Virus record (IMG/VR): IMGVR_UViG_3300042691_038938
Length of the DNA stretch: 64,000 nucleotides
Source of the DNA: a virus
Taxonomy: Duplodnaviria > Caudoviricetes
Reading direction: 5' to 3' (one strand)
The notes under the pieces are model-generated. The model did no database searches, was not told where the DNA came from, and saw nothing but the letters and a program-made list of their open reading frames with translations. Positions 1 to 64,000 of the stretch are shown here, piece by piece (position 1 is the stretch's first letter; the number at the start of each line of letters is the position of its first letter). The position numbers were made by a program, and so were the translations under genes.

Positions 1-447
1 TTTAAGAAGTGTTACTCAATGATTGATCGCGGTAACGGATCGAGCGGGACTGGCGTGGACCTGGTCGGCAATCGTAGCTGGTTTATATACGATACCTCAC
101 GGAAGCTCTACAATCTTTCTTACTTGCCTAGCGTGAAAATATTTTTAGGCGGAGGAAAGATGTTCTCTAAGAACTTTTTAGATGCAGTTGACTGGGAGAT
201 ATTTAAACCACTACGACCAGTTCACCTGGACGAGTATGGATATGAATTGATTGAAGCATTTAGTAATTCAATGTCTCTAATATCTCAAGATAATTTTATT
301 TTAAGTATAAAAGGAAGCTGGGAAGTCATTAATTCAACTGATGCTATACTTAAAGCTAGGAATCGAATAAGAGTAATTGATGTTACGACACGGCTCTCTA
401 CAATACTCAATAATCTTAAAATAGATCGTAAAGAAATTGAAATATGA
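1..447 (+). CDS. C-terminal part of a probable glycosyltransferase (truncated at window start)
   Basis: Frame is open from base 1 (FKKCYSM...); GGGKMFSKNFLDAVDW resembles GT-A C-terminal segments; first gene of a glycan operon. Confidence 0.45.
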   Translation, partial: FKKCYSMIDRGNGSSGTGVDLVGNRSWFIYDTSRKLYNLSYLPSVKIFLGGGKMFSKNFLDAVDWEIFKPLRPVHLDEYGYELIEAFSNSMSLISQDNFILSIKGSWEVINSTDAILKARNRIRVIDVTTRLSTILNNLKIDRKEIEI

Positions 448-1349
448 TAACTTTAAGAAACGTAATAGCGTACCTATCTGAAAAAATGGATCTTGAAATA
501 ATTTATGGAAATGTTGGTGAAGATCAATCGATCTCTAAAATAATAAAATTTGATCCGGCAAACCTGGACAATTCAATTCTTTTTTGGATAAGTGAAAAGA
601 ACCTTCCACAGACAAGGGATCTTGTTACTGGGACTTTGATAGCTCCACGATCAATCGCTCGTCCTAATAATTTTAATGGAACTCTATTGATTTGTGAAAA
701 TCCTAGAAAGGCATTTAGCTTAATAATTAACGAATTCTTCAAGCCTAGCAATAATTTGATTCCAATTGGTTCTTTAGTCACGATCATGTCAAATGTCCCA
801 AAAAGCTCTAAAGTAGGAAAAGGGACAATTATTGAAAAAGGGGTGACAATCGGTGAAAACGTAGTCATTGGATACAATAATGTCATTCTATCAGGAACAG
901 TCATTGGAGATAACGTTAAGGTAGGTTCGAACAACACGATAGGAGCGGTCGGCTTTGGTTACGAAAGGGGAGAGAATGGAGAATATGAACTGATTTCTCA
1001 CATAGGAAACGTTGTAATTGAGGATGACGTTGAGATAGGAAACAATAATTGCATTGATAGAGCGGTTCTTGGATCAACCCTTCTCTGTAAAAATTCCAAG
1101 ATAGATAACCTAGTTCATATCGCACATGGAGTAAAGATAGGAAGAAATTCTCTAGTCATCGCAAATTCCATGATTGCTGGAAGCTCTGAGATAGGCGATG
1201 ACGTATGGATCGCGCCCTCAACTTCTGTGATAAACGGTAAAACTGTGGGATCAAGATCGATGACTGGCTTAGGTTCAGTCGTGATTTCAAACGTGGATGA
1301 AGGCTCATTAGTGGTCGGAGTCCCAGCAAAAAAGATAAAAGACATATAA
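444..1349 (+). CDS. lpxD: LpxD-like hexapeptide-repeat acyltransferase (UDP-3-O-acylglucosamine N-acyltransferase family)
   Basis: N-terminal LpxD-type domain, left-handed beta-helix repeats, GAVGFGYE, CIDRAVLGST, KIDNLVHIAHGV, C-terminal VGVPAK. Confidence 0.8.
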   Translation: MITLRNVIAYLSEKMDLEIIYGNVGEDQSISKIIKFDPANLDNSILFWISEKNLPQTRDLVTGTLIAPRSIARPNNFNGTLLICENPRKAFSLIINEFFKPSNNLIPIGSLVTIMSNVPKSSKVGKGTIIEKGVTIGENVVIGYNNVILSGTVIGDNVKVGSNNTIGAVGFGYERGENGEYELISHIGNVVIEDDVEIGNNNCIDRAVLGSTLLCKNSKIDNLVHIAHGVKIGRNSLVIANSMIAGSSEIGDDVWIAPSTSVINGKTVGSRSMTGLGSVVISNVDEGSLVVGVPAKKIKDI

Positions 1350-3109
1350 TGTGCGGAATAAGCGGAATAATTTTTAAAGAGCATTGCACTGACTTCACTC
1401 AAGCTAGACTCGAATTGGAACACATGAAATCCTCACAGCATCTGAGAGGACCTGATTCTTCTGGTGAGTTTAATGATACTAAAGTATTTTTAGCTCATAA
1501 TAGACTTTCGATACTTGATCTTAGTCCAGCAGGAAATCAGCCCATGCAAAATGAGGATTGGGTGATAGTCTTTAACGGGGAGATCTATAATTATGTGGAA
1601 CTAAGAGACGAGCTCATAGGATTAGGTGAGACCTTTATCGGTTCTTCTGATACTGAGGTTCTCTTGACCTGTATATCTAGGTTTGGAATCCAGGAAGCAC
1701 TACAAAAGATAAACGGTATCTTCTCATTTTGTGCATACAATAAATACACAAAGGAGGTTCATCTAGTTAGGGACAGACTCGGCGAGAAGCCTCTTTTTTA
1801 CTACGTGGATGAGAATTCGACCCTTTACTTTTCATCGAATCCTTCAGCGATAGTGAATTCATTACCTCAAGTAGACTGGCATCTTGATTACGAAGGACTA
1901 TGGGAATATTTTGTCCTCGGAGGAATTTTTTCCGATAAGACTCTATTCAAAGGGATCAATCGACTTGATTCTGCTTCCGTCTTAAGCTATGTTAATAACG
2001 AAATAACTATATCTAAGTATTGGACACCAGTATTTCAGCCTAATTTGACTGATTCTGATCTTGACTCGCTAATCAGAGAAGCGATAACGAGCCGAACAGT
2101 CTCAGACGTCCCAATTGTTCTGTTCTTAAGTGGAGGAGTTGACTCCAGTGCAGTTGCTGCTGTGCTTAAAGACACTGATGCAGTTCACCTGATATCAGAT
2201 GAGGTTGATTCTGCGAGAAAGGTCGCTGAAAAATTCAAAATGAGATTCAAAGTAGTCCAACCGGCGAGTTTAGACATCTCGGAAACGTTATTCAAGTATT
2301 CTGAATTTTCAGGAGAGGCAACGATGGCAGGATTCATTCCTTATGTGACAAGCAAAGCAATTTCTGGTGAATATAAGGTGGCAATAAGCGCGAATGGAGC
2401 AGATGAACTGTTTTTTGGATATCTTAGAATTCCCACACCAAAAATAAAAAATGAATTCTTTGATAAGTTAAGCAAAAGACGAAACATCAACATAAATCGT
2501 CGGTCAAGTCAGCCAGATGGACAGATTGCTGAAATCTTTAGACACCCTGACAATTTTTCTATTCCTCTTTCAGGAAAAGTTAGTTCAATGGCTGATCTAT
2601 TGAGATTGATTGAGCTAGAATTAAAGGATTTCAACCAAAATGAAGACTTTCCACAGTCTTCAAAATACAGATGGCTCGAACTAATGACCTACGTAAAGGG
2701 CGATCTTAATAACACTCTAGATTTTGCAAGCATGGCAAACTCCTTAGAGGTAAGGGCTCCTTTCTTAGATTATCGACTAGTTGAGGCCGCTTTAAGCTTG
2801 GATGAGACTCGACACATTAATATCAAAAATGGAAGAAAACACTTTTTAAAGAAGATCTTAGATTCTGAAGGAGTCGATGAATCGATTTGGAATAGGGATA
2901 AACTGGGATTTAGTCTCATTTCTTCCTATTTCAATAGCATAGAATCGATCAAAGACTTAGCAGTAAAGGAGCTCAAAAGAGAAGGGTTTTTGTCTATTTC
3001 ATGTACTAAAGGTAATTTAGGAAGAGACCTTCAATACTTAAGAAGTTCTGCCTTGGGATTTTTAGCTTGGAAAAAGGCGTGGATCGACAACGGAAAAGTA
3101 AAAAAATAA
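1349..3109 (+). CDS. asnB: Asparagine synthase (glutamine-hydrolysing) family amidotransferase
   Basis: MCGI Ntn nucleophile, RGPD, HNRLSILDL, FNGEIYNY, RDRLGEKPL, LSGGVDSS, GADELFFGY, EVRAPFLD. Confidence 0.95.
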   Translation: MCGISGIIFKEHCTDFTQARLELEHMKSSQHLRGPDSSGEFNDTKVFLAHNRLSILDLSPAGNQPMQNEDWVIVFNGEIYNYVELRDELIGLGETFIGSSDTEVLLTCISRFGIQEALQKINGIFSFCAYNKYTKEVHLVRDRLGEKPLFYYVDENSTLYFSSNPSAIVNSLPQVDWHLDYEGLWEYFVLGGIFSDKTLFKGINRLDSASVLSYVNNEITISKYWTPVFQPNLTDSDLDSLIREAITSRTVSDVPIVLFLSGGVDSSAVAAVLKDTDAVHLISDEVDSARKVAEKFKMRFKVVQPASLDISETLFKYSEFSGEATMAGFIPYVTSKAISGEYKVAISANGADELFFGYLRIPTPKIKNEFFDKLSKRRNININRRSSQPDGQIAEIFRHPDNFSIPLSGKVSSMADLLRLIELELKDFNQNEDFPQSSKYRWLELMTYVKGDLNNTLDFASMANSLEVRAPFLDYRLVEAALSLDETRHINIKNGRKHFLKKILDSEGVDESIWNRDKLGFSLISSYFNSIESIKDLAVKELKREGFLSISCTKGNLGRDLQYLRSSALGFLAWKKAWIDNGKVKK

Positions 3110-3115
3110 GAATCG

Positions 3116-3739
3116 ATGACAGTATTAATATTATCTCCACACACGGATGATGCTGAGCTCGGTTGCGGAGGAACGATATCGCGTCTCATTGAGGAAGGTC
3201 ACTCAGTATGGGTTGCAATATTCTCAACCTGTGATGAGTCGCTTCCTCCTGGATTTTCTCCAGGGACCTTAAAAACTGAGAGCATAAATTCGTTAGTCTC
3301 ATTGGGTTTAAATAAGGATCAAATCATCCATTATGACTATCAAGTTAGAGTCTTTAACTACAGTAGACAGTCAATATTAGAAGATCTAGTACAGTTAAAG
3401 AAGAAGATGTTGCCTGATCTTGTATTCATTCCTTCACTAGATGATTATCATCAAGATCATAAGACCGTTGCTGAGGAAGGAGTTAGGTGTTTCAAAAACG
3501 GCTGCTCAATCCTTTCTTATGAATTGATATGGAACAACACTGGATTTAAGAATCAGCTTTACTATGTCTTAGAGGAAAGGCATATCAAGAACAAAATAAA
3601 AGCTCTTAAGAATTATGAAACGCAACAAGGAAGATCATATCTCTCTGAAGAATTTATTCGCTCCTTAGCTAAGGTTCGGGGAATACAAAATGGCGTAGAT
3701 CTGGCTGAAGCATATGAAGTCATACGATATAAAATATAA
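3116..3739 (+). CDS. PIG-L/LmbE family N-acetyl-sugar deacetylase
   Basis: SPHTDDAELGCGG and HQDH motifs, YETQ, AEAY. Confidence 0.92.
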   Translation: MTVLILSPHTDDAELGCGGTISRLIEEGHSVWVAIFSTCDESLPPGFSPGTLKTESINSLVSLGLNKDQIIHYDYQVRVFNYSRQSILEDLVQLKKKMLPDLVFIPSLDDYHQDHKTVAEEGVRCFKNGCSILSYELIWNNTGFKNQLYYVLEERHIKNKIKALKNYETQQGRSYLSEEFIRSLAKVRGIQNGVDLAEAYEVIRYKI

Positions 3740-3748
3740 TACATACAA

Positions 3749-4495
3749 ATGCAATCATTATCTAAATTTACCAATTCACCTATTATTATTGGAGGCTGTG
3801 GCAGATCTGGAACAACTCTTCTTGCTGCAATTCTTTCATCTCATCCAAGTATCTATTCATATACTTACGAAACTATGGCATTCTGTCCCAGTGCATGGAT
3901 GGATCCCTTAAATAGAAACGTTCCATTTAGTCTTTCCATTCTAGAGGAAGTACTCATTGACTCTCCTCCAAGTAAAGAGAACAATAGATTTTTAGAAAAG
4001 ACCCCTAGAAATACCCTTGTCTATAAAAGAATAGCCGACTATTTTAATGATCAAGTTAAGATCATAAATCTTGTAAGAGACGGTCGAGATGTTGTTCTAT
4101 CGAAGTATCCAGGAAAGGAAGACACACAATACGTAACTGCTGACTTTTGGAAAACTGAAATTGAGTATGGGATTGAGTGTGAAGATTTTCCATGGTTTAA
4201 AACATTTAGATATGAAGATTTAATTCTTAATTTTAAGGAAACTCTTCTCGATATCTGTGAATTTTGTGAGATTGAATACTGTGATCAATTGACTAACTAC
4301 ACTGACTTTACAAAATATAAAGAATCTGATGCTTGGAGCCATCGTAAAATTCAAAGCCCTCATCAAAAGTCAATTGGAAAATGGAAGAATCACATGGATC
4401 ATATTGAAGTAAAAAAGTTGAATTCAGACCCACACAATATTGATTTATTAAAAAAATATAACTATGAAATTATTAGTGATTGTTCCAGCATATAA
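3749..4495 (+). CDS. Sulfotransferase family protein
   Basis: GCGRSGTTLL 5'-PSB loop, EKTP, LVRDGRDV 3'-PB motif, RYEDL, IGKWK. Confidence 0.9.
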   Translation: MQSLSKFTNSPIIIGGCGRSGTTLLAAILSSHPSIYSYTYETMAFCPSAWMDPLNRNVPFSLSILEEVLIDSPPSKENNRFLEKTPRNTLVYKRIADYFNDQVKIINLVRDGRDVVLSKYPGKEDTQYVTADFWKTEIEYGIECEDFPWFKTFRYEDLILNFKETLLDICEFCEIEYCDQLTNYTDFTKYKESDAWSHRKIQSPHQKSIGKWKNHMDHIEVKKLNSDPHNIDLLKKYNYEIISDCSSI

Positions 4496-5150
4496 CGCTC
4501 AGTCTTTTATAAAGGAGAGTATTTCTTCGATATTATCGCAAAATATTTTAATTCAAGTTGTTGTGATAGACGACGGATCAATCGATAAAACAGTTTCTCA
4601 AATTCCTAAAAATTCAAACATCAATGTGATACGAAACCTCAAAAACATGGGAACGTATTATTCAATTAATCGAGCTCTAGTTTCCTCAGCTTCCGATCCT
4701 TCATGGACCCACTTTACCGTTCATGGAGCAGACGATGTTTCCCTTCCTGGAAGATTTAAAGCACAGCTTTCTAAATTTTCAAACGGAATCTTAGCAGTCG
4801 GCTGTGGTTACAATAGAGTTGACCACTCAACTGGGAAAGTAATGAGTACTACCTTGAAGACTGATGAATCAGTTCTAATTTTTTCAAGAAAGGTTTTTGA
4901 ATCCATTGGATACTATGCGACTCACAGAGTAGGAAGCGATACTGAATACAAGAAGCGCCTCTTACTATGTCATCCAAAATCCATTTCGACAGTTCCTAGG
5001 GTACTAATAAAATCCTATTTACATGGAGAAAACTTGACTAAAAAAATACCGCTCGGTGGATCAGTTAGAAAGAAGGTAGTAGAGTCATTTACCTCGAGTC
5101 ACAGAGAAATGGTTAAAACTAAAAATTATTATCAGAAATTCAATCCATGA
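4464..5150 (+). CDS. Glycosyltransferase family 2
   Basis: VIVPAYNAQ, VIDDGSID, NMGTYYSIN, GADD. Confidence 0.9.
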   Translation: MKLLVIVPAYNAQSFIKESISSILSQNILIQVVVIDDGSIDKTVSQIPKNSNINVIRNLKNMGTYYSINRALVSSASDPSWTHFTVHGADDVSLPGRFKAQLSKFSNGILAVGCGYNRVDHSTGKVMSTTLKTDESVLIFSRKVFESIGYYATHRVGSDTEYKKRLLLCHPKSISTVPRVLIKSYLHGENLTKKIPLGGSVRKKVVESFTSSHREMVKTKNYYQKFNP

Positions 5151-5974
5151 AATTAGGAGTAGCATACATAGTGTTCGACGGGATAGAGCTTCTTGAACAT
5201 TCAATAAGACAGATACGCCCTCACGTTGATCACATCAACGTGATCTATCAAAATCATTCATGGTTTGGCACTCCCATCTCAAAGGAAGATTTAATCAAGC
5301 TCAAGTCTCTAACGTCGGCTCGACTTATAGATGAGCTCACACTATTTAACGACTTTTCTCCCATTCGAGTCAAGAATCATCAGGGAATAATGAAGGCAAA
5401 GGGATACGAGCGAACCAAGCGACAGTTGGGTCTAAGTATCACTCTTAATCGTGGGTGCACTCATTATCTTTGCATGGACGTTGATGAATTCTACAAGTCA
5501 GAAGAATTTGCTAAGGCTAAGTCTGAGATAATCAGCAAAGGATATGACCAGACCGCCGTTAGACTCATCAATTACGTCAACGTTCCTATCGTTCATCGAG
5601 GATATGATTCCATCAGGGTTCCTTTCATCTGTAGGATAGACCGTTCGACTAAGATGACTCCTTCATTCTTCGTTAAGTGTGATCCTACTAGGGGACTTAC
5701 TAGCGCAAGTAAGAATAAACATGAATTCGCTCCAAGCATTATCACAATGCATCACATGGAAACAGTAAGAAAGAATCTGACCCTAAAGTATGACTCTACC
5801 ACTCGAGCAGTATTTGCTCGCGCTAGAACTTCTGAGCTAGTTGATAGTATTAAGAATGTAAACGAGAAAAGTTCTAATTTCAGTTTTAAGAAGATAATAT
5901 TTCCTGGACTGAATTCGATAAAACTGATTCAGTGTGAGAACATATTTAATATACCTTATCAAAAATGGAAATAA
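5147..5974 (+). CDS. Putative GT-A fold glycosyltransferase
   Basis: YIVFDGIELL start, CMDVDEFY DxD motif, glycan operon context. Confidence 0.6.
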   Translation: MKLGVAYIVFDGIELLEHSIRQIRPHVDHINVIYQNHSWFGTPISKEDLIKLKSLTSARLIDELTLFNDFSPIRVKNHQGIMKAKGYERTKRQLGLSITLNRGCTHYLCMDVDEFYKSEEFAKAKSEIISKGYDQTAVRLINYVNVPIVHRGYDSIRVPFICRIDRSTKMTPSFFVKCDPTRGLTSASKNKHEFAPSIITMHHMETVRKNLTLKYDSTTRAVFARARTSELVDSIKNVNEKSSNFSFKKIIFPGLNSIKLIQCENIFNIPYQKWK

Positions 5975-5983
5975 TTTTAAGAA

Positions 5984-6667
5984 ATGTCTAAAATAGCTTT
6001 GGAATTTACAACAACTGCCTGTAATCGGCCTTCAGTATTAAACGCAACATATGCATCATATTGTAAGAATCTTACAGGCATAGACTTTTCAAAAAGCACA
6101 GTATATTTGAATGTTGATCCTGCGCCTGATTCTAAAAATATTCAAATGGTAGAGGAAGTTGCAAGGAAATATTTCGGCACAGTTATTGTTAATTATTCAT
6201 CTTCTCCTAATTTTGCAGCAGCGGCTCTTTGGTGTTTTTCTCAAGTAAAGGGTGAATTTTTTTTTCATTTGGAAGACGATTGGAAACTTATGAAGGCTAT
6301 TAACATCCATTCGATGATCTCAAAACTAGGAACATCTAATTTACAGTGTGTATTAAATAAGGGAAGGACTTCAATTACAATAAAGGAGACTGGTGAACCA
6401 TGTTTTGTTCCTTCTCTAATCGCAACGCAATATTGGAAAAAATATCTAACTAACTTTAGACTTGATATTAATCCTGAATATCAAATGAAAGTTCTTTTTA
6501 AAAATAAGTCGACTGGTTTATTTAAAAATCGCTCAATTTATTATAATCCGGCTCAAGAGCTTTCAAAAGATATTGGTCGATCATGGTTAATGGCAAATAA
6601 ACTAGCTAGAAGTTATACTCCGGGAGCAAAATGGTCTCCTTGGATAAAATGGAGAAATAAAAAATGA
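5984..6667 (+). CDS. Putative GT-A fold glycosyltransferase
   Basis: TTACNRP, LNVDP, FFHLEDDW motif typical of small phage glycosyltransferases. Confidence 0.65.
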   Translation: MSKIALEFTTTACNRPSVLNATYASYCKNLTGIDFSKSTVYLNVDPAPDSKNIQMVEEVARKYFGTVIVNYSSSPNFAAAALWCFSQVKGEFFFHLEDDWKLMKAINIHSMISKLGTSNLQCVLNKGRTSITIKETGEPCFVPSLIATQYWKKYLTNFRLDINPEYQMKVLFKNKSTGLFKNRSIYYNPAQELSKDIGRSWLMANKLARSYTPGAKWSPWIKWRNKK

Positions 6668-7548
6668 AAACACTAATCATTGCTGAGATCGGAATTAATT
6701 ATGCATATGGTGAGTCTCAATCTCTCTTTATGGATAATATAAAGAGACTTATCGACGTAGCGAAAGTTTCTGGTGTAGATTACGTTAAGTTTCAAAAACG
6801 CAATCCTGAATCTTGCGTTCCTCAAAATGAGAGAGATAAACCTAAAAGGGTTCCTTGGAGAAAAGAAGAGACTACCTATCTGCATTATAAAAAAGACATT
6901 GAGCTTTGGCAAAAGGAATTTGATGAGATCGACGATTACTGTCGAGAAAAGGAGATAGGCTGGTTCGCGTCAGTCTGGGACAAGGATTCAGTGGATTTCA
7001 TGAGAAGATACACAAGTCCTTTACCGAACGGCAAGTGGGGAATCATGCTTAAGATACCATCTGCGTTAATCACGGATCTTAGCCTAGTACAATACGCTAA
7101 AGAGTGTTCAGATTTTCTTCTCATCTCTACTGGCATGAGCAGGCAGAGTGAGATCGATCTTGCTATCGAGACAGGCGAGCCAGATGTAGTGTTCCATACA
7201 AATTCAACCTACCCTTCTCCAGTATCAGAGCTAAAATTAGATTACATACCATATCTCAATCACATCTCAATTGAATTTAAGAAGAAGTTTGAAGTAGGGT
7301 ATTCCGGTCATGAGTTTGGGCTAAACACCACTCTTGCTGCTAATCTTTTGGGCGCAAGGTGGATTGAACGACACATAACATTAGACCGAACTCACTGGGG
7401 TAGCGATCAGATGGCCTCAGTTGAACCGCAAGGCTTGATTAAATTGGTAAAGAGCATTAGAGACATTGAGCTCTCCAGGGGAGGATATGGCGCTAGAGAA
7501 GTCCTAGCCTCAGAAAAAGAAAAAAGAAAAACACTTAGAGGAAAATGA
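6664..7548 (+). CDS. neuB: N-acetylneuraminate/nonulosonate synthase (NeuB family, no C-terminal SAF domain)
   Basis: IIAEIGIN, VKFQKR, KIPSA, STGMS, HTNSTYP, GYSGHE, IERHITLDR, GSDQMASVEP. Confidence 0.93.
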   Translation: MKTLIIAEIGINYAYGESQSLFMDNIKRLIDVAKVSGVDYVKFQKRNPESCVPQNERDKPKRVPWRKEETTYLHYKKDIELWQKEFDEIDDYCREKEIGWFASVWDKDSVDFMRRYTSPLPNGKWGIMLKIPSALITDLSLVQYAKECSDFLLISTGMSRQSEIDLAIETGEPDVVFHTNSTYPSPVSELKLDYIPYLNHISIEFKKKFEVGYSGHEFGLNTTLAANLLGARWIERHITLDRTHWGSDQMASVEPQGLIKLVKSIRDIELSRGGYGAREVLASEKEKRKTLRGK

Positions 7549-7844
7549 AGATAACTCCAAAAAAGATCCTTCAGTTCTTTGAAGGCAACATCAAGATGTT
7601 GGGAGACATGTTTTATCTCCTACCTGAACATGAAAAAGAACAAGTATTCTTTAGATCTCAGATCTGTAAGGAAGAGTGTGTGAAGCTAGGATATTGCGTT
7701 TACTGCGGTTGCGACGTCCCGGGAAAGCTGTATGTAAAAGAGTCTTGTAATGGAGGAGAAAGATTTCCTGATCTCATGTCAAAGAAGGACTGGGAAGAGT
7801 ATAAAAAGGAAAATAACATTGAGGTAAATGATCTATTACATTGA
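7545..7844 (+). CDS. Cys-rich hypothetical phage protein (putative Zn-binding)
   Basis: C-x3-C...CVYCGC...C pattern; overlapping start/stop coupling with neighbours. Confidence 0.6.
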   Translation: MKITPKKILQFFEGNIKMLGDMFYLLPEHEKEQVFFRSQICKEECVKLGYCVYCGCDVPGKLYVKESCNGGERFPDLMSKKDWEEYKKENNIEVNDLLH

Positions 7845-8127
7845 CATTGACGACACGATATGTACTCTATCTGAGTCCATGAACTATGGATCAGCTACAC
7901 CCATTCCAAAAGCCATTGAGAAGGTGAATCGTCTCTATGAAGAAGGCCATCGCATCGTCTTCTGGACTGCTAGAGGGACTGTTAGTGGCAAGGATTGGAG
8001 ACAGTTAACTGAGAGTCAACTCATCTCTTGGGAAGTAAAATATCATGAGCTCAAATTCGGTAAACCTGCATACGATTTCTTCATAGACGATAAAAACATC
8101 AATTCGAATGATTGGCTCAGCAAGTAA
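7828..8127 (+). CDS. Small HAD-family phosphatase (capsule-biosynthesis type)
   Basis: IDIDDTI motif I, WTARG motif II, KP...FIDDK motifs III/IV. Confidence 0.88.
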   Translation: MIYYIDIDDTICTLSESMNYGSATPIPKAIEKVNRLYEEGHRIVFWTARGTVSGKDWRQLTESQLISWEVKYHELKFGKPAYDFFIDDKNINSNDWLSK

Positions 8128-8719
8128 CGTAAAGGTACTTGTCCTAGGCAACGATCCTCAGATCAACACCATTGATTTTGACAGATTGAAGCCTGAAGTG
8201 ATCACACTGGGCGTGAATAGGATCTGGTTGAAACACATACCTGACTATCTTTTTTTCAATGATATTCAGATCTTGACTGAGATTGAAAGACATCCTGAAA
8301 TAATGGCTCAACTTCAATCTAATACTAAGTGTTTTTCTAGTGATTGGATTAGGCATAAATTAAAAAGAACCATTCCTCAATGGATAGAAATACACCGACG
8401 AACCAACGCGATCTCTTTTCCAGACTCTGTAAGTACTGCAATAAATATCTTTTCATCTAATTTTTTAACTGATAAGCGGGTGACTTATTACCTTGCTGGA
8501 GTTTCCCTAAAATGGACTAATCCTAGTCACTTTTGGAAGGAGATGGAATACGAATCATTGAATAAACACGGTCAAGATTGGTACACCACGCGATTTGTTA
8601 AAATGTCGGAAAACTTTAGAAAGATAAAGGCCAGAGGAATACGCGTAATCTCAGTGAATCCCAACTCCAATCTAAATAAGATGTTTCGTTATGAGAGCAT
8701 TGATAACCTTTATAAGTGA
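8108..8719 (+). CDS. Cst-II/GT42- or Maf-like (DUF115) sialyl-type transferase
   Basis: VLVLGNDPQINTIDFDRL...GVNRIW parallels the Cst-II N-terminus as I recall it (VIIAGNGPSLKEIDYSRL...RCNQFY); lies next to neuB. Confidence 0.6.
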   Translation: MIGSASNVKVLVLGNDPQINTIDFDRLKPEVITLGVNRIWLKHIPDYLFFNDIQILTEIERHPEIMAQLQSNTKCFSSDWIRHKLKRTIPQWIEIHRRTNAISFPDSVSTAINIFSSNFLTDKRVTYYLAGVSLKWTNPSHFWKEMEYESLNKHGQDWYTTRFVKMSENFRKIKARGIRVISVNPNSNLNKMFRYESIDNLYK

Positions 8720-9307
8720 TTACCCAGGAATGAGTGAGATTGCAGTAGTCACTGCGCTAAGTGCTCCAACTAGTCCAAGTATTGCGCTAGGTAGCTCAAA
8801 CTTTAGTTTAGACGCTATCAAGATCAAATTAGTCAGTGCCGATGTTGCGATAGAAAGGCTCTTCAATAGAGTCTTTTTAGTCTGAGTCGCTACTCCTAAC
8901 GTATACGCAGGATTAGCACTAGATGGGGGCACTGAGATTGATGGAGGAACTACAACTAATGCTGCAACTGTCTGTGCCTCAGTAGGGATAGAATCGATCG
9001 CCTCTTTCGCGATCTTATACTCCTGTTTCATCTTTGTGATGTCCTCCTCCACTGCAGGTTTTATGTTCTTCTTCATTGTTTCAACCGCCTCCTTCGCTTT
9101 GGCATCAGCTTCAGCTTTAGCCTCTTCTTCTGACATTCCTCTTTCCACGTTTTCTTTACGTTCATCCTCAATAAGTTTAAGGTAATTTGCCATTCCCTCA
9201 TCCTTCTTTACCAGATTTTCGATGACGGTGTCTGTATTGAGTCCAGGAATGCTCTCTCCTAAATCTCCTAATTTTAACGCGGAAGATAATTGTGCTTCTA
9301 TTGCCAT
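8720..9307 (-). CDS. Hypothetical protein downstream of the baseplate spike gene
   Basis: 195-aa ORF translationally coupled to the gp5-like gene; coiled N-terminal half, hydrophobic C-terminus. Confidence 0.6.
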   Translation of the reverse strand: MAIEAQLSSALKLGDLGESIPGLNTDTVIENLVKKDEGMANYLKLIEDERKENVERGMSEEEAKAEADAKAKEAVETMKKNIKPAVEEDITKMKQEYKIAKEAIDSIPTEAQTVAALVVVPPSISVPPSSANPAYTLGVATQTKKTLLKSLSIATSALTNLILIASKLKFELPSAILGLVGALSAVTTAISLIPG

Positions 9308-9309
9308 AA

Positions 9310-9966
9310 TTATTTAGTTTTTGAAGTCTTGCTCAAGAGAGCACTAGGTAAAGGTAGAGCCGGTGGCGCTCCAGCCGATGGGTGAGTGTGAGTGTCAAAG
9401 AAAGTCTTAAATGAGTCTCCCTTGATCACAGATTCGGCGGCGTCTTTTCCAAGCTCAATATTTGGAGAATCGATCACTACTTTATTTGAAGTCTTTACTG
9501 TGATCAGGTTATTAGGATCGATGTTTATGCTTGCCTCCTTTATTGATATCGTGAGTCCCTTACCCACAGTAAACCAGATCTTTAATTCTTGATCTCCATC
9601 AAAAAGGATCACATGAGAGCCGTCATACTCACTATTGAGCTCATCCTTTACGTCCTGTGCAAGTTCCTGAATCGCAAAGTATTCTGGAGAATAAGGATTA
9701 CCGTTGTCGAATCTTACTGCGACCACACTATTTACCTTGGGAACTGATACTGATCCTCCGCCTCCTCCTTGTCCAAAAAAGACTGATCTGTTCTTAGGGT
9801 AGGCCCACGGCAAGTCCTCTGCAGCGATGTCATCATGCACTCCAAAGACTCTGACCCTAGCTCTGCCCTCTTTGCGAGGATCGTCTATTGCCACAATGGT
9901 TCCCAAGAACTGTTTGTCTAAGAAGTCCTCTGCGTCCCTATTCGATATGTCGTGATTCGTCATCAT
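9310..9966 (-). CDS. Baseplate central spike (gp5/gpV-like, OB fold plus beta-helix)
   Basis: DDPRKEGRARVRVFGVHDD..LPWA gp5 OB-fold signature; C-terminal HTH (His-x-His) metal-binding apex. Confidence 0.85.
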   Translation of the reverse strand: MMTNHDISNRDAEDFLDKQFLGTIVAIDDPRKEGRARVRVFGVHDDIAAEDLPWAYPKNRSVFFGQGGGGGSVSVPKVNSVVAVRFDNGNPYSPEYFAIQELAQDVKDELNSEYDGSHVILFDGDQELKIWFTVGKGLTISIKEASINIDPNNLITVKTSNKVVIDSPNIELGKDAAESVIKGDSFKTFFDTHTHPSAGAPPALPLPSALLSKTSKTK

Positions 9967-9995
9967 TAAATTATATCCTGTTTCTCCATTGAGTT

Positions 9996-11075
9996 TTATT
10001 GACCGTATATGTTTCCTAAATCCTTAGTCGTCGGGTTTATGAACTGGGTTGCTGCAGCTAGGCTTGGATTGATCAAGCCACCGATTGATTCAAGAGAAGA
10101 CTTGAATTGGTCAGCTGCGCTACCGATTGCCTTTCCTACTAGAGGTAGATTACTTGCGCTATTCAGCACGTTCGCTCCTTGTGAGTTAATGTTTCTGTAA
10201 CTCCATGGGTTATTTACTTCCGACATTGACGGATCGTCTACTAGCTTAGTTCCGTCCTGATACTCGCTCTCTTCCTCAAAGAAGCCGATGTTTATGCTGA
10301 ATGCGTTTGTCGCAGCTTCTTTTCCAGCAGAGACTCCTAATGATGCACCTCCTGCGAAACTCTTCGTAAAGTCAAAAGTACACTGTCGACACTTGAATTT
10401 AATATAGCCGAACTGTTTTAGCACGCTAGCAACGTCTAGTTCACTAGAAAAGGCGCTTCCTGCATTTGCCAATTGGGTAGCGATAGTGTTTATTCCGCCA
10501 GTATTGATTCCAAACGTGTTTGCTAGGGCACCGACATTTCCTCCTAATGTGTATCGAATGTTCCTAACTTCGGCCACATAGATGTCCATTGCAAACCACT
10601 GCAGGTTATCCGGCAGTCTCTCCTTTAGGTGAGTCTTATCGAATATCGCTCCTCTATAGAGGTTAGCCAACTCAGTTATCCTAAGGTCAATCGCCTCTAG
10701 TGTGCTTATTGTGATTGAAGTTTCTTTACTTCCTTTGGCAATGTCCGTTCCCTTAGTCCACATTGAATCAAGACCGGTGATCGACTGAAAGTACCATGGT
10801 GCATTAAAAGTAATGTATTCTAAGATCTCCTTAAAGGTCTTGATCTGTGCTTCTTTGTCCTTGTGACCGACTGATCCAAAGTATCGCTGTGCGCTGTTAG
10901 ACGCCTCTGGCTTTGCAAAAAGTGGGCTTGTCCAGAGTATGTCTCCGAAGGGCGCAGCTTCCTCAAACCTAAAATCGATTGAAAAAGTCAAGTAAGTCGG
11001 CTCGTCGTATCGATCGAAGTTTAAGCCTTTTCTAAAGGTATTTACCTTGTTCTGTATTCCGTAAAAGTTATGCAT
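9996..11075 (-). CDS. Probable tail-tube-like baseplate protein (gp54/gp19-like)
   Basis: Baseplate operon position; PWYFQSITGLD and TLEAIDLRITELANLYR resemble tube-fold proteins of jumbo myoviruses. Confidence 0.5.
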   Translation of the reverse strand: MHNFYGIQNKVNTFRKGLNFDRYDEPTYLTFSIDFRFEEAAPFGDILWTSPLFAKPEASNSAQRYFGSVGHKDKEAQIKTFKEILEYITFNAPWYFQSITGLDSMWTKGTDIAKGSKETSITISTLEAIDLRITELANLYRGAIFDKTHLKERLPDNLQWFAMDIYVAEVRNIRYTLGGNVGALANTFGINTGGINTIATQLANAGSAFSSELDVASVLKQFGYIKFKCRQCTFDFTKSFAGGASLGVSAGKEAATNAFSINIGFFEEESEYQDGTKLVDDPSMSEVNNPWSYRNINSQGANVLNSASNLPLVGKAIGSAADQFKSSLESIGGLINPSLAAATQFINPTTKDLGNIYGQ

Positions 11076-12561
11076 TTAGGGTCGTGATTGTTTTTGATGG
11101 AGTCCACTCTCTCTTCGTTAGAAATAGTTCTGTCCAGAATAGCATCTTGTCCTTAGGATCAAAGTAATACCTGGCTCCCTTAACGTAATATTTCCCACTT
11201 AATTGAGTGTCAATGGATTCTGATCCTAATTCTTTATTTTGAGCGTTAGCCGTATTCTCTTCCAAGTTAGCATCCTTTCTGAGCTTTTCAGCCATCTTTA
11301 CTGTTATGAATAGCGGAATAGCTGATCCTCGAATCACATTGAAATTGATTCCTTTTAATCTCACCTTAAGTTGCAGCTTTTCTAATTCTTGCATGTTATG
11401 AGTATTAAAGACTCGAGCAGCATTCCAGTGTTCGTGAGTGTTTCCATAGTTAATGTCCATCCATTTCTTATGACCTACCTCAGTCATTCCCTCGTTCTGA
11501 GGAACTAGCATGGCGTCTTCTGATGCTCCTGGAGAAGTAAGCGGAACCGTCCAAAAAGTCTTGAACTTTTTGGCCTCATCGGGTTCTACTTGATCGTAAT
11601 AATAGATCTGTTTCTTGTAACCGGAAGATCTTAAAACGTTTCCCTGATCAGAGATCAAATTCGCTTCATAGATGTAATTTATCTTATTCTTATAACCTAC
11701 CTGGTTTGTCAGAAAGTTAACGACCGTGTCTTCAGATATTCCCTGTTTTAACTGAGAATTCTTTTGAGTCTGGTCAGAGTCTGCTTGCAAAGCGTCTGCC
11801 CATGAATTAAAGGTCAGGTCAGTCTCTGCTGGAACTATTTGTGTGTTCACTTCAATTAGAGCTAACATGAGTTCTTTACTAATGAATGATGTAAAGAACG
11901 ACTCATCGTTTTGATAAGCGTGCTCTGCTACATGTCGAATAAAATTTAGAGGACTGCTACAGAAATTTATCCAAGTCATGGCATCGGCCGGTGAGTAGTC
12001 GTTCTCTACAAAACCTAGACCCAATTCTTGACAGATCTGTTGAAGAGCTTCCTTTGATGTAGAATTAGGATAACTCTTAGCCGCGTTATTGTGTAACCTA
12101 GGAATAAACAGCTCCCCAGAAACAAGATAAGTTATGTTCTTAGTCAGCTCTACGTTGTCTCCTGAATTACGAGGAGCTATCGACTTCATGCTAGCAATCA
12201 GGAAGTCCGCTCTTACTGGTTTTAAGTTTGGATTAGGAGACTTTAGATATACGCTTGCAAGCAAATGCTTTTTAGGATATGTGTTTCCTGAAAACTCTCC
12301 AGCCGAATCCTTAAAGATGAGAGTAAGCTTAGGTAAGAAAGCAGTCTCATCAATAGTCATCGATTCAATATTTGTGACTACCTGTCCTCCTATTTTCACA
12401 AAGGGCACAGTTGATCCCGCCTTTTGAGCAACATCAGGATACACAGTCGACTCTTTAGTTATGGAAGGAGTCGTAGAATCTTTCGATGTATCCAAATCAA
12501 AAAGATCAACCATCTTGATCGATGGTTGAATAGTAGTCTTTAATGTCTGTTTAAATGCCAT
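11068..12561 (-). CDS. Probable baseplate hub protein (gp27-like)
   Basis: About 500 aa between gp53-like and gp5-like genes; C-terminal SGKYYVKGARYYF...WTELFLTKREW typical of hub proteins. Confidence 0.65.
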   Translation of the reverse strand: MAFKQTLKTTIQPSIKMVDLFDLDTSKDSTTPSITKESTVYPDVAQKAGSTVPFVKIGGQVVTNIESMTIDETAFLPKLTLIFKDSAGEFSGNTYPKKHLLASVYLKSPNPNLKPVRADFLIASMKSIAPRNSGDNVELTKNITYLVSGELFIPRLHNNAAKSYPNSTSKEALQQICQELGLGFVENDYSPADAMTWINFCSSPLNFIRHVAEHAYQNDESFFTSFISKELMLALIEVNTQIVPAETDLTFNSWADALQADSDQTQKNSQLKQGISEDTVVNFLTNQVGYKNKINYIYEANLISDQGNVLRSSGYKKQIYYYDQVEPDEAKKFKTFWTVPLTSPGASEDAMLVPQNEGMTEVGHKKWMDINYGNTHEHWNAARVFNTHNMQELEKLQLKVRLKGINFNVIRGSAIPLFITVKMAEKLRKDANLEENTANAQNKELGSESIDTQLSGKYYVKGARYYFDPKDKMLFWTELFLTKREWTPSKTITTLNA

Positions 12562-12563
12562 CT

Positions 12564-13148
12564 TTAGAACTTTCCTTTATTCTTTAACTGATCTTGTACT
12601 CGGCTTCGTGCCAATGAATTGCTCTGGGTGGAACTAGCGTTTTGAGTCATGTCTGGACCAAAAAGCACGATACCGTCAACTACTCTCACGTTCTGTGCAC
12701 CAGTAAGGTTCACGTTTGGAGGAACCACTTCAGAGACTTTAGTCCTTAGTGATTCAAGTCGTCTCTTGTCCTTGTCCGACTTGGGATTCATTATCTTCTG
12801 TTCGTTCTTCTTTTGAGGTTCAGTCCCTTTTTCTGGAACAGTGGTCGGAGCGACTATCATCTTTCGAATCTTATTGATTGACGGAACTAAAAGTATCTCT
12901 CCCAAGTCAAGTGAGAAGGGATTAGAGATTCCATTATACTTAAGAAGAACATCCCAGTTATCGTATTCTGAGTATACTTTCATCGACATTAGATCAGGTC
13001 TCATTACTTCAAACTCACTCACAAAAATGTTTCCTAGTGCGATACCGTTCTCGTCGAATTTATAGGTCGCACTCATCAGGTCTGCGATCGATTCGCCATT
13101 CACATTCTTAATAAAGCTCTTAGTTCTTAATAGTTTACTTACGATCAT
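12564..13148 (-). CDS. Baseplate wedge protein gp53-like (LysM-type)
   Basis: RPDLMSMKVY...WDVLLKYNGISNPF..GEILLVP signature. Confidence 0.8.
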   Translation of the reverse strand: MIVSKLLRTKSFIKNVNGESIADLMSATYKFDENGIALGNIFVSEFEVMRPDLMSMKVYSEYDNWDVLLKYNGISNPFSLDLGEILLVPSINKIRKMIVAPTTVPEKGTEPQKKNEQKIMNPKSDKDKRRLESLRTKVSEVVPPNVNLTGAQNVRVVDGIVLFGPDMTQNASSTQSNSLARSRVQDQLKNKGKF

Positions 13149-13149
13149 C

Positions 13150-15027
13150 TTAATCCTTTGTTTTTAGTTCTTGGAAGTAGCTTGGAAGTATTCCAGAGTT
13201 TGCGAATCCATCTCCATATGCTCTTTGTACGCTGCGCTTAAAGTAATCGCTAAGAGCGGACGGAGCGGCAGTATTCGTCACTGCACCCGAAGATTTTACC
13301 ATGTCCTGGACTGCCTGTATGCCCGAATCAATGGCTGAACCTTGAGCATTAGATAGTCGAATGCTGTTGTATTCTCCATAGGAGTTGTATGCACTGGCCG
13401 GATCCTGTAACTTGGTGAAAGTCATGTCACCTCCACCCATGTTAAACATGGACTCAATGTCCTGTTTCGCTCGAGGTCGACCTGGCTCCAGGCTAAGGCT
13501 AAACTTTACTCCTACTGGAAAGTCACTGTCTCCCAACTCCTCAGTAAACGCTACTGTTGTAGTCTTTAAACACAGATTTCCTATTACTGCGACTGGATCC
13601 ATTGGGTTACCTACCGTGAGGTGCCATTCTCCCACTGCTCGACCGTCAAGAAGCGCACGTAGGACAAGAGGTTTTTGATAGAGTCCAGAGAGTCTGGCTG
13701 AGACTATGTCCTGCAAGACAGGATTTTTTCCAGCGGCAGTCGTTAGCTTTGTTATAGTTTCTTCTAGATTGGTCGCTGCATCAAACTCAGATCCTAGGCT
13801 ATCTAAGAAGTTCTTTAATTCTGATGCCTTTTCAACAGTCAGTCCTCCTAACTGGGTCAACATGTCCTTTGCTCCCTCAATCGCATTTCCCTGTTCAAGC
13901 TTTTCATTATTTAATCCTAGTGCCAGATAGCCGGTCTTTTGAAAGTATCGATACGATCCTCCCCAAAACAGAGCTCGGTTGTAGGTCAAGGACAGGAAGT
14001 TGCTCATTAGGTCAAGCATGGCCACTTTAGGATTCACGTTTCCATAAGATCTCATGGTGTATTCAAAGTCTAGTTTAATCTGGTGAGTGAATACATATCC
14101 TTTCTCTCTAAGCTTGGTCTTGTCGATGACATTGATCGGCCCTAGTACTCGGTTCCAATATGCACCGTTCTGCCACGAGTCCTTAACGAACTGTTGTAGA
14201 GTCGCGTCATATCCGCTGGCTTCAAAAGGATTGTTTGGGTTCTGAAAGAAGATCGCAGTAAGAGCTGCCCGAAGAGTCTCAGCGTCCTTCTTTACTCCAA
14301 GAGCGTCAAGTACCTTTCCGGCCTCAACCTCATTTCCTTCAACGTCCTGTACGGTTGCGGTCGCATCGTCCTTCCAGTTAAATCCATAGCTCATTCCCAA
14401 GATGCTGCTTAATGTGTTGCCGGATCCTCCTCCCCACCAAGTCACGGCTTGCGCCAAAGGAATCAGTGGCAGGTTTTGCTGAGCGACTCCCAAGTTGTCC
14501 TCAACAGGAATCGGATATCGTCTCAGGGTAAGCAATCTATTGTTAGGAATCTTCCCATAGTACTTACACCATAAAAAGTCATTGTATTGGTATGGAGAAG
14601 GATATAACGGCCCTTCCTTACTTGACGCTTTCTTTTGTGATTCAGCGATTATGATCGATGCAGTAGGGTTCTCAATCACCTTCCTTCTCTCTTCATGCAG
14701 GACGTCTGCTCCAAGTATTGAGCTCTGGTAGGTGAACCTGTGTTTAGTAACATCATAGACTCCTGCCGAAACATCAGACGCTCCGCTTGCGAAATGAGCG
14801 TACCTAAATATGTAAAAAGGATTGAATAATGAATCCGTTCCTATCACAGGAATCGCTGATCCTGCAGGACCGTCTGCTCCTCCTAAGTAACTTCCGTTTA
14901 TGTAAGTAGAAGTACTGTCTGCAATCGCAGAATCAGTCAAGCCGAGTATTCCCCTAGCCTGAGCTTCAGTTGGATCCACATTCTGTAGAATGTTATTGTT
15001 ATCTCCCTGATTGGGCCAAATTGACAT
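13150..15027 (-). CDS. Probable baseplate-tail tube junction protein (gp48-like)
   Basis: First gene of the baseplate operon behind TATAAATA; NNRLLTLRRYP, IGNLCLKTTTVAF...FPVGVKFSLSLE. Confidence 0.5.
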   Translation of the reverse strand: MSIWPNQGDNNNILQNVDPTEAQARGILGLTDSAIADSTSTYINGSYLGGADGPAGSAIPVIGTDSLFNPFYIFRYAHFASGASDVSAGVYDVTKHRFTYQSSILGADVLHEERRKVIENPTASIIIAESQKKASSKEGPLYPSPYQYNDFLWCKYYGKIPNNRLLTLRRYPIPVEDNLGVAQQNLPLIPLAQAVTWWGGGSGNTLSSILGMSYGFNWKDDATATVQDVEGNEVEAGKVLDALGVKKDAETLRAALTAIFFQNPNNPFEASGYDATLQQFVKDSWQNGAYWNRVLGPINVIDKTKLREKGYVFTHQIKLDFEYTMRSYGNVNPKVAMLDLMSNFLSLTYNRALFWGGSYRYFQKTGYLALGLNNEKLEQGNAIEGAKDMLTQLGGLTVEKASELKNFLDSLGSEFDAATNLEETITKLTTAAGKNPVLQDIVSARLSGLYQKPLVLRALLDGRAVGEWHLTVGNPMDPVAVIGNLCLKTTTVAFTEELGDSDFPVGVKFSLSLEPGRPRAKQDIESMFNMGGGDMTFTKLQDPASAYNSYGEYNSIRLSNAQGSAIDSGIQAVQDMVKSSGAVTNTAAPSALSDYFKRSVQRAYGDGFANSGILPSYFQELKTKD

Positions 15028-15071
15028 AATAATTCCTTTTTATTATTTATAGTCGACCCTTTACTGGGTGA

Positions 15072-17030
15072 TCAGTCTCGGTTTTTCAAAAAATCGTTAA
15101 AGCTTGAAATCTTTTGTACCATCGATTTCTTCTTGGTTTTCTTACCCTTTGGCTTTCTTCCCGGACCAGCAAGAGCAAAGGTATCCATGTTAGAGTCTAC
15201 CATTGTGCCTGGAGTCTGGAATGCTGTTCCTGGAGAGACTCCTCCCTCGCTCTCCTTCATCTCAGCCGACTTGTAAAACTTAGGGCCCTCATTATCTCCA
15301 TAAGGAGTTAGTCCAACTACGTCTAACCTAGCCTTTGCTGTCGCCTTTTTAAGACCCTTATCAAAGTCTCGACCTGCTTGCTTTCCTCTAGTCACTAGGA
15401 CTCCTGCTTTGATTATGCTTGCGAGTCCATTGAATATTGCCTGGTTCTGCTTAGCGTTCTTTGCAGCGACTACTGCATCCCCTGCATCAGGGATTCCGGC
15501 AAAAAGTCCTACGACCAACTGCCCTAGTCCCTTAAGAATGTTCTTTAGCGGACTCTCTGCAATACGATCCTTTTCGCTTACGGCTAGCTTTATTTTAACG
15601 TATAGTGGAAGCTTTAGGTCTGGCTTTAACTGGATTCCCTTAAAGTTACCCATGTTAAAGTCCTTAGAGAGATAGCTATTCTTGATCTGTTTTTCTTTCT
15701 CAGCAGCAATGGCCTCTACTTTAGTCACGGCTGATGTTCTGTCCCTGTCTGAAAGTTCTCCGTCCTCTGAGCTCTTGATGTATTTTAGGATCCACTCCTT
15801 ACTTAAGGAAAGATACGTTAGCTGGTCTTCCTCTAGCGCGCTCTCTTTTGAAGAGCTCGCTTTAAATTGAGCTGCTCTACTTAAGCTATTAAACTCGTTA
15901 GTGATAGCATTTTCCATCCACGCAGAGTTCTTCTTGTCCAGTGCCTTGAATAGCTTATAATAGTCTCCTCCTGGAGGAGAAACTTCCCCATTCACAATAG
16001 GAGGAAGTAACGCAAGGTTAAGTGCCGAGATTAAATTGTTCTTGATCAAGTTCTTTCGACGAAGACTCGGCTTCTCAACTTTTCCAAGTTGTTCCTCTTT
16101 CTTTTTTATTGCTTTATCGTAGACCGCTTGATATCCTAGTGCGTCTATTAGAGGCTTCCAATCTATGTTCAATTGATATAGTCCTTCTGGCGTGTTTGGG
16201 ATATCGTAAATTCTCTTTTTATCTTCAGCCATCGCATCGGCAATCTCCTTAGCTATCAAATCGTTTGCCTTTTGCAAGATCTTTTCGATCTTTTTTCTAT
16301 TTGATGCGCCTACTGATTTTTTAGCCTCCTCAACGATCTCAGGATTAGACTTAAGAATTCCTTTAAACATCGATTTCTTTAGAGTCTGCTCGTTTCCGTT
16401 CTGATCAGTTATGATGAACTCGTCCGACTTTACTGCATTGTGAACTCCTCCTACTAGCTTTATCTTATAGACTGGAGTTCCCTCCCTCGTTGAGAACTTC
16501 AGCTCAGTTCCGTTCTCTTTGAAATAGAGCATAAGAGCAGTCTCAGTGTCGTAATCTGGTGCAGTGCTTGCGTAACTAAATATTTTATGGATCTTATAGA
16601 TACGACTTGAGAGTTCAGCTTCTCTAGTTTTTAAGGCATAAAACTTCTTAAATGAGTCCTCAGGTTTTATCTTTTTCTTTTCTGCTGAGATCTGACTGAT
16701 CGTCTTTCTAGTCCTCTTCACGAACTCGTCAACCATTCCGATCTTTTCAGGCTCGACCAACATCATGAGAATCCTTTGAAGTTCAGGCTGATTTTGAATC
16801 TTTTCTAGTAGATTGACGTCAATCTTTTCTAATGCCTTTTCTAAAGAGTCAAAGGATGTTGTCCTAGCGGTGTCGTCGACTGGATCACCTCCTATTCCGC
16901 TCGAAATTAGCTCCCGAATCTCATCGAACTCAGAACTTGATTCGTCCTTCTTTGACGAAGTCTCAGCTTCCGCTTCAAAAACGGGAGTGACTGTTCCCAG
17001 CCAATGTTTTAAGTATTCTCCAAAGCTCAT
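15072..17030 (-). CDS. Large hypothetical protein with capsid-targeting-like motifs at both termini
   Basis: 652-aa ORF; N-terminal MSFGEYL..FE, C-terminal KISSFNDFLKN. Confidence 0.7.
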   Translation of the reverse strand: MSFGEYLKHWLGTVTPVFEAEAETSSKKDESSSEFDEIRELISSGIGGDPVDDTARTTSFDSLEKALEKIDVNLLEKIQNQPELQRILMMLVEPEKIGMVDEFVKRTRKTISQISAEKKKIKPEDSFKKFYALKTREAELSSRIYKIHKIFSYASTAPDYDTETALMLYFKENGTELKFSTREGTPVYKIKLVGGVHNAVKSDEFIITDQNGNEQTLKKSMFKGILKSNPEIVEEAKKSVGASNRKKIEKILQKANDLIAKEIADAMAEDKKRIYDIPNTPEGLYQLNIDWKPLIDALGYQAVYDKAIKKKEEQLGKVEKPSLRRKNLIKNNLISALNLALLPPIVNGEVSPPGGDYYKLFKALDKKNSAWMENAITNEFNSLSRAAQFKASSSKESALEEDQLTYLSLSKEWILKYIKSSEDGELSDRDRTSAVTKVEAIAAEKEKQIKNSYLSKDFNMGNFKGIQLKPDLKLPLYVKIKLAVSEKDRIAESPLKNILKGLGQLVVGLFAGIPDAGDAVVAAKNAKQNQAIFNGLASIIKAGVLVTRGKQAGRDFDKGLKKATAKARLDVVGLTPYGDNEGPKFYKSAEMKESEGGVSPGTAFQTPGTMVDSNMDTFALAGPGRKPKGKKTKKKSMVQKISSFNDFLKNRD

Positions 17031-17048
17031 CCGATCGATCAGTTTTTA

Positions 17049-17243
17049 TTATTTATCTTTCTTTTTAAACCTGTCATATGGGATGACCCAAAGTTTTCTC
17101 TTGATCTCTCCTTTCATGAAATCATATACTGAATTTCCATCACTTCCCTCTTCAGGATGTTGAAGAAGAGCGTTTTCCAAGGGAGCCTTACCCTTTCGAT
17201 AGTCTTCGTAGTTTTTCCAGGATGAATGCTTCTTCTTTGCCAT
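17049..17243 (-). CDS. Small basic hypothetical protein
   Basis: 64-aa ORF filling the gap between co-oriented genes. Confidence 0.55.
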   Translation of the reverse strand: MAKKKHSSWKNYEDYRKGKAPLENALLQHPEEGSDGNSVYDFMKGEIKRKLWVIPYDRFKKKDK

Positions 17244-17253
17244 TTCTTCTTTG

Positions 17254-18813
17254 TTATTTTAGGGTAGTGTATTCTCCGTTGATGAAGTGAAGGTGTTGGG
17301 CCTTTCCATCCTCATGGATTATCACATGAGACTGCAGCCAAGCGCTAGGTCCGATATTGTAACCCACTCTAAGCTCAGTTGAAGTTCCTACCGCAAGCGC
17401 ACCATCCTTTCTTCCAGGTGAGTGGTAGTGACCGACTATTATCTTAGTATTTAGCTTTCTAAACTGTTGTAGGGAGCCTCGGCTGCCTCCTGAGCCTATG
17501 TCTCCATGTTGACCCAGCTCCCAACCGTTTACGATATAGCTATCGCTTCTTCCCAAAGTCGTAAAGTGTGGATACTTTTTCTTGATTACCCAAGGAATCA
17601 CTCCCTGCGGAGCCTCTCCATTTAGGATTGCCGCTGAGAACTGCATGTATTCCAAGGAATTCTTTGGTGTCAGGGTCTTTCTCCAATCGGTGTTCTTTAA
17701 CCACCGATCCACGAAATCATCATGATTGCTTCGAACTATCACAGTATTGTATTCCGCGAAATCAGATAGACCCTTAAGAAGATCTTCTATCTCTTTCTTC
17801 AGAGAATTAGTACCTTCCATCTCTTTTTGATATTGAATAAAAGGATCCTTTTCCTCGTGATGAGATATTGATTTGCCGTCAAATACGTCATGTAGAACAA
17901 CATGGTCTGGCTTCATCTTAGCCATGAAATCAAGAGTCTTGTCGAGTACCTCTTGGTCGTGATGACCGTAGTGTAGGTCTCCAAGGACGATTGCTGATAC
18001 TTTTTCTGCTCTATCCACTTCACCGTTTTCTACTCTATAGAACAGGTCAGTGAATGAACCGTTATCCGTTGCTGTTACTTGCCGCATGAAGAAGGAACCT
18101 TCGTCCTTTATCTCAACGATAACGAATCCCAATGTGTGGTGAAACTCTCCCTTCTTACCTGATTTAGAATCAGTATAGTTCTTCATGGTGCAAGCTCCAG
18201 TAGTGACCATCATCTTGGGTTCATGACCTTCTAGAACAGGAATCATTTCCAGCTGCATCTTTGGTGAGCCGAAAACGCAAGAGTTTATGCCGCTCATTCC
18301 TTCAAGTCCAGTCATGGGATTCACAGCAGTTGGCTGGATCTTCACGTCAGACATGATCGATACTCTCTTATGAATGTCATGGCGATTCGCATCTAAATAC
18401 TTAACGACTGAACTGTGCCATTTCTCTTCCATCGTTTGCGCGTTAGTCCAGACGCTGGTCGGATTTTTATATCGACCTGCAATCACATGAATGTCAGCAT
18501 TGATGAATTCGGCATACGCCTCAATGTTTTTTAAGAATTGATTATGAACTGGAGTATTGTTTTGAGCCCAAGTAATGATGAATCTCTTAGACTTCTTATT
18601 GTGTTCTCTAGCCTGAGCGATCTTAAACTGTTCTGGTTCAGGTATGCTTTTGGAAGTTATTCCCAATTTTGATACCCATTTCTCTATTGTTCTCTGAGTG
18701 ACTCCAAATCGATCGCTTAACGAATTCATTCGAACGACCCACTTGAGATCTTTGTTTAGATAGGTTTCAGATATGTAAGTTTTATCAATTTCTTCTAGGT
18801 TATTAAACCTCAT
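17254..18813 (-). CDS. Calcineurin-like metallophosphoesterase with N-terminal HTH
   Basis: GDLH, HDVFDG, SNHD, QHGD, GHYH motifs; LSDRFGVTQRTIEKW helix-turn-helix. Confidence 0.85.
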   Translation of the reverse strand: MRFNNLEEIDKTYISETYLNKDLKWVVRMNSLSDRFGVTQRTIEKWVSKLGITSKSIPEPEQFKIAQAREHNKKSKRFIITWAQNNTPVHNQFLKNIEAYAEFINADIHVIAGRYKNPTSVWTNAQTMEEKWHSSVVKYLDANRHDIHKRVSIMSDVKIQPTAVNPMTGLEGMSGINSCVFGSPKMQLEMIPVLEGHEPKMMVTTGACTMKNYTDSKSGKKGEFHHTLGFVIVEIKDEGSFFMRQVTATDNGSFTDLFYRVENGEVDRAEKVSAIVLGDLHYGHHDQEVLDKTLDFMAKMKPDHVVLHDVFDGKSISHHEEKDPFIQYQKEMEGTNSLKKEIEDLLKGLSDFAEYNTVIVRSNHDDFVDRWLKNTDWRKTLTPKNSLEYMQFSAAILNGEAPQGVIPWVIKKKYPHFTTLGRSDSYIVNGWELGQHGDIGSGGSRGSLQQFRKLNTKIIVGHYHSPGRKDGALAVGTSTELRVGYNIGPSAWLQSHVIIHEDGKAQHLHFINGEYTTLK

Positions 18814-18840
18814 ATTGATAACATTTTTTTATTCAGATCG

Positions 18841-20715
18841 CTATTCTATCTCTTCAGACTCTTCTTTATTAAAATCATCTTCAGATAACCTAGCGTCCTG
18901 GTTTTCCATGATTGGAGTTCGGATCCCCAATTCTTTTTGTAGGTTAAAAAAGTCAGACTCAATCGAGTCTGGAACCAGTTTCTTATACTCTGCAAAATTG
19001 GAATGTTTTATCGAGTCAAACACTTCCTCAGACTTTATAAAGCTTGGAAGCTCAACTATCTTAAACTCCTTCGATATCCTCAAAGGAATGTCTCTTTTTC
19101 TTATGTAATCTAATTGGATCGCATAGTCCTTCAATCGACGCGACGTCGTTCCCCACAGGATCGGCTCATAGTCGGGACGAAGTATCTTTATGATCTCTTC
19201 TAGGTTTCCTACAGAGACCACTTTTACGTCAGCGATTAGACTTGAATACTCCTGCTGAACCTTATTGAGCAACATCGTCGTGGTGGTTAGAGTGAGCGGG
19301 GACATCTTAGTCTGTCTCTCTCCCTTAATGGCTATAAAAACGACCTTTTTTCCGTTTTTCTCCTTCATTAACTTGGCTGACTTAATGTGGCCCATCGTCA
19401 CAGGTTGAAAAGCTCCGACTAGAATGTTTACCTCAGTGGGTTCCACTCTCTCTGCTGAGTTTTTTGCGAATTCCTTCTCACTCATGGCAGAAAAGTCTTG
19501 CGGCATTCCCAGGAACTGGCTGAAGCTTGGGAAAAGGCCTTCATACACTGCGTCCCCCATAATAATGTTCTTGATCTTCTGTACTATTAGATTGAGTTGG
19601 GATACTAGTTCCGGAGTAAAGAATCCTGCACTAGATTTCTTACGCACCTTTCTAAAGAAATTAAGTAGGATCTTATAAATCTCTTTATTTGTCTCGTTCT
19701 TACTGATTGAATCTACCACTTCAGGGTCCCCAATCAAGTCAACGTCCAATTCGAACTCAGGTCTCTTTAGGTAATCGGGAATCTCTAAGCTTAATCCATC
19801 GTACTTTTCAGAATACTCCTTCAGGAAGTCTTTGAACATAGAATTGATCAGCTTAATGTACTTTTCTTCGTATGTCTCGCAGTCCTCTATCTTCTTCTTT
19901 ACGTCCTCAATATCATACATCTCAAAGTGATTCATTAGATCGATCACAATCAACCATATGTAATCTTGGGAGGATGTGGATTTCTTTTGAGTGTTCTCAC
20001 CGACTCTCTTTTGAAAGAGCGGATCTACCATCTTTGCTAGGAAGACATCATGTTCAGCGTCGTCTCCATAAAATCGAAAGACGATTGTTTCTAATTCTCT
20101 ATCGTTAAGCTCGACTAGTGAGTCTGGATCCAATACTGAAAGCACATGCTTGGTGAAGGATTTAGTCTTAAATTTTTCTTCCAGTTCTCTAGGATCAGCG
20201 TAAACGAATTCAAGTATCTTAGTCTTCTGTTCATCGTCTAGGTTTCCTTCAAAGATGATAGGCTGAACGTCTACTTCTAGGTAGCTTGCCCATCTGCTCA
20301 ATTGATCCTTCGACTGTAGTGTTTCCAAGATGTTTCCAGACTCGTCCATTCTGTGAATGTAAGAGAGAACTAGGCCATTCTTTGGAGCTCCTACTTTTCT
20401 GCTAATCATTGAGTCTCCTCGACTAAAGAACTCAAAACCGAAAAAGAAGTTAGCTGGAATTCTCTGTCTCTTGTCCATCAAGAGCTCCTCGAAGTGTCTG
20501 ATTGCAGGATTGTAGTATTTCATCAATACTCTATCAACATAGGTGATCTCACCAGACTTCTTGAAGTATTTGAATGAGTCATCCTTTGTCTTTTTGACTC
20601 CAAAGAATGCACCGTCCACCTTTTCGTTAACGATCACGTATTTGTTTAAGAGGCCTGTCAAGAAGGCTTCACCCTTCTTTTCGTATATCTCTTTAAGATT
20701 GTTTATTCCTGCCAT
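18841..20715 (-). CDS. Fusion of a ligase-type nucleotidyltransferase-like domain and an HxGH cytidylyltransferase-like domain
   Basis: NEKVDG (KxDG motif I), FGFEF, ETIVFR, AKMVD; C-terminal GAFQPVTMGHIK Rossmann NTase motif. Confidence 0.7.
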   Translation of the reverse strand: MAGINNLKEIYEKKGEAFLTGLLNKYVIVNEKVDGAFFGVKKTKDDSFKYFKKSGEITYVDRVLMKYYNPAIRHFEELLMDKRQRIPANFFFGFEFFSRGDSMISRKVGAPKNGLVLSYIHRMDESGNILETLQSKDQLSRWASYLEVDVQPIIFEGNLDDEQKTKILEFVYADPRELEEKFKTKSFTKHVLSVLDPDSLVELNDRELETIVFRFYGDDAEHDVFLAKMVDPLFQKRVGENTQKKSTSSQDYIWLIVIDLMNHFEMYDIEDVKKKIEDCETYEEKYIKLINSMFKDFLKEYSEKYDGLSLEIPDYLKRPEFELDVDLIGDPEVVDSISKNETNKEIYKILLNFFRKVRKKSSAGFFTPELVSQLNLIVQKIKNIIMGDAVYEGLFPSFSQFLGMPQDFSAMSEKEFAKNSAERVEPTEVNILVGAFQPVTMGHIKSAKLMKEKNGKKVVFIAIKGERQTKMSPLTLTTTTMLLNKVQQEYSSLIADVKVVSVGNLEEIIKILRPDYEPILWGTTSRRLKDYAIQLDYIRKRDIPLRISKEFKIVELPSFIKSEEVFDSIKHSNFAEYKKLVPDSIESDFFNLQKELGIRTPIMENQDARLSEDDFNKEESEEIE

Positions 20716-20725
20716 CAGTCAGTCT

Positions 20726-21283
20726 TTAGATCTCGGCTTTAGGTTCTTCAGTAGGAGCTTGACCTGGAGTCTTTTCCTTGGCTTCAACCTTTGGCTCTGA
20801 TTTTTTCTGTTTTGCTTTATTTATTGAGTCTCTAATACTCTTCGCGTCCATACCTATTGAAATGGTCGCAACGTTGTCTGAATCTTCTTTGTTCTCAGAG
20901 AAGTACTCAGCAATCTTTTTTAGGTTCATATTTAGATCACTACCGAATCCTCCAGCCTTTTCTATCTTGTCCTTAAGGCTTTCAGTGGCTTCAAATGAAC
21001 CTGTATATGCGATCGACCAGCAGTAAAATCTTACTTGCTCGCCGTTTCCTGAATAATATCTTTGCAGTTCTTTAATTCTTTGAATGGCACCGTTTGCGTC
21101 TCTAGAAGTAAGAGCCTTTCCCAAGTAATCAGATGGAACTCCGAATCTCACGCGGTCTGATAGCACATCCATTAGCTCCTCTATTCGTTGGATTAAGGTC
21201 TCTGCCTTGTAGCCTCTTAAAGATTTAGACGATTCTTCAGCTTCGTTCACGTACTGAAAATAGCTTCGCATATATTTTGCCAT
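20726..21283 (-). CDS. Hypothetical protein, putative internal head protein
   Basis: N-terminal MAKYMRSYFQYVNE; AATAAATA upstream. Confidence 0.7.
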   Translation of the reverse strand: MAKYMRSYFQYVNEAEESSKSLRGYKAETLIQRIEELMDVLSDRVRFGVPSDYLGKALTSRDANGAIQRIKELQRYYSGNGEQVRFYCWSIAYTGSFEATESLKDKIEKAGGFGSDLNMNLKKIAEYFSENKEDSDNVATISIGMDAKSIRDSINKAKQKKSEPKVEAKEKTPGQAPTEEPKAEI

Positions 21284-21306
21284 TTCAAAATATTTTTTAT
21301 TATTTA

Positions 21307-21912
21307 TTAAGAAGAGACAGAGTTATTTATTAGACCATTCAACCTTGCGTTAAATTCAGCAACGCTGTCCTCATTGAAATGATTTACCATTTTGTCAAAC
21401 TCATTGTTCTTTGAAGAATCAGTAATCTGTGGTTTGAATTCTGAAAATATCCTTTCAAAGAGTTCCTTTTCGCTCTCTGCATTCTCAAAGTTTCCAAAGT
21501 AGTCTTTCTCTCTTCTAGTGATCTCAATCTCTTCAGCTCTCTCAACATATAGGACTTTGCTGTTCTGATAAAGGTCACTCATTAGGATCTTCTTAAACTC
21601 TTCCAATAACCGAATCGCGCCCATTCTCTCTCGATAGATCGACCACACATAGGCTGAGAAGATGCAACGATCAAAGACTAGGATGTGATCCTTTAAGAGA
21701 GTCTGATTGAGCTCAAGTATCGTAAGCACGTTCGCAATGCTAAAGTAATGAACTCCTGGCCCAGTCTCCTGATCCTTCATCTTCAAGGCTTCAATATATT
21801 TTGCGAATTGAAACTTGTAGTAATGAACCCTAGGATCAGTGTTCTGTTCAAGAAACTTTTCGATTAGAAAAGTCTTTCCGCTATGTCTATGGCCTTCTAT
21901 TATTAGTATCAT
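21307..21912 (-). CDS. P-loop nucleoside monophosphate kinase (thymidylate-kinase-like)
   Basis: IIEGHRHSGKT Walker A; VFDRC motif of TMK-like kinases. Confidence 0.75.
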   Translation of the reverse strand: MILIIEGHRHSGKTFLIEKFLEQNTDPRVHYYKFQFAKYIEALKMKDQETGPGVHYFSIANVLTILELNQTLLKDHILVFDRCIFSAYVWSIYRERMGAIRLLEEFKKILMSDLYQNSKVLYVERAEEIEITRREKDYFGNFENAESEKELFERIFSEFKPQITDSSKNNEFDKMVNHFNEDSVAEFNARLNGLINNSVSS

Positions 21913-22502
21913 CTCTTTAATTCTATTCTTCTTGATTCTCCTGCAGTAAAACTGTGGAGCGATATCACCTTTGATTTATCCACTAGCTGCATGTTTAAAG
22001 TCATTAAACTACTCAATGAGGTTGCGGATCTTTGGATAGTCAAAACGTATTCATGGAAAAATTGCTGGTATTTCTTTAGCTGTTCTAATGAATCCTCATA
22101 TACTCTTATCTCTTTGATGGTTGGAGTTTTTTCTAACTCAGACTTAAGAATAAGGATCTTCTCGGTCTTTCTGCCCAAGAAGTAGCAGCGATCGAAGGAG
22201 ATACCGTATTTTTCTAATAGGTGATCGACACAATGCTTAAGCTCCTCTATCCTATGTGTGATTAGTATAGTTATTGCGGTCGGGTCCTTTGAAGCTCTTA
22301 GCCAATCATCGTATACTGGTTCAATTAACTGAATGTTATGGATTTCAGGATCCATTGAGCTAGGGTGATCGTAAAACGAATAAGGATCGGGAAAATCAAG
22401 TTCCGGATTGAGCCTTTCTACTGAGAATCGATCAGTGTAGCCTGGCATTCTAAACAGTGTTTCATCAAAATCAAACACAAAAATCTTAGTAATATCTTTC
22501 AT
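21909..22502 (-). CDS. HAD phosphatase, Swiss-Army-Knife RNA-repair-like family
   Basis: FVFDFDETLFRMP, LITHR, YEDS; probable start MKDITK at 22502. Confidence 0.75.
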   Translation of the reverse strand: MKDITKIFVFDFDETLFRMPGYTDRFSVERLNPELDFPDPYSFYDHPSSMDPEIHNIQLIEPVYDDWLRASKDPTAITILITHRIEELKHCVDHLLEKYGISFDRCYFLGRKTEKILILKSELEKTPTIKEIRVYEDSLEQLKKYQQFFHEYVLTIQRSATSLSSLMTLNMQLVDKSKVISLHSFTAGESRRIELKR

Positions 22503-22545
22503 GATATATTTTATTGATAAATAATAAAAAGTTTTGATCTCTAAG

Positions 22546-23037
22546 ATGGGAAAATACATCAAGCTATTTGAGGACTATGAAAACGAACTAAAGAATTCGG
22601 ACGAAGAGACCTCTCACAACTGGACCGACATTCGTGATGCCGTCCAGATGAGACTGCCCTTCGTGATAATAGTCTTCAAGAACTCTGATTCATACCTATC
22701 TGCGTTGGACTCTGAACTGATCGGTGGAGACTACATCAAGCAAAAAGCCCTAATGAGTAAGGACGGAACGCTTGTTAAGTACCCTTCGATCTTCATGGTT
22801 GTCCAGGACGACGAGACCTTTAAGAATAAGATACCAAAGATATTCGATGCATTTAAGACTAAGGTGATCTTTTTGGGTAAAAAGGGAGACGACCAGATTG
22901 ACTGTTATTACTCAGATGGATCTAACGTACAAGCAGGTAATGAGATAGTGTCCTCCTTAGGAAAGGATGAGATGGACAACAACGACCACTTTGAGATAGG
23001 ATCAACTAATTACATGTTTGTTGACTTCGTCGGATAA
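22546..23037 (+). CDS. Hypothetical protein, putative internal head protein
   Basis: Probable start MGKYIKLFEDYENE; GATAAATA at 22516-22523. Confidence 0.7.
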   Translation: MGKYIKLFEDYENELKNSDEETSHNWTDIRDAVQMRLPFVIIVFKNSDSYLSALDSELIGGDYIKQKALMSKDGTLVKYPSIFMVVQDDETFKNKIPKIFDAFKTKVIFLGKKGDDQIDCYYSDGSNVQAGNEIVSSLGKDEMDNNDHFEIGSTNYMFVDFVG

Positions 23038-23083
23038 ACCTAGCTCTCATTTTGAGTATAACATAAGATAAAGTCAAGACTCG

Positions 23084-23518
23084 ATGAACGAAGAAACCAA
23101 GCAAAAGATCTCCGCTAAATTTCAGGAACGACGTGCTGATATCTCAAAAGAGATCTATGCTAACATAGAAAAGCTCTCCAACCTAAAGACTCTAAAGGAG
23201 GCTCAGGTCAACATGCTCTCCCTACGTCAGCGACTGCTTGAGGACAATCACACTTTGCTGGAACACATCACGATATTGCGTAAGAAATATCGAGAAGAAC
23301 GAGCGGTCGAGCTTGAGAACGTTTCTAGAAACCTGCAGCTCAGGTATCAGGCAAACGAGAAGACTGTCGTGATTGACGGTCGTACTTCTGCGACTAAAGA
23401 ATCTCTTGAAATGTTTGAGACCCAAGTCTCCTTCTTCAATGAGTCGATCAAGACCATCGATAACATCATCTTCGGGATCAAGACGAGACTTGATATAGAA
23501 AAGACCTTAGGTCTATAA
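23084..23518 (+). CDS. uvsY: UvsY-like recombination mediator
   Basis: 144-aa helical protein directly upstream of uvsW; C-terminal IKTIDNIIFGIKTRLDIEK matches the UvsY pattern. Confidence 0.7.
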   Translation: MNEETKQKISAKFQERRADISKEIYANIEKLSNLKTLKEAQVNMLSLRQRLLEDNHTLLEHITILRKKYREERAVELENVSRNLQLRYQANEKTVVIDGRTSATKESLEMFETQVSFFNESIKTIDNIIFGIKTRLDIEKTLGL

Positions 23519-23528
23519 AATCTTCATT

Positions 23529-25103
23529 GTGTTAAAGTTTAAGCTCACACCCGACCGTAAATTCATTAAGCTTGTAGATTTTAATCTCAATATGGAAAGG
23601 ACTGCGCTCTTTAATTTCTTTAAGAAGAAATCGAAGAAGGCTGCATTCAATGTGCTTGTTGATCGTGGCATCTGGGACGGAATGGATCCATTCATCACTA
23701 AGAACGGAGAGATCGCAGTTGGTTTATGGAAGGAAATCTATAATTTTTCTGAAAGGAGCGGTTTTGAGTGTGAGATCGAGGGAGCAGAAGGTTTTGTGAA
23801 TAAGAACCTAGATAGGGACAAGTATTTAGGATATGTCAAGAACTTATTAGACGGAATAGTCGACGAACGCGGCAACCCAATCATTCCTCGAGACTATCAG
23901 GTAGAAGGAGCATTTAGAGCAATAAAGTATAAGTTCTGTACTCAAGAGTTGGCGACTTCTGCTGGAAAGACTCTGATCTTCTATATCTATAACTCATTCC
24001 TAAGAGACGGCGGCAAGATCAGTAAGGAGAAAAAGTCACTCATTATTGTGCCGAACATCTCACTAGTCGGTCAGACTGCCGAAAAGTTCATCATGTACGC
24101 CAAGCCTGGAAAGGAGTGGAATGTCTGTTCGATTGGAGGTAAGGATAAGTTCACTCAGGAAAGATTCGATCAAGCAGAGATAGTGATATCCACATATCAG
24201 AGCTTAGTGAACCTGGATCCTAACCTGTTCAAATCATTCTCAGTCGTGCAAGTGGATGAAGTTCACAAGTCAAAGGGTAATTCCATTCGGGACATACTGC
24301 TCTCTTGTACTAATTGGGAATATCGGTTGGGTCTTTCAGGAACGGTGAAATTAGACGAGCAATTCTCAGACTTTTTCAGAGTTCAAGAGAACGTTGGACC
24401 ACTAGTGATGGTGCTCTCAGCAAAACATCTCATCGATAATGGTTATTCACCTAACATCAAGATCAAGATGGTGGAGGTGATGTATGATACGACAGACCCT
24501 CAGATCCAGAAATACTGGCACCTAAAGTCTACCGGCAAGGACATGTACAAGAATCCCAAGGATTTCGGTAGGGACATGTTGGCAATCGAAAAGGGAATCA
24601 TCTTTGAGAGCAAGGAAAGATTAGATTTCATTAGCGATCTAGTAAGAAAGTTTGAAAAGAACTCTCTCATACTCTTTTCAGACGTAAAGAACGGCTATGG
24701 CAAACTGATCCAGTCAAAGTTACTTGAGTGGAATCCGGATACTTTTTACATCGACGGTGAGGTAGACTCACTTGATCGAGACAAGTTTAAGGATATATTG
24801 GAATCTAAGGACGGAGTGGTGATAGTAGCGTCGTATGGAACCTTTGCTACTGGAATCGATTCCAAGAACCTGCACCACATCATACTCGCAGAGTCAACTA
24901 AGGCCGAGGTTACTCTTCGACAAGCGATAGGCCGAGGTATGCGAAAGCTCGCGGAAAAGACTAATGTGATGGTTTGGGATCTAGTCGATCAGCTAGATGG
25001 ATATTCAGTAAAGCATTCAAAGGTAAGAAAGGAGATCTATCAAGAACAGAAGTTTGAGATATCTAAGAGTCAAGTAGACTTAACAAAAAAGCGATCTGAG
25101 TAG
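23529..25103 (+). CDS. uvsW: UvsW-like SF2 DNA helicase
   Basis: PRDYQ, LATSAGKT, VDEVH, GLSGT, SYGTFATGID, LRQAIGRGMR, WDLVD; GTG start. Confidence 0.93.
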   Translation: MLKFKLTPDRKFIKLVDFNLNMERTALFNFFKKKSKKAAFNVLVDRGIWDGMDPFITKNGEIAVGLWKEIYNFSERSGFECEIEGAEGFVNKNLDRDKYLGYVKNLLDGIVDERGNPIIPRDYQVEGAFRAIKYKFCTQELATSAGKTLIFYIYNSFLRDGGKISKEKKSLIIVPNISLVGQTAEKFIMYAKPGKEWNVCSIGGKDKFTQERFDQAEIVISTYQSLVNLDPNLFKSFSVVQVDEVHKSKGNSIRDILLSCTNWEYRLGLSGTVKLDEQFSDFFRVQENVGPLVMVLSAKHLIDNGYSPNIKIKMVEVMYDTTDPQIQKYWHLKSTGKDMYKNPKDFGRDMLAIEKGIIFESKERLDFISDLVRKFEKNSLILFSDVKNGYGKLIQSKLLEWNPDTFYIDGEVDSLDRDKFKDILESKDGVVIVASYGTFATGIDSKNLHHIILAESTKAEVTLRQAIGRGMRKLAEKTNVMVWDLVDQLDGYSVKHSKVRKEIYQEQKFEISKSQVDLTKKRSE

Positions 25104-25133
25104 ATCGCTTTTCACATCTATTGAAAACTAAGA

Positions 25134-25475
25134 TCAGTAGTTACTCATGTCCCAATTAGGTTCATCTTCGCCAGTCTCAGGATTTCTTAAAAGGTCTAGC
25201 GCGTGTTCTAAACCTGCCTTTATATCCTCAATTGAATTATAAGAAGACATTCCACTAACAAACATTTTAGCTAGCTTACGATCTCCGCTTAATTCTGTAA
25301 ACAACATCTCTAATTGAGTTTGCTCTTCTGGAGTAAGCTCATCATATTGAGCCTTTTGTCCCCTTCCTCCAACTAGTTCAGATCTAAGTCGAGTTGATTT
25401 ACTCTCTGGCTCTGAGCCATAATAGTATCCTTCATTTATGAATCGACCGAAAGGTTTTACATGATTTCTTTTCAT
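25134..25475 (-). CDS. Hypothetical protein, putative internal head protein
   Basis: N-terminal MKRNHVKPFGRFINE. Confidence 0.65.
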   Translation of the reverse strand: MKRNHVKPFGRFINEGYYYGSEPESKSTRLRSELVGGRGQKAQYDELTPEEQTQLEMLFTELSGDRKLAKMFVSGMSSYNSIEDIKAGLEHALDLLRNPETGEDEPNWDMSNY

Positions 25476-25492
25476 GAGTATTATTATTTTTT

Positions 25493-26257
25493 TTATTTAT
25501 TTAGCTTCTCAGCATTTTCAATCTTTTCAAAAACTTTTTCTATCTTCTTGATTATAGGGTGCCGAACGATATCATCAGTCGATAGCCGAGCCATACCAAT
25601 CTCCTCAATCTCCACGAAATATTCCATCAAGATCTCAAGCGCGCTCTTTTGATTCTTATTAACTGACTTTTGCTTGATGTCTCCTAAGAAGACCATCTTT
25701 GAATTCATTCCGATCCTGGTGATTAGAGTATGCAGGTGATCCTTTGCGATCTGCTGAGCCTCATCTATCAAGATGATTGAATCGTCTAACGTGACTCCTA
25801 GAGCAAACTTTATCGGCAGGATCTCGATCTTTCCGGCCGCCTTAAGAAACTCGGTCGCAGGCTTGCCAATCACTTTATGAAAGTTAGAGATGAATGGATA
25901 CATGTACATCTCCATCTTCTCCTCAAGAGTTCCCTTTAAGTAACCTATCTCCTCGTCCTTAGGAACGTTGACTGACTTTATTAGGATGATCTTTTTATAG
26001 GTTCCTGGATCGTCCTTTAAGTACTTGAGAGCTCTAGCGCAAGAGAGGTATGTCTTACCCGTCCCTGGAGGACCTGTCACTATCGATATATCGTGATTCT
26101 CAATGGCGTTTATTGCATCCTTTTGTGCCTTTGATCTACATTTTATGTCTATCCTTTCGTTAAAATTCTTTGAAGTCTCAATCGCTTCTCTCTCCTTGGA
26201 CCACAGGTCAAAGTCTTCTTGTTCTTCCTTGTTTAGTTGATTCTTTTTTCTTGCCAT
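25493..26257 (-). CDS. phoH: PhoH-family ATPase
   Basis: GPPGTGKTYL, RGVT-like LGVTLDD, IDEAQQ, MVFLGDIKQ, DIVRHPII. Confidence 0.93.
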   Translation of the reverse strand: MARKKNQLNKEEQEDFDLWSKEREAIETSKNFNERIDIKCRSKAQKDAINAIENHDISIVTGPPGTGKTYLSCARALKYLKDDPGTYKKIILIKSVNVPKDEEIGYLKGTLEEKMEMYMYPFISNFHKVIGKPATEFLKAAGKIEILPIKFALGVTLDDSIILIDEAQQIAKDHLHTLITRIGMNSKMVFLGDIKQKSVNKNQKSALEILMEYFVEIEEIGMARLSTDDIVRHPIIKKIEKVFEKIENAEKLNK

Positions 26258-26260
26258 GCA

Positions 26261-26887
26261 TCAGTATATTTTAGCAGCGATCACGACACCAAGTATTATC
26301 CTAGAGTAGTGTAACTGAAAGTTAAGAAAGCCAGTAACGGCTTTGAATTGTCTTTCTGAGTATTCAGTAGACTTTATTGAGGCCTCACTCAGTTTCTGTA
26401 AGCCTAATTTTATTTTGGATGTTAAGACAGTATCGTATATTCCCAAGAACTCGTTAAGTATCTCGCCGAAGTCTAGGCTCAACATGTGGTCGCAACCAAG
26501 TTCCTTAGTGAATTTTTTACCTAGTTTTATTGCTTTGCTCTTTTGGATCAGGTCATCTTCTTCTAGCGCCTTGTCGATGGTAAGTCGAATCGCATCCATC
26601 TTCTTGATCCTTTCAGACTCTTCCGCTATCCAATCAAGGTCATCCCTTGAGACAGATATCGCAACCTTTGAGTCATTATCATAATAATAAAAGCTTACGG
26701 TTTCAGTCATTCCGCTCTCTCCTATCATGTCAATTAGAAGCGGAGATATTCCCAACTGTAAGTAATCTTTCCCTTTCTCCTCTAACTTAATGTCGTATTC
26801 TTCGAACGGAAATACCGACATAAAGGGAAGGGCTGAGAACAGGTCTTTCGTCTTGTCTAGACTGCTTTCGTTTTCGAGCTCTTCCAT
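26261..26887 (-). CDS. Hypothetical protein
   Basis: 208-aa ORF behind GATAAATA, coupled to phoH. Confidence 0.7.
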   Translation of the reverse strand: MEELENESSLDKTKDLFSALPFMSVFPFEEYDIKLEEKGKDYLQLGISPLLIDMIGESGMTETVSFYYYDNDSKVAISVSRDDLDWIAEESERIKKMDAIRLTIDKALEEDDLIQKSKAIKLGKKFTKELGCDHMLSLDFGEILNEFLGIYDTVLTSKIKLGLQKLSEASIKSTEYSERQFKAVTGFLNFQLHYSRIILGVVIAAKIY

Positions 26888-27004
26888 AACTGAGTCTTTT
26901 TATTATTTATCTGACTTTTACAGGTCTTAAGTTTAAGGTCCCTCGAAGATTTAGTATTTTATTTAAGATCAAAACTTAAGCGTCTAAAAAAGTATAACTT
27001 TTAT

Positions 27005-28438
27005 ATGGAGGACAAATCAAAGAAAATAAAAAAGCTGGATCTAAAGCAGAATGCGATCAAGATCCTAATTAACTCGATATACGGAGCATTCGGTAACAAG
27101 TGGTTCTATTTTTACAATCCGGATATCGCTCAATCGATCACCCTTCAGGGTCAAGACCTAATAAAGTTCTCCATCAAGGCTGTGAATCACTATTTTCAAG
27201 AGAGATGGCACCTCGATAAGGAGCTGCACAGTCTACTTGGACTTGATGGATATACTATAAACAAGATAGATGATGTCGCAGCGATCTATACTGACACTGA
27301 CTCGATCTATGTACAGTTTGACTCTGCGATAGATTCGATAATCGGTGCAAACTTCACAAAGGAAGAGATCCTTAACATCTGTATCAATATCGACAAACAT
27401 CGACTCTCTAGTTATTTCGACCAGTGTTTCGAAAGATACGGAAAGATATTCAATACGAAGAACCGACTTAAATTCAAATTGGAAAACCTTTCTGAACACG
27501 GAATCTGGTTAAAGAAGAAGAACTATGCTATTCGAGTGGCATATGAACCCAATCCTAGCTATGAGACTATTCCTCAAGAGAAGAGATACCTTGTGATCAA
27601 GGGTCTCGAATCCATCAAGGGATCGTATCCAATCTGGGCCAGAAAAAAGCTTGAATCGCTTTACTCATTTATTCTAAATCGAGGTAAACGTCTCGACATT
27701 GAGAAGGACATCATTCCGACTCTTCTTGAGATCAAGAAAGAGTTCATGAGCCTGCATCCAGACGAGCTTGCATTCAACTATAAGATTAGGGTCTATAATA
27801 AATACGTAGCGAGTGAGGCTAAGCTCGACTTAAAGAAGGGCATATCAATATTCCCAAGAGCAGCTGCCATCTACAATCACACTCTAATCAAGACCAGTCT
27901 GACTGATCGCTATCCAAAGTTGAGAGAAGGTGACAAGATCAAGTTTTATTACTGTAATCCTGAAGAGAATGACGGTGGATTTGACGTGTTCGCCTATTCT
28001 CCAGGTTCTTATCCTGATGAAATCGTTCCCAAGATGGACATGAATCTGCAGTTCTTCTCACTAATCGTCGAACCCATCAATAGGTTTCTTTTTGCGATGA
28101 ACCTAGGTCAACTCGATCAAAACTTAAAAAGAGCAATTGAAGTGGTCACGATCAAGAGCAAGAAAGTTCTATCTCAAAACCTAACTCATCCTCTCTTTGT
28201 AGTAGATCAAGCTAGTCTACAATACGAGCCTGTGCCCGAGAAGTTTTGGACAACTATTGGTAATCCAGAGAAGGAGGTCGAGACGCAAGACTTTCAAGAA
28301 TATCTTAGCGTCATTACTCGATATGGTCTAAACTCAGTAATAGTCCCAGAGCCAGAGCTTGAAAAGTACATCAAGCGTCTCTCTAAAAAGAAGGAAAAGG
28401 TAGAGTCTGAACTTGAGGTAGAGGAAGAAAATGTTTGA
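27005..28438 (+). CDS. gp43: Family B DNA polymerase, C-terminal subunit (gp43B-like; split polymerase)
   Basis: KILINSIYGAFG (motif B), YTDTDS (motif C), KKKNYA, VIKGLE; no exonuclease domain or motif A. Confidence 0.9.
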   Translation: MEDKSKKIKKLDLKQNAIKILINSIYGAFGNKWFYFYNPDIAQSITLQGQDLIKFSIKAVNHYFQERWHLDKELHSLLGLDGYTINKIDDVAAIYTDTDSIYVQFDSAIDSIIGANFTKEEILNICINIDKHRLSSYFDQCFERYGKIFNTKNRLKFKLENLSEHGIWLKKKNYAIRVAYEPNPSYETIPQEKRYLVIKGLESIKGSYPIWARKKLESLYSFILNRGKRLDIEKDIIPTLLEIKKEFMSLHPDELAFNYKIRVYNKYVASEAKLDLKKGISIFPRAAAIYNHTLIKTSLTDRYPKLREGDKIKFYYCNPEENDGGFDVFAYSPGSYPDEIVPKMDMNLQFFSLIVEPINRFLFAMNLGQLDQNLKRAIEVVTIKSKKVLSQNLTHPLFVVDQASLQYEPVPEKFWTTIGNPEKEVETQDFQEYLSVITRYGLNSVIVPEPELEKYIKRLSKKKEKVESELEVEEENV

Positions 28439-29564
28439 TATCTTGACCAATTACAGTATACCTGAATTTGTTAGAGACCTCCTAAAAAAGAGGTTTCCTG
28501 GAGACAGGTTAAAACAGACTGTACACGACGCTGGAGATAAGCTTAACTTTGCATGCCCTTACTGTGGGGATTCCAAGACTGATTCCAAGAAGAAGAGAGG
28601 TAACCTCTATCCTGAGAGAGGATTCTATAAGTGTTACAACGACGGGTGTTCCATCAAGGTGGATACTGCAAAGTTCGTCTCAAAATACGCTCAGACGTAT
28701 GGATTAGAGATCCCAAGCGTCAAGGCTGTTGAACCGCAATGGGTACACAACACTTCCAAGAAGAAAAAAGGCTCCCTTATCGAGCTCCTAATAAATCGAA
28801 ACATCGGATCATCCCTATTAGAAATAGATTATCTGGTCTCTAGGTTTTCTTTAACTCCCTGCAAAGAGGCCGACTTTGGATCTAGAATAGGGCAGTTTGT
28901 GGAGAGTCGAGGACTTAAAGGAATACCCACATTTGATGACTGTTGCTACTTCGATTCAAGCCAGAACAAGGTGTATCTCTTTAACGTCGACCTAAAATCA
29001 AAGAAGATCTTGGGATTTGCTATTCGTCGATTAGACCAAGTGAGCGGTCCAAAGTACTTGATCAAGAACTATGCTGAACTAAAGAAAAACGGGCTAGTTC
29101 CTTCGCTAAACGATGAGGTGATAGGGGACATAGATTCTCTGAATAATTACTTTAACGTTTTTAACGTTGACTTCACCAAGCCAGTCTTTGTGACTGAGGG
29201 TCAGATTGATGCAATGTTTCTTCAAAACGCGATAGCCACGACTGGAGTCTCTAAGAGTAAGCTGCTTCTTGAGAACCTTCTCTCTAAGAACTCTGCCCTC
29301 ATCTTCTTCGATAGTGACCTTGCTGGAAAAAAGCAGTCGATTGAGCTCATTAAGAAAGGATATCGAGTCTTCCTATGGAGCAAGGTGATGAATGACTTAA
29401 AAATAAAGTACAAAGCCGATCGATTTGAAGTGTCTCTAATAAAAGACGTTAACGACTTGTTCCAATTCATTCATTCAAGAGAAGAAGGGTTCGGGTTTGA
29501 CGAATTTAACTCATTTGTTCTAGATTACTTTTCAGAATCGCCTCTAGATCTCATCTTGGTGTAG
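28431..29564 (+). CDS. gp61: T4-type DNA primase
   Basis: CPYCGDS...KRG...YKCYNDGC zinc finger; TOPRIM VTEGQIDAMFL, FFDSD. Confidence 0.9.
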   Translation: MFDILTNYSIPEFVRDLLKKRFPGDRLKQTVHDAGDKLNFACPYCGDSKTDSKKKRGNLYPERGFYKCYNDGCSIKVDTAKFVSKYAQTYGLEIPSVKAVEPQWVHNTSKKKKGSLIELLINRNIGSSLLEIDYLVSRFSLTPCKEADFGSRIGQFVESRGLKGIPTFDDCCYFDSSQNKVYLFNVDLKSKKILGFAIRRLDQVSGPKYLIKNYAELKKNGLVPSLNDEVIGDIDSLNNYFNVFNVDFTKPVFVTEGQIDAMFLQNAIATTGVSKSKLLLENLLSKNSALIFFDSDLAGKKQSIELIKKGYRVFLWSKVMNDLKIKYKADRFEVSLIKDVNDLFQFIHSREEGFGFDEFNSFVLDYFSESPLDLILV

Positions 29565-29590
29565 ATAAATAACAAAAAGATCAAAAATTC

Positions 29591-29896
29591 ATGAAAAGAA
29601 GAATTTTATCGCTTAGAGACTATCGTCTTTATGAGTCTATCGATGAAAACGTTGACTTAAACATTGATACTGCTATCCTAGATGAGCTAGTTGAACTCGT
29701 TGGATCAGAAGAGGACGTTGAAGAGGCTGCAAAAGCTGCTTTTGAGGACTTATCGGCTGCCGCTAAATCTAATCAAGTTGAAATGACGGAAGGCGACGTT
29801 CCTGAAAAGCTAGCGATGGCTGCATTACTAGTAAAACTTGTTGAAATGGGAAAACTCGATCCAACTAATGCTGATAAGCTCATGGAAAAAGTATAA
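29591..29896 (+). CDS. Hypothetical acidic protein, putative internal head protein
   Basis: MKRRILSLRDYRLYE; GATAAATA at 29564-29571. Confidence 0.7.
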   Translation: MKRRILSLRDYRLYESIDENVDLNIDTAILDELVELVGSEEDVEEAAKAAFEDLSAAAKSNQVEMTEGDVPEKLAMAALLVKLVEMGKLDPTNADKLMEKV

Positions 29897-29927
29897 TCCT
29901 TTACTTTTGTCATATAAAGGTTTGTCT

Positions 29928-29962
29928 AACCTCACTCGCTGCCACAAGAGTGAGGTTTTTTT
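29928..29962 (+). terminator. Rho-independent terminator
   Basis: AACCTCACTC / GAGTGAGGTT perfect 10-bp stem followed by a T run. Confidence 0.85.
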
Positions 29963-29967
29963 ATTTA

Positions 29968-29975
29968 GATAAATA
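29968..29975 (+). promoter_or_regulatory. Late-promoter-like motif GATAAATA
   Basis: 6 nt upstream of the gp4 ATG; variant of the T4 late promoter TATAAATA. Confidence 0.7.
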
Positions 29976-29981
29976 ATCTAT

Positions 29982-30482
29982 ATGAAAGAGAAGAGAGACA
30001 TACATGATTTCTTAAAACCACAAAGAGGAAAGGTCAAACAAGGATACTTTACTCCTCACAATCCTGAGAAATACAAGGGAGACGTGACCAAGATCATCTA
30101 TCGATCCAGTTGGGAACTTAAGTTTCTTCAGTATTGTGATAACAACGATCTAGTCGTTGAATATGCGTCTGAGCCAACTGGAATCGGGTATTGGAATCCT
30201 ATTCTTAAGAAGGAATCAACATACTGGGTAGACTGTTACATGGCTACTCGTTCACCCGAAGGAGTGATAACTAAGTGGATCATAGAGGTCAAACCCAATA
30301 AGTATCTCACTCCGCCTGAACCTCCAACTCGGCTTACTGAGAAAGCGACTCTTAATTATGCTCGTCATGCTAAGGCATACGTCATCAATGACGCTAAGTT
30401 CAAAGCAGCTAAAGTATACGCCAAGAAAAATAACATGCGTTTTGGGATCATAACAGAAAACTTTCTGTTCAACAAGGTGTAA
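29982..30482 (+). CDS. gp4: Head completion protein gp4-like (TnsA-like endonuclease fold)
   Basis: QGYFTPHNPEKYKGD..IIYRSSWELKF..CD, YASE, Y.VD, IEVKP, FGIITE. Confidence 0.92.
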   Translation: MKEKRDIHDFLKPQRGKVKQGYFTPHNPEKYKGDVTKIIYRSSWELKFLQYCDNNDLVVEYASEPTGIGYWNPILKKESTYWVDCYMATRSPEGVITKWIIEVKPNKYLTPPEPPTRLTEKATLNYARHAKAYVINDAKFKAAKVYAKKNNMRFGIITENFLFNKV

Positions 30483-30491
30483 AAGATAGTA

Positions 30492-31112
30492 TTGAAAAGA
30501 TTTAATCAAATAGAGAAGAATGATGGATCTATGACTTATGCAAGAGTCGCAGAAGAAGTGGGTATCTCTCAAAATCGGTTACGAATAATTCCAGGAAGGT
30601 TTTATGCACTAAAGACAATGGTGCCAACTCCGAACATCAATGAAGAATTCGTTAGACTTTGGACCAAGAAAAACTATTTGGACCTGAATCCAGTCGGACT
30701 TTTACTCTTTCATGAGAATTGGAAGGAGACCAACTTGATCTTGAATTTAAAGGTAATTCCGCCAGTTGCTCTTAACAAGATCCTTGAGACATATTGGGAG
30801 TTTTCTTTGGTGAATGGACTGGCTAACTTATTCAAGCCGGACGGATCTTTAATTCCTCTTGAAGAGAGAAGACTTATCGATCAACGATTCTATTTAATCA
30901 CTCCGACTACGTTAAGCAATGTATTAGGGATAGATAACTTAAATTACGCAATAAATAAATATGATATGGACTATGTCCTTGAGGCAAGGCTGATCGATTG
31001 GGATAACTATGGAAAGTTAGTCAATCCTCAGCTTTCACCGGAAGGACTCTATCCAGATCCAATAAATATAGCAAAAGTCTTTGAAGACTTTTTAGAAAAC
31101 TCAATAAAGTAA
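30492..31112 (+). CDS. gp2-like DNA end protector protein
   Basis: IPGRFY, P.GLLL, LNLKVIPP, YAINKY pattern resembles T4 gp2; next to gp4; TTG start. Confidence 0.55.
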   Translation: MKRFNQIEKNDGSMTYARVAEEVGISQNRLRIIPGRFYALKTMVPTPNINEEFVRLWTKKNYLDLNPVGLLLFHENWKETNLILNLKVIPPVALNKILETYWEFSLVNGLANLFKPDGSLIPLEERRLIDQRFYLITPTTLSNVLGIDNLNYAINKYDMDYVLEARLIDWDNYGKLVNPQLSPEGLYPDPINIAKVFEDFLENSIK

Positions 31113-31113
31113 G

Positions 31114-32832
31114 ATGGCAGGATTTTTAGACACAAATGGAAGAAGAGCAGGAAGCGCACTAGCCGGACTCAGTAAGTTCGGAACTCGACATGAGGATCTT
31201 CTTCTTAGAAACTCACAGGCAATAGGATTCATTGAGAGTCAGCTCCAGGCCAGATCAAACAAGATGAGTGCAAACGACGAACTCTTAAAGTTTTCAATGG
31301 CTATTTCTGATACGACATCTCAGCTTCGAACCAAGGCGATCGCCTTCTTTCAACTGGATTATGTTGTGAAGAGGGAACGACTTAGAGACGTCGCAGCAAA
31401 CGGCGAGATCGAATTCATTCTTGAGACTATTGTGGATGACATGATCGTGTACGATGATGAGGGCCGATTCATATATCCTAAGGACTTGACAGGCAAGATG
31501 CTTTATCGAGGAAACACTAAGGAAGAACGTTTAAACTTTCAGGAAGGAGTACTTAATAAGTATAGAGACAATTTTGAGAAGATCTCAACTGCTTGGGGAT
31601 TTAGTGAAGGAATATCTGCATGGCAGTATGCCTTTCAATTCCTAGTCGAAGGACACCTTTCTTTTGAGATCATCTACGACGATTTAGACAAACCTAAAGA
31701 AGTCATAGGATTCAAAGAATTGGATCCTGCCAGCATTGCTCCACAGTTACAGAAGGATACTAATGGTAAAGTATTTCTTCAGTGGTTACAATACGACCCA
31801 GCTTCAGGTTCTACTCGAGTCCTAAACGATTCACAGGTGATCTATATCTCTTATGCAAACCACTTTAGGACCAAGAGAGTCTCCTTTGTTGAGCGACTGA
31901 TCAGATCATTCAATCTATTAAGAATCATCGAGCACAGTAAAGTTATTTGGCACGTGATGAATGCGCCGATTCGCTTGACAACATCAGTTCCTATCGGAAG
32001 TAAGAGCTTTCAAAAGGGCCAAGAAGACGTTCGCGAGTTCCTAAACATGTTTAAGGAAGACATTTACTTTAATGGTGACACTGGAGAGCTTCAAGTTGAC
32101 GGTAAACCTAATATTCTATTCTATAAGAACTACATCACACCAGTCAACGATCAGCAGCAACAGGTAAAGATCGATGTTCTTCAGACTCCTGGACCAAACC
32201 TTTCCGGTTCAGAACTTCTTAATTACTTTTATAAGAAATTAAAGATGGACTCCAAGATACCTTACTCTCGTTGGGAAGGTCAGTCAGGTATGGGTGCATT
32301 TACTCTTAATGCTGAGGGTATTACTAGGGAGGAAGTTAGATATCAAAAATTCGTGAATCGATTAAGATCAGCTTTCTCTGAGCTCATGATCAAGCCATGG
32401 TACTTACAGATGTGTTTAGATTTTCCTGAGCTAGCGGATGACTATAAGTTCAACAATGCGATAGGCATAACCTACAATAACGATAACGTCTTTGAAGAGA
32501 TGAAGAAGAACGATATTGAGGCTAAGCGAATCGCATCGTTTACATCTAAGAAAGGAATCTTGAAGGACGACGGTACGCCATTCTTCTCCACTCAATACTT
32601 GATTAGAGAAGAATTAAAGATGACTGAACCTGAGATTGAAGCTAATCAAAAATGGTTTGACCAAGAGATTAAGGAAGAGGCTGAAGCAGCAGCAGCCGCT
32701 CCACCTGCAGGAGGAGCTCCTCCACCAGCCGGAGGAGGAGGTGCAGCAGCCGCAGCAGGCGGAGCCGCTGCTGAAGGCGGAGGTTCTGAAGTAGTTGAGG
32801 GAGGCGAATCAAAAGGAGCAGGCCAACTTTAA
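31114..32832 (+). CDS. gp20: T4-type portal vertex protein
   Basis: EIEFILETIVDDMIV, EGHLSFEI, IGFKELDP, RSFNLLRIIEHS..IWHVMNAP, YFYKKL...KIPYSR, ITREEVRYQKFVNRLR. Confidence 0.93.
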   Translation: MAGFLDTNGRRAGSALAGLSKFGTRHEDLLLRNSQAIGFIESQLQARSNKMSANDELLKFSMAISDTTSQLRTKAIAFFQLDYVVKRERLRDVAANGEIEFILETIVDDMIVYDDEGRFIYPKDLTGKMLYRGNTKEERLNFQEGVLNKYRDNFEKISTAWGFSEGISAWQYAFQFLVEGHLSFEIIYDDLDKPKEVIGFKELDPASIAPQLQKDTNGKVFLQWLQYDPASGSTRVLNDSQVIYISYANHFRTKRVSFVERLIRSFNLLRIIEHSKVIWHVMNAPIRLTTSVPIGSKSFQKGQEDVREFLNMFKEDIYFNGDTGELQVDGKPNILFYKNYITPVNDQQQQVKIDVLQTPGPNLSGSELLNYFYKKLKMDSKIPYSRWEGQSGMGAFTLNAEGITREEVRYQKFVNRLRSAFSELMIKPWYLQMCLDFPELADDYKFNNAIGITYNNDNVFEEMKKNDIEAKRIASFTSKKGILKDDGTPFFSTQYLIREELKMTEPEIEANQKWFDQEIKEEAEAAAAAPPAGGAPPPAGGGGAAAAAGGAAAEGGGSEVVEGGESKGAGQL

Positions 32833-32880
32833 TAGTATCCAATAAAATAGTATAATAACTTAGAACAAAAAATCTAAGTT

Positions 32881-33267
32881 ATGAAAGAACAAGTCACAGT
32901 ACTAGTAAACTCTCTGCTTGATCTACCTAAGGAGATCATGACCCTTCAACTTTCAGCTTTGTCGCTGAATGAGAACATTCAAAAGCTATCTGAAGATATT
33001 ACCGTTCGTGAGAATGAGATCAAGTCTGAGATCAATGCCGCAACCGATGACTCAGGTAAGAAGATGTATTCTAATGAAGAGTCTAGAAAGATCGCTTTCT
33101 TGAATGATTCCAAGAGTGATTCTACTCTGGCTTCTCTTTATTCTTCTAAGAAAGAATCAGATTCTTCTTTACAGTCAATAAGAGTTGAGATTGAGATGAA
33201 GTCTAACGTCCAACGAAACATACGATCCATTCTAGGAGTCATGTCAGGCATTTCAATTGAGGGTTAG
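32881..33267 (+). CDS. Hypothetical coiled-coil protein
   Basis: 128-aa ORF behind TATAAT (32851-32856). Confidence 0.65.
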   Translation: MKEQVTVLVNSLLDLPKEIMTLQLSALSLNENIQKLSEDITVRENEIKSEINAATDDSGKKMYSNEESRKIAFLNDSKSDSTLASLYSSKKESDSSLQSIRVEIEMKSNVQRNIRSILGVMSGISIEG

Positions 33268-33641
33268 TCGTAAAATATCGCGATAGAATTCTTGACTTCA
33301 GGGACGTCTATTAATAAAACAAGGATGTCTCTATTGGAAGTCTGATCAGCATAGATCGAGGGTTTCACCTCGATCTTTCTTTTTCTAGTCTCTCCAACAT
33401 ATCTATTGATCTGATCAGCTGCCTCTCTTGCCACGGCAAACGGATCGATTGAAAACTCAAAGAGATAATTGTTAAGGCTTACTCCAAAGTCAGGATCGCC
33501 AAGCACTTCTCCCTTGTTTGTGAATAGAGTCATTCGTATTCCTTGAATAGTTGCTTCAAGGTCGTCTGCGATTTCCACCTGATTAGCCCGATATTTGGGA
33601 TCATCCGGTGTTCTCATGTAAAAGTCTCTTAAGCTCGCCAT
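33264..33641 (-). CDS. gp25: Baseplate wedge gp25-like protein
   Basis: IRMTLFTNKGEVLGDPDFGVSL..YLFE. Confidence 0.85.
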   Translation of the reverse strand: MASLRDFYMRTPDDPKYRANQVEIADDLEATIQGIRMTLFTNKGEVLGDPDFGVSLNNYLFEFSIDPFAVAREAADQINRYVGETRKRKIEVKPSIYADQTSNRDILVLLIDVPEVKNSIAIFYD

Positions 33642-33642
33642 C

Positions 33643-34377
33643 TTACTGTCTTGTTAAATACATCCAGTCGGCAGTGTTTTCACCCTTCATCATGGTGTTG
33701 ACTGCTTCCATTTCTTTTTCTGCGGTTGTGACTATATTCTGATAATTCACAGTCACTCCTCCAGGAAGAGTATAATTAAAGGTCTGAAGCATGTGAGCAA
33801 GCCTCACTTTTGCGTGTGCTCTAACGTATCGTTGGAACATCTCATCCTCAAAAAGCTTGTCCTGTTCAAGTTTCTTGAAAACTCGAAGAACTGCATTTGT
33901 TTTAGGAGTTCTTCCGATCACTCCCAATAGTTTAGTGTTCTTGTTATAATCGTATGCAATCGTGTCTAGCATCATAGCTTTAGTCAAGTCTAGGAAAGAG
34001 AACATTACCGTTCTGTACATGATGCTCTCTCCAATAAAAGGAGTCAAGAATATCTCAGAACCTATGAATTTCTGTTCAGCAAAGTCACGGTCGATCGTTG
34101 CAAAGATAGATCCTCCTTTTGCTTCCTTAAAGTCAACTACGAACTGTACACAGTCAGGAAGTTGAATCTGTCGTAGCTTCTTAAAGGTCGCATTATTAAA
34201 GAGGTCAAGAGGTAACATTAAGTATCTGCTCTCAACTGCATGTCTCCAGTTATCCCAAAAGAATCTAGAATCATTTAGAATGATACGTTTAATCTCCTTT
34301 TCAGGAAGACCGTATGGTAATGCTCCTGAGAAAGTGATCTCATCATTTATGTCCTGTATGAGCTGGGCTTCCGTCAT
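33643..34377 (-). CDS. gp13: Neck/adaptor protein gp13-like
   Basis: C-terminal FQRYVRAHAK...KF-like QTFNYTLPGGVTVNYQ signature. Confidence 0.8.
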   Translation of the reverse strand: MTEAQLIQDINDEITFSGALPYGLPEKEIKRIILNDSRFFWDNWRHAVESRYLMLPLDLFNNATFKKLRQIQLPDCVQFVVDFKEAKGGSIFATIDRDFAEQKFIGSEIFLTPFIGESIMYRTVMFSFLDLTKAMMLDTIAYDYNKNTKLLGVIGRTPKTNAVLRVFKKLEQDKLFEDEMFQRYVRAHAKVRLAHMLQTFNYTLPGGVTVNYQNIVTTAEKEMEAVNTMMKGENTADWMYLTRQ

Positions 34378-34382
34378 TCTTA

Positions 34383-34826
34383 TTATTGATTTTTACCTGT
34401 TCCGCTTCCCTTCTCGTCGCTAAATCTAACGCTAGACTTATCGATTGAGAGGTTGAAGTCTTTGTCTCCCATTGAGCGACCTAACGCTCTTAGGTTTTTC
34501 TTAGCGACGACATTATCCTGCTTAGCTGCACGACCAGTAGAATTCCTCATCACTTGATCTATGGCCTGTTGCTTGATATTTTTCTTCCAATCGCTATGAA
34601 AGATCATGTTCATCGCTCTAGTGATATCGACTTCCTGTATGTCGCCGTTATATCGATTTGGATTTCTTGCAGCCTTTTCATTCGCGAGCTCTCTGGCTAT
34701 AGCCATAATCTGAGAATAAAGTCCAGCCAACGCGCCTTGTACCATGCCCTTAAAATTAGTAGGGTACACCACCTCCTTAGTAGCTTCATTGATGAATTGA
34801 TTATATGACTTTATCTTTCTCTCCAT
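34383..34826 (-). CDS. Hypothetical protein, putative internal head protein
   Basis: MERKIKSYNQFINE. Confidence 0.7.
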   Translation of the reverse strand: MERKIKSYNQFINEATKEVVYPTNFKGMVQGALAGLYSQIMAIARELANEKAARNPNRYNGDIQEVDITRAMNMIFHSDWKKNIKQQAIDQVMRNSTGRAAKQDNVVAKKNLRALGRSMGDKDFNLSIDKSSVRFSDEKGSGTGKNQ

Positions 34827-35140
34827 TATGCGGTCGGCGTAGCAGGTTGAGGAACTGCTTCTGCTGCTTTTTGTGCGGCTGCTTGAGCAGCTTGAGTTGC
34901 AGCTTGCTTCTTCTTTTGTTCTTCAGCTAATACTTTTTTGCGATTCTCAATATCCCTTTCCCAAGTGTTTATTTGGTTCTTATACTGCTGAATCTTTGTG
35001 CTAAGGTCAATCAACGTAGGGTCAGTAAGAGCAGCGTCTTCCTCCTTTACCATTTGAGGATTCGCACCAGCTTCTACTTCCTTAGCTGCCTTGTCTGCCG
35101 CGTTTTGAAAACTCTTAAAGCTCTTTATGTATGATGACAT
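34826..35140 (-). CDS. Hypothetical protein, putative internal head protein
   Basis: MSSYIKSFKSF; Ala/Gln-rich tail. Confidence 0.65.
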   Translation of the reverse strand: MSSYIKSFKSFQNAADKAAKEVEAGANPQMVKEEDAALTDPTLIDLSTKIQQYKNQINTWERDIENRKKVLAEEQKKKQAATQAAQAAAQKAAEAVPQPATPTA

Positions 35141-35155
35141 CGGTATGCTTTATTT

Positions 35156-35425
35156 TTATTTATTCTGGTGTCTTCTGGTCGCATCAATAAATTCTTTATA
35201 TGACATGACCTTATTCTTTGAAGATCCCTTTGGGTTTGCTCCAAACGCACTAGTTAATCTTCCTCCAGATAAGAATGGAGAGTTGTTCCAGTGTGCTGGT
35301 ACCTTGCCCGACGCTCCTTGATAAAACATCAATGAGTTTGCTCGCTGAATGTCTGGTCTTGTGATTAGATCCAATGGATCCGTTTCCATGGTGTTTGCAC
35401 CAAATCCTTCAGTGAGTCTCTTCAT
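35156..35425 (-). CDS. Hypothetical protein
   Basis: MKRLTE start; C-terminal KVMSYKEFID motif. Confidence 0.65.
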   Translation of the reverse strand: MKRLTEGFGANTMETDPLDLITRPDIQRANSLMFYQGASGKVPAHWNNSPFLSGGRLTSAFGANPKGSSKNKVMSYKEFIDATRRHQNK

Positions 35426-35428
35426 GTT

Positions 35429-35884
35429 TTATGCTGGAAAGTTAAGATCACTTGCAGGCTGGTCTAGAGAAAAATCAGCAGGTTGCGGTTCTACTTGCTT
35501 AGAGAAAGTAATATCCGTGTTATCGTCGATTGTAGGCTCCTCTGCACCAGTAGTCATGGCCAAGATCTCTTCCTTGTTCTCCTCTACGAATTTCTCAAGT
35601 CCCATGCAAACTAATGGATCGATCTTTTTACATCTTTCCATAAGCTCCTTAACTGTAAGATTCATCACATCAGCCTCAGGCAAAGCCGGCTGAGAATCAG
35701 AAAAATTTGGCATCTCTTCCATTGAAGTAGCAGCAGGCTGTGGAACTTCCATTGGTATGTCCATTCCGCTTTGTGGTTGGATTGGAGCAGGCGCTGGCAT
35801 TCCTTGTGCAGGCTGCATTTGCTGTGTTGGCATTTGCTGAACGTCATCTGCCTCGTAAAGTCTTTTTATTGAATTGTACCTCAT
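35429..35884 (-). CDS. Hypothetical Pro/Gln-rich protein
   Basis: MRYNSIKRLYE; AATAAATA at 35912-35919. Confidence 0.65.
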   Translation of the reverse strand: MRYNSIKRLYEADDVQQMPTQQMQPAQGMPAPAPIQPQSGMDIPMEVPQPAATSMEEMPNFSDSQPALPEADVMNLTVKELMERCKKIDPLVCMGLEKFVEENKEEILAMTTGAEEPTIDDNTDITFSKQVEPQPADFSLDQPASDLNFPA

Positions 35885-35955
35885 GATGTAACAAACATTA
35901 TTTTATATCTTTATTTATTCAAAAACCAGTAGATTGTTTTGAGATATAATCAATC

Positions 35956-36195
35956 ATGAAGGAAAAAGAGATAGCAGCAGCGTCTGCTGCACTTATAGAA
36001 GAATTAAAAGGACAAATATTGAAGAAGATCGAGTTAGTTAGATCTAATATAGTCGAAGGCCAAGGCTCCAATAGTGAATCATACATTCAGATGTTAATGA
36101 TGATCGATGAGGATCTTGATGACGTTCTCTTGAATTGGGAATACGATTCGATCAGTGCAAGGAGAATCGGATCATTTTTTGATGAAGAAGACTAA
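35956..36195 (+). CDS. Hypothetical acidic protein
   Basis: 79-aa ORF; TATAAT 5 nt upstream of the ATG. Confidence 0.65.
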   Translation: MKEKEIAAASAALIEELKGQILKKIELVRSNIVEGQGSNSESYIQMLMMIDEDLDDVLLNWEYDSISARRIGSFFDEED

Positions 36196-36204
36196 CAGCA
36201 AAGT

Positions 36205-36678
36205 TTATCTTTTCCCATTCAAGTCAACCATGTACTTACCCTTAGTGATTGCATTCTTACCTATGATACATGGAAATTTCATATTGCCTCTATCCGTAAG
36301 AGACACCTGAACCCTAATCTCGTCATTCCCTATCTTAAGCATAGTCCTAATTCGGTAGCGGTCCTCAGACTTGCCTGAAGAATTCTTGACCTTTACTTTA
36401 TCAAATTTTGAGAATTCTAGACGATTAGATGGAGATTTTATCCAAAATGAAAGAACCCCATTTTTAACTTTAATGTCGTTTGCGTCGATTGAAGTTCCAT
36501 CTGCTCCAGTATCAATCTTAGCTTTAATGCTAGACACTTTAAGCTCAGGAAAAGATACTTTTTCAGTGGACCCTAATGATCTTCGAGGATTTGAACCATA
36601 GTAATCCCAAGCTCCTGGGTTCTGATGGATCTCTGATGAAGTTATGAACTCCTTAAAACTCTCTACTAGCCTTTTCAT
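36205..36678 (-). CDS. RimK/LysX-associated retropepsin-like aspartic protease
   Basis: KAKIDTGADGTSIDA, VKNSSG..EDR, LTDRGNMKFPCIIG. Confidence 0.88.
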   Translation of the reverse strand: MKRLVESFKEFITSSEIHQNPGAWDYYGSNPRRSLGSTEKVSFPELKVSSIKAKIDTGADGTSIDANDIKVKNGVLSFWIKSPSNRLEFSKFDKVKVKNSSGKSEDRYRIRTMLKIGNDEIRVQVSLTDRGNMKFPCIIGKNAITKGKYMVDLNGKR

Positions 36679-37286
36679 TTGCCTAGGTGATTCATTAAAG
36701 CTCCGCCTATGATGTTTGCATGAATCCTAAGATGAGCACAATCCTCTGAATCAAGCTTAGTCTTCTTTCTAGTATAATCTATTCCCATTATTCCTATGAA
36801 CTTATCATCAATGTTCTTGATAGAGAATAGGTACCCTGACCTACAACCAGATTCTTCAGCAACATACTTTAGTCCATAAGTAGCAATACTTTCATCTTTG
36901 AAATCAGGTATCTCAATCGCATCCCTATCTAATAACTGATTTATTGACCGACTAAATAGGTTTACTGGTATGTTTTGAAAGCTAGTTTGAATAGAATTTG
37001 CACCGCTTCCAACAGTCTCATATAGCATGCTAAACTTAGCAATAGACTTTCCAGTGGGATAGAAATGTCCTCCATTATGAAACTGGATGATCCACACACG
37101 GTCAGCTTTAAAATCTTCCCGGATTGCCTCTATCTTATTCGTTATCTGTTCGCCGACTTTTAGTGCATCAAGCACAATATCTGGTTTCGGCTTAGAATTG
37201 TCCAGTTTATTCTTTATGTAGATGACAAGAACTGGTCCTATCACACCTGTTATGAATGCTATTATTATAGGTATCATCTCCTTCAC
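36675..37286 (-). CDS. Single-TM protein with C-terminal GAF-like domain (T4 holin T-like)
   Basis: N-terminal TM (IPIIIAFITGVIGPVLVIYI); ADRVWIIQFHNGG...KFSMLYE...FIGIMGIDY GAF pattern. Confidence 0.55.
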   Translation of the reverse strand: MKEMIPIIIAFITGVIGPVLVIYIKNKLDNSKPKPDIVLDALKVGEQITNKIEAIREDFKADRVWIIQFHNGGHFYPTGKSIAKFSMLYETVGSGANSIQTSFQNIPVNLFSRSINQLLDRDAIEIPDFKDESIATYGLKYVAEESGCRSGYLFSIKNIDDKFIGIMGIDYTRKKTKLDSEDCAHLRIHANIIGGALMNHLGK

Positions 37287-37300
37287 TAAGTACTCTTTAA

Positions 37301-37966
37301 TTACATGTTACAGCCACAACTATAACCGTACTCGTCTCCCATTGCTCCGCAATTAGAGCAGAATTGCTCTTCTTCTTCAGAATAATAGTCCTCTTCTGGA
37401 TACATTCCATATTCATCCTCATCCTCTGGATACATTCCATATTCATCCTCATCTGGGTTTGCGCCATACCCGAAATAGTCATCAGGATTAGCTCCATAGT
37501 CTTCACCACTATCTTCGTCTTCTCCATAATAACCATCATATGATTCATTAAGGAATCTAGAAAAACTCTTTACTAGTCTAAAGCTTTCTTCGACTTTTTC
37601 TTCTTCAGTCTCGTCTTCTTCAGTCTCGTCTCCTTCAGGATTTCCAGAGTCATCATCATCCTCTTCAACTTCTTCAGCGTCATCTTCAAAGTCGTCTTCT
37701 TCCTCTTCTTCTGGAGGATTCATTCCTGGTCTTTCTCCTTGAGAGAATGCAGGAACGCTTCCTTCTCCTGGACCAGCCGGTGTTGCTTCATAATTACCAG
37801 AAACAGGTCGTTTTGGCCCTAATTCAGGTTGATCGTATGTTGTATCATCAAATCCCTCTTCAAAGTTTGAGGAAGCACTTGTCATGTTATCCACTCCCAA
37901 TGGATCGCTATTTCCTGTTGAATATTTGTCAGAAAATTCGAAAAAGTTTAAAACTCTACCCGACAT
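37301..37966 (-). CDS. Highly acidic low-complexity protein, putative processed internal head protein
   Basis: Asp/Glu runs, internal VKSFSRFLNE, C-terminal CxxC...CGC. Confidence 0.7.
   Translation of the reverse strand: MSGRVLNFFEFSDKYSTGNSDPLGVDNMTSASSNFEEGFDDTTYDQPELGPKRPVSGNYEATPAGPGEGSVPAFSQGERPGMNPPEEEEEDDFEDDAEEVEEDDDDSGNPEGDETEEDETEEEKVEESFRLVKSFSRFLNESYDGYYGEDEDSGEDYGANPDDYFGYGANPDEDEYGMYPEDEDEYGMYPEEDYYSEEEEQFCSNCGAMGDEYGYSCGCNM
37395..37453. repeat. 30-bp tandem duplication inside a CDS
   Basis: TCTGGATACATTCCATATTCATCCTCATC(C) x2, encoding DEDEYGMYPE-type repeats. Confidence 0.9.
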
Positions 37967-38028
37967 TGTGTATAATTATTTTAGTTATTTATCTCTAACT
38001 TTTAGAGACTTTAAAAAAATCAAGTTAA

Positions 38029-38235
38029 ATGAGTGAATGGAGAGTACGAGATGATCACCGAGCCAATGAGCTTAGTGTGATGCCAGGAGGAAGCGACGTA
38101 AAAGCGCTTTACACAGATGGCAAAATATTAATTTACGACAAAATAAAGAACGTCAAGAAGTATTGCTCCGTTCTTATTTCTAGACCCGAAGTCATTGAGA
38201 TCTGGGTCGATGAGAAACCTTATTGGAAACGCTAA
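38029..38235 (+). CDS. Hypothetical protein
   Basis: 68-aa ORF, first of a + strand early-type cluster. Confidence 0.6.
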   Translation: MSEWRVRDDHRANELSVMPGGSDVKALYTDGKILIYDKIKNVKKYCSVLISRPEVIEIWVDEKPYWKR

Positions 38236-38245
38236 ACAATCATAT

Positions 38246-38659
38246 ATGGAAAATGAAATGGAACAGATGCTTGACTCCTACTATGAGGATTCAGTCGAGC
38301 TTAGGGACAACAAGTTCTTAATTTTTAAGAGAGTCAATGACTATCGTCAGAGCGATCGAATGGCTGCAATGGTCTACCTTGAGGATCGTACTCTTGGAAC
38401 CATGATTGAGCTAGGAACTTACTTTGACGCTTCGTGGAGGTTTCTAACTCCGATGACTGAGAAACTGTTTTGGTCAAACGTTAAGTCCTATCAGGATGAA
38501 ACTAAGGATGTCTTCAACAGGATTAGGTGTCGCATTCCAGATTCTAGAGACCTGTTTATGTATCGTTTGCATTTTTCCAAATTTAGGACCAGCACAGCAG
38601 AAACGATAGACCGACTTAAAAAAATATTTCACGGTGAAGTACAAGACAATAACAATTAG
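38246..38659 (+). CDS. Hypothetical protein
   Basis: Probable start MENEMEQ at 38246. Confidence 0.6.
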   Translation: MENEMEQMLDSYYEDSVELRDNKFLIFKRVNDYRQSDRMAAMVYLEDRTLGTMIELGTYFDASWRFLTPMTEKLFWSNVKSYQDETKDVFNRIRCRIPDSRDLFMYRLHFSKFRTSTAETIDRLKKIFHGEVQDNNN

Positions 38660-38825
38660 AGTTGAACTCTCAGGAGAGAAAGAAGCTCTTCTAAAGACTG
38701 TGACAGACATTGAACTAAAGGTCTCAAAGAAAATAAATCGCGTGATCTGGTGGAGGCGACTCTTTGGAAAGAAGAGTACCATCAATCTGGACAGGGTTAA
38801 CATAACACAATTTCCAAACAATTAA
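38634..38825 (+). CDS. Hypothetical protein
   Basis: 63-aa ORF, GTG start, fills the gap in the cluster. Confidence 0.45.
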   Translation: MKYKTITIRVELSGEKEALLKTVTDIELKVSKKINRVIWWRRLFGKKSTINLDRVNITQFPNN

Positions 38826-38827
38826 TT

Positions 38828-39106
38828 ATGGCAAGATTATATAAGACAGTTGAAGTAGACGCCGAGGTAGAGATAAAGTTCAACGACGTAATCGAATACA
38901 TTGAAGATTACGCGACGAGGGCCGAGATCGCAGAGATCCTAGAGACGATACGTGACGAGAAAGTAGACAATTTTCTTGAAGCAAATAAGCTAGATGGAGA
39001 CTACCTCAAAGAAGAAAAGACTATTCTGCTTTCAAGAGCGGCAAAGAAGTTCACACTACAGGAACTTGAAGAAAAGCTTGGAGGAAATAAATTTGATTTT
39101 ATTTAG
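38828..39106 (+). CDS. Hypothetical protein
   Basis: 92-aa ORF, AT-rich start context. Confidence 0.65.
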   Translation: MARLYKTVEVDAEVEIKFNDVIEYIEDYATRAEIAEILETIRDEKVDNFLEANKLDGDYLKEEKTILLSRAAKKFTLQELEEKLGGNKFDFI

Positions 39107-39162
39107 GTCCTTTTTTACGAGACCTAACTATTAAACAGACGATTATCGCAATTAGAATTACT

Positions 39163-39186
39163 GATAGTCCGCTTAAGTGGACTATC
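39163..39186. terminator. Hairpin between convergent genes
   Basis: GATAGTCCGC-TTAA-GTGGACTATC, 10-bp stem with one G-T pair; no clear T run. Confidence 0.5.
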
Positions 39187-39218
39187 GATTCTATTTCTTG
39201 AGATACCATTTATTAGTG

Positions 39219-39728
39219 CTATTTAAGATTATACTTCTTAGCGAGCATCATCGCTCTTTTCTTATCCATTCCACCGGCCTTATATTGAGCAAGCTTAGCG
39301 TCTGCATAGTCGTTATCCCCGTCTCCGTCCTGGTCTTCTTGCTTCTTCTTTTTAGCGGCAGCTTTCATCTTTTCTTTCTTCTTTGCTTCATTCACAGTAA
39401 AACTCTCAAAGCTCTTAGCTAACTTACTAAATGGGTTGTCCTGCATCATGAGCCCAGCAAGAGGATTTTCTCCGCCTTGATGTTGAGTACTCATTAGGAA
39501 GTTTGCAACCTCTTGGATATCGTCTAGTGAGGAAGCAATGTGATCAACCGCCCAACCATGACCGTCACTTAGGATTGAATCAACCATTTGAGGATCCATT
39601 TCTAGCATCGCATCAATGTGTCTCTTTATGGTCTTTAGGTTTCCGAAGAACATGTAGTTATCAGGTTCCTGCATACAACCACCGTCCATTCCTCCACAAC
39701 CGCATCCACATTCGTAAAGTCTTCTCAT
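39219..39728 (-). CDS. Hypothetical putative internal head protein
   Basis: MRRLYE-CGCGC, DNYMFFGNL..GHGWAVDHI domain, internal KSFESFTVNE, basic tail with DQDGDGDND. Confidence 0.7.
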   Translation of the reverse strand: MRRLYECGCGCGGMDGGCMQEPDNYMFFGNLKTIKRHIDAMLEMDPQMVDSILSDGHGWAVDHIASSLDDIQEVANFLMSTQHQGGENPLAGLMMQDNPFSKLAKSFESFTVNEAKKKEKMKAAAKKKKQEDQDGDGDNDYADAKLAQYKAGGMDKKRAMMLAKKYNLK

Positions 39729-39737
39729 CTCTTTTAA

Positions 39738-40649
39738 TTATTTTCCTTTAGAAGCCTTGATCAAGTTCTTAGCTAGAGTATTTCTCTTATGGGTCTTAGC
39801 ATCCTTCTTGTCAAGCTGAAGTCCAGGTTTCTTTTTATCTTTGTCCTTCTTCTTAAGTTTTGCCTCGCTCTTATCGATGTCAGATATATTCATCTTCTCA
39901 CCTTTTTTCATTCCCATTTCCTTGCGAAGAGCTCCCTTCTTCATGTCTCCAACAACTCCTCCGATCCATTTGTCTTTCTTAGCTTCATTTACGAATTGTG
40001 AGAAGCTCATGATTCCCCTAGACTCCTGTACTCCAGGTTGAGTTGCAGTATCCAATTCGCCTTCAACTGGGGCAGCAGGTACAGTTCCTGAAGTAACTTG
40101 ACTATCACTAGGCGCGACTCCAGTAGTGCCGACTGGCTGAGCATCAAGGGATTGATCTAGGTTAAATCGTACTGCTACTGGAATAGACGTGTCTCCAGTA
40201 ACGAATTCAGACTGGTATGTTCCTCCGACCATTCCATCCTTCATGTCTTTAAACTGTTCATCACTAATCACAAAAGAGATCGCATCAGGATCGTCTTGCG
40301 AACCAGTGGTCTGTTTTCCAGCTATACTTATCTTCATTGATACAGTAACGACATCTAATGAAGTTTGCTTATTCATGAACTTAGCATCAGGCTTGAGTAG
40401 AGTACCGTCTTTTTCTAACTGTTCAACTTCCGCCTTTGTGAAGAGAGAGTCAAGTATATGAGTCTTCGCAAGCTCTTCAAAGTTTAAGACCGCAGGTTCA
40501 TCAGTAGATGAAACGTTCGCTTTTATTTGAGTCGAATCGCTAGGCACGCTCGCTTCTGGAGCGGCCGGTGTTCCCATTTCTTCTGGGCTTAGAGGCTCTC
40601 CCGCTTGTTCAGCTTCGAATATCTTTGCAAAATTAAAGTACTTATGCAT
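39738..40649 (-). CDS. Hypothetical putative internal head protein with basic C-terminal peptide
   Basis: MHKYFNFAKIFE; internal IMSFSQFVNE followed by Lys-rich KKGALRKEMG...LAKNL. Confidence 0.7.
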   Translation of the reverse strand: MHKYFNFAKIFEAEQAGEPLSPEEMGTPAAPEASVPSDSTQIKANVSSTDEPAVLNFEELAKTHILDSLFTKAEVEQLEKDGTLLKPDAKFMNKQTSLDVVTVSMKISIAGKQTTGSQDDPDAISFVISDEQFKDMKDGMVGGTYQSEFVTGDTSIPVAVRFNLDQSLDAQPVGTTGVAPSDSQVTSGTVPAAPVEGELDTATQPGVQESRGIMSFSQFVNEAKKDKWIGGVVGDMKKGALRKEMGMKKGEKMNISDIDKSEAKLKKKDKDKKKPGLQLDKKDAKTHKRNTLAKNLIKASKGK

Positions 40650-40675
40650 TAGTATTTCCTTTTTTGTTATTTATC

Positions 40676-41416
40676 TTAATCAGAATAGATTTTAGAATAG
40701 AGATCAGACATTAAGTCTATCATCTCTTCTATCGTACCTTCCCTTCTTAGTTCCTTGAAGACTAAATTCTCGACTGAGAACTCTCCTCCTGAAGCAAGAC
40801 CTGACTTCCGGTCAGCTAATACCTTCCTTTTGAGTCTCTCAACATACTCATACAGGATCTTAGCTTCCATTCCGGAGATAGACTTTGCTCTCTTCTTCAT
40901 CATCTCTACTTCTGCCTGAATCACTCTCTTCTTTTCAGAAACGTCCTTTTGATCGATCTGTGGAGGATTGTATTGTGGAACTATTATCCACTTTCCTTTA
41001 AGAAGAGAATAGAGACCTGAAGCGGTGTGTTGTTCGTCTTTGTGTTGTACATAGCATTCCACATCATGTCCTCTAAGGACTACTGGATGCCGTTGGTTCC
41101 ACATAAATCTCTGACCATCCAATGCCTTTCTTACTAAATCGATGTTTGAGTCGACTTGTGAAAAATCAACTATTAAGTGAACATCTAGGTCAGAGTCACG
41201 ATTCCAGTTATAGTTAGCCAACGAGCCAGTCAGCTGTACGTCAATGATCGGAACATCGAGCTTTAAGGATTCCCAAAAGTCCTTGGCTATCTGTAAGAGA
41301 GTCTTTCTGATCTCAGGCTTCATTTGATTTTCCTCCCATATCTTTGGACAGAGATCCTTATGATACTCAACCTTTTCGTTGATCCACTCGCTAAATTTTC
41401 TAGCTCGATTTTTCAA
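40676..41416 (-). CDS. Pol-beta superfamily nucleotidyltransferase
   Basis: DVQLTGSLANYNW..SDLDVH (hG[GS]..DxD), VECYVQ, GEFSVENLVFK; TTG start. Confidence 0.88.
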   Translation of the reverse strand: MKNRARKFSEWINEKVEYHKDLCPKIWEENQMKPEIRKTLLQIAKDFWESLKLDVPIIDVQLTGSLANYNWNRDSDLDVHLIVDFSQVDSNIDLVRKALDGQRFMWNQRHPVVLRGHDVECYVQHKDEQHTASGLYSLLKGKWIIVPQYNPPQIDQKDVSEKKRVIQAEVEMMKKRAKSISGMEAKILYEYVERLKRKVLADRKSGLASGGEFSVENLVFKELRREGTIEEMIDLMSDLYSKIYSD

Positions 41417-41435
41417 AATAAGAGATAATTTGTAT

Positions 41436-41464
41436 TATTTATCTGATTATTCTTTTGATAAATA
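41436..41464. promoter_or_regulatory. Back-to-back pair of GATAAATA late-promoter-like motifs
   Basis: TATTTATC at 41436-41443 (minus) and GATAAATA at 41457-41464 (plus) between divergent genes. Confidence 0.7.
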
Positions 41465-41470
41465 ATGAAT

Positions 41471-42397
41471 ATGAAACACGTTAAATCATACTCCTCAATA
41501 AATGAGTCAGTTCTTCAAAACGGAATAGTCCTAATCAAGGGAAAGCCTAGAGGTAAGGACAAGGAGAAGATGTTGTATGCAGGTCACGTGATGAGTTCTG
41601 CTGAGCTTAGACCTGGTGCAACCATGCTCTTTATGTCAGACCAGTTCTATAGAATAATAAAAGAAGGAGATCGACTGAAGGGAGTGAAGATAAACTGGAG
41701 GAGTGAAGAGTCACTAAAGGATTCACTAAACTTGAAGTCTCCAGGAAAGATAAGCATCGTTAAGAATAACAATAAGACTCCATATCATTGGAAGACACTA
41801 AAAGAGACTACAATCTCACAGGCACTAGACAGAGTTAGGGACGACATCGACGGTTCAGATTATCTCTTTGAGTCAGTTGACCAGACAGCAGGGGGCTCTA
41901 CTTACGCTAAGTTCGTCAAAGCTGCAGTAGATTCGATATTCGGAGGAGAAAAGAAAGCTGTCGTTCTTTCATGGACTGCGACTGACGCGATGGATCTCGT
42001 CGAACCTGACGAAGACAGTACTGTCGCTGAGCATGAAGCAAAGATTCAATTCATATTTATAGATCCGAGTCTAGTCAAAGAATTAGAGGAAATGGGTGCA
42101 AGCACTAGGGGCGACCTGTACTTAGAGATCTCATCTAACTTGACTTATTCTAGTTGGTATGATCCTGGAGATTACATGAATCCGCCTGATGGAGACACTG
42201 AGATAACTGATGCTGAGCATGAGATAGTCGACATATCTATAAGTAACGTGGAATATGACGCAAATTTCGTTGAATTTGAACTCAACCCCATAAAAAAGAC
42301 CATCAGTACTGCGTTAACTGGATCAAATGACGTTGACGATTTTCTTATCTCTTCTCCTAGATCCTACACAAATTTTGAGAAATATTTTAATATTTAA
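41471..42397 (+). CDS. Hypothetical protein, putative internal head protein
   Basis: Probable start MKHVKSYSSINE, 6 nt after GATAAATA. Confidence 0.7.
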   Translation: MKHVKSYSSINESVLQNGIVLIKGKPRGKDKEKMLYAGHVMSSAELRPGATMLFMSDQFYRIIKEGDRLKGVKINWRSEESLKDSLNLKSPGKISIVKNNNKTPYHWKTLKETTISQALDRVRDDIDGSDYLFESVDQTAGGSTYAKFVKAAVDSIFGGEKKAVVLSWTATDAMDLVEPDEDSTVAEHEAKIQFIFIDPSLVKELEEMGASTRGDLYLEISSNLTYSSWYDPGDYMNPPDGDTEITDAEHEIVDISISNVEYDANFVEFELNPIKKTISTALTGSNDVDDFLISSPRSYTNFEKYFNI

Positions 42398-42429
42398 CTT
42401 TCTTTAAGTATCTTTTCAAAAAGGAAAGA

Positions 42430-42828
42430 ATGGAAAAGTGTTATCACATGAATGATTCTGAATTCGAGGAATTCTTAGAATCAATCGGAGGTCTCGAAAA
42501 TGGGTACTATACTGATCGACCTCGTATCGTATCCAAAGGATTTTTTGAAGTTGACCCCGGCTGGTATGGTCTTATTAAGGAGCTCATTGAAGAAATCATT
42601 GCTCTTGGCTGGGACAAGCAAATATGTCAAGTAAAAGAGAAATTTGGAGGTCTTCGATTCTACATCAACTCTGCAAGCAATGAGATTCATGACAGGATAA
42701 GTGAAGCTGAGAAACTAAGTTACTCGGTTTGTGAGAAGTGTGGAAATCCTGGAAAGCTTAGAAACAATCGACGTTGGGTTCTCACACTGTGTGACCAGCA
42801 TGATGCTGAACCTAAAAAAACTAATTAA
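42430..42828 (+). CDS. Conserved phage protein (KEKFGGLRFY family) with C-terminal zinc finger
   Basis: QVKEKFGGLRFY; CEKCG...TLCDQH. Confidence 0.75.
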   Translation: MEKCYHMNDSEFEEFLESIGGLENGYYTDRPRIVSKGFFEVDPGWYGLIKELIEEIIALGWDKQICQVKEKFGGLRFYINSASNEIHDRISEAEKLSYSVCEKCGNPGKLRNNRRWVLTLCDQHDAEPKKTN

Positions 42829-42829
42829 C

Positions 42830-43132
42830 ATGGCAAAGAAAAGAATGAGCATGCAAGAAAAGCATCAAGAGACGATCATTGATATGATCAATGAGATGTT
42901 CAAATTCGCCGGTCATGACGTGACCTATGACGACATTAAGGATCGTAAGGACGATTGGTACATGCAGTGGACCATGACTCACGCACAGTACGATGAGTGG
43001 CGAGCTTGGGGATCAACTTACCTTAAGAAGAAGTACAATTGGAACAAGACTCTAATCGAAAGAGAGATGTCGATGTTTGGACTCATGTGGGGACTCAAGT
43101 TCAGCGACAGTCCACAATACTTTTCAAAATGA
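42830..43132 (+). CDS. Hypothetical protein
   Basis: Probable start MAKKRMS at 42830; Trp-rich. Confidence 0.6.
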   Translation: MAKKRMSMQEKHQETIIDMINEMFKFAGHDVTYDDIKDRKDDWYMQWTMTHAQYDEWRAWGSTYLKKKYNWNKTLIEREMSMFGLMWGLKFSDSPQYFSK

Positions 43133-43545
43133 AGAAGCTTTTCTTAGATGACATTCGTATCCCAAAGGATGCGATCACTCTAGTGCCAAGCCAATTTAAT
43201 AAGTTCTACTGGGAAAACGATTGGGACATAGTTAGGACATACGATGAGTTCATGCAATATCTTACGTCAAGAGGCATGCCTGATTTTGTTTCCTTTGATC
43301 ATGATCTTGCTGACTTTCACTATGATTTCAAGCCTGAGGATTATGAATCCATGAGTGAGGAGGAGATGATCGCTAAATTCGGCAGCATGGAAAAGACCGG
43401 ATTAGACTGTGCTAAAGCTCTGGTAGACTATTGCGGAATCTCCGATAAAAAATTACCAAATTACTTAGTACACTCAGCTAACCCAACAGGTAAGGAAAAC
43501 ATAGAGAAGTTTTTAATTAACGCTAAAAAGCATCTTAATATTTAA
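43129..43545 (+). CDS. Cyclic-phosphate-processing receiver domain protein
   Basis: KLFLDDIR.P, W.IVRTYDEF, SFDHDL, TGLDCAK.L, VHSANPTG. Confidence 0.85.
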   Translation: MKKLFLDDIRIPKDAITLVPSQFNKFYWENDWDIVRTYDEFMQYLTSRGMPDFVSFDHDLADFHYDFKPEDYESMSEEEMIAKFGSMEKTGLDCAKALVDYCGISDKKLPNYLVHSANPTGKENIEKFLINAKKHLNI

Positions 43546-43580
43546 TTGGTTCTTTCGAGCCTTACGCAAAACAGTTTATC

Positions 43581-43763
43581 ATGATGAACACATCTTTTTT
43601 ATTGTTAGTCGGGATTGTCGCGAACTTAGGGTGCTGGATTTTCTCAACAGCCACGATGGTCAATGGAGAGCACAATAGAACCGCTTTTGTTATAAAATCA
43701 GTCTTCTATTGGTTTTCAGCTATAATCAATGTATTACTCGGTATTTTAATAATGGAATCATAA
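43581..43763 (+). CDS. Small two-TM membrane protein
   Basis: 60-aa hydrophobic ORF. Confidence 0.55.
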   Translation: MMNTSFLLLVGIVANLGCWIFSTATMVNGEHNRTAFVIKSVFYWFSAIINVLLGILIMES

Positions 43764-43960
43764 TGGAGTGGAAAAAAATAAAGAGCAAGACCTGGTGCTT
43801 TCAATTAGGCGACGAACCAGAATTGATCCATGTGATCAAGACAGGATTTGAAGACATGTATATGGTGGTGCATGAAGACGCGTACCAACAGTTAATAGGT
43901 AAAGTTGAATTTGGAACCAAAAGGGATGTTGAAGTAAGATATAAAATAGAATTAACATGA
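43763..43960 (+). CDS. Hypothetical protein
   Basis: Probable start MEWKKIK overlapping the upstream stop. Confidence 0.55.
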   Translation: MEWKKIKSKTWCFQLGDEPELIHVIKTGFEDMYMVVHEDAYQQLIGKVEFGTKRDVEVRYKIELT

Positions 43961-44445
43961 AAAAAGAAAAAAGAATAATCTTAAATCAGATTGAAACGCC
44001 GGACGGCACTGTGTTAAAATCAATGCATGTTCACGATTACGTGACCTATACTGACAAGAACGGTCGAGTATACATGGTAGACGGAGGAAACGAATACTTG
44101 AGAAGAAACGTTCACAGGACCGAGCTCTCCGCTTGGATGAAGACAAAGGTTTTTCTACTAAAACTAATTGGTAAGACTTGGAAGGATCCGCTTGAATTCA
44201 AAGAGATCAGCATCTATAGCGATGCTCCCTTTGAGGTGATTCGTGAGAACTTCCACAGAGGAGGTAGAGGCAAGGATGGACGTCAGCCTCTGGCTTGGGT
44301 GCCGATGTCTGAGATGAGCGATGCTTGGCTAAAAGCGTGTATCTCATACAATAATGAAAGAGGCTTAGGAAGTAGCTTCGCTAATAAGATGTATCACAAG
44401 GAACTAAAATACCGAAAAGCTAACGGGATCAGTATTGAGGATTAA
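43957..44445 (+). CDS. Conserved phage hypothetical protein (DGGNEYLRR family)
   Basis: TPDGTVLKSMHVHDYV...MVDGGNEYLRR. Confidence 0.7.
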   Translation: MKKEKRIILNQIETPDGTVLKSMHVHDYVTYTDKNGRVYMVDGGNEYLRRNVHRTELSAWMKTKVFLLKLIGKTWKDPLEFKEISIYSDAPFEVIRENFHRGGRGKDGRQPLAWVPMSEMSDAWLKACISYNNERGLGSSFANKMYHKELKYRKANGISIED

Positions 44446-45106
44446 CGTTTGGATCTATTACTTTTGTTGGATCTAAAGTAGAAGCAATCTCTTCTTTGTC
44501 CTCCTTCGGTAGAGGAATATCACCTTCTTCAAACTCAATAGGAGGAGGCGCAACAAAAGCTAGAGTCTTAGCTAATTCCTCTCCTCCGGGTAATTTAGAA
44601 ACATCAAACGCGTCTAAGTCAGGTAAAAATTCTCGGTTACCACCTTCATATACGAAAATCGCCTTAGCTAAAGTTTTGAACATGAGAATAGCGCTAGGGT
44701 CCGTCTCTTGATACCCTTTAAATTCAGGTAGTTTAGAGGTAGCTGTCGTACTAGGATTCCAACTCTTTTTAAGTTGTGAAGTTACATAATTAATGTATGC
44801 AGTAGACCCACCCGCGTAAACTTCTATGATGCCTTTGACTGTAAACAATTTTTTGACCGTGAAGTATTTAGATAAATTACCTAGTCCTGCACGTATTCCG
44901 TTTTCTAAAGTATCAAAGACTACAAATGGTTTTCCGCTATTTGAAGCAATCTTGTATCCAGTAACTCCCTTATAGTTTAAGGTTTTATCGTTCATGACGA
45001 TATTGAACGGGTTGTTATCCGCACGAGTAGAAAAGGATCCAGGTAACTTTACTTTACCTCCCTCATTTAAGCTGACCCAATTATAGTATTCAAGTATGTG
45101 TTTCAT
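44429..45106 (-). CDS. Lysozyme-like virion protein (NNPxNI family)
   Basis: RADNNPFNI, F.TLENGIRAG..L..Y, TV..II..YA; N-terminal MKHILEYYNWVSLNE. Confidence 0.65.
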   Translation of the reverse strand: MKHILEYYNWVSLNEGGKVKLPGSFSTRADNNPFNIVMNDKTLNYKGVTGYKIASNSGKPFVVFDTLENGIRAGLGNLSKYFTVKKLFTVKGIIEVYAGGSTAYINYVTSQLKKSWNPSTTATSKLPEFKGYQETDPSAILMFKTLAKAIFVYEGGNREFLPDLDAFDVSKLPGGEELAKTLAFVAPPPIEFEEGDIPLPKEDKEEIASTLDPTKVIDPNVNPQY

Positions 45107-45107
45107 C

Positions 45108-46484
45108 TTATGCTAACCAGCTTTCGATATCTTCGTCTCCTGATGTTTTGAAAGGATCTTCAAACTCTTCAGATTTGATCCCAAGTAGGGCACCCAAACT
45201 CACGTCAGCCTCCTTGATCTTTCCTGTAACTATGTATGCAATGAATTTACTAACAGTCCCATCAAGGGTGTGTTTTTTGATCATTGAAGGAATTGAAGCG
45301 TATTCACCAGCGATTGGAAGCTCTCTACGATACTGTTCAGGCTGTGCCTCTCTAGCACCAGTCTCAGGTTCACGTTGCTCCTCATCTGGACTAAATTTCT
45401 TAGTAGATATTCGATACAGATGGTACCAGCCTCCGCCTTTTCTCTGTATTTCCTGATTCTCTTTTTCTAAATCAAATCCTGGAGTCTTTGAGTATGCGCT
45501 TATCGCTCCCTCAGTTCCAGCTCTACCTTCGTTGTACAGCTTTTGTCTAAAGTCTCTAAACTCAGTAAACAGCATTCCATATAATCTCATTGGATTTGAT
45601 TCCATCTCGTCAGCAAGAGCAGTGATCTCTCCAGGAGCAGAGCTCATCGCGTAAGAGGACTCAACTTTGGCTGCAAGCCGCGCTTGCATGTTGCCGTTCA
45701 TCTTGGGATACATTGAATTTAGCTTGTTTGCAACGACTCTCACAAAATCGGCTGAGCTTGTCTTAGAGGATTCTCTCTCCATTCTAGTCTCTCTAGGCTC
45801 GCCTGCTCCTTGTGAATGCGGGGCTGGTGCAGCCATCACGTATGCATTAACTGACTCTTCGTCCCTATTAGATGCCCATTTTTTACCACCGAATCCTTTG
45901 ACTCTAGACCTTACGAATTCTTGTACCTTTCCTGCTGTGTTTCCTCCCTTATCAAGGTGTGCTTTTCTAATGTCTCCAAGGTCAGCTGATCTTGTCGTCA
46001 TCTCAGAAAAACCAAAATCGACTGCACTCTTTTTTATAGGGTCCCATGCGATCACCGCATATTGTGAACCTACTGCACCGACGCTCGGTTTCTTATTATA
46101 GATGAACACAAATAGGTCGTAATCTGGATGCACAATAAAGGATCGGTTCTCTCCATAAGGTAGGGATCTTAAGAACCAGATCAAGTCAGTGTATTCAGCG
46201 CTACCTAATTTTCCAGTGTCATCAGTATCGTTATTGAAAGGAGACTCTGTGCTCGTCCAGCCTCTAAGCTCAACCGGCGCTGGAATCTCAATTTCAGGAG
46301 AAGGTCTGTGATACTTATAAGGCATGGGAACTGCTCGTCTAGCCTTATATGTGTGTCCCATTCTAGGATACTTTTCGTTATAGTGTTCGGGTTTCTGATG
46401 TATTGCAGAGATCATCTTCTTAGGAATCCCGATTTGACTCAAGTTAGAGTCCTCAAATATTGAGATGAAGTAATTAAAATCCAT
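45108..46484 (-). CDS. Hypothetical protein
   Basis: 458-aa ORF, MDFNYFISIFE, GATAAATA at 46505-46512. Confidence 0.75.
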   Translation of the reverse strand: MDFNYFISIFEDSNLSQIGIPKKMISAIHQKPEHYNEKYPRMGHTYKARRAVPMPYKYHRPSPEIEIPAPVELRGWTSTESPFNNDTDDTGKLGSAEYTDLIWFLRSLPYGENRSFIVHPDYDLFVFIYNKKPSVGAVGSQYAVIAWDPIKKSAVDFGFSEMTTRSADLGDIRKAHLDKGGNTAGKVQEFVRSRVKGFGGKKWASNRDEESVNAYVMAAPAPHSQGAGEPRETRMERESSKTSSADFVRVVANKLNSMYPKMNGNMQARLAAKVESSYAMSSAPGEITALADEMESNPMRLYGMLFTEFRDFRQKLYNEGRAGTEGAISAYSKTPGFDLEKENQEIQRKGGGWYHLYRISTKKFSPDEEQREPETGAREAQPEQYRRELPIAGEYASIPSMIKKHTLDGTVSKFIAYIVTGKIKEADVSLGALLGIKSEEFEDPFKTSGDEDIESWLA

Positions 46485-46593
46485 TTCTAGAGGAATGTTT
46501 TTATTATTTATCTTTTTATTCTCTCTAGATTTTAATAGTAAGAAGCTTTTAGTACATTAGTCAAAACATTGAGTAACCGTTAAACATAAAAAG

Positions 46594-46619
46594 AAAAGCG
46601 AGCTTAAAGGCTCGCTTTT
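46594..46619. terminator. Bidirectional Rho-independent terminator
   Basis: AAAAGCGAGC-TTAAAG-GCTCGCTTTT downstream of the GH19 gene. Confidence 0.85.
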
Positions 46620-46642
46620 TTATTTTACAGACGGTAAGCCTT

Positions 46643-47254
46643 TTATTTTACATAATTGTAATATTTATAAGTAAGCTCTTTTCTGTGCTCTAATCCATTA
46701 GTTCCTCCATTAATTCTCTTTGTTAGAGCTAGGATTGCCGCATCAGTTATTCCTTGATCACAGATGGTCCATAGCTTGTTTCGGTCAAAGAAAAACATTG
46801 CAGACTCAAAAGCATATGTTGTTGCGACTAAGTCAGGGTTTTCCATTATCTCAGGTTTCTTCAAATAGTCGGAGAAGTTCTTATAATTGGATTTTCCTGT
46901 CAACTGTAGGGCACCTCTTCCTCTATATTTCCAGCCGTCTCCTGATGTCTCATCCCCATTACCCATTCTGCTCGCATAAACTCTATTAGCAATCTTTTCA
47001 GGTTGTCGAGCATAGGACTCTTCAAGCGTTCCAGGAAAATACTTTCCAAAGGTTCCTTGTAATCCTTGAGCCGAATAATTTAGGTTTTCACTAAACGCCT
47101 TGAATACTCCAGTCTCATGTGAGGTTTGAGCAAAGAAGTGAGCTGCTCTCACCGGAGTTAGCTTATAATAAGCCATCGCGGCCTTCATTGTTCCAGGACC
47201 AAACGCACCATCGGTAGTAGTTCCTATCTTTTCTTGTAAACTTTTTAAACTCAT
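46643..47254 (-). CDS. Glycoside hydrolase family 19 endolysin
   Basis: DGAFGPGT PG-binding-like start, AAHFFAQTSHETG, ENLNYS, YRGRGALQLTGKSNY, TKRINGGTNGLEHR. Confidence 0.93.
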   Translation of the reverse strand: MSLKSLQEKIGTTTDGAFGPGTMKAAMAYYKLTPVRAAHFFAQTSHETGVFKAFSENLNYSAQGLQGTFGKYFPGTLEESYARQPEKIANRVYASRMGNGDETSGDGWKYRGRGALQLTGKSNYKNFSDYLKKPEIMENPDLVATTYAFESAMFFFDRNKLWTICDQGITDAAILALTKRINGGTNGLEHRKELTYKYYNYVK

Positions 47255-47304
47255 CTTACACTGTTTTCTTATTATTTATTAAATAAATAAAGAAAAAGAC
47301 TTTT

Positions 47305-48984
47305 GTGATCAAGGATTTTAAGACATTTGTCAATGAGGCACTAACAGTAAGGTCGAGTCTGACCGGAGTCAAAGACACTCACTTTGAAGAGAGAGCAAAG
47401 CTTCGATTAAAAGGATTAAAGATAGTAAATTTTCTAGACGATTCAGGAAAGAATGTTGATGTAGATCCTAAGGTAAAATCAGCGAGCACAAGATTCTTTC
47501 AAGAAGTTTTCTTTCACCTAGCTGATCCAGAAAAGAGTAAGATATTTGATGAGGTTGACGTTCCTTTAGGAATGATTGGACTCATTAGAATGGGAAAACC
47601 AGTAGTAGTTCTTCCTAACGGCAAAAAGGTCAAGCCTGTGTTTGAAGTCTATGAAAGGACTGACCAGGGCAAGAAGATAATGAGGACTGGCCTCTACTTC
47701 TGGATATTCACAATAGGTTCGACTGTTCGTACCATAAAGCTATATACGTTAGACGGCAGCAACCAGTCTGAGAGAAACACGATCATCAATAAGTCAATAG
47801 ATCACTTACGGTTTAATAAAGAGGCTGAACTTGCTAGGATATCTAGAGTGTTAAATGTGAGAATGGAAAATCCGGAAGACTTGAAACAAAAGCACAAAGT
47901 TGTTTTAAAGCCGGCTGGCATAGATGAAGTAACATTTGACCTTAGTCTGCCTGCATCAACTGAACAACAGCTAACCGACTTTATCGCTGGAAGCACAGTC
48001 ACTCGACAGGAACAAGTCTATATCGCTCCTGAGAGAGGCACTACTGATTTTACTTTAGAGACTGTTCCCAAACAAATGAACATCACCCCAAACAAGGTGT
48101 GGATTCTAGAGAGAAACGAGAAGCACAATACTTGGGGAGCAATACCCATTGAAGATTCTCAACTAGTGAAGAGAGGAGGGGACAATGAGATAGCTATGAA
48201 GATCGGAAAGAAATGGGTACACTGGTTAGACGAACCTAGATTCAATCCTCCTGTTCCTACTAACGAAAGATTTATCAGAAAGGGAGACACTATCACACTA
48301 GCTAAGCAGTTAGGAAGCGGCCAGTGGCTCGCTAACACAGGAACTATTCGAGAGATCTCAATAGATCCAAAGAGCGCTTATCCATATGCCAAGACTGCGG
48401 GATGGGATAAGACTGAAATAATTCCTGCGGATCTTGCAGAGAGAATGTTTAAGGATTATCGATTAGCCAATGAGAGCAGGTTTGTGATGAGCTTTAACGA
48501 ATGGATAGATCACACCACTCCATTAAGCACCCGTTTGAATGAGGAAATAGTGATTGATAAAGAGATACCGGAAATGGATCAGTTCTTAGAGATAGTGTGT
48601 AATCCAGACGGCTCGCTTAAGTATCCCGAGCTTTTCACAAGATTGCAAGGAGGTAATGACAACCCTAAGCTTAGAGAACAGATCAAGAAAATGTATCTAG
48701 ACACAAGTACTAGAAAAAACAAGAAGGCCAAATATTCAAAAGAGGCAAGGACGGTGATAGAAATGGTTTGGGAACTGACTAAAATAAACACTGATTCGGA
48801 AATAGACATTGACAAAATTATTCCTGAAACTATACTTGATCCAACTGAAAAGCAAGCTGATGGAACATATCCGACTGACTACAAGTTCTTCGTTTTTACT
48901 GATCTAAATTCAAAAGCGATCGATTACTTGACTGGAGAAAGAAGCGGCATTGCCACAGGTTTTATGGGACTCATGGCTAGATAA
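47305..48984 (+). CDS. Large hypothetical protein, putative internal head protein
   Basis: GTG start MIKDFKTFVNE; internal NESRFVMSFNEWI...LNE. Confidence 0.75.
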   Translation: MIKDFKTFVNEALTVRSSLTGVKDTHFEERAKLRLKGLKIVNFLDDSGKNVDVDPKVKSASTRFFQEVFFHLADPEKSKIFDEVDVPLGMIGLIRMGKPVVVLPNGKKVKPVFEVYERTDQGKKIMRTGLYFWIFTIGSTVRTIKLYTLDGSNQSERNTIINKSIDHLRFNKEAELARISRVLNVRMENPEDLKQKHKVVLKPAGIDEVTFDLSLPASTEQQLTDFIAGSTVTRQEQVYIAPERGTTDFTLETVPKQMNITPNKVWILERNEKHNTWGAIPIEDSQLVKRGGDNEIAMKIGKKWVHWLDEPRFNPPVPTNERFIRKGDTITLAKQLGSGQWLANTGTIREISIDPKSAYPYAKTAGWDKTEIIPADLAERMFKDYRLANESRFVMSFNEWIDHTTPLSTRLNEEIVIDKEIPEMDQFLEIVCNPDGSLKYPELFTRLQGGNDNPKLREQIKKMYLDTSTRKNKKAKYSKEARTVIEMVWELTKINTDSEIDIDKIIPETILDPTEKQADGTYPTDYKFFVFTDLNSKAIDYLTGERSGIATGFMGLMAR

Positions 48985-48986
48985 GA

Positions 48987-49307
48987 CTAGTCTCTAAACT
49001 TTCCTGGAAAGATCTGTCTCCATTCATGACCCTTCGGTATGAATTTCTTCTTGACTCCAAAGATCTTGTCCTCTCCTGGATCACAAGCATTCTCACCATT
49101 CCACTTGAATCCGTTGCGACATGCCCAATTCTTCATGAATATGGTAAAGGGTTGACCTGTCACAAAGGGAAACCTTACTCCAGACTCGTTATCAATTTCC
49201 TCAATCTTTCCGTGAGTCATCTTAATTGTAATAGTTCTTCCCTGTCTCGATGTAAGGACTATGACTTCTTCTCTCATCCAGCTTTCGTATAGCACAACGT
49301 GTTTCAC
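48987..49307 (-). CDS. Hypothetical protein
   Basis: MKHVVLYESW; coupled to the cyclase gene. Confidence 0.65.
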   Translation of the reverse strand: MKHVVLYESWMREEVIVLTSRQGRTITIKMTHGKIEEIDNESGVRFPFVTGQPFTIFMKNWACRNGFKWNGENACDPGEDKIFGVKKKFIPKGHEWRQIFPGKFRD

Positions 49308-49309
49308 TA

Positions 49310-50011
49310 TTAAATCTTTATTTTATATGCAGTCGTTTTTGCCACTCCCTTTAGGTTTCTTAGAGGTTCGCAAGAGTGTAACTGTAATTCTGAAAGAAGT
49401 CTACCGCTTCTTCTACGTTTACCCTCATAACATCTCTGCTGATAGTCAATGATCTCTAATTTACGACTCTTCTTAGAAACTAGATCCTCTATCCTTTTCT
49501 CCTCCTCTTTAGGTAGAGCTTCAGTAAAGCTAAAGGTCACGTTTCCAGGTTCAGAAACAGTCGACTCCATTCGAGAAGCAGTGTTTACCGTGTTACCGAA
49601 GAAGTCCCATAGTTTTTTACCTTGGATGTCTGTCTGCTTTTTATATAGAGGTCCCCAGCAGATCCCAAGTCGAATCGTCATGTTCTTATCCTTAATCTTG
49701 ATAGGGTTATTCTTAAGGTCCTCCTGTATCTCCATGCCTGCCTCTACCGCTCTTAGTAAGGAGTCCTTGCCCTCGAAGCTGACCATGTAACTATCACCGA
49801 TAGTCTTTACGATCATGCCCTTGAACTTTGTGACCACCTTTGTCATTCGCTTATTGTGCTCTTCAAGAGCATTGAACATGCCAGACTGATGTAGCTTCCA
49901 AAGCTTAGAGCTTGACTTAACGTCAGTGAACAGGATCGCCTGCTCCTTCTCTTCAAGTTTCTTTAGAGAGTCAATGCTCTCCCAGATAGGATAAGATACT
50001 AAGTATTTCAT
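49310..50011 (-). CDS. Class III nucleotide cyclase, adenylate-specific residues
   Basis: ILFTDVKSS, VKTIGDSYM, IRLGICWGP, DFFGNTVNTASRMES. Confidence 0.92.
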   Translation of the reverse strand: MKYLVSYPIWESIDSLKKLEEKEQAILFTDVKSSSKLWKLHQSGMFNALEEHNKRMTKVVTKFKGMIVKTIGDSYMVSFEGKDSLLRAVEAGMEIQEDLKNNPIKIKDKNMTIRLGICWGPLYKKQTDIQGKKLWDFFGNTVNTASRMESTVSEPGNVTFSFTEALPKEEEKRIEDLVSKKSRKLEIIDYQQRCYEGKRRRSGRLLSELQLHSCEPLRNLKGVAKTTAYKIKI

Positions 50012-50014
50012 GTC

Positions 50015-50344
50015 TTATTTGGGCCCAAATGTTTTTATCTTCTTGAGACCGTGTCTCTCTAAAAACTCAGAAGGAACTGCCTCTTCGATGATTGTGTGTA
50101 ACTGTGATGCTAGCATTTCTTGATAAGTGGTCTCGTTTACATTAACAAAGCAGAACCAGTGAGTCGCAGGAAGCTCTCCTGTCTCAGACAAGGGAATAGT
50201 TAAATGGTCTACTGAAAACTCAGGGTCTTTCTTTTTCTTCAACTCAATGATGCGGTCTGCTGATTCGCGTTTAGGCAAGACACCAGCTGATCTCTTTCTA
50301 GCTTCAACTACATTCTCATTTTCACATAGTATGCATAGTCTCAT
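50015..50344 (-). CDS. Hypothetical protein
   Basis: Probable start MRLCILCE at 50344, avoiding overlap with the upstream gene. Confidence 0.6.
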   Translation of the reverse strand: MRLCILCENENVVEARKRSAGVLPKRESADRIIELKKKKDPEFSVDHLTIPLSETGELPATHWFCFVNVNETTYQEMLASQLHTIIEEAVPSEFLERHGLKKIKTFGPK

Positions 50345-50360
50345 ATACTTAATATTTTTT

Positions 50361-51284
50361 TTAGTAGCTAAATAGCGATAGTATCGATGTACCTTGACTC
50401 TCAAGGTTCAGGTTCTTTATGTATGAGACATAATACGGCGCAAGAGCTCCGCCCGTCTCAGTATCCACCTTAAAGAGTCCAAGGTTAGGATCTCCATCTA
50501 GTTCAGAGTCTGCAAACACTATCGCAGAGTAAACTGTGCCTCTGTGCTCGACTGTGCTGAATACTCCAAGTATCAACTCCACTCTAGTCTCACTAGGAGA
50601 AGGAACGAGTATGTTAGAATAGATAAAGTCGCCTGCATCTATATCAAAAGGCCCTATGATTATATCTGGCCCAGCATACGCTATCGCCCATGGAGTTCCA
50701 TCATACAGAAAGAGGTTTCTAAGTAGGTAACCTGTCACGCCGTCATCGACTTCAGATACTTCAGTCACATCGACCGTTTCGGCTAATTCGTTCAGTGTCA
50801 CTCTAATGATGCTAGACACTCCAGTCTTCTTGAAACCGTTATCTAGATAGATAAAACTCCCATTACCTTCATAATACAGAGAGCTTGCTCCCTTTGTCGC
50901 ATAATCGTTGATGTTATTATCAAAGAAGGTAAACTCTCTGGTCTCCTTGTCGATTCGTATGAAATATACTTCTCCACCAAAATCAACCGCTGCGTATAAA
51001 CGATCATCGTCTGTGTTTAGGGTGATTACGGTCAGATCAGGAAAATTCTCGAAGTTGAATGGCCAATTGGCTTCAGTTCGGTCTACTGTGTATATTAGAC
51101 CATCGAATGAGACTCCAAATAGTCCCTCCAATGGATCATATCCGCCGCCGCTACCTGCTGCGCCAACTCCGCCTTGTGACTGCATCTTGATTCTTATTGC
51201 TTGCTCAAATAGAGCATCCTGTTCTAGCTTTGCGCGAAGAGCTCTTTGTTCGGGCGTCTCGTTTCCCCAATTGATGAATGACAT
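50361..51284 (-). CDS. Putative virion surface protein: conserved N-terminal anchor plus beta-rich (propeller-like) domain
   Basis: MSFINWGNETPEQRALRAK shared with the 62687 ORF; Gly linker; beta-strand-rich C-terminus. Confidence 0.65.
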   Translation of the reverse strand: MSFINWGNETPEQRALRAKLEQDALFEQAIRIKMQSQGGVGAAGSGGGYDPLEGLFGVSFDGLIYTVDRTEANWPFNFENFPDLTVITLNTDDDRLYAAVDFGGEVYFIRIDKETREFTFFDNNINDYATKGASSLYYEGNGSFIYLDNGFKKTGVSSIIRVTLNELAETVDVTEVSEVDDGVTGYLLRNLFLYDGTPWAIAYAGPDIIIGPFDIDAGDFIYSNILVPSPSETRVELILGVFSTVEHRGTVYSAIVFADSELDGDPNLGLFKVDTETGGALAPYYVSYIKNLNLESQGTSILSLFSY

Positions 51285-51304
51285 TCTATCTAAGTTTATT
51301 TTAG

Positions 51305-51931
51305 TTATTTATCCTGAAAGTGTCGCTGTATTCGTTCGCTTAGCCTAATTCTAGGATCCGACTTACTTCGTCCCAACTCCTCGTACTCTAACATGAATCC
51401 AAAACTAAGCAGCACTCTTCTACTCTTAAAAGGATTTGGTGTCCAGTGCTTGTATAGACTGGCTTCAAAACAATAGAGATCAGTCTCTTCAACGTTTACT
51501 ATCTCCTTCTCTATTGCGAACTCGTAGGGTCCTGAGAGCACACTCACGTTACACTTATAGTTTATGAGTCCGTCAAAGCCGGCATCATAGTGCGCTCCAA
51601 TAGTTCCTCCCTCGTCCATGTCAACTATCTGCAAGAAGGAATTCTTGTTTGGAATCCCTACTTCTTTGCAGACACTCTCAGCGATGTCGCGAAAAACATT
51701 AGGTATCTCTGTCTGGACGACTGCACCCCCAGCTTGGTATTGGGAGATCTTGCCCGAGATCTCATTCTGACTCAGGTCAAACATGCAAGAAAAGCCATTT
51801 AGCTTTCCTATGAGCTCTTTAAGATGAGGATTAGTTAAGTCTCCATCAGACCTTAAAGAATTAACGAAGTTTAGGATCTGATTCCTTTGTCTCTGAGCTA
51901 GGAATCCTTTGTGTAATAGGTGATTCGACAT
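51305..51931 (-). CDS. 2OG-Fe(II) oxygenase
   Basis: GAHYD (HxD), YKHW, RVLLSFG. Confidence 0.85.
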   Translation of the reverse strand: MSNHLLHKGFLAQRQRNQILNFVNSLRSDGDLTNPHLKELIGKLNGFSCMFDLSQNEISGKISQYQAGGAVVQTEIPNVFRDIAESVCKEVGIPNKNSFLQIVDMDEGGTIGAHYDAGFDGLINYKCNVSVLSGPYEFAIEKEIVNVEETDLYCFEASLYKHWTPNPFKSRRVLLSFGFMLEYEELGRSKSDPRIRLSERIQRHFQDK

Positions 51932-51967
51932 AATAAAAGCGTGTTATCTACTTTTATTTATAAAAGC

Positions 51968-51995
51968 AAAAAGGATCTCATTGGAGATCCTTTTT
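51968..51995. terminator. Bidirectional Rho-independent terminator
   Basis: AAAAAGGATCTC-ATTG-GAGATCCTTTTT. Confidence 0.88.
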
Positions 51996-52021
51996 CATTA
52001 AATTTATTTGTAATTGTAAAA

Positions 52022-52348
52022 TTATTGTGCTTCTACTGGGATAGCTGCTTCCAGTTCTGCTATGAATTCCTCAAGAATCGTTGCGTCCACTTCTGAGATC
52101 TTAACTAAAAATGAAGTCTCAGCAGTAGTATCCTCTGCTCTAACTCCTAAATATCGAACTGACTCTCCATTAAAGATGTGGATAACATGATAGTCAGTAA
52201 GAGTCACATCTTCAGGTTTAAAAGTCTTGACATGGTCAACTAGAGCAGTAAGTTTAGTCATGGTGTCAGCTTTTATTGTACCTTTTTTCTCTCCGATAAG
52301 CTGAACATCCCCAAATCCAAAAACATGGATAGTATTAAATTTTGCCAT
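52022..52348 (-). CDS. Hypothetical protein
   Basis: 108-aa ORF between GATAAATA (52365-52372) and a terminator. Confidence 0.7.
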   Translation of the reverse strand: MAKFNTIHVFGFGDVQLIGEKKGTIKADTMTKLTALVDHVKTFKPEDVTLTDYHVIHIFNGESVRYLGVRAEDTTAETSFLVKISEVDATILEEFIAELEAAIPVEAQ

Positions 52349-52386
52349 TTTGAAAGTTTTTTATTATTTATCTTAAACTAAAATAA

Positions 52387-52411
52387 AAAAGGACTCAGCA
52401 AGAGTCCTTTT
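52387..52411 (-). terminator. Rho-independent terminator of the zinc-ribbon gene
   Basis: AAAAGGACTC-AGCAA-GAGTCCTTTT with an A run giving a U tail on the minus strand. Confidence 0.85.
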
Positions 52412-52433
52412 CCTAGAGCCTGACGGGCAAAAT

Positions 52434-53192
52434 TTATACTTTAGTTCCGCAGTTAGGGCAGAACTTCCAGCTGGATTTTTTAAGACGCGAGCCGCAATCA
52501 GTGCAGTAGTTTCTAATCTCTTTAAGATCGACTGGTTTTTTGGACTCTGGCAAGATCCTGATAAAGACTGAATTGCTTGCCCAGAAATTATATTCTGAGT
52601 TGTCCTGACCGAATTCTTGGTCAGAAGACTCTCCCTTCTCAGTTCGGCCAGTCTCAAGGGATCCTGCGATCGGCATTGAAGAGGTGACCATTGACGAGTT
52701 TGCCCCAATGACATCGTTCAGTGAAAAACCTAAAGTAGGATTAGAATTAGAATAGTAGACTGTGTTGACTGTTGATCCGCCGAATGGAGGATATGAGTCA
52801 TGCGTCCAAGTAGTATTGAACCCACCTGTCAGCTTGATGAATTCATCATAAAACTCTATTTTTACTCTACCGTTTTCTCTAGTTGCCTCCTTCGATTCAG
52901 CTGAGTTCTCGACTTCATAAGTCTCAAAGATAAACTTTTTTGGCTCATCGATCCATCTTTCTAAAAAGACTCTCTGGCCAGGTTTCACCACGATTCCAGT
53001 CGATGAAATAAGTTTTTCATCGATGTAGATCTTGGCAAGCACCTTTGATTTTTTGGGATTGTAAAGCTCTATCTCAAAGTGAGTCCCGTCTTTAAGATAG
53101 ACTTTGTTATCGTATTGTTTCATACGATTTCTGTTCACTGCAATGTGTGCAGTAGGAGACAGTGAGTCCCCTTTAATTGATGTGTAATTCAT
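52434..53192 (-). CDS. Conserved phage protein with C-terminal zinc ribbon
   Basis: GIVVKPGQRVFLERWID..KF.FETYEV; C-terminal YCTDCG...WKFCPNCGT. Confidence 0.8.
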   Translation of the reverse strand: MNYTSIKGDSLSPTAHIAVNRNRMKQYDNKVYLKDGTHFEIELYNPKKSKVLAKIYIDEKLISSTGIVVKPGQRVFLERWIDEPKKFIFETYEVENSAESKEATRENGRVKIEFYDEFIKLTGGFNTTWTHDSYPPFGGSTVNTVYYSNSNPTLGFSLNDVIGANSSMVTSSMPIAGSLETGRTEKGESSDQEFGQDNSEYNFWASNSVFIRILPESKKPVDLKEIRNYCTDCGSRLKKSSWKFCPNCGTKV

Positions 53193-53212
53193 AATTTACC
53201 TGTTTTTTTAAA

Positions 53213-53283
53213 GCCGACATCATCGTGGGTCAACCCACTCAAAAGCCACTAGGACTTGATGCCGACTGGAGTGTCAGGCTCTA
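53213..53283 (-). promoter_or_regulatory. Candidate structured 5' leader RNA (pseudoknot-like)
   Basis: GUCGGCAUCA/UGAUGUCGGC 10-bp helix with two G-U pairs (minus strand only), GUGGG-UUGA-CCCAC hairpin, AGAGCC/GGCUUU crossing helix. Confidence 0.55.
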
Positions 53284-53411
53284 TTGATATTTACTCTAAT
53301 TTAGGTAAAAGTTTTTGGGTTAGGAGGTTACTGCTCTCTAGTTTATCTGCTATTTCTGATCCCTAGGTCCAAGCTTATGAGTCCTTCCTAGCTTCTTTAA
53401 AGTTGGCATTG

Positions 53412-54878
53412 TTAGCTATTGAGTCTAAGCCAAGCGCTAAAGGACACGTTTAGTCCCTCTCCCAAGTACTTCTTACGTAATCGATCAGCTTTATCAATGT
53501 CTCCTTTCAAATAGGCATCAATGATCGCATCTTGTATCTCGTCCTGGCTCATCTCGCTTTCAACATCCGGCTCAACATCCGGCTCAACCTCTTGAGTCGG
53601 CATCTCGTATCGAGGTTCCTCCTCTTTAGATTGGTCACCATATTTAGACTGTGCTTCAAGGTTGGCTAGTGCTTCTTCAATTATGGGATAAAATAATCTT
53701 TCGATACCTGATTTATCATTCATCAAGATTGCATATACAATCTTAAGCATTTCCTTAGGGTCATCTTTACCAGTCGTTGCAAGCATTCCAAATACCATCC
53801 AATAGAGACGTTGTTCCTCTGCCGCGAGGTCATTCCATATCGAATCGACATTCTCTCCTGTTTCTCGGTCCATTTCGCGTCGATAGCTAGAAAACCTCTC
53901 TTCAACTTCCGGATGAGAGTTGATTGCTTTACGAAAATCGTTCTGCATGTCAGTGCCGTACTTAAACTCTTCAGCTTCATCAAGTAGAGTATCAGTGTTC
54001 ATTATCACCTGTTCTGCCTCATCTTCTGAAAGGTGCTCAGTGCTTAGCTGTACTGGAAGAACGTAGACTGCTTTGATCGCTTCATGGATAAGAACTGAGA
54101 GATCAACTCCCCTAGCAAATATCTTCATCTCAAGGTCTGCCATTAACTCTTCAGCTGAGTCGCTTTCAGTAAAGTCCTTTCCTTTTTCAAGATCGTCTAA
54201 CATCTTCTTAGCTGCGTCTTCGTCTGGCTTTTTATCTCCAAAATCAATCATATTGACCCCAGCTCCAGACATCTTCAAGTAGGTCTTTATCTGGTTATCT
54301 GGTAATCTCCAATCATTGAATTGAGCCACTGCTGAGATCTTATTCAAGAGCTTAAGATATTCTTCACCGTCGGTTTTTCCTAGTATTGTCTTGATTCCAG
54401 ACTTGAACATAGGTAGATTTAGAATCGCTTTAGAATTCAATCCCATTCCCTGCTGAAGCGTCTTTAAGATCTTTCTCTTGTGGATCTCATTAATTATCTT
54501 ACGATTAACGATTTCCTCGACGTTAGGCTGTTCAGGTTCCTCTGGAGTCATTGATCCCATTGATCGTGCCTCATCACCTATCTTAAAATCGAATTCAACA
54601 TCATCAAGCAGACCCTTGAATATGAATCTAAATGAAGAAACAGTCAGGTCAGATAACGCGTCCTCGTGCCCTGATTGAAGTGCTTTTGATTTGCCAATAA
54701 GCCCCATGAAATTACTAAGGTCTTCACGATTTTCCATGGCAAATCTTGCCATTTTAGGATCCTTTTCCGCTTTGACCTTCGCTAACCATGAAGGATCATT
54801 GGACTCTCCTTCTCCTGGAATTCCGATGTTTCCTCTAAGGGAAGCCTCATTGATATAGTCTTCGAAATTATTTAACAT
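53412..54878 (-). CDS. Hypothetical protein, putative internal head protein
   Basis: MLNNFEDYINE; LIHE motif; C-terminal VSFSAWL. Confidence 0.75.
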   Translation of the reverse strand: MLNNFEDYINEASLRGNIGIPGEGESNDPSWLAKVKAEKDPKMARFAMENREDLSNFMGLIGKSKALQSGHEDALSDLTVSSFRFIFKGLLDDVEFDFKIGDEARSMGSMTPEEPEQPNVEEIVNRKIINEIHKRKILKTLQQGMGLNSKAILNLPMFKSGIKTILGKTDGEEYLKLLNKISAVAQFNDWRLPDNQIKTYLKMSGAGVNMIDFGDKKPDEDAAKKMLDDLEKGKDFTESDSAEELMADLEMKIFARGVDLSVLIHEAIKAVYVLPVQLSTEHLSEDEAEQVIMNTDTLLDEAEEFKYGTDMQNDFRKAINSHPEVEERFSSYRREMDRETGENVDSIWNDLAAEEQRLYWMVFGMLATTGKDDPKEMLKIVYAILMNDKSGIERLFYPIIEEALANLEAQSKYGDQSKEEEPRYEMPTQEVEPDVEPDVESEMSQDEIQDAIIDAYLKGDIDKADRLRKKYLGEGLNVSFSAWLRLNS

Positions 54879-55140
54879 ATTTGTCGTGTAGTTTTTGAAT
54901 CATTTTCATTCCTTCTGGAGTGTCCTTTATTGCGTTAAGCTCGTTAAAGAACATGTCAATCATCTCTTCGTATGCGAACTGAGGCTTGGTTTTCTCTCTT
55001 TCGCTAGGTCTCTTAGTAGGAATAGGCCTCCATGGTCTCTTTCCCTTCTCTTCATCCGGTGGTGCAGTAGGAGTCTTAGGCTTGATCGCAGGTTCTGCCA
55101 TCGCTAACCTTTCGTTGATTGATTTGATGTACTTCCTCAT
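54868..55140 (-). CDS. Hypothetical Pro-rich protein
   Basis: MRKYIKSINE; AATAAATA at 55164-55171. Confidence 0.65.
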   Translation of the reverse strand: MRKYIKSINERLAMAEPAIKPKTPTAPPDEEKGKRPWRPIPTKRPSEREKTKPQFAYEEMIDMFFNELNAIKDTPEGMKMIQKLHDKYVK

Positions 55141-55221
55141 GATGAGAACAAAGTTATTTTAGTTATTTATTCTTATATTAGGTAAAGATAAATAAATCTA
55201 TAAAAATACGATCAATAAAAG

Positions 55222-56742
55222 ATGAGTCACTTACTTTCATTTAATTCTTTTACAGACCAACCTAGAATGGACGAAAACATCCAGGCAGCGAAGGGATATC
55301 TTCTTAAAAGTTATTCTGACAAGATGAACGTTCCCATCTCTGAGATTCCCAAAGAGGAGCAGGGAGAGATCTTACGTAATAATAAAGACTATCAAGCGAT
55401 CCTAACGATGCTAAAGGGCAAGGACGGATACGTATATCCCTTTGTTCTTTTTAGGTTTGAGCATAACGTTCGAATGAATCAGTTGGCTAACCTTCTAGAG
55501 AAGATCAAGCAGTATTCTGCTGTGTTAAATACTCTGCCGATGCCGATCGAAGAGTATGCGAAACAGGCTCAAGTAAACGGAGTAGATAGTTTCGAGGCAC
55601 TGATGGACGCATTTGACTCAATAGAAGTAAAGAAAAGGAGCCGATGGATCATTGACGACACTCCAGGAGACCTGCGTCGCCGATTAAGAATGTTGAGTGA
55701 CCGTGACCAGGACAGACTGATAAAGTCTGCAAAGATCATTGACGATATCGATGCTAAAGTCGGAAACTTCATTGATGAGGAGACTGGCAGAGAGACGAAT
55801 AATAAGATCAGTCTTCTTAAGAAAGTAAAGTCATTCGCAGATAAATCAGCTGAAGAATATTTAGAATGGGTGGAGAGCTTTGCGGATGGAGTCGCCTCAT
55901 CAGATGTTGTATCAAAGATGGAACAGCTAAAGGATCTCATACCTGAAGCTGGACTACTCTACCTAAAGAATGGGTACATGGTTCTAGGAATTCGTACTGA
56001 AAAGGCTCAAAAGGATCTTTGTTCCATCGCTAACTGGTGTATCAACCGTGGATCTTGGGGATCGTACGGTGGTCAAAAGGATCGTTTACAAATAAACATC
56101 TTTAACTTCAACAAGAAACCGACAGATCCTCTACACATCACTGGTACTACAGTGACTAAGGACAAGAGAGTCACCCATTCACACGATAAGAACGACTTAA
56201 GCATCATAAAATCAAATGATTTCAGACAGCACCTCTTGGGTCTAGGTTATCCTGAGGAACTTGCGACAGCAGTTGACTCTTCCATCATGCGGGAGGGACT
56301 CATCAAAGATATCGTTACTGGGTTCAACATGGACGCAAGCTCTCCTAGAGATCTATTAAAGACGATAGTGTTTGCGAGCTACGATCCTCGAATGAATCTT
56401 GAAGAGGATAAGTCAGTGATCGGTCCGATACTTGAGATAATCGATGAACGTGTTTCAGGAAACATCTCGCCACAGGAAACACAGTCTCTCTTCATGGAAA
56501 AGGGATGGTTATCTCCTTTTTCAGCGAAGCTATTCAACCTGCTCTTTCCCGACCTTTCTACTGATTTTAGAAATAGGATAGTGAGTAGAGCGAAGGAGAT
56601 CTTTGGAGATCTTGAAGAGATCCTCGTTTATTTCGGAGCTTCAAAATATCCTGCAGTAGCCGGAGCAGTGAAGAGAAAACAAGAGATCCTAGACATACTT
56701 GAGAGAGGCGAATCGATTGAGAGAGATTCTCAAGAAAGATAA
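55222..56742 (+). CDS. Large hypothetical protein
   Basis: MSHLLSFNSF; ANWCINRG motif; GATAAATA at 55187-55194. Confidence 0.75.
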   Translation: MSHLLSFNSFTDQPRMDENIQAAKGYLLKSYSDKMNVPISEIPKEEQGEILRNNKDYQAILTMLKGKDGYVYPFVLFRFEHNVRMNQLANLLEKIKQYSAVLNTLPMPIEEYAKQAQVNGVDSFEALMDAFDSIEVKKRSRWIIDDTPGDLRRRLRMLSDRDQDRLIKSAKIIDDIDAKVGNFIDEETGRETNNKISLLKKVKSFADKSAEEYLEWVESFADGVASSDVVSKMEQLKDLIPEAGLLYLKNGYMVLGIRTEKAQKDLCSIANWCINRGSWGSYGGQKDRLQINIFNFNKKPTDPLHITGTTVTKDKRVTHSHDKNDLSIIKSNDFRQHLLGLGYPEELATAVDSSIMREGLIKDIVTGFNMDASSPRDLLKTIVFASYDPRMNLEEDKSVIGPILEIIDERVSGNISPQETQSLFMEKGWLSPFSAKLFNLLFPDLSTDFRNRIVSRAKEIFGDLEEILVYFGASKYPAVAGAVKRKQEILDILERGESIERDSQER

Positions 56743-57284
56743 CCCTCTATTTCTCCTTGAGTCTTTTTGATCGGTGGAAACTTCTTTGGATGGGTGTAAG
56801 CTATAAAGATCTGTCTAATGAATGCACCCTTTCCTTGAAAAGTAAAGTCAAGCACTCGTTTGGATTCTAAACCAAGGTCGCCGACCTCTGCCGCAAGGTT
56901 AGAGATCTTTTTAACTGCTTGTCTTTCAGCACGTTGAACTGATCCGTTTATTCCATCCTTACGACCAGCTCCTCCTCTACTAGTCAGACCCACCCAGGCC
57001 TTACCATCCTTGCTCTCCTCAATGGTGACTTCCCAAGAAACCTTCCAATTAGTATCGTCCATGTTGATCTTAATTGAGGTGATCTCTGGATTTGCTCCAA
57101 GCTCCTTGTAAAACTTTGCCAGTGCTTCATTCACGAGAGTGTTCATCTTGCCGCCGAAGCCATCCTTCTTTCTGGACTGAAAGGAATGCATGGCATCATA
57201 GTCTCCCCTAGGTGGTGAGAACTCTCCCTTCACAACTCTCTTTTTCTGTAGAGAAAACTGTTCGTAAAGTTTTAAGTACTTCAT
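56730..57284 (-). CDS. Hypothetical protein, putative internal head protein
   Basis: MKYLKLYEQF; GATAAATA (57291-57298) 6 nt upstream. Confidence 0.7.
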   Translation of the reverse strand: MKYLKLYEQFSLQKKRVVKGEFSPPRGDYDAMHSFQSRKKDGFGGKMNTLVNEALAKFYKELGANPEITSIKINMDDTNWKVSWEVTIEESKDGKAWVGLTSRGGAGRKDGINGSVQRAERQAVKKISNLAAEVGDLGLESKRVLDFTFQGKGAFIRQIFIAYTHPKKFPPIKKTQGEIEGYLS

Positions 57285-57311
57285 ATACTTTATTTATCTT
57301 TTATTTTTAAG

Positions 57312-57317
57312 TACAAT
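57312..57317 (+). promoter_or_regulatory. -10-like element TACAAT of an apparently leaderless gene
   Basis: AGTACAAT then 6 nt then ATG; same spacing at 26993 and 62733. Confidence 0.6.
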
Positions 57318-57323
57318 AGTACT

Positions 57324-57929
57324 ATGATAGACAATTTAGAAACCATTAAGCCTCTCTTAAAATTCTCTGAACCTGGAGACTTTTACATGCTCTATGTGTT
57401 TAAAAGAAAGAAGGATCAGCCTGAAGGGGAACGAGACAATCACCAGTCGGTGCGAACCATTAAAACTTATTGCATTGAGAGCATGGATCACCTGGAGAGA
57501 AGGTGGGACGAGATCAAGCAACTCTGTGAAGTATTCAGGGCCAGAGCCTACATCCATGTGCAGAAACAGAATCATCGGGACGTTTCCTTGAACATGATGG
57601 TCTCACTTGCTGAAAGGATAAGAGACGGTGTTCAAAACCAGAAGGGTCTCTTTGACTCAGTAGTCGGTCAGATCAAGACTCAAGAAAAGAGATGGATCGT
57701 CGATATCGACACTCACGACTACCATGCAGTTAACGAGCTCGCAAAGGTCATCAATCGCTTGGATCCAGCTGGACCTAAGTGCGAAGTAGTTGTTCCCACG
57801 AAGAACGGATATCACCTGATCACTGCAAAGTTTGATGCAAAATCCTTCAAGGAGAAGTTCCCTGACATAGACATACAGAAAAAGAATCCAACTCTTCTCT
57901 ACTATCCGGATTCTCTAGATCAAAACTAA
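57324..57929 (+). CDS. Phage protein with archaeo-eukaryotic primase (AEP)-like motifs
   Basis: WIVDIDT (hhhDhD) and PTKNGYHLI (GxH). Confidence 0.55.
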   Translation: MIDNLETIKPLLKFSEPGDFYMLYVFKRKKDQPEGERDNHQSVRTIKTYCIESMDHLERRWDEIKQLCEVFRARAYIHVQKQNHRDVSLNMMVSLAERIRDGVQNQKGLFDSVVGQIKTQEKRWIVDIDTHDYHAVNELAKVINRLDPAGPKCEVVVPTKNGYHLITAKFDAKSFKEKFPDIDIQKKNPTLLYYPDSLDQN

Positions 57930-57953
57930 TCACTGACTAATAGTAAAAATAAC

Positions 57954-58556
57954 ATGGAAGAATACATTCGTAAGGGCAATCATCACATTGCAGTATTCAT
58001 GAAAGATTTCTATGATACTGGACTAGAGCCTTCGTATTACATTCGTAAGAACAAGGAGTATAAGATTGAGGAAGCTCAGTATCACTCCTCTTGGGACTGG
58101 CTCATGCCAGTTGTCGATAAGATCGAAGAACTTGGATTTAGAGTGTATCTCGATAAGTACTCATGTCAGATCTACAGAAGAGATGCATCATTTCCGGAAA
58201 ACTTTATAGTTGATGCTGATTTCAAGCAGGATAGGCTTGAGAACGCATTTGAAGGAATCTCAGCTTTCGCTGAGTGGTGGTGTCGTAAGAGGAGAAAGAG
58301 ACCTGCACTCAAAAAGAATCCTGAACTCGAAAGGGAAATCTCTGAATTCATCAGTGATTGGATAATTGAAAGAATCTTATTTAAAGAGGAGAATATATTT
58401 GAGACAAGCTTCATGCCGGGCAAGACAACAAAGTGGTATCCTGTGCATCCAAAGGGAAGCTCAAATAGGCCTTATCTTGAAAAAAAGATGAGAGCCGATA
58501 TATGCAGGTTGATCAGACTAAAAAAATCAGATAAGGATGCCGTTTCATCTACGTAG
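57954..58556 (+). CDS. Hypothetical protein (YHSSWDWLMPVV family N-domain)
   Basis: YHSSWDWLMPVVDKIE motif; apparently two-domain. Confidence 0.7.
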   Translation: MEEYIRKGNHHIAVFMKDFYDTGLEPSYYIRKNKEYKIEEAQYHSSWDWLMPVVDKIEELGFRVYLDKYSCQIYRRDASFPENFIVDADFKQDRLENAFEGISAFAEWWCRKRRKRPALKKNPELEREISEFISDWIIERILFKEENIFETSFMPGKTTKWYPVHPKGSSNRPYLEKKMRADICRLIRLKKSDKDAVSST

Positions 58557-58833
58557 AATATCAGACAGGCGCAGTTGGTCAGGTTTAAGAAGCGAGGCTA
58601 TTGCGTGGGACGAGGAGTCAGAGATCGGAAAGATTCACGGTCATGAGCCTGAGGTCGGCAAGTCAATCCTAGTCGGACCCATTAGATCCAACGATATCTG
58701 GATCACGACTCAGGTCGAGGAGATCTTGGAAGAGATCAGAACAGAACAAGTGGACTACCTTAGGTTCAGGACAAAGAACTCAGAGTACGAATGGTGGAAC
58801 GGAGTGCACCCAAAAGAAAGAGATGAAGACTAA
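58537..58833 (+). CDS. Conserved phage hypothetical protein
   Basis: W.TT.VEEI...F.TKNSEYE pattern. Confidence 0.65.
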   Translation: MPFHLRRISDRRSWSGLRSEAIAWDEESEIGKIHGHEPEVGKSILVGPIRSNDIWITTQVEEILEEIRTEQVDYLRFRTKNSEYEWWNGVHPKERDED

Positions 58834-59122
58834 ATACGAGGTATATGCGGTGGGTTCACAGGTGTGGGCGATATCTAGATATAGAGCGTCCAATGGAGAC
58901 ACAGATCATTGCGCAGTCTATCCTGCAATAGTGCGGTCAGTCACCATATACCAGGACGATAAGACGAATGACATCAGCATCGACTACTGGGTAAAGACTC
59001 CAAAGGGCGATGACTGGGGAGACTCAGTGGAAGCAGAGTGGGTGAGCGATAGCTTTGAAGAACTAATAGAAAAACTAAAGGAGGAATGGACAAGGAACGC
59101 CAATCGGATGGATCTAGAGTAA
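58823..59122 (+). CDS. Hypothetical protein
   Basis: 99-aa ORF overlapping the upstream stop. Confidence 0.65.
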   Translation: MKTKYEVYAVGSQVWAISRYRASNGDTDHCAVYPAIVRSVTIYQDDKTNDISIDYWVKTPKGDDWGDSVEAEWVSDSFEELIEKLKEEWTRNANRMDLE

Positions 59123-59496
59123 AGAAGAGTCAAGACTATCAGGTCATGGGAAAGTATTTAGAGCACACTAGACGAGTCTTTACCGTTCGAGAGATACTGC
59201 ACATTAGAGCAAAGATCATGAGGGGCACCAGGATCTCCAGGATAGCTGAGGGATATGGTGTCGATTATCGAGTAATAGCTAATATCTTCAAGGAATTTTG
59301 CTGGGGATTCTCTAAGAACTGCCCGTCAATCGTGATAGAGAGGCTCGGTCACAAGAACGAGCCCTACTATGAAACTGAGGATGAGATGCTAGAAGAGCCT
59401 GAATACTCTTGGGAAAGCCTAAGTGCTCTGGAAAAGGAGTGGTACTTGCAAAGAACGGGAAATCCCACGTTAATCACAAACAAAATAGACAAATGA
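59086..59496 (+). CDS. Hypothetical protein with HTH-like segment
   Basis: RISRIAEGYGVDYRVIANI; start uncertain. Confidence 0.55.
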   Translation: MDKERQSDGSRVKKSQDYQVMGKYLEHTRRVFTVREILHIRAKIMRGTRISRIAEGYGVDYRVIANIFKEFCWGFSKNCPSIVIERLGHKNEPYYETEDEMLEEPEYSWESLSALEKEWYLQRTGNPTLITNKIDK

Positions 59497-59639
59497 AAGA
59501 GTCACTAAACGACAAAAAGAAGAATAATCTTTTTTCTCTTGAGATAATTGAGAATGAGAAATACTGGAAGATCTTTTTAAGAGGGACAATAATTGGGATC
59601 TTTTGTGGTATCGCGATCGCAATGCTCTTGATGAAGTGA
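59493..59639 (+). CDS. Small membrane protein
   Basis: Probable start MKESLND; C-terminal TM helix. Confidence 0.5.
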   Translation: MKESLNDKKKNNLFSLEIIENEKYWKIFLRGTIIGIFCGIAIAMLLMK

Positions 59640-59650
59640 CGTTAGTTTAT

Positions 59651-60250
59651 TTATGCAAAACGGTTTCCTCCTGAAACAAGCTGAGCTATCCCATCCGCGA
59701 GCTCATCTACTAATATTGCGACGGTTGCTGTATAATTCACTTGAGGCACAAAGCTTACGGTCAAGACCTGATAGTCTCTTTCACTATAAGTAACGATTTC
59801 TTGAAGCCCGACTCTTCTAACATATGCTGAATCAATAGCGACTGCCCTATCTTCTAATATGGAGGATGTATCCTGATCTAAAGCATAAAAACGTGGTCCG
59901 CGTGGCTCACCTATTCCTCCATCATAAGTGCTGTTATCGAAGAGAAGATTGACCCTTCTTCCTAGGCTCGAGATCACTCTTTTTCTACCCACTGCAAAGA
60001 ATCTTTCACCTGCTGGGACTCGACGGCCTATTGGAAAATATGCTTCAGCAAGAGTCTCGCTTCCTGGCGAAAAAGCTAACTCAGGTGAATCGATGAAAGT
60101 CTCAGAGTATGCCTCTTGTAGGCTTTCCAAGAGCAAGGACTCAATGTTTAGTGACCATGCTCGCGGATCTCTTCTAGTTGTAAAAGTACGATATGTTGGA
60201 GAAAATCCATATGGAGAATTAACAAGAGATTGGAGTAGTTCAAAGGTCAT
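59651..60250 (-). CDS. Hypothetical late protein
   Basis: 199-aa ORF behind GATAAATA (60270-60277). Confidence 0.7.
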   Translation of the reverse strand: MTFELLQSLVNSPYGFSPTYRTFTTRRDPRAWSLNIESLLLESLQEAYSETFIDSPELAFSPGSETLAEAYFPIGRRVPAGERFFAVGRKRVISSLGRRVNLLFDNSTYDGGIGEPRGPRFYALDQDTSSILEDRAVAIDSAYVRRVGLQEIVTYSERDYQVLTVSFVPQVNYTATVAILVDELADGIAQLVSGGNRFA

Positions 60251-60305
60251 GGATTGTGAGATTTTATTTTATTTATCTACAGGATTTTAGTACAATAGTG
60301 ATAAG

Positions 60306-61031
60306 ATGAAAGATAGCATTTACGAGAGCATTTACGACTTCTGCAAGGTCAGAAACCTGGGCACGGTATTTATGAATGGTGACGAGCCCACACCAAGGGT
60401 AAAGTTCATCCTTGACCTCTTGGACAAGGAGGGGATTCCTTATGAGTTAGACAAGTTTAAAGTCAATAGCGCTCAATGCTATAACATCATACTTAGGGGT
60501 TCCAGTTCAAGAATGGTGACCGCTCACCATGACATCGTGAATCCCAACATCGATAACGCCAACGACAACTCGGCCTCAGTGATCAATGCAATCGCGATAA
60601 AGAAGAAACTACCTGAGGTTCACGTAGTCCTCCTAGACGGTGAGGAGGTGGGCGGCTTGGGATCCCAACGATGTTCTGAACAGATCAAGGCTGGCGAGTT
60701 CGGAGAGATCGAGTGGGTGCTGAACTTAGAACTTACTGGCCGAGGTGGCAAGAACTTTTTTATCGGCAACTATCCAGGTCCGCTGAGCGATCGTATCGGT
60801 GGAATGTTTGAGTGTCAGATAGAGTCAACCCCTTTCAACGACTCGGTCATCTTTAGGAGAAACGGCATCGACTCAGTTGTGATCAATCCCTTGCCTATAG
60901 TTGATGGAGAGCTAGACTTTAGCATGCTCTGGAACTGTCACTCAAGTCGAGACACACTAGATACGATCTGCACCAAGGACATGCAGGAATTCGTGGAAGA
61001 GGTGGTGATTCCTATACTTAGGAACGACTAG
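60306..61031 (+). CDS. M28-family zinc metallopeptidase
   Basis: TAHHD, ANDNSAS, DGEEVGGLGS, LNLE, CHS..DT. Confidence 0.88.
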   Translation: MKDSIYESIYDFCKVRNLGTVFMNGDEPTPRVKFILDLLDKEGIPYELDKFKVNSAQCYNIILRGSSSRMVTAHHDIVNPNIDNANDNSASVINAIAIKKKLPEVHVVLLDGEEVGGLGSQRCSEQIKAGEFGEIEWVLNLELTGRGGKNFFIGNYPGPLSDRIGGMFECQIESTPFNDSVIFRRNGIDSVVINPLPIVDGELDFSMLWNCHSSRDTLDTICTKDMQEFVEEVVIPILRND

Positions 61032-61034
61032 ATT

Positions 61035-62687
61035 TTAAACTGTTCCTACTTGTAAAGATCCTTGAGCTGAGCTAAATGGATCGTTTGTGCTATAAGCGAA
61101 TCCCTGCGTTCCTGATGCGGAGTTACCATTTCCGCTGTTGTCATTCAATAGAGCGCTTTCTGTTGTTCCTTGAAACAATAGAAGTTTAACAGTCGGTAAA
61201 GTTGGGACGGTGAATGGTGCAGCAGGTGACGTGAATCCAGCTGTTGAATACTGCGCGGTGTCTGACCATCTAAAGTTACTTATGAATCCGTCGAGCGAAG
61301 AATTAGGCTCGTTACCGTATCCTATTGCTAAAGGCAAGCCTTGACTCGGTATTGGGTCGGGGTACGGATTTGATGCAACATTTATACCATCGATAAAGAG
61401 ATCAATATTACCACTTGTTCTCATTGCGCATATATGATACCATTGTCCTAGTGTAGGTGTAAATGACCCAACCGACCTCTGATCACCGTTTGCCCAGAAA
61501 ATGATTTGATTAGTTTGAAAAGATATAGCATTGGCAGCAGTCGGAAAGGCACCAAAACTATACGGACGAGGGGAGGTGCCGAAGACGTCTAGTTGATTAA
61601 AATTAACAAACATCTCGATCGTAAAATCACCCGTGATATCGAAGTCTATGCTTGCTGGAATACTAAGGTCCGACACCAGAATATTAACGTCTACCGTCCA
61701 CCCATTTCCTTCTAGAACTTCTTTGGCCGCAAGACCAATTTCACTCGGCGCAGCATTAGTAACTCCAGATAAATCAACATATCCATTCGATACCCCGTTA
61801 GTACTTAAAGCAACTAAGATGTTATCTACAGCTTCTTCCGTTAGAGCCCCATCATCCACATCCACAGATTCACCATCACCAAGAGGCTGGGTATTTGATA
61901 TAATTACATTTGTGATATCATCGTTATTACTTAGATCAAACCCTCGTAAAGAAGGCAACATTGATAAGTCAATACTAGTAATATTGCAATCATCAAAATC
62001 TATATACTGAAGGTCATTTAAACCAGTCAAATCTGGAGTTCCAGCAGAAAAATCACTGTCATCAAGATAAAGAAATTCTAATGAAGTACAACCTGAAACA
62101 TTAACACTTGTTAATGATGGCGCCTCTGTATCAAGATCATCACAATCACTAATATCAATATATGTAAGATTAGTCATTCCTGAAAAATCTACGCTTACTA
62201 ATGAATTGTAGTCTGCTCTAAATTCTTGTAAATTGGCAAGGGTTTGTAAACCAGTTATTGATACTAAAGATGAATAATTATCATCCCAACCTGGAAAATC
62301 CAACTGTAATACTTTAAGAGGATCATCAAATGTAACTTTAACTGTGTACTCTCCACCTTCATCATATGTATGTTCTTCTGAATAGAATCCTCCAGAGCCT
62401 GAACCTTCATATGTATTACCGTCGCCCCAATCAATAGTAAATTCGATTGGTTCATTTGTAGAAGTAAATTCAATTCTAAAGTCAAGTTCTTGTGTTGTAT
62501 TTACTACAAATTGTAAGCCGGTTGGCGGCACACTCCCTCCGCCGGCGGCCCCGCCAAACATGGTATTTGTTCCACGGTTTCTTGCCTGACTTAGCCTAGC
62601 TGCCTGCTCTAACAGGGCATCTTGCTCAAATTTTGCACGAAGAGCTCTCTGCTCCGGCGATTCACCTCCCCAATTGATGAATGACAT
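61035..62687 (-). CDS. Putative virion adhesin: shared N-anchor, PKD-like domain, leucine-rich repeats, LamG/ConA-like domain
   Basis: Probable start MSFINWG at 62687; IDWGDG..HTYD (PKD); LxxLxxLxxxxNxL repeats; GDFTIEMFV..WYHICAMR..LFIDG..GFISNFR (LamG). Confidence 0.85.
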   Translation of the reverse strand: MSFINWGGESPEQRALRAKFEQDALLEQAARLSQARNRGTNTMFGGAAGGGSVPPTGLQFVVNTTQELDFRIEFTSTNEPIEFTIDWGDGNTYEGSGSGGFYSEEHTYDEGGEYTVKVTFDDPLKVLQLDFPGWDDNYSSLVSITGLQTLANLQEFRADYNSLVSVDFSGMTNLTYIDISDCDDLDTEAPSLTSVNVSGCTSLEFLYLDDSDFSAGTPDLTGLNDLQYIDFDDCNITSIDLSMLPSLRGFDLSNNDDITNVIISNTQPLGDGESVDVDDGALTEEAVDNILVALSTNGVSNGYVDLSGVTNAAPSEIGLAAKEVLEGNGWTVDVNILVSDLSIPASIDFDITGDFTIEMFVNFNQLDVFGTSPRPYSFGAFPTAANAISFQTNQIIFWANGDQRSVGSFTPTLGQWYHICAMRTSGNIDLFIDGINVASNPYPDPIPSQGLPLAIGYGNEPNSSLDGFISNFRWSDTAQYSTAGFTSPAAPFTVPTLPTVKLLLFQGTTESALLNDNSGNGNSASGTQGFAYSTNDPFSSAQGSLQVGTV

Positions 62688-62744
62688 GGTATCAAGTTTA
62701 TTTGTTTTATTTATCTTTTCGGAGATCTTTAGTATAATAGCTAC

Positions 62745-62870
62745 ATGAAAAATCAAAATATTTACCGATTATTGGTTCAATTTTCGCTTATTGTCGGAAT
62801 AGTCCACCTTGCCTCCCAAGGAATGGAGGGTTGGGGCTGGCTTATTATTGCATTATTTTTAACCCTATAA
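62745..62870 (+). CDS. 41-aa membrane peptide absent from the ORF track
   Basis: MKNQNIYRLLVQFSLIVGIVHLASQGMEGWGWLIIALFLTL; TATAAT 6 nt upstream. Confidence 0.6.
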   Translation: MKNQNIYRLLVQFSLIVGIVHLASQGMEGWGWLIIALFLTL

Positions 62871-62880
62871 ATACGAAGAG

Positions 62881-63315
62881 ATGAATAAGTTTAGAGTGGG
62901 AGACAGGCTGCGAGCCAATGAGTTCGATCGAGAGAACTACGACCTCACGTGGGTGACGATCACTGAGATAGACGAGGAGAACGAGGTCTACCACTGGCAG
63001 GCAGAGGAACCTCTCACCGGCGACGCGATCCACTCAGGTTACTTCTTTCCCGACGCTGTCGAGTACGATGAGAGGGAAGAGGCAATGATCAGGATGATGC
63101 GGGAGGACGAGGCGTCCGGAATCTATCAGGAACTCAGCCCAGTGGAGTGGTTCATTGAGGAACTCAAGAAGCTCAATGAGATACTGGATCCCCAGACCTG
63201 GCACTTCACCCGGATCGAGATCTACGAAAAGGCCAAACGGATGGAACGGGAAAGGGACGAGCTGCTCAAGGACTTCGATAACTGGAAGAAGTGGAAACAC
63301 GGAGAACCTTTCTAA
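62881..63315 (+). CDS. Mosaic hypothetical protein
   Basis: Contains IRMMREDEASGIY and SPVEWFIEEL..EKAKRMERE modules; GC-richer than its neighbours. Confidence 0.7.
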   Translation: MNKFRVGDRLRANEFDRENYDLTWVTITEIDEENEVYHWQAEEPLTGDAIHSGYFFPDAVEYDEREEAMIRMMREDEASGIYQELSPVEWFIEELKKLNEILDPQTWHFTRIEIYEKAKRMERERDELLKDFDNWKKWKHGEPF

Positions 63316-63428
63316 ATTAGAACATCACCGCCATGCAAAAGTACACAGCAGACTTTGGGCTCCAGGCAAGGACCACTCCTTGGCCGCATCGAACCCATTC
63401 AGACGTCGAGGTTGAGATCAAACTCTTA

Positions 63429-63803
63429 TTAATATCTTTCCCCTCTATATCTGCGCTCGTTCTCAGCCTGGACGTCAGCCATGCGCTTCCACATCTCCTC
63501 TGTTCTTCTTTCAGAGTCCTCTCTGAATCTACCCTTTCTCTGCCACAGGCTTTCATCATCCATAAAACTCCTCTTTAGTCTGTCCAATTCCAATAAGAGC
63601 TGGTTTGCAGGCTCAGCATAGTTCTCATTGATATATCTAGAGTCGACTCCCTCAATCCTTAGAGCTCTTAGGTGATCTACTAGAGCAGAAAGATCGTTTA
63701 GTGGTTCCTGAAAGACTTCCATTGAATGTAATAGGTCCTTATATGTCTCGTTGATTCGACTCTCGTTCAGGTGATTTTCAAATCCTTTTACGTAATTCTT
63801 CAT
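63429..63803 (-). CDS. Hypothetical protein, putative internal head protein
   Basis: MKNYVKGFENHLNE; GATAAATA at 63823-63830. Confidence 0.7.
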   Translation of the reverse strand: MKNYVKGFENHLNESRINETYKDLLHSMEVFQEPLNDLSALVDHLRALRIEGVDSRYINENYAEPANQLLLELDRLKRSFMDDESLWQRKGRFREDSERRTEEMWKRMADVQAENERRYRGERY

Positions 63804-63916
63804 GATGGTTCTTTATTTTTTTTATTTATCTACTACGGAGTCCAGCTACTAATACTAAATAACTAGAGATAAAGATAAAAGAAAAGATTGGTAGGCGACA
63901 GAGACCCAAACCCTTT

Positions 63917-64000
63917 AAAAAGAACCGCTAAACCTTGATATGCCGCTGCTGCTATAGCCGCCGCTAGTGTCTAGAGACTGGCTTCTTGAGCCTGAAGAGC
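63917..64000 (-). CDS. Ser/Gly-rich C-terminus of an ORF truncated at the window end
   Basis: Open frame ...SSGSRSQSLDTSGGYSSSGISRFSGSF*. Confidence 0.35.

Follow-up and report, generated by a model that had tools for sequence, protein, structure and literature searches.

About twenty unrelated proteins encoded in the window (the whole 64,000-nucleotide stretch of viral DNA analysed here) share a short N-terminal motif. We consider it likely, with a probability of roughly 0.7, that this peptide is a T4-type capsid-targeting propeptide, which would direct proteins to the prohead and be removed there by a protease. As the tag closely resembles the head-loading tag of T4, this uncultured, T4-like jumbo phage probably packs a large kit of proteins with its DNA.

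In its strict form (K-x-[FY]-x-x-[FYW]-[IVL]-N-E) the motif falls within residues 3-15 of 12 called genes in the window. The tagged genes number approximately 22-23 once variants with canonical-form orthologs are added (29591, 41471, 45108, 55222, 35429, 39738, 49310 and others), and there are three internal copies. The original prediction had spoken of "dozens" of addressed proteins, which goes further than the approximately 20 counted in the window. All 16 N-termini that it quoted were recovered with their coordinates and strands, including three with non-ATG starts (TTG at 41416, GTG at 47305 and 49307).

The motif was evaluated against several control sets. Nine matches to [FYW]xx[FYW][IVLM]NE were found in the 128,000 six-frame residues of the window, six of them no more than 10 residues from the start of a called gene and two inside called genes. 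A nine-column position weight matrix (PWM) gave 14 top matches of at least 14.6 bits, every one in the frame of a called gene (12 at residues 3-10 and two internal), and the runner-up scored 11.9 bits. The strict motif was present in 6 of 88 N-termini compared with a mean of 0.019 and a maximum of 1 in 2000 composition-preserving shuffles (an enrichment of approximately 300-fold), in 0 of 900 internal 20-mers (Fisher p = 4e-7), and in 1 of 213 shadow ORFs. This comparison of a motif model with other ORFs was a check that the original prediction had itself suggested, and it came out in the prediction's favor. Also as predicted, the leader sits on non-homologous ORFs (BLASTP of the tagged proteins against one another returned no matches), and the replication genes, the baseplate operon, the glycan block, and the small genes at 57324-59496 are free of PWM matches.

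Every one of the 12 strict members has the aromatic pair [FY]-x-x-[FYW], and so do the internal copies. The ending [IVLM]-x-E is found in nine of the 12, the gene at 22546 has E-N-E instead, and the genes at 36205-36678 and 56730-57284 keep the aromatic pair with the closing Glu gone. Both of these genes are among the examples quoted in the original prediction. The closing Glu is residue 10-15 among strict members, in line with the 10-19 aa at the extreme N-terminus of the precursor that characterise T4-type propeptides.

Chance, a nucleotide signal around the start codon, or a single 5' segment copied recently by recombination could each create an artefactual pattern, and some 5' coding bias is to be expected from A-rich starts that lack a Shine-Dalgarno sequence. 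The shuffle, shadow-ORF, and internal controls oppose chance. Synonymous codons vary freely at the conserved positions and match genome usage, amino acids vary within physicochemical classes, internal copies are present without a start codon, and leaders are conserved over relatives at 63-94% portal identity. We give an artefact practically no weight. Conservation of the tag acts at the protein level.

The tagged genes on either side of the portal-side cluster are as follows, with the untagged portal gene for reference; a slash stands after the closing Glu and bits are PWM scores.

20726-21283, minus strand: tagged gene, 185 aa, MAKYMRSYFQYVNE/A, 21.1 bits; ATAAATAA lies 24 nt upstream and a distant homologue in L080 has MSTKKWQISTFSQFINE.
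22546-23037, plus strand: tagged gene, 163 aa, MGKYIKLFEDYENE/L, 20.7 bits; K-L-[FY]-E-D-[YF] kept in 17 orthologs; putative late-type promoter 29 nt upstream.
25134-25475, minus strand: tagged gene, 113 aa, MKRNHVKPFGRFINE/G, 20.9 bits.
29591-29896, plus strand: acidic clade-core protein with a variant tag, 101 aa, MKRRILSLRDYRLYE/S; 59 orthologs, many with a canonical ending (MKRVMSFREYKLNE, MRRIMNLREYRVNE); first gene of the operon whose last gene is the portal; putative promoter 26 nt upstream.
31114-32832, plus strand: T4-type portal gp20, untagged (Pfam Portal_T4, E = 7.7e-60).
40676-41416, minus strand: tagged nucleotidyltransferase-like protein, 246 aa, TTG start, MKNRARKFSEWINE/K, 19.2 bits; Pfam NTP_transf_2 at 21.8 bits, barely over the 21-bit cut-off; closing Glu invariant in 10 orthologs.
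41471-42397, plus strand: variant tag, 308 aa, MKHVKSYSSINE/S; orthologs have MNRYVMSFDSINE and MKEYIRPFGSINE; putative promoter 13 nt upstream.
44429-45106, minus strand: variant tag, 225 aa, MKHILEYYNWVSLNE/G; second gene in the unit of the putative promoter of 45108-46484; no ortholog found in the relatives' loci.
45108-46484, minus strand: variant tag, 458 aa, MDFNYFISIFE/D; the G003 ortholog has ...TFESFAIFE/DSN; putative promoter 27 nt upstream.
47305-48984, plus strand: tagged gene, 559 aa, GTG start, MIKDFKTFVNE/A, 20.1 bits; MLKDFQSFINE in the G004 ortholog; no match in Pfam, PDB, or Atlas.
48987-49307, minus strand: tagged gene, 106 aa, GTG start, MKHVVLYESWMRE/E, 17.4 bits; MKKYIQLFESWQRE in orthologs.
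49310-50011, minus strand: predicted class III adenylate/guanylate cyclase with a variant tag, 233 aa, MKYLVSYPIWE/S.
53412-54878, minus strand: tagged clade-core protein, 488 aa, MLNNFEDYINE/ASLRGNIGIPGE, 20.0 bits; 168 homologues; weak gluzincin-peptidase-like fold match (Z = 6.3).
54868-55140, minus strand: short variant tag, 90 aa, MRKYIKSINE/R; putative promoter 30 nt upstream; no ortholog found among the relatives.
55222-56742, plus strand: split variant tag, 506 aa, MSHLLSFNSFTDQPRMDE/N, with the aromatic pair set apart from the closing x-x-E; orthologs have MNGILNFSQWCNTGELNE/N and MGTMLNFSQW...SLNE/N; putative promoter 34 nt upstream.
56730-57284, minus strand: tagged gene, 184 aa, MKYLKLYEQFSLQ, no closing Glu, 16.9 bits; MKYIKIYEDYTPT in the G003 ortholog.
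63429-63803, minus strand: tagged gene, 124 aa, MKNYVKGFENHLNE/S, 18.5 bits; putative promoter 26 nt upstream.

Leaders are kept in orthologs even at 30% identity of the mature part, as for 25134-25475, where the leader is still MKKNIVKTFGQYVNE. The Glu was invariant in ortholog alignments of 73 and 42 sequences: for 53412-54878 (73 sequences) Glu11 never varied and F5, F8, and N10 were at least 90% conserved, and for 34383-34826 (42 orthologs) the same applied to Glu14 and to F11 and N13, respectively. In AlphaFold2 models the leaders have low confidence and are detached. Residues 1-11 of 53412-54878 have pLDDT values below 50 (mean 82 for the model), and the leader of 34383-34826 (pLDDT of approximately 50) lies apart from a helical bundle whose predicted structure retrieved no known fold. 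Among relatives (1.5 Mb), 148 tagged ORFs make up 48 unrelated families, and the more distant relative G001 has only approximately five N-terminal tags in its 207 kb.

The cyclase gene illustrates the modularity of the tag. Its catalytic domain (Pfam Guanylate_cyc PF00211, E = 9e-23, 81.2 bits vs. a 21.9 cut-off) spans residues 22-161 and is joined to the tag by a linker of approximately 14 residues. Of 112 cyclase homologues, 24 have nothing ahead of the domain, and the other 88 are extended by 18-31 aa, with a leader-like extension in at least 65 of them (e.g., MKRFKDFINE/N). The tag acts like an add-on module, as cyclase homologues occur either bare or with leader and linker.

The peptide closely resembles a system that is well known from T4. 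[quoted passage not shown] T4 IPII and IPIII start with MKTYQEFIAE/A, and the site in T4 gp23 is FGSFLTE/A. This capsid-targeting sequence (CTS) is carried by IPI-III and Alt and is removed by the prohead protease gp21 (PMC9026906, PMC3012670); mutagenesis of IPIII assigned targeting to residues 4 and 7 (Tyr4, Phe7) and processing to residues 8 and 10 (PMC9026906). The leaders described here are likewise N-terminal peptides of 10-15 residues on otherwise unrelated proteins, with aromatics in the places that correspond to 4 and 7, an aliphatic residue in that of 8, and Glu in that of 10 (MKTYQEFIAE vs. MIGRAKTYQQFINE or MERKIKSYNQFINE). The two phages also share a gp21-family protease and a portal and major capsid protein of T4 type, and basic modules resembling internal proteins are among the candidate cargo. 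The T4 comparison drawn in the original prediction is borne out by the matching determinant positions, by the gp21-family protease in the same genome, and by conservation of the tag on orthologs, and is backed further by the add-on behavior of the tag and by putative promoters common to structural genes. The differences are that Asn is strongly preferred before the Glu, that T4 IPs are not homologous in sequence to any of the mature parts, and that the protease is here fused to a repeat scaffold. The T4 CTS itself scores only 5.8 bits against the PWM from the window. Small tagged proteins had no match in Pfam or PHROG, and their likeness to T4 IPs is compositional only (Lys-rich modules).

The protease and scaffold were located on contig L116, which overlaps the window over 11,349 nt with 0 mismatches and encodes DnaJ, a Peptidase_S77 protein, and Gp23 (the major capsid protein) at 3.6-7.3 kb upstream of the window start. 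The gp21-type protease (655 aa, PF03420) lies at 3.6-5.6 kb upstream and directly adjoins the DnaJ homologue. It forms a fusion with a scaffold whose ten exact repeats of 14 residues contain the aromatic-x-x-aromatic-aliphatic-x-Glu core of the leader in an exact register of 14 (residues 294, 322, 336, ... 434). The scaffold is the only protein with at least three core matches. The S77 protease is present in four of five relatives, and the protease-scaffold arrangement with core repeats is likewise found in four relatives. A PWM of the full 14-residue unit did not retrieve the leaders, so the likeness between leader and scaffold is confined to four positions. Because the ten repeats have the leader core, one rule probably governs recognition and cleavage of both scaffold and cargo.

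Two other readings of the peptide were weighed. It could be a docking helix for another partner (the DnaJ chaperone, a membrane or assembly site, or an oligomerisation partner) with no involvement of the head interior, given its small length, amphipathic nature, and pair of aromatic residues, the DnaJ homologue that adjoins the protease-scaffold gene, and the fact that the head location of the tagged proteins is itself deduced. We regard this as improbable, since it leaves unexplained the invariant Glu with an aliphatic residue two positions earlier, the second [VLI]-x-E site before internal copies, the same core in ten scaffold repeats, and the match to experimentally mapped T4 determinants. 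Alternatively, one maturase can serve leaders common to unrelated proteins, and the peptide might be a RiPP-like recognition leader for a modifying enzyme. Pfam scans of 70 window proteins identified no radical-SAM enzyme, cyclase-type maturase, or similar enzyme, and the S77 protease alone has a known specificity in keeping with the motif; a RiPP-like role is very improbable.

The portal-side cluster at 34383-40649 contains the remaining tagged genes and the internal copies of the leader.

34383-34826, minus strand: tagged clade-core protein, 147 aa, MERKIKSYNQFINE/A, basic helical mature part, 23.4 bits.
34826-35140, minus strand: tagged gene, 104 aa, MSSYIKSFKSFQNA, 19.5 bits; no closing Glu here, orthologs have one (FQNAE); putative promoter 23 nt upstream.
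35156-35425, minus strand: gene with a decayed tag by ortholog comparison, 89 aa, MKRLTEGFGANTME; orthologs begin MTKSFDRFINE/V or MRAKNFDQYLNE/V.
35429-35884, minus strand: acidic Pro/Gln-rich core-like protein with a variant tag, 151 aa, MRYNSIKRLYE/A; [IL]-[RK]-[RK]-[LI]-[YLV]-E kept in 35 orthologs; putative promoter 34 nt upstream.
36205-36678, minus strand: tagged protein with a retropepsin-like protease domain, 157 aa, MKRLVESFKEFITSSE, 14.6 bits; Pfam PF05618 (E = 3.7e-19, residues 35-153), PDB 9g59 (E = 6e-6).
37301-37966, minus strand: very acidic two-module protein, 221 aa, with N-terminal MSGRVLNFFEFSDKYS and an internal full-length leader.
37544-37591, minus strand: internal leader by translation, EE/SFRLVKSFSRFLNE/S after a V-E-E site, 19.2 bits.
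39219-39728, minus strand: 169-aa protein in which an internal leader separates a Cys-rich N-terminal module from a basic, Lys-rich C-terminal one.
39387-39422, minus strand: internal leader by translation, LAKSFESFTVNE/AKKKEK.
39738-40649, minus strand: 303-aa protein with MHKYFNFAKIFE/AE at its N-terminus and, behind an internal leader, a C-terminal module that is strongly basic.
39984-40028, minus strand: internal leader by translation, QE/SRGIMSFSQFVNE/AKKDK, 16.9 bits.

The three internal leaders (37544-37591, 39984-40028, and 39387-39422) had been overlooked in the original prediction. The one at 37544-37591 is conserved in G001, G003, and G004 as VEEG-x-x-LV-K-G-F-x-Q-F-V-N-E, and the module after it varies among relatives (194-367 aa in total). 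Other relatives encode the module behind an internal leader independently, in a gene that itself opens with a leader. The basic module of 39219-39728 is a gene of its own in L052, starting MKLHNFNSFVNE, and the C-terminal module of 39738-40649, which resembles a T4 internal protein, is a 125-aa gene in L033 (67% identity), starting MSVIKNFSQFLNE.

The products of this cluster look like counterparts of T4 gp67, gp68, and the IPs, with components of the prohead core and basic internal proteins among them, and not like enzymes for injection. One rival reading is that the peptide marks substrates of the head protease that serve as building material of the prohead core and are degraded or retained in the head, and that it does not address effectors to the next host. 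The acidic Pro/Gln/Glu-rich and Lys-rich modules encoded at 34383-40649 would fit such a role, as would the clade-core status of several tagged proteins (50-170 orthologs) and the same core motif in the scaffold. Variable accessory genes are tagged too, however, some with enzyme domains (the cyclase, PF05618, and the nucleotidyltransferase-like protein), and T4 uses a single signal for core components as well as for injected proteins (IPs, Alt). We consider this reading unlikely as a full account, and it overlaps with the main reading without excluding it. The tagged set is a mixture of conserved core or internal proteins (acidic scaffold-like, Lys-rich) and variable accessory proteins. The claim that enzymes are among the cargo is sustained in part: the recognisable enzyme domains are only three (the class III cyclase, the retropepsin-like PF05618 protease, and a weak nucleotidyltransferase match), and the 34383-40649 cluster has the character of core and internal proteins.

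Under the capsid-targeting reading, the tagged genes would be expressed late alongside the structural genes, and the two aromatics (P7 and P4 relative to the Glu) would dock each protein on the scaffolding core during prohead assembly. The S77 prohead protease would then cut after the Glu of [IVL]-x-E and free the mature protein inside the head. Two-module precursors would be cut into separate products by means of the internal leader and the second [VLI]-x-E site that precedes it, and at least part of the tagged set may be expected to exit the head with the DNA. The motif, its position, conservation, and modularity, the protease and scaffold of the same genome, and the common promoter are directly supported; docking, cleavage, packaging, and ejection of the tagged proteins are what we infer. 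In asserting delivery along with the DNA, the original prediction went further than this evidence. The summed mature mass is approximately 560 kDa at one copy each, a figure that is silent on copy number and head capacity.

T4 has three IPs plus Alt, and "at least 10" IP types are known over all T-even phages (PMC12373910), whereas about 20 tagged genes lie within 43 kb here, with internal leader copies, two-module precursors, and a predicted cyclase and other enzyme-like domains among the putative cargo. The hypervariable IP loci of T-even phages encode anti-restriction proteins that act after injection and are recognised by their signal sequence (Repoila et al., 1994, cited in PMC3012670; PMC12373910). 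They resemble the present set in being diverse, fast-changing accessory genes with only the leader in common, while the tagged genes here are scattered across more than 40 kb, occupy numerous small, putatively late units, and include clade-core genes. In phiKZ, 201phi2-1, and SPN3US many proteins of the head interior are processed after Glu by a gp21-related protease, and the propeptides are thought to target proteins to the prohead (PMC5694885, PMC7411985). These jumbo phages share the gp21-related protease and cutting after Glu, but their propeptides are mostly long (approximately 80-130 residues) with no single short common motif, their cleavage motif is small residue-x-Glu, and their lineage differs from that of this phage. 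By analogy, encapsulin cargo-loading peptides and scaffold-mediated capture also bring unrelated enzymes into an HK97-fold shell by way of a short peptide; those of encapsulins mostly sit at the C-terminus, attach to the shell protein itself, and stay in place.

More tentatively, and with clearly less than even confidence, we suggest that in this lineage the T4 head-targeting peptide may have become a general address system for approximately 50 families clade-wide and at least 20 proteins per genome, which would be loaded on a protease-scaffold with ten docking/cleavage repeats and delivered to the host ahead of gene expression. If so, the cargo could be read from sequence and would include cyclase, nucleotidyltransferase-like, and peptidase-like proteins and two-module precursors that are cut apart.

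The motif GATAAATAA, which we take to be a late-type promoter by its likeness to T4's TATAAATA, precedes 16 of 23 tagged genes at a distance of 13-34 nt, compared with 11 of 65 others (p = 7e-6). Gene-start regions of this genome are in general A-rich with no Shine-Dalgarno sequence. GATAAATAA also stands at the head of the baseplate and portal operons.

A common N-terminal tag is present on many proteins of the window, and all N-termini quoted in the original prediction were found at their coordinates. In a six-frame translation of the window, the motif [FYW]xx[FYW][IVLM]NE occurred nine times, six at gene starts and two within genes. A nine-column weight matrix of the window's leaders, which follow K-x-[FY]-x-x-[FYW]-[IVL]-N-E, gave 14 matches that scored 14.6 bits or more. 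All of them lay in called frames (12 at residues 3-10, two internal), and the next-best score was 11.9 bits. The expected enrichment at N-termini held, with the strict motif in 6 of 88 against a mean of 0.019 in 2000 shuffles; as controls, none of 900 internal segments and one of 213 shadow ORFs contained it. The tagged proteins had no mutual BLASTP matches, in agreement with the claim that they are unrelated, and their isoelectric points did not differ from those of untagged proteins. None of the glycan, baseplate, replication or small-gene blocks contained the motif, as proposed. Sub-threshold variants were confirmed by orthologs with the canonical form, as in these examples (genes are named by start coordinate; a slash marks the presumed cut after Glu):

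29591, variant; relatives read MKRVMSFREYKLNE
41471, variant; ortholog form MNRYVMSFDSINE
45108, variant; ortholog form FESFAIFE/D
55222, variant; ortholog form NFSQW...LNE/N
35429, variant; ortholog form IRKLYE

The motif is thus real, and the count of about 25 tagged genes first proposed is adjusted to a total of about 22-23, 12 of them strict, to which three internal copies are added. An origin by chance or from nucleotide-level effects is excluded. Codons at the conserved positions track genome usage (AAT 6 / AAC 5; GAA 8 / GAG 3; TTT and TTC mixed), leader residues vary inside physicochemical classes (F/Y/W; I/V/L/M) and two internal copies have no start codon, which together rule out a nucleotide-level or start-codon artefact.

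The window comes from a distant, uncultured T4-like jumbo phage. Its coding content includes a T4-type portal (31114-32832; Pfam Portal_T4, E = 8e-60), a gp25-like wedge protein, PhoH, a helicase, primase-like genes and a glycan-synthesis block. Megablast found no near match to the window among GenBank phages; judged by the portal, its closest deposited relatives are huge phages from metagenomes (38% identity) and Lak phages. With the portal as query, 80 related IMG/VR contigs were found at 63-94% identity, and the clade is represented by hundreds of contigs in metagenome assemblies of ENA, JGI and Logan. One related contig, G001, is 207 kb long and estimated to be 81% complete, which implies a genome of about 250 kb. 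Bacteroidota are a plausible host, the nearest deposited relatives including Lak phages of Prevotella. Most window genes have A-rich sequence 5' of their start codons, and Shine-Dalgarno sequences are almost absent. The family-B DNA polymerase ORF at 27005-28438 (+) begins just before the KxxxNSxYG motif and covers the C-terminal half only; the gene appears to be split, with its N-terminal half not adjacent.

Applied to 1.5 Mb from the clade, the matrix, trained on the window only, identified 148 tagged ORFs, which fall into 48 families with no relation to one another; there were 14-15 N-terminal matches per relative in two 125-kb contigs and about five in the more distant G001. Orthologs in the 25134 family keep the leader though the mature part falls to 30% identity. 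All 73 aligned homologues of the 488-aa protein at 53412-54878 have Glu11, with at least 90% conservation of F5, F8 and N10, and Glu14 of 34383-34826 is invariant among 42 orthologs. AlphaFold models place the leader apart from the fold at low confidence (pLDDT below 50 for residues 1-11 of the 488-aa model, mean 82; about 50 for the leader of a 147-aa model). The tagged protein at 49310-50011 (-), which has a class III cyclase domain (E = 9e-23), offers the clearest example of the leader as an add-on. Among the 112 homologues in which the catalytic-domain start (ILFTD) could be located, 24 begin within eight residues of it and 88 have an 18-31-residue extension before it, at least 65 of these extensions being leader-like (e.g., MKRFKDFINE/N, MKRFTTFITE/S). 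Separately, leader-like motifs were seen right at stop codons (LSFDQFINS, VSYTLFINE and KSFVSYIKE, each followed by the stop), some in very short ORFs, and may be leftovers of gene splits or lost cargo:

G001 156402-156863, stop-adjacent motif
G003 (a long relative contig) near 35443 and 114904, stop-adjacent motifs
G004 (another) near 56422 and 92975, stop-adjacent motifs

The original prediction compared the leader with the capsid-targeting sequence of T4. Both T4 IPII and IPIII start MKTYQEFIAE/A (translated from NC_000866), and amber-suppressor mutagenesis assigned targeting to residues 4 and 7 and processing to residues 8 and 10 (review of Black's work, PMC9026906). These four mapped positions are exactly those conserved in the window leaders. 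In T4, replacing the Glu by Asp or Ala abolishes the cut. The T4 peptide scored 5.8 bits against the window matrix, positive and below threshold, its likeness to the leaders being at the determinant positions only; one clade relative carries MIGRAKTYQQFINE. In T-even phages one such sequence is found on diverse internal proteins of "at least 10" types (PMC3012670, PMC12373910), and reviewers have suggested it as a general protein-packing route of T4-like phages (PMC9026906).

A candidate for the matching protease lies upstream of the window. The window's 301-aa protein (444-1349) was used as the query for overlapping contigs, and those found had zero mismatches over the 11.3 kb and 7.4 kb shared with the window, which assigns them to the same genome or strain. 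Between 3.6 and 7.3 kb upstream of the window they encode DnaJ, a Peptidase_S77 protein of 655 aa and the Gp23 major capsid protein, the DnaJ homologue directly upstream of the S77 gene and the major capsid protein gene directly downstream:

L116 (contig identical to the window in the overlap) 3981-5948 (-), S77 protease-scaffold, 3.6-5.6 kb upstream of the window start
G001 52877-54856, S77 protease-scaffold counterpart

The S77 protein is a putative prohead protease, with its S77 domain in about residues 1-200, fused to the scaffold. In the C-terminal half, [YF]xx[YH][IVL]xE recurs at residues 294, 322, 336, 350, 364, 378, 392, 406, 420 and 434, in an exact register of 14 that is likewise found in four relatives; the scaffold has ten exact 14-residue repeats with the consensus S-I-x-Y-x-E-Y-[ILV]-A-E-x-L-N-x. 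Over whole contigs, the scaffold-type core was about 20 times commoner at N-termini than elsewhere, and the scaffold was the only protein with at least three copies. The core of the leaders, aromatic-x-x-aromatic-aliphatic-x-Glu, is shared by the maturation site of T4 gp23 (FGSFLTE/A), the scaffold repeats and the T4 capsid-targeting sequence. The idea that the leader is a copy of the scaffold repeat was dropped, since a matrix built from 39 units of the complete repeat, 14 residues long, failed to retrieve the leaders from the window proteome and only the four-position core is common. We conclude that repeats and leaders appear to follow one recognition rule, neither necessarily copied from the other. 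A complex predicted from residues 1-40 of G004 62771-63145 as the leader and two scaffold-repeat regions scored 0.01 and is evidence neither way. In the major capsid protein, PILE, WLAE and PVFE were candidate [VL]-x-E maturation sites, none singled out.

With the four T4 determinant positions conserved and an S77 protease-scaffold in the same genome, the original interpretation is supported in part. We give a probability of roughly 0.7 to the shared peptide being a prohead-targeting propeptide removed by the protease, which is the known T4 mechanism in a new and much expanded form. The further proposal, that the host actually receives a large kit of enzymes, we regard as doubtful. A RiPP-like tag for a maturase is an unlikely alternative; no candidate enzyme for it was found among 70 scanned proteins.

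Three proteins adjoining the portal carry the full leader mid-chain:

37301-37966, internal leader, VEE/SFRLVKSFSRFLNE/S
39738-40649, internal leader, VQE/SRGIMSFSQFVNE/AKKDK
39219-39728, internal leader, LAKSFESFTVNE/AKKKEK

Internal copies in relatives have a second [VLI]-x-E site, VEE/G, LEE/G or IKE/G, five or six residues upstream, and two relatives' loci encode the module that follows the internal leader as a gene of its own, beginning with the leader (L033 8710-9087 and L052 12151-12405). Cutting at the internal leaders would release very acidic N-terminal and Lys-rich basic C-terminal pieces, modules that recall T4 gp67, gp68 and the basic internal proteins. The cluster at 34383-40649 is most likely the prohead-core gene set. 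A tag restricted to core building blocks is probably true of part of the set and overlaps the prohead-targeting reading. Docking of the leader on a different partner, such as the adjacent DnaJ, would leave the invariant Glu, the paired cleavage-type sites and the scaffold repeats unexplained.

The window has 30 copies of the octamer ATAAATAA, which is found no more than 100 nt upstream of 26 genes. The form (G)ATAAATAA stands 13-34 nt before 16 of 23 tagged genes versus 11 of 65 others (p = 7e-6); tagged genes without their own copy are downstream members of units headed by one:

15053-15061, (G)ATAAATAA site
29565-29573, (G)ATAAATAA site
41423-41431, (G)ATAAATAA site, plus about 25 others

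The element is also found at the head of two operons, that of the baseplate and the one whose last gene is the portal, and has no copies in the glycan, replication or small-gene blocks. By its resemblance to the T4 late promoter TATAAATA, it is likely a late promoter. Two plus-strand genes, 57324 and 60306, are preceded by a different element, GTACAATAGT (at 57300-57323 and 60282-60305), which may represent another promoter class.

Besides the cyclase, one tagged protein has a PF05618 retropepsin-like protease domain (E = 4e-19; PDB 9g59) and another tagged protein has a weak nucleotidyltransferase match. The 488-aa core protein gave weak gluzincin-like helical matches with VIA-align (M32 carboxypeptidases, Z = 6.3) and has HEAIK where gluzincins have HExxH; Foldseek of its model against PDB and AFDB returned no named match. 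There was no match in phmmer searches of the PDB with 47305, 53412, 55222, 45108, 40676 and 41471, no usable match in a protein Atlas search of the large tagged proteins, and none in PHROGs for the core-cluster proteins.

If the tag works as in T4, the phage's carried protein set becomes predictable from sequence alone for a whole uncultured clade, and the carried proteins, acting before any phage gene expression, would be leading candidates for roles in counter-defence and takeover of the host. A nucleotide cyclase, if packaged, would be a new kind of pre-made effector. The ten-repeat protease-scaffold fusion, the internal leaders and the common core bear directly on cargo recruitment by T4-type cores, which to our knowledge is poorly understood, in T4 included; our literature search found no published description of the clade or its protease-scaffold repeats. 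The leader could also carry T4 protein-packaging technology over to other hosts.

An untagged protein at 43039-43545 (+) has a cREC_REC "cyclic-phosphate processing receiver" domain (E = 2e-20); about 6 kb from the tagged cyclase, it may form with it a phage cyclic-nucleotide module. A second, different common N-terminal module of about 30-45 aa, MSFINWG-x-E-x-x-EQ...FEQ, was found on otherwise unrelated proteins of 66-930 aa, one of which adjoins the major capsid protein gene:

50361-51284 (-), MSFINWG-module protein
61035-62687 (-), MSFINWG-module protein, true start at Met24 of the listed ORF
L116 899-1828 (-), MSFINWG-module protein
G003 and G004, many MSFINWG-module proteins

The window's 550-aa member has PKD, LRR and ConA-like lectin domains, and the module is probably an anchor fixing exposed decoration or fibre proteins to the virion. 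Two further enzymes are untagged, a Peptidase_M28 domain protein (60306-61031 (+), E = 3e-11) and a GH19 chitinase-like protein (46643-47254 (-)), the latter probably the endolysin; their genes carry the late-type or another promoter.

Follow-up and report, generated by a model that had tools for sequence, protein, structure and literature searches.

A sensor-less class III cyclase with a tag-like leader in a T4-related jumbo phage, possibly packaged in the head and injected with the DNA

A cyclase gene within a putative late-type transcription unit

The 64-kb stretch of DNA analysed here (hereafter, the window) belongs to an uncultured freshwater jumbo phage related to T4. It carries a gene for a small nucleotide cyclase, and the features of this gene and of its surroundings, given in the direction of transcription, are as follows.

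51968..51995, minus strand: terminator-like hairpin that closes the preceding unit (hairpin scan)
51955..51961, minus strand: second late-type box, 24 nt before a 208-aa gene and just past the terminator-like hairpin
51306..51312, minus strand: late-type box nearest to the cyclase on its upstream side, GGATAAATAACTAAAA, which lies 22 nt ahead of the 307-aa gene
50361..51284, minus strand: 307-aa gene, the first after the box at 51306..51312, product starting MSFINWG (no family match)
50015..50344, minus strand: 109-aa gene directly upstream of the cyclase gene (no family match)
49310..50011, minus strand: cyclase gene, 233 codons and a stop (ORF list and translation; Pfam PF00211, 81 bits)
49979..50011, minus strand: leader M1-E11 (MKYLVSYPIWE) of the cyclase, a proposed diverged capsid-targeting-type tag with the cleavage motif I9-x-E11 (pLDDT, codon changes, tag pattern)
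49940..49978, minus strand: spacer S12-Q24, forming a short helix that links the leader to strand 1 (model helix 9-17; Glu-to-core distance in homologues)
49313..49939, minus strand: cyclase homology domain, residues 25-233 (invariant columns, Foldseek, homodimer model)
49394..49411, minus strand: RSGRLL motif, residues 201-206, in a long loop between the last strands (conservation and pLDDT)
48987..49307, minus strand: 106-aa gene directly downstream after a 2-nt gap, product starting VKHVVLYESW, 73% identical to the gene that follows a patatin gene at the related locus L007

The heptamer ATAAATA was seen 39 times in the window against 14 expected, mostly as [GA]ATAAATAA and 7-28 nt ahead of a start codon. 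Its likeness to the late promoter of T4, TATAAATA, and its position before head genes lead us to take it as a putative late-type box. Such a box also precedes the prohead protease gene at two related loci (L001 and L030).

The box at 51306..51312 is the probable promoter of the unit that holds the cyclase gene, which is the third gene after it in the order 307-aa, 109-aa, cyclase and 106-aa. No terminator-like site was found on the cyclase strand from 51961 through the 106-aa gene, and in the window no box stands directly before the cyclase gene. Further upstream on the same strand, another terminator-like hairpin (52413-52385) is followed by a box. At two related loci a box lies immediately before the cyclase: a hairpin and a box 7 nt before its start at L007, and TATAAATAA 17 nt before its start at L008. 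The N-terminus of the 307-aa protein recurs in the L001 protein p200 and in the product of the window ORF 61035-62756.

A complete single-domain class III cyclase

The cyclase protein has 233 aa, with a predicted mass of 27 kDa and a predicted pI of 9.5. An in-frame TAA two codons 5' of the ATG, together with the stop of the preceding 109-aa gene 3 nt before it, indicates that the protein is not fused to anything at its N-terminus. The Pfam scan matched residues 22-161 to PF00211 (Guanylate_cyc; 81.2 bits, E 9.3e-23, cut-off 21.9) and returned no other family for this protein. All six catalytic residues of a class III cyclase are there (D30, D73, K69, D136, N143 and R147), carried by the motifs FTDV (28-31), VKTIGDS (68-74), WDFFG (135-139) and NTVNTASR (140-147). 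In an alignment of 95 homologues, D30, K69, D73, R114, D136 and R147 were invariant and N143 was at least 90% conserved. The identity of the protein as a cyclase is far beyond chance.

The AlphaFold model contains one cyclase domain (pLDDT 87, pTM 0.82). The C-terminal third, which lies outside the Pfam match, is made up of helix 5, the last strands and a long loop insert, and adds no second domain. Foldseek placed the model closest to 5oyh, 1wc1 and 3r5g, each with a probability of 1.00, E about 1e-12 and TM about 0.8 by target, at a sequence identity to solved structures of about 17-22%. The top match is a rhodopsin guanylate cyclase that was switched to ATP by Glu-to-Lys and Cys-to-Asp replacements, and the phage cyclase has the same pair. 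The ORF is thus confirmed to encode a class III cyclase that is complete, consists of a single domain, has the adenylate Lys/Asp pair and lacks a sensor domain. The earlier note, written from the DNA letters and their translation, had claimed as much: each of the motifs that it named was found, with the Pfam score and the fold in agreement, and the lack of a sensor domain was borne out by the single-domain model and by the in-frame stop before the ATG.

The loop insert holds a conserved RSGRLL motif, whose R201, S202 and R204 are at least 90% conserved across the family, and residues 200-209 have pLDDT below 50. In a subgroup of homologues without the loop insert, RSGRLL stands directly after the tag. 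The motif possibly binds phosphate.

A homodimer model with ATP and Mg scored 0.83, against 0.01 for the best control; in calibration, 20 of 30 solved one-chain pairs attained this mark, as did one of 23 single chains. The runs had at least 80% of contacts in common, with partner pLDDT of at least 83. In the model the two chains meet head to tail in the canonical way (residues 33-46, 66-72, 123-143 and 221-224), and the pass may for that reason reflect likeness to, or memory of, solved cyclase dimers.

ATP as the likely substrate

Lys and Asp form the adenylate pair of these enzymes, guanylate cyclases having Glu and Cys at the same two positions. The phage enzyme has the adenylate pair, as the earlier note had stated: K69 and D136 are invariant in the family and align with their counterparts in the adenylate cyclases of Trypanosoma brucei and Mycobacterium avium, which are the closest solved structures by sequence. 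The alignment to T. brucei GRESAG4.1 has counterparts of K69, D73, D136, N143 and R147, and that to M. avium Ma1120 has counterparts of K69, D73 and D136. Five PADLOC profiles of PycC, the cyclase of the Pycsar defence, also match the protein, the best at 41 bits, compared with 81 bits for the general profile PF00211. Given the Lys/Asp pair, the difference between these two scores and the adenylate-cyclase neighbours, ATP is the likely substrate. It falls short of certain, because the specificity residues of pyrimidine cyclases differ by clade and one uridylate-cyclase clade has Lys (PMC11224242). The activity is probably constitutive, since the protein has no regulatory domain and the dimer model is confident.

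T4-like tags in the window and the leader of the cyclase

The capsid-targeting sequence of T4 is MKTYQEFIAE, and the internal proteins of T4 are highly basic (PMC8442874). In this tag, residues 4 and 7 serve targeting, and residues 8 and 10 serve processing by the prohead protease (PMC9026906). We searched the 64-kb window with two patterns derived from such tags. A strict T4-like pattern was found at 7 of 88 N-termini and in 4 of 772 internal windows (p 2e-5), and a looser 'processing' pattern at 17 of 88 N-termini and in 29 of 772 internal windows (p 5e-7). In total, about 15-18 proteins of the window are tagged. A late-type box stands directly before 10 of 18 tagged genes, as compared with 18 of 70 others (p 0.02).

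The leader of the cyclase matches only the looser of the two patterns. It has the T4 processing residues as I9-W10-E11, with the Glu at position 11, inside the range of 10-14 seen in the family. At the two targeting positions it has Val5 (Glu-6) and Pro8 (Glu-3), with its aromatics at Glu-4 and Glu-1 instead. When scored with a profile (PSSM) built only from the other tagged proteins of the window, and so independent of the cyclase family, the leader reached 1.8 bits, a value that 7.9% of random internal stretches of 22 residues and 13.7% of N-termini without a tag also attain (p about 0.08). The case for a tag on the window's copy is therefore carried by the family and by the genomic context rather than by the leader taken by itself. 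The claim that the cyclase has a capsid-targeting-like leader thus survives for the I-x-E cleavage part and loses the targeting part. A leader of 25 aa had also been described; an N-terminal peptide is indeed there, better divided into 11 residues (M1-E11), of which residues 1-8 have pLDDT below 50 in the AlphaFold model, and a helical spacer of 13 residues.

Comparison of the window with L001-L003 and L007 revealed 4-7 synonymous and 0-2 replacement changes in codons 1-12, with SYPIWES invariant, which points to selection on the leader peptide. A signal at the RNA or DNA level was considered as the cause of this conservation and rejected, since the changes are synonymous. The N-terminal capsid propeptides of relatives have SINE|S, PIFE|N, PIFE|Q and NILE|S in one alignment column, which is probably a maturation site, and the corresponding stretch of the cyclase is PIWE|S. 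As I-N-E and I-F-E both occur in this capsid column, they are interchangeable there.

A family of viral mini-cyclases

A search of 5.8 billion proteins returned 562 relatives of the cyclase, and nearly all of the 120 listed have 200-240 residues. Among the matches listed, a single close relative exceeds this length (P0141, with 550 aa, from a contig of 3.5 kb), so the family is in essence one of stand-alone proteins. Contigs of 100-280 kb carry many of the members, and the neighbours of one (P0107) include the phage hallmarks gp32, UvsY and UvsW. A megablast search with 12 kb around the cyclase gene found no match among 50,697 phage records, and tblastn with the protein gave a single match, to an uncultured 634-kb phage. 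We found no description of stand-alone adenylate cyclases of phages or giant viruses in the literature, the coverage of which was incomplete, so that novelty is not proven thereby. The proteins, of about 220 aa, apparently form a large and undescribed family of viral mini-cyclases.

Leaders of 10-14 residues that end in [ILV]-x-Glu are present in most phage members. Of 116 homologues, 71 fit the tag pattern, 18 have a hydrophobic-x-Glu leader, 23 are leaderless and 4 are of another kind. Of 66 tagged homologues, 41 have the tag Glu 14 residues away from the cyclase core. When the homologues were scored with the tag profile of the window, 31 of 56 distant members lay above the 95th percentile of the null and 18 above the 99th; the corresponding counts in the near group (P0001-P0037) were 7 and 1 of 37. 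Aromatics at the targeting positions occur in distant members (for example, P0039, P0040 and P0046). In the leader MKRFKDFINE, residues 4 and 7 are aromatic, residue 8 is Ile and residue 10 is Glu; like MKRFSTYINE, it matches T4 at each of these positions.

On a tree from which the leader columns had been removed, tagged and untagged members fall into clusters: the tag state needs 5-7 changes, as compared with about 24 when shuffled. The clade of 27 members to which the window's cyclase belongs is tagged throughout, and most of it has a compressed motif, [FY]-x-[ILV]-[FW]-E-[SN]. We read this pattern as suggesting a tagged ancestor for the phage members and, in the window's clade, a diverged tag, with the cleavage part intact and the targeting part uncertain. 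Three of the four leaderless members that were checked adjoin hallmarks of giant eukaryotic viruses, namely Rpb1 or Rpb5 of RNA polymerase, ubiquitin, ankyrin and F-box LRR proteins.

Relatives, host and mobility of the cyclase gene

Copies of the cyclase that are 89-93% identical to that of the window are encoded at L001-L003, near genes for a gp23-type capsid protein and for a prohead protease of the T4 type. At these loci the cyclase is two genes after the major capsid gene; the order at L001 is the terminator of the major capsid gene, a DUF5856 gene preceded by a box, and the cyclase. Locus L007 (IMG/VR record G004) is syntenic with the window at 43.7-60.9 kb, and about 48 kb from its cyclase it encodes both an S77 protease and a capsid protein of the gp23 type. 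The S77 prohead protease family (PF03420) was detected above the cut-off in G001-G003, the syntenic G004, G005 and G007. The capsid protein of L001 is closest to those of huge uncultured phages, Lak phages of Prevotella, Tenacibaculum phage pT24 and a Flavobacterium phage, affinities that fit with a Bacteroidota host, which the phage probably has.

Nucleotide identity between the window and L001-L003 is 80-82% from the ATG (or within 10 nt of it) to the stop, and the flanks are unrelated. A complete relative of 271 kb has no cyclase gene. The restriction of identity to the ORF and this absence indicate that the cyclase gene is an accessory, mobile cassette.

Discussion

Proposed role of the cyclase and alternatives

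The T4-like tags found across the family, the late-type unit and the T4-type prohead protease of the relatives together make packaging and injection of the cyclase plausible, with chances that we consider about even. We infer the following course of events. The cyclase would be made late and drawn into the assembling prohead, its first 11 residues being descended from a capsid-targeting tag of the T4 type. Cleavage after Glu11 (I-W-E|S) by the S77 prohead protease, which is likewise of the T4 type, would give a mature protein that starts at S12; this basic enzyme (predicted 25.5 kDa, pI 9.5) would then be ejected with the DNA into the next host. There two copies would pair head to tail, giving a homodimer whose two active sites are symmetric, and would turn ATP into 3',5'-cAMP with no need of an external signal, which would raise cAMP or drain ATP from the first moments of infection. 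No cNMP-binding domains were found in the relatives G001-G003 (fragments, at most 38% complete), and the target would accordingly be host cAMP-binding proteins or the ATP pool. The whole of this explanation, a sensor-less adenylate cyclase that is late-made, packaged, trimmed and injected to raise cAMP or drain ATP, is to us an evenly balanced proposition; the weak activity that isolated cyclase domains can have counts against it. We advance somewhat more tentatively the broader reading in which a jumbo phage related to T4 loads its head with a constitutively active adenylate cyclase by means of a T4-like tag and injects the enzyme with its DNA, and in which the enzyme represents an undescribed mini-cyclase family that is tagged in jumbo phages and untagged in giant eukaryotic viruses.

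Several of the same observations would also be compatible with a true adenylate cyclase that is never packaged and acts only inside the infected cell, late, on host metabolism or the timing of lysis, its leader being either the relic of a tag or an aid to folding or dimerisation. The leader has no significant match to the tag profile of the window and does not keep the targeting positions, the gene sits inside an operon whose neighbours have no known virion function, and complete relatives lack the gene, from which it follows that the cyclase is not structural. We nevertheless hold this account to be rather unlikely, as SYPIWES stays invariant under synonymous change and the compressed motif is retained in most of the 27-member clade, the I-x-E stands 11 residues from the Met, inside the family range of 10-14, PIFE occurs at the probable capsid maturation site of relatives, and the cyclase lies within the head gene cluster at L001-L003. 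A different product, such as cGMP, cUMP, cCMP or another cyclic nucleotide that jams or pre-empts Pycsar-type signalling of host defence, appears improbable. Such a role could draw on the five PycC profile matches, and on the class III motifs that are common to pyrimidine cyclases, whose specificity residues depend on the clade and include Lys in one of them (PMC11224242). The general cyclase profile, though, has twice the PycC score, the invariant K69/D136 is the adenylate pair, the best solved sequence matches are adenylate cyclases, and neither the window nor the relatives have a cNMP-binding, TIR or membrane effector linked to the cyclase. Membership of the Pycsar system itself was rejected in view of the phage context, the weaker match to the PycC profiles and the lack of an effector neighbour: no cNMP-gated TIR or membrane effector adjoins the cyclase in the window, L001, L007 or L008. 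The interference with cyclic-nucleotide immunity that the earlier note had envisaged is for the same reasons not supported, the PycC profiles giving half the general score and no effector or receptor being linked.

The patatin gene of one relative raised another candidate. At L007/G004 it starts 1 nt after the stop of the cyclase, and its product scores 227 bits with the PADLOC phospholipase 'Effector' model PDLC00758 and 180 bits with the NCBIfam model CBASS_lipase, short of the 200 bits that the latter takes as its cut-off. The cyclase might accordingly be the signal half of a phage pair with a CapV-like patatin phospholipase, serving superinfection exclusion or lysis control, and the window would have lost the effector or have it elsewhere. 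We consider this very improbable. The 64-kb window has no patatin gene, genomes G005 and G006 have patatin and no cyclase, six further patatin loci lack a cyclase within 4 kb, and at L023 and L025 patatin is followed by the 106-aa homologue with no cyclase. CapV-type lipases, moreover, are known to respond to cyclic dinucleotides and not to cAMP. A conserved signal-effector module of cyclase and patatin was rejected, as the linkage is confined to one phage (L007, with L016-L018 the same), and we therefore treat the patatin gene as a neighbouring cassette rather than as a partner.

Comparison with known systems

The phage enzyme shares its fold, the two metal Asp, the Lys/Asp pair, the Asn/Arg pair and, by prediction, the head-to-tail homodimer with class III adenylate cyclases such as Spirulina CyaC (1wc1), P. 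aeruginosa CyaB (3r5g), M. avium Ma1120 (4wp3) and T. brucei GRESAG4.1 (1fx2). Unlike these, it is viral, has no sensor, membrane or regulatory domain, and has the RSGRLL loop insert and a tag-like N-terminus. The pelagiphage Curli-FecR-CHASE2 cassette reportedly includes a class III adenylate cyclase of the membrane receptor type, with a sensor domain, in a secretion module; by that description it differs from the window's enzyme, which is soluble, sensor-less and stand-alone and has a tag-like leader. The PycC proteins of Pycsar are likewise small class III cyclases, often single-domain, that act in phage-bacterium conflict, but they are encoded by the host beside a cNMP-gated effector and have other specificity residues, whereas the phage cyclase has Lys/Asp and no linked effector.

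[quoted passage not shown] Relatives of the window's phage likewise encode an S77 protease, the units are of a putative late type and the cargo is predicted to be basic. The present case differs from T4 in that the cargo would be a signalling enzyme, the two targeting positions have no aromatics and many more proteins are tagged; packaging and cleavage are here predictions from sequence. CyaA, anthrax EF and ExoY are class II cyclase toxins that are delivered into eukaryotic cells and need a host activator. They resemble the phage enzyme in concept only, as a delivered cyclase that floods its target with cAMP, and are not homologous to it.

Significance

The family offers a natural experiment, in which the same small enzyme is tagged in phages with a T4-type head protease and untagged on three of four leaderless contigs, which resemble giant eukaryotic viruses. 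This split between tagged and untagged members supports the reading of head cargo from sequence. The protein is also a compact, regulator-free cyclase that would be useful for biochemistry. Even if it is never injected, it represents a widespread and uncharacterised viral auxiliary gene aimed at cAMP signalling. If the proposal is true, the cyclase would be the first phage ejection protein that makes a second messenger. Phages would then deliver a second-messenger synthase in addition to proteins that protect DNA or modify RNA polymerase, and control of host cAMP would precede any phage gene expression.

A conserved motif that occurs in two places

The cyclase gene carries the following element, with further members of the family in which it was recorded:

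49394-49411 of the window: RSGRLL motif, cyclase residues 201-206
Further family members: P0107, P0115 and P0121, and contig L032 1339-2025

Conservation of RSGRLL across the mini-cyclase family reaches at least 90%, and the same residues are disordered in the predicted model. In a subgroup without the C-terminal insert, the motif lies immediately C-terminal to the N-terminal capsid-targeting-like tag, which is a natural relocation of a short, putatively functional element. The motif may bind phosphate or a partner.

Gene contexts of the cyclase and its relatives

The leaderless mini-cyclases P0116, P0103 and P0087 are encoded on contigs L009, L010 and L014, respectively, where their neighbors include genes for Rpb1 or Rpb5 RNA polymerase, ubiquitin, ankyrin and F-box LRR proteins. 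These contigs look like giant eukaryotic viruses.

A terminator hairpin, the late-type box GATAAATAATAAAAA and a start codon form a reusable cassette. A 49-nt piece of it is shared at 82% identity by two phages, at 52348-52396 of the window and 5550-5598 of L001 (a contig with a close cyclase copy), in unrelated gene contexts. This shared stretch may mark joints where genes such as the cyclase are swapped.

Jumbo-phage relatives carry a further gene:

L007 10704-11663 (same as in L016-L018; also in L019-L026): CapV-like patatin phospholipase

This patatin matched the PADLOC phospholipase 'Effector' model PDLC00758 with 227 bits and the NCBIfam model CBASS_lipase with 180 bits, slightly below the cut-off, and it is a defence-type lipase carried by phages. 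In one phage, the patatin gene begins 1 nt after the cyclase stop, and in L023 and L025 the patatin is followed by a homologue of the window's 106-aa gene, with the cyclase absent.

Other genes of the window

40676-41416 (-): tagged 246-aa protein (KNRARKFSEWINE), weak NTP_transf_2 match (21.8 bits)
46643-47254 (-): glycoside hydrolase 19 type endolysin (PHROG 181, E 1e-62)
52434-53192 (-): conserved 250-aa protein, counterpart at L007 8724-9476
50361-51284, 61035-62756, and L001 6723-7325: proteins with a shared N-terminus

The weak nucleotidyltransferase match adds another enzyme to the tagged set. The endolysin gene has its own late-type box and lacks the tag. The 250-aa protein has a zinc ribbon at its C-terminus; in the window phage and in the syntenic L007 alike, its gene is located shortly upstream of the cyclase region. 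The N-terminus MSFINWG-ETPEQ is common to three otherwise different proteins, one of which bears LRR, PKD and laminin-G domains; this N-terminus resembles a shared module for anchoring, which might belong to fibres or receptor-binding proteins.

Capsid propeptides and the prohead protease of relatives

L001 1861-3834 (also L029-L031): S77 prohead protease
L015 19899-21671 (also L033-L036): capsid protein

The protein is ~660 residues long, and its S77 domain is confined to the N-terminal 150-190. The long stretch that follows matched no family; it may represent a fused scaffold or core domain. The capsid propeptides have two conserved (I/L)-x-Glu sites, both candidate maturation cuts: one around residue 23 reads PILE|G (bar at the candidate cut), and the other, around residue 54, reads SINE, PIFE or NILE. 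These sites could serve to calibrate the specificity of the prohead protease.

What the first reader, a model, noticed from the sequence alone, without database searches (positions are those of the whole stretch)
52414..53283. One gene enclosed by an 11-bp inverted repeat joining its 5' leader to its 3' end
Seen: TAGAGCCTGAC at 52414-52424 and its exact complement GTCAGGCTCTA at 53273-53283 flank the zinc-ribbon gene. On the minus-strand transcript, UAGAGCCUGAC is the start of the structured leader and GUCAGGCUCUA sits between the stop codon and the terminator hairpin. Both copies are intergenic, in GC-richer patches of otherwise AT-rich spacers. Inference: the mRNA ends can pair across about 850 nt and compete with the leader fold, giving end-to-end control or a processing/circularisation stem. 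Terminal repeats of a mobile cassette are an alternative.
Basis: partly seen in the sequence, partly recalled or inferred. Interest (0 to 1): 0.7.

Follow-up and report, generated by a model that had tools for sequence, protein, structure and literature searches.

The report
End-paired phage mRNA, Y-shaped leader
The 11-base inverted repeat is real and, though no more than chance would give on its own, it is the local form of a conserved RNA helix that ties the first bases of a late phage message to the bases just after its stop codon, beside a conserved Y-shaped leader: a rare "closed" bacterial-type mRNA whose purpose is still inferred.

Summary
Both arms are exactly where stated. Alone the pair is not significant: the window holds 28 exact 11-mer inverted pairs against 29±7 expected. 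Comparison changes the verdict. In 47 of 56 distinct homologous loci, the bases just upstream of the leader pair with bases 3-14 nt after the stop codon. At least nine sequence versions exist, they track the protein tree, and many changes are compensatory.

The 5' arm starts about 5 nt after a T4-type late-promoter box and abuts a conserved three-way-junction leader. That leader is absent from Rfam, 95% paired, and 19 of 20 pairs covary. It occurs once per locus, always before this gene, and also in huge phages and weakly in Lak megaphages.

Clades with a long helix (about 15-32 bp) nearly always lack an intrinsic terminator. Clades with a short helix or none, including this window, usually have one.

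Best reading: an RNA clamp that buries the 5' end and defines or protects the 3' end of a late monocistronic mRNA. The structure is well supported; the function is inferred. A mobile or invertible DNA cassette and a translation switch are not supported. The scan has noted this same architecture on other DNA (e1-5322297, e1-5408313).

The parts
53288..53295 (-). Late-promoter-like box AGTAAATA (6 of 8 matches to T4 TATAAATA). Predicted +1 is the A at 53282, 5 nt after the box.
   Evidence: NTAAATA boxes are enriched in intergenic DNA (34 of 84 in 13% of the window). 25 of the 34 lie 1-96 nt upstream of a same-strand gene start, mostly 7-28 nt. The box-to-AGAGCC spacing of 5 nt is identical across clade A. 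The TSS is inferred, not measured.
53273..53283 (-). 5' arm of the long-range helix P0 (RNA UAGAGCCUGAC), at the predicted 5' end of the mRNA.
   Evidence: I11. Conserved in clade A. Homologous arms with other sequences occur in other clades.
53213..53266 (-). Three-way-junction leader. P1 is 53257-53266 with 53213-53222. P2 is 53253-53256 with 53244-53247. The joiner is UUGA. P3 is 53233-53238 with 53225-53230. The second joiner is GA.
   Evidence: 77.6 bits, the only convincing hit in the window; one hit in each of 84 sources; 95.1% of cells paired, 19 of 20 pairs with changes on both sides, covariation 0.769 against 0.274 shuffled. No Rfam family matches.
53193..53212 (-). A-rich linker and ribosome-binding site (AGGU at 53198-53201).
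   Evidence: Read directly. A similar A-rich stretch with AGGU/AGGA precedes the ATG in most clades. Predicted accessibility is 0.41 with or without the 3' arm.
52434..53192 (-). ORF of 252 aa: beta-sandwich domain, disordered Ser/Thr/Asn-rich linker, second beta segment, C-terminal zinc ribbon. Function unknown.
   Evidence: (Zn_Ribbon_1, E = 1.9e-5, just under the curated cut-off). (1295 homologues, all unnamed). (AF2 model, pLDDT 77). Searches gave no informative match.
52414..52424 (-). 3' arm of P0 (RNA GUCAGGCUCUA). It starts 9 nt after the stop codon and ends directly at the foot of the terminator stem.
   Evidence: P0 is in the MFE of the 906-nt transcript; pairing probability 0.99.
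52385..52413 (-). Intrinsic terminator (12-bp stem, 5-nt loop, U-run).
   Evidence: Every clade A locus has a terminator here, with a different stem sequence.
52364..52372 (-). Late box GATAAATAA of the next gene (108 aa, 52022-52348). It marks the end of the unit.

Best explanation
The repeat is the two strands of an RNA helix (P0) in a late, monocistronic phage mRNA. Transcription is predicted to start at a T4-type late promoter box, so the 5' arm is the first 10-11 nt of the message. Directly after it comes a conserved three-way-junction leader, then an open A-rich ribosome-binding region, then the 252-codon ORF. Nine nt after the stop codon the 3' arm pairs back to the 5' end, and the terminator hairpin follows at once. 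The message is therefore closed end to end. The 5' terminus is buried in a helix that can stack on P1 of the junction, and the 3' end is a double-helical block. The most likely function is to define and protect both mRNA ends. That means shielding the 5' end from 5'-end-dependent RNases and providing the 3' stabilising or end-forming structure. In relatives with a 15-32 bp helix, P0 does this job instead of a terminator. Shown: the helix, its conservation and covariation, its fixed place, the junction, and the inverse relation with terminators. Inferred: the transcription start, the effect on stability, and the nuclease involved. My odds are about 0.9 for the structure and about 0.5 for the end-protection or end-definition function.
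For: The helix is significant in 47 of 56 distinct loci (z < -3, with 0-2 of 200 shuffles reaching the observed energy). Its 5' arm ends 0-5 nt before P1 and its 3' arm starts 3-14 nt after the stop.

In a joint alignment, 67.4% of cells pair against 51.0 +/- 1.6% for shuffled locus pairings (0 of 500). Double-change cells number 298 against 155 +/- 15 (0 of 500). The 13 core columns are about 87% paired.

Arm-sequence groups equal well-supported protein clades, so the arms are inherited with the gene.

Strand evidence: the adjoining junction has near-invariant G.U pairs that work only on the sense strand. P0 mismatches lean towards sense G.U (36 against 20 overall; 26 against 8 in loci with a clear helix).

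P0 is in the MFE and has probability 0.8-1.0 in full-length folds of every P0 clade, and 0.99 in the window.

Within clade A the arms stay invariant at 57-83% protein identity (61-84% in the alignment), while the neighbouring terminator stem and P2/P3 change by compensation.

A late-type box sits 5 nt before AGAGCC. This gene has an exceptional 96-nt leader, against 7-28 nt for most other late genes.

Terminators: 2 of 31 distinct long-helix loci (clades B, C, D, E, F, H) have a local terminator, against 22 of 25 loci with a short helix or none. The standard scanner found none in four long-helix representatives. The contrast recurs in three sister comparisons: A/B, D against I+J, and L086 against the other megaphages.

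Where P0 is absent, either a small local hairpin (clade J) or P1 itself (megaphages) follows the promoter box directly. Either would keep the 5' end base-paired.

RNase E action is 5'-end dependent, as cited in the T4 review PMC3014915. A 14-bp 5'/3'-UTR pairing modulates RNase cleavage of B. subtilis hbs mRNA (PMC5737220).
Against: No transcript ends are known, so the start site rests only on promoter-box spacing.

The window's helix is only 10-11 bp and is not significant by itself.

The unconstrained MFE of the 906-nt RNA keeps P0 but refolds the leader. The junction rests on covariation and local folding, not on the global MFE.

The terminator relation has exceptions: L072 and L056 have a long helix plus a terminator, and L050 and L052 have a short helix with none found. 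It rests on few independent contrasts.

An invariant C-C/G-G centre and strong sequence conservation within clade A hint at sequence-specific recognition, which a purely protective helix does not explain.

Host and host RNases are unknown.
Confidence: 0.6

Rival explanations
1. P0 is an RNase III-type processing stalk, like those flanking 16S/23S rRNA or the T7 early mRNAs. Read-through transcripts are cut in the helix, releasing a mature message whose two ends stay paired.
For: In clades B-F the helix is about 15-32 bp with small internal loops or bulges, a usual size for RNase III substrates (established knowledge). It is not followed by a terminator, and the next late box starts about 41-43 nt after the stop. 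Without a cut, transcripts would run into the next gene.
Against: In the window's clade the helix is only 10-13 bp, too short for canonical RNase III, and a terminator already makes the 3' end. No cleavage data exist. This overlaps with the best explanation (end definition) rather than excluding it.
Confidence: 0.2
2. P0 is a translation switch. The 5' arm (GCCUG) first masks the ribosome-binding site (CAGGU). Once the 3' arm is transcribed it captures the 5' arm and frees the site, so only full-length messages are translated. This is hok-like logic in reverse. A variant: the closed loop places the stop codon beside the start for ribosome recycling.
For: In nascent-leader folds of WIN, L081 and L006 the arm core pairs with the AGGU region around the junction, and L035 does likewise. 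The stop-to-arm distance of 3-14 nt puts a terminating ribosome at the foot of P0, with the start codon 14-36 nt from P1.
Against: Predicted accessibility of the ribosome-binding site is the same with and without the 3' arm in clade A (0.41 and 0.41 in the window). It rises only modestly in clade C. Clades B, E, F and G have no arm-to-RBS complementarity. The site lies in an A-rich, mostly open stretch in all clades.
Confidence: 0.1
3. The repeat acts at the DNA level, as the ends of an invertible segment or the terminal inverted repeats of a mobile gene cassette.
For: Exact inverted repeats flank one gene. Neighbouring genes differ between clades and even within clade A.
Against: All 84 sources show the same order: box, 5' arm, leader, ORF, 3' arm. 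None is in the flipped state. There is one copy per locus and per window. The arms co-diverge with the protein. Arm positions are fixed relative to RNA features, namely P1 and the stop codon. Mismatches lean towards sense-strand G.U. No direct repeats flank the arms: the outside bases are TATCAA and GGAAAA. None of the seven neighbouring ORFs has a recombinase or transposase domain.
Confidence: 0.03
4. The pair in this window is a chance match with no function.
For: The number of exact 11-mer inverted pairs in the window equals the random expectation.
Against: The same 11-mer pair sits at the same two places in 12 clade A loci (L001-L007, L021, L081-L083, L085); L084 keeps only 10 of the 11 bp. 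These loci share 57-83% protein identity with the window's gene (61-84% in the alignment). Other clades have different but complementary arms at the same places.
Confidence: 0.02

Closest known systems
B. subtilis hbs mRNA 5'/3'-UTR interaction (Braun, Durand and Condon 2017, PMC5737220; abstract read)
   Same: A roughly 14-bp long-range pairing between the 5' UTR and 3' UTR of one bacterial-type mRNA with a structured leader. It acts on ribonuclease access rather than on the ribosome-binding site.
   Different: The hbs case is a single host gene shown by experiment. Here a phage gene family has about nine covarying helix versions, the 5' arm is at the predicted first nucleotide, a conserved three-way junction abuts the helix, and long versions replace the terminator. 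No experiment exists here.
hok mRNA tac/fbi fold-back of hok/Sok loci (summarised in PMC9841398)
   Same: The extreme 5' end pairs with the 3' end of the full-length mRNA, giving a closed and stable form. Conservation is by covariation.
   Different: In hok the closed form hides the mok ribosome-binding site and blocks the Sok antisense RNA, and 3' trimming opens it. Here the ribosome-binding site is predicted open in both states. There is no antisense partner, and the product is a 252-aa zinc-ribbon protein, not a small toxin.
S. aureus icaR 5'-3' UTR pairing (PMC3868564; title and abstract seen)
   Same: A 3' UTR segment pairs with the 5' UTR of the same mRNA.
   Different: The icaR 3' UTR pairs with the Shine-Dalgarno region to block translation and invite RNase III. 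Here the pairing is with the 5' terminus, upstream of the junction, not with the ribosome-binding site.
RNase III processing stalks of rRNA operons and T7 early mRNAs (established knowledge, recalled, not read here)
   Same: Leader and trailer sequences pair across the whole product. The long versions (about 15-32 bp) have a suitable size.
   Different: These enclose rRNA or sit between cistrons. The window's version is 10-11 bp and stands next to a normal terminator. Cleavage is untested.
5'-terminal stem-loop stabilisers such as the ompA leader, and 5'-end dependence of RNase E (Mackie 1998 and 2000, cited in PMC3014915)
   Same: A base-paired 5' terminus is expected to hinder 5'-end-dependent decay. 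Clade J has a local 5' hairpin, and in the megaphages P1 is itself terminal, in place of P0.
   Different: Here the partner strand lies about 850 nt away, behind the stop codon, instead of in a local hairpin.

Membership tests
mRNAs with long-range 5'/3'-UTR pairing (hbs, icaR, hok type) | Complementary segments in the 5' UTR and the 3' UTR of the same gene | tested here: met
mRNAs with long-range 5'/3'-UTR pairing (hbs, icaR, hok type) | Pairing maintained in evolution (conservation or compensatory change) | tested here: met
   47 of 56 loci. Shuffled-pairing control, 0 of 500. Arms follow the protein tree.
mRNAs with long-range 5'/3'-UTR pairing (hbs, icaR, hok type) | Both arms lie on one transcript (start upstream of the 5' arm, end downstream of the 3' arm) | tested here: inconclusive
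   The promoter box and terminator predict it. The RNA runs gave no information on ends.
mRNAs with long-range 5'/3'-UTR pairing (hbs, icaR, hok type) | Pairing changes mRNA decay, processing or translation | not testable with these tools
   Needs reporters or RNA half-life measurements.
hok-type fold-back (tac/fbi) | The closed form sequesters the ribosome-binding site | tested here: not met
   Accessibility is 0.41 without and 0.41 with the 3' arm in the window, and similar in clade A.
hok-type fold-back (tac/fbi) | Small membrane toxin ORF plus an antisense RNA partner | tested here: not met
   The product is a 252-aa soluble-looking beta-sandwich and zinc-ribbon protein. No antisense unit was seen on the + strand.
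RNase III processing stalk | Helix of about two turns (20 bp or more) formed by sequences flanking the product | tested here: not met
   The window has 11 bp. The feature is met in clades B-F (about 15-32 bp).
RNase III processing stalk | Staggered double-strand cleavage in the helix | not testable with these tools
   Needs an enzyme assay or end mapping.
Invertible DNA segment (Hin/Gin/Cin type) | Both orientations occur in populations or relatives | tested here: not met
   0 of 84 sources are in the flipped state. No joints were seen in the laid contigs (very sparse data).
Invertible DNA segment (Hin/Gin/Cin type) | Site-specific recombinase gene adjacent | tested here: not met
   Seven neighbouring ORFs have no recombinase domain in Pfam or PHROGs.
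Transposon or MITE with terminal inverted repeats | Several copies in a genome, target-site duplication, transposase | tested here: not met
   Only the two arms occur in the window. The leader model hits once per locus. The bases outside the arms are not direct repeats.
Any Rfam family (riboswitch, ribozyme, leader) | Covariance-model match to the leader or arms | tested here: not met
   No hit at gathering score in the window. No hit at E <= 10 in 53193-53300.
T4-type late transcription unit | TATAAATA-like box about 6 nt upstream of the start | tested here: inconclusive
   AGTAAATA here, and a genome-wide (A)GATAAATAA box before 25 genes. The window has a T4-type portal and a family-B polymerase. 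The gp55/gp33 genes and the start site were not examined.

The most novel reading that the evidence does not exclude
The long-range helix is a split 3'-end-forming element. Pairing of the nascent 3' arm with the transcript's own 5' end does the job of a terminator hairpin. It either stops RNA polymerase (several clades have a U-rich run right after the 3' arm) or fixes the mature 3' end. In that case the end of this message would be set only on RNAs that carry its own 5' end. A further untested variant is that the paired ends are cut and ligated into a circular mRNA.
Probability: 0.18. Interest if true: 0.85.

Novelty: new variant of a known kind. Interest (0 to 1): 0.68.

Why it matters
Conserved pairing between the two ends of a bacterial-type mRNA is known from only a handful of single genes (hok, icaR, hbs). 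Here a whole family of uncultured large phages supplies dozens of natural sequence variants of such a clamp. It comes with a new, well-supported three-way-junction RNA motif and a natural series in which the clamp trades places with an intrinsic terminator. The protein family has over a thousand members and reaches the Lak megaphages, where the leader is kept but the clamp is not. Together these make a long-standing question testable: what do closed mRNA ends do for stability, 3'-end formation or ribosome recycling in bacteria? They also offer a compact candidate module (about 95 nt 5' plus about 25 nt 3') for stabilising engineered messages.

Tried and rejected
1. Significance within the window alone: rejected. 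There are 28 pairs against 29.4 +/- 7.1 expected, and the motif with one mismatch gives 3 hits against 1.07 expected.

2. DNA similarity to deposited phages: no match. No whole genome is held for the window.

3. Rfam at gathering and at E <= 10: nothing on the leader or arms.

4. RNA evidence. One run search and one lay of four riverine metatranscriptome runs gave only five contigs of 151-181 nt inside the ORF (52441-52797). There were no ends, joints or loose ends. This says nothing about the start, the end, circular junctions or expression level.

5. Anti-Shine-Dalgarno switch: suggested by the nascent folds but not borne out by accessibility calculations or by other clades.

6. Hammerhead or other small-ribozyme reading of the junction: the joiner lengths (0, 4 and 3 nt) and sequences do not fit the hammerhead core. 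This was judged by eye; Rfam is silent.

7. Long-range terminator with a U-tract as a general rule: U-rich runs follow the 3' arm in clades D, F and part of C, but not in B or E (read). It is kept only as the novel case.

8. Protein function. Pfam, PHROGs, PDB sequence and profile searches, Foldseek against the PDB, and the ESM Atlas gave only the zinc ribbon and generic beta-sandwich resemblance.

9. Synteny as a test of mobility: neighbours are recognisable only within clade A, so it is uninformative beyond that.

10. The second exact 11-nt inverted pair in the region (52336-52346 with 52426-52436, I10) pairs the stop region with the start of the next ORF. L001 has a different start sequence for that gene, so I treated it as chance.

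Full report
OBSERVATION. The window reads TAGAGCCTGAC at 52414-52424 and GTCAGGCTCTA at 53273-53283 (inverted pair I11). No further exact copies exist in the 64 kb. The pair flanks a minus-strand ORF of 252 aa (52434-53192). One arm sits 9 nt after the stop codon and directly before an intrinsic terminator (52385-52413). The other sits in the 219-nt spacer upstream of the ATG. The description is correct.

By itself the pair is unremarkable. The window contains 28 exact 11-mer inverted pairs spaced 50-1000 nt apart, against 29.4 +/- 7.1 in Markov-1 simulations. A second exact 11-nt pair lies in the same 2 kb.

CONTEXT. The window comes from a large T4-like phage. It carries a T4-type portal, a family-B DNA polymerase fragment, a helicase and an asparagine synthase. 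It has no match among deposited phages at DNA level, and no host genome is held. The ORF has only a C-terminal zinc ribbon by Pfam, just under the curated cut-off. It has 1295 unnamed homologues.

An AlphaFold model (pLDDT 77) shows a beta-sandwich, a disordered Ser/Thr/Asn-rich linker, a second beta segment and the ribbon. There is no informative match in the PDB or the Atlas. The protein's function is unknown.

COMPARATIVE TEST OF THE REPEAT. Eighty IMG/VR loci and five assembly loci encode homologues at 39-83% identity. The longest exact complement between 150 nt upstream and 80 nt downstream of the gene averages 10.6 nt within a locus, against 7.7 nt between loci. The complementary words differ between groups of loci.

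I anchored the analysis on a covariance model of the leader. The 5' arm then ends 0-5 nt before leader helix P1, and the 3' arm begins 3-14 nt after the stop. The duplex is stronger than shuffled controls (z < -3; 0-2 of 200 shuffles) in 47 of 56 distinct loci.

I placed the 5' zones and the reverse complements of the 3' zones in one alignment. There, 67.4% of cells pair, against 51.0 +/- 1.6% when loci are re-paired at random (0 of 500). Double-change cells number 298 against 155 +/- 15 (0 of 500). The 13 core columns are about 87% paired, with pair types such as U-A/A-U/G-C at single columns and an invariant C-C/G-G centre.

The arm-sequence groups (A to J) coincide with well-supported clades of the protein tree, so the arms are inherited with the gene. 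In the window's own clade the two arms are invariant down to 57-63% protein identity. Meanwhile the adjacent terminator stem and the leader hairpins change by compensation.

THE LEADER. Between the 5' arm and the ATG lies a conserved three-way junction: P1 (9-10 bp), P2 (4-5 bp), a UUGA/UAGA joiner, P3 (6 bp) and a 2-3-nt joiner. Model R1 finds exactly one copy in each of 84 sources, always directly upstream of this gene. It finds only one convincing copy in the window (53194-53298, 77.6 bits). On 58 distinct sequences, 95.1% of cells pair and 19 of 20 pairs change on both sides. The covariation score is 0.769, against 0.274 shuffled and 0.29 or less for slid partners.

Several near-invariant G.U pairs work only on the sense strand. 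This fixes the strand of the RNA and, by adjacency, of P0. P0's own mismatches also lean towards sense G.U (36 against 20; 26 against 8 where the helix is clear), but related sequences make this only moderate support. Rfam has no such family.

DEEP RELATIVES. The only named relatives are uncultured megaphages (LR7565xx and the Prevotella Lak phages, 30-41% identity). The junction is found upstream of the gene there too: 57, 41, 33 and 29 bits in the LR records, and 19 and 17 bits, at the right place, in Lak. P0 is present only in the closest of them (L086, z = -4.9). In the others examined (L087-L090), P1 follows the promoter-like box directly and an ordinary terminator follows the gene. The junction is thus the wider and probably older feature, and P0 is an elaboration within a large subgroup.

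TRANSCRIPT ANATOMY (INFERRED). A T4-type late box, here (A)GATAAATAA, is three-fold enriched in intergenic DNA. It precedes 25 genes, mostly by 7-28 nt. The zinc-ribbon gene has a weaker box (AGTAAATA, 53288-53295) and an exceptional 96-nt distance. In every clade A locus the box ends exactly 5 nt before AGAGCC. By the T4 rule (TATAAATA centred near -10; PMC3014915, plus general knowledge) this puts +1 at the A of AGAGCC (53282). The 5' arm would then be the first 10 nt of the RNA. Other clades have late-like boxes 2-6 nt before their arms, and in a few loci a tRNA gene ends there instead.

THERMODYNAMICS. In full-length transcripts of 900-1040 nt, P0 is part of the MFE and has pairing probability 0.8-1.0 in all P0 clades, and 0.99 in the window. 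The unconstrained MFE of the window RNA refolds the leader. With the junction enforced, the energy is -276.2 against -284.0 kcal/mol and all 11 P0 pairs remain. P0 and the junction are therefore nested and compatible, not competitors. In the nascent leader the arm has weak alternative partners: GGCUUU after P1, or the AGGU of the ribosome-binding site.

WHAT IT DOES. A translation switch is not supported. Predicted accessibility of the ribosome-binding site is unchanged by the 3' arm in clade A (0.41 and 0.41 in the window) and rises only modestly in clade C. Several clades have no arm-to-site complementarity.

A more telling pattern concerns the 3' end. Of 31 distinct loci with a long helix (about 15-32 bp; clades B, C, D, E, F, H), only 2 have an intrinsic terminator within 130 nt. 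Of 25 loci with a short helix (10-14 bp; A, G, I) or none (J, L057), 22 have one. The standard scanner found none in four long-helix representatives. The contrast recurs between sister groups: A against B, D against I+J, and L086 against the other megaphages. There are exceptions (L072, L056, L050, L052).

Where P0 is missing, either a small local hairpin (clade J) or P1 itself lies directly after the promoter box, and so probably at the 5' end. I therefore read P0 as an end clamp. It buries the 5' terminus, which should hinder 5'-end-dependent decay (Mackie, cited in PMC3014915). It also supplies the 3' protective or end-forming structure. In the long versions this could work through RNase III processing or even termination.

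My odds are about 0.9 for the structure, about 0.5 for end protection or definition, about 0.2 for RNase III processing specifically, about 0.1 for translation control or ribosome recycling, 0.03 for a DNA-level repeat and 0.02 for chance. The invariant GNGCC/GGCNC centre and the conserved G.U pairs of the junction suggest an unidentified binding partner. The encoded zinc-ribbon protein is an obvious but untested candidate.

DNA-LEVEL ALTERNATIVES. No source shows the flipped orientation. The unit is single-copy. No direct repeats flank the arms. No recombinase or transposase domain is found in the seven neighbouring ORFs. The arms are positioned relative to RNA features, not to gene borders of the neighbours, which vary.

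COMPARISON WITH KNOWN SYSTEMS. The closest analogue is the 14-bp 5'/3'-UTR pairing of B. subtilis hbs mRNA, which modulates RNase Y access (PMC5737220). The hok tac/fbi fold-back (PMC9841398) shares the end-to-end geometry but not the hidden ribosome-binding site, the antisense RNA or the toxin. icaR (PMC3868564) pairs its 3' UTR with the Shine-Dalgarno region. A review of T4 post-transcriptional control contains no long-range case.

This is a new variant of a known kind. It is a family-wide, covarying clamp at the very ends of a phage late message, joined to a new three-way-junction motif and interchangeable with a terminator. The scan has noted the same architecture before on other DNA (e1-5322297 and e1-5408313). 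Those are unchecked AI notes, but their reading agrees with what I derived independently here.

LIMITS. No transcript ends, structure probing or functional data exist. The RNA runs held only a few read-length contigs inside the ORF. Start codons and helix borders in divergent loci are computational calls. The terminator relation rests on few independent contrasts.

Noticed in passing
window 52434-53192 (-); model mb7aba52e26b0: The predicted fold of the zinc-ribbon protein matches uncharacterised proteins of eukaryotic large DNA viruses in BFVD at E = 1e-10 to 1e-3. These include pithovirus, marseillevirus, mimivirids, iridovirus ICP-18, nudivirus, baculovirus P22.2 and white spot syndrome virus wsv390. 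The best hit is a 'SHOCT domain' protein of an uncultured marine phage (E = 1e-19). There is nothing in the PDB.
   Followed up: no
window 52378-53283 (-): The whole 906-nt predicted transcript folds far better than its shuffles (-284 against -227 +/- 7 kcal/mol, z = -7.9, 20 shuffles). The coding part may also be unusually structured.
   Followed up: no
L064, L069, L050, L062 (about 100 nt upstream of the gene): In some relatives a tRNA gene (GGTTCGAATCC T-arm) ends a few nt before the 5' arm instead of a late box. There the 5' end of the message may be made by tRNA processing.
   Followed up: no
window-wide, e.g. 52364-52372, 55188, 46511, 40674, 26910, 17056: A late box (A)GATAAATAA precedes 25 genes, typically 16-28 nt before the ATG, giving very short leaders. 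The zinc-ribbon gene, with 96 nt, is the clear outlier.
   Followed up: partly
window 52336-52346 and 52426-52436: A second exact 11-nt inverted pair links the stop-codon region of the zinc-ribbon ORF to the first codons of the next ORF (108 aa). L001 has a different start sequence there, so it is probably chance.
   Followed up: partly
window 53560-53583: An exact tandem duplication of 12 nt (TCAACATCCGGC x2) lies inside the upstream 488-aa ORF, giving a repeated VEPD peptide.
   Followed up: no
L081 against window 52022-52348: The closest relative with flanks (83% identity) lacks the 108-aa gene that follows the cassette in the window, and goes straight to the 208-aa gene. This is a small gene gain or loss right after the terminator.
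   Followed up: no
L089, L090 (Prevotella Lak phages) and L086-L088, L091: The gene family and its leader junction reach the 460-735 kb megaphages. In the Lak phages the model scores are weak (17-19 bits) but at the right place with compatible pairs.
   Followed up: partly
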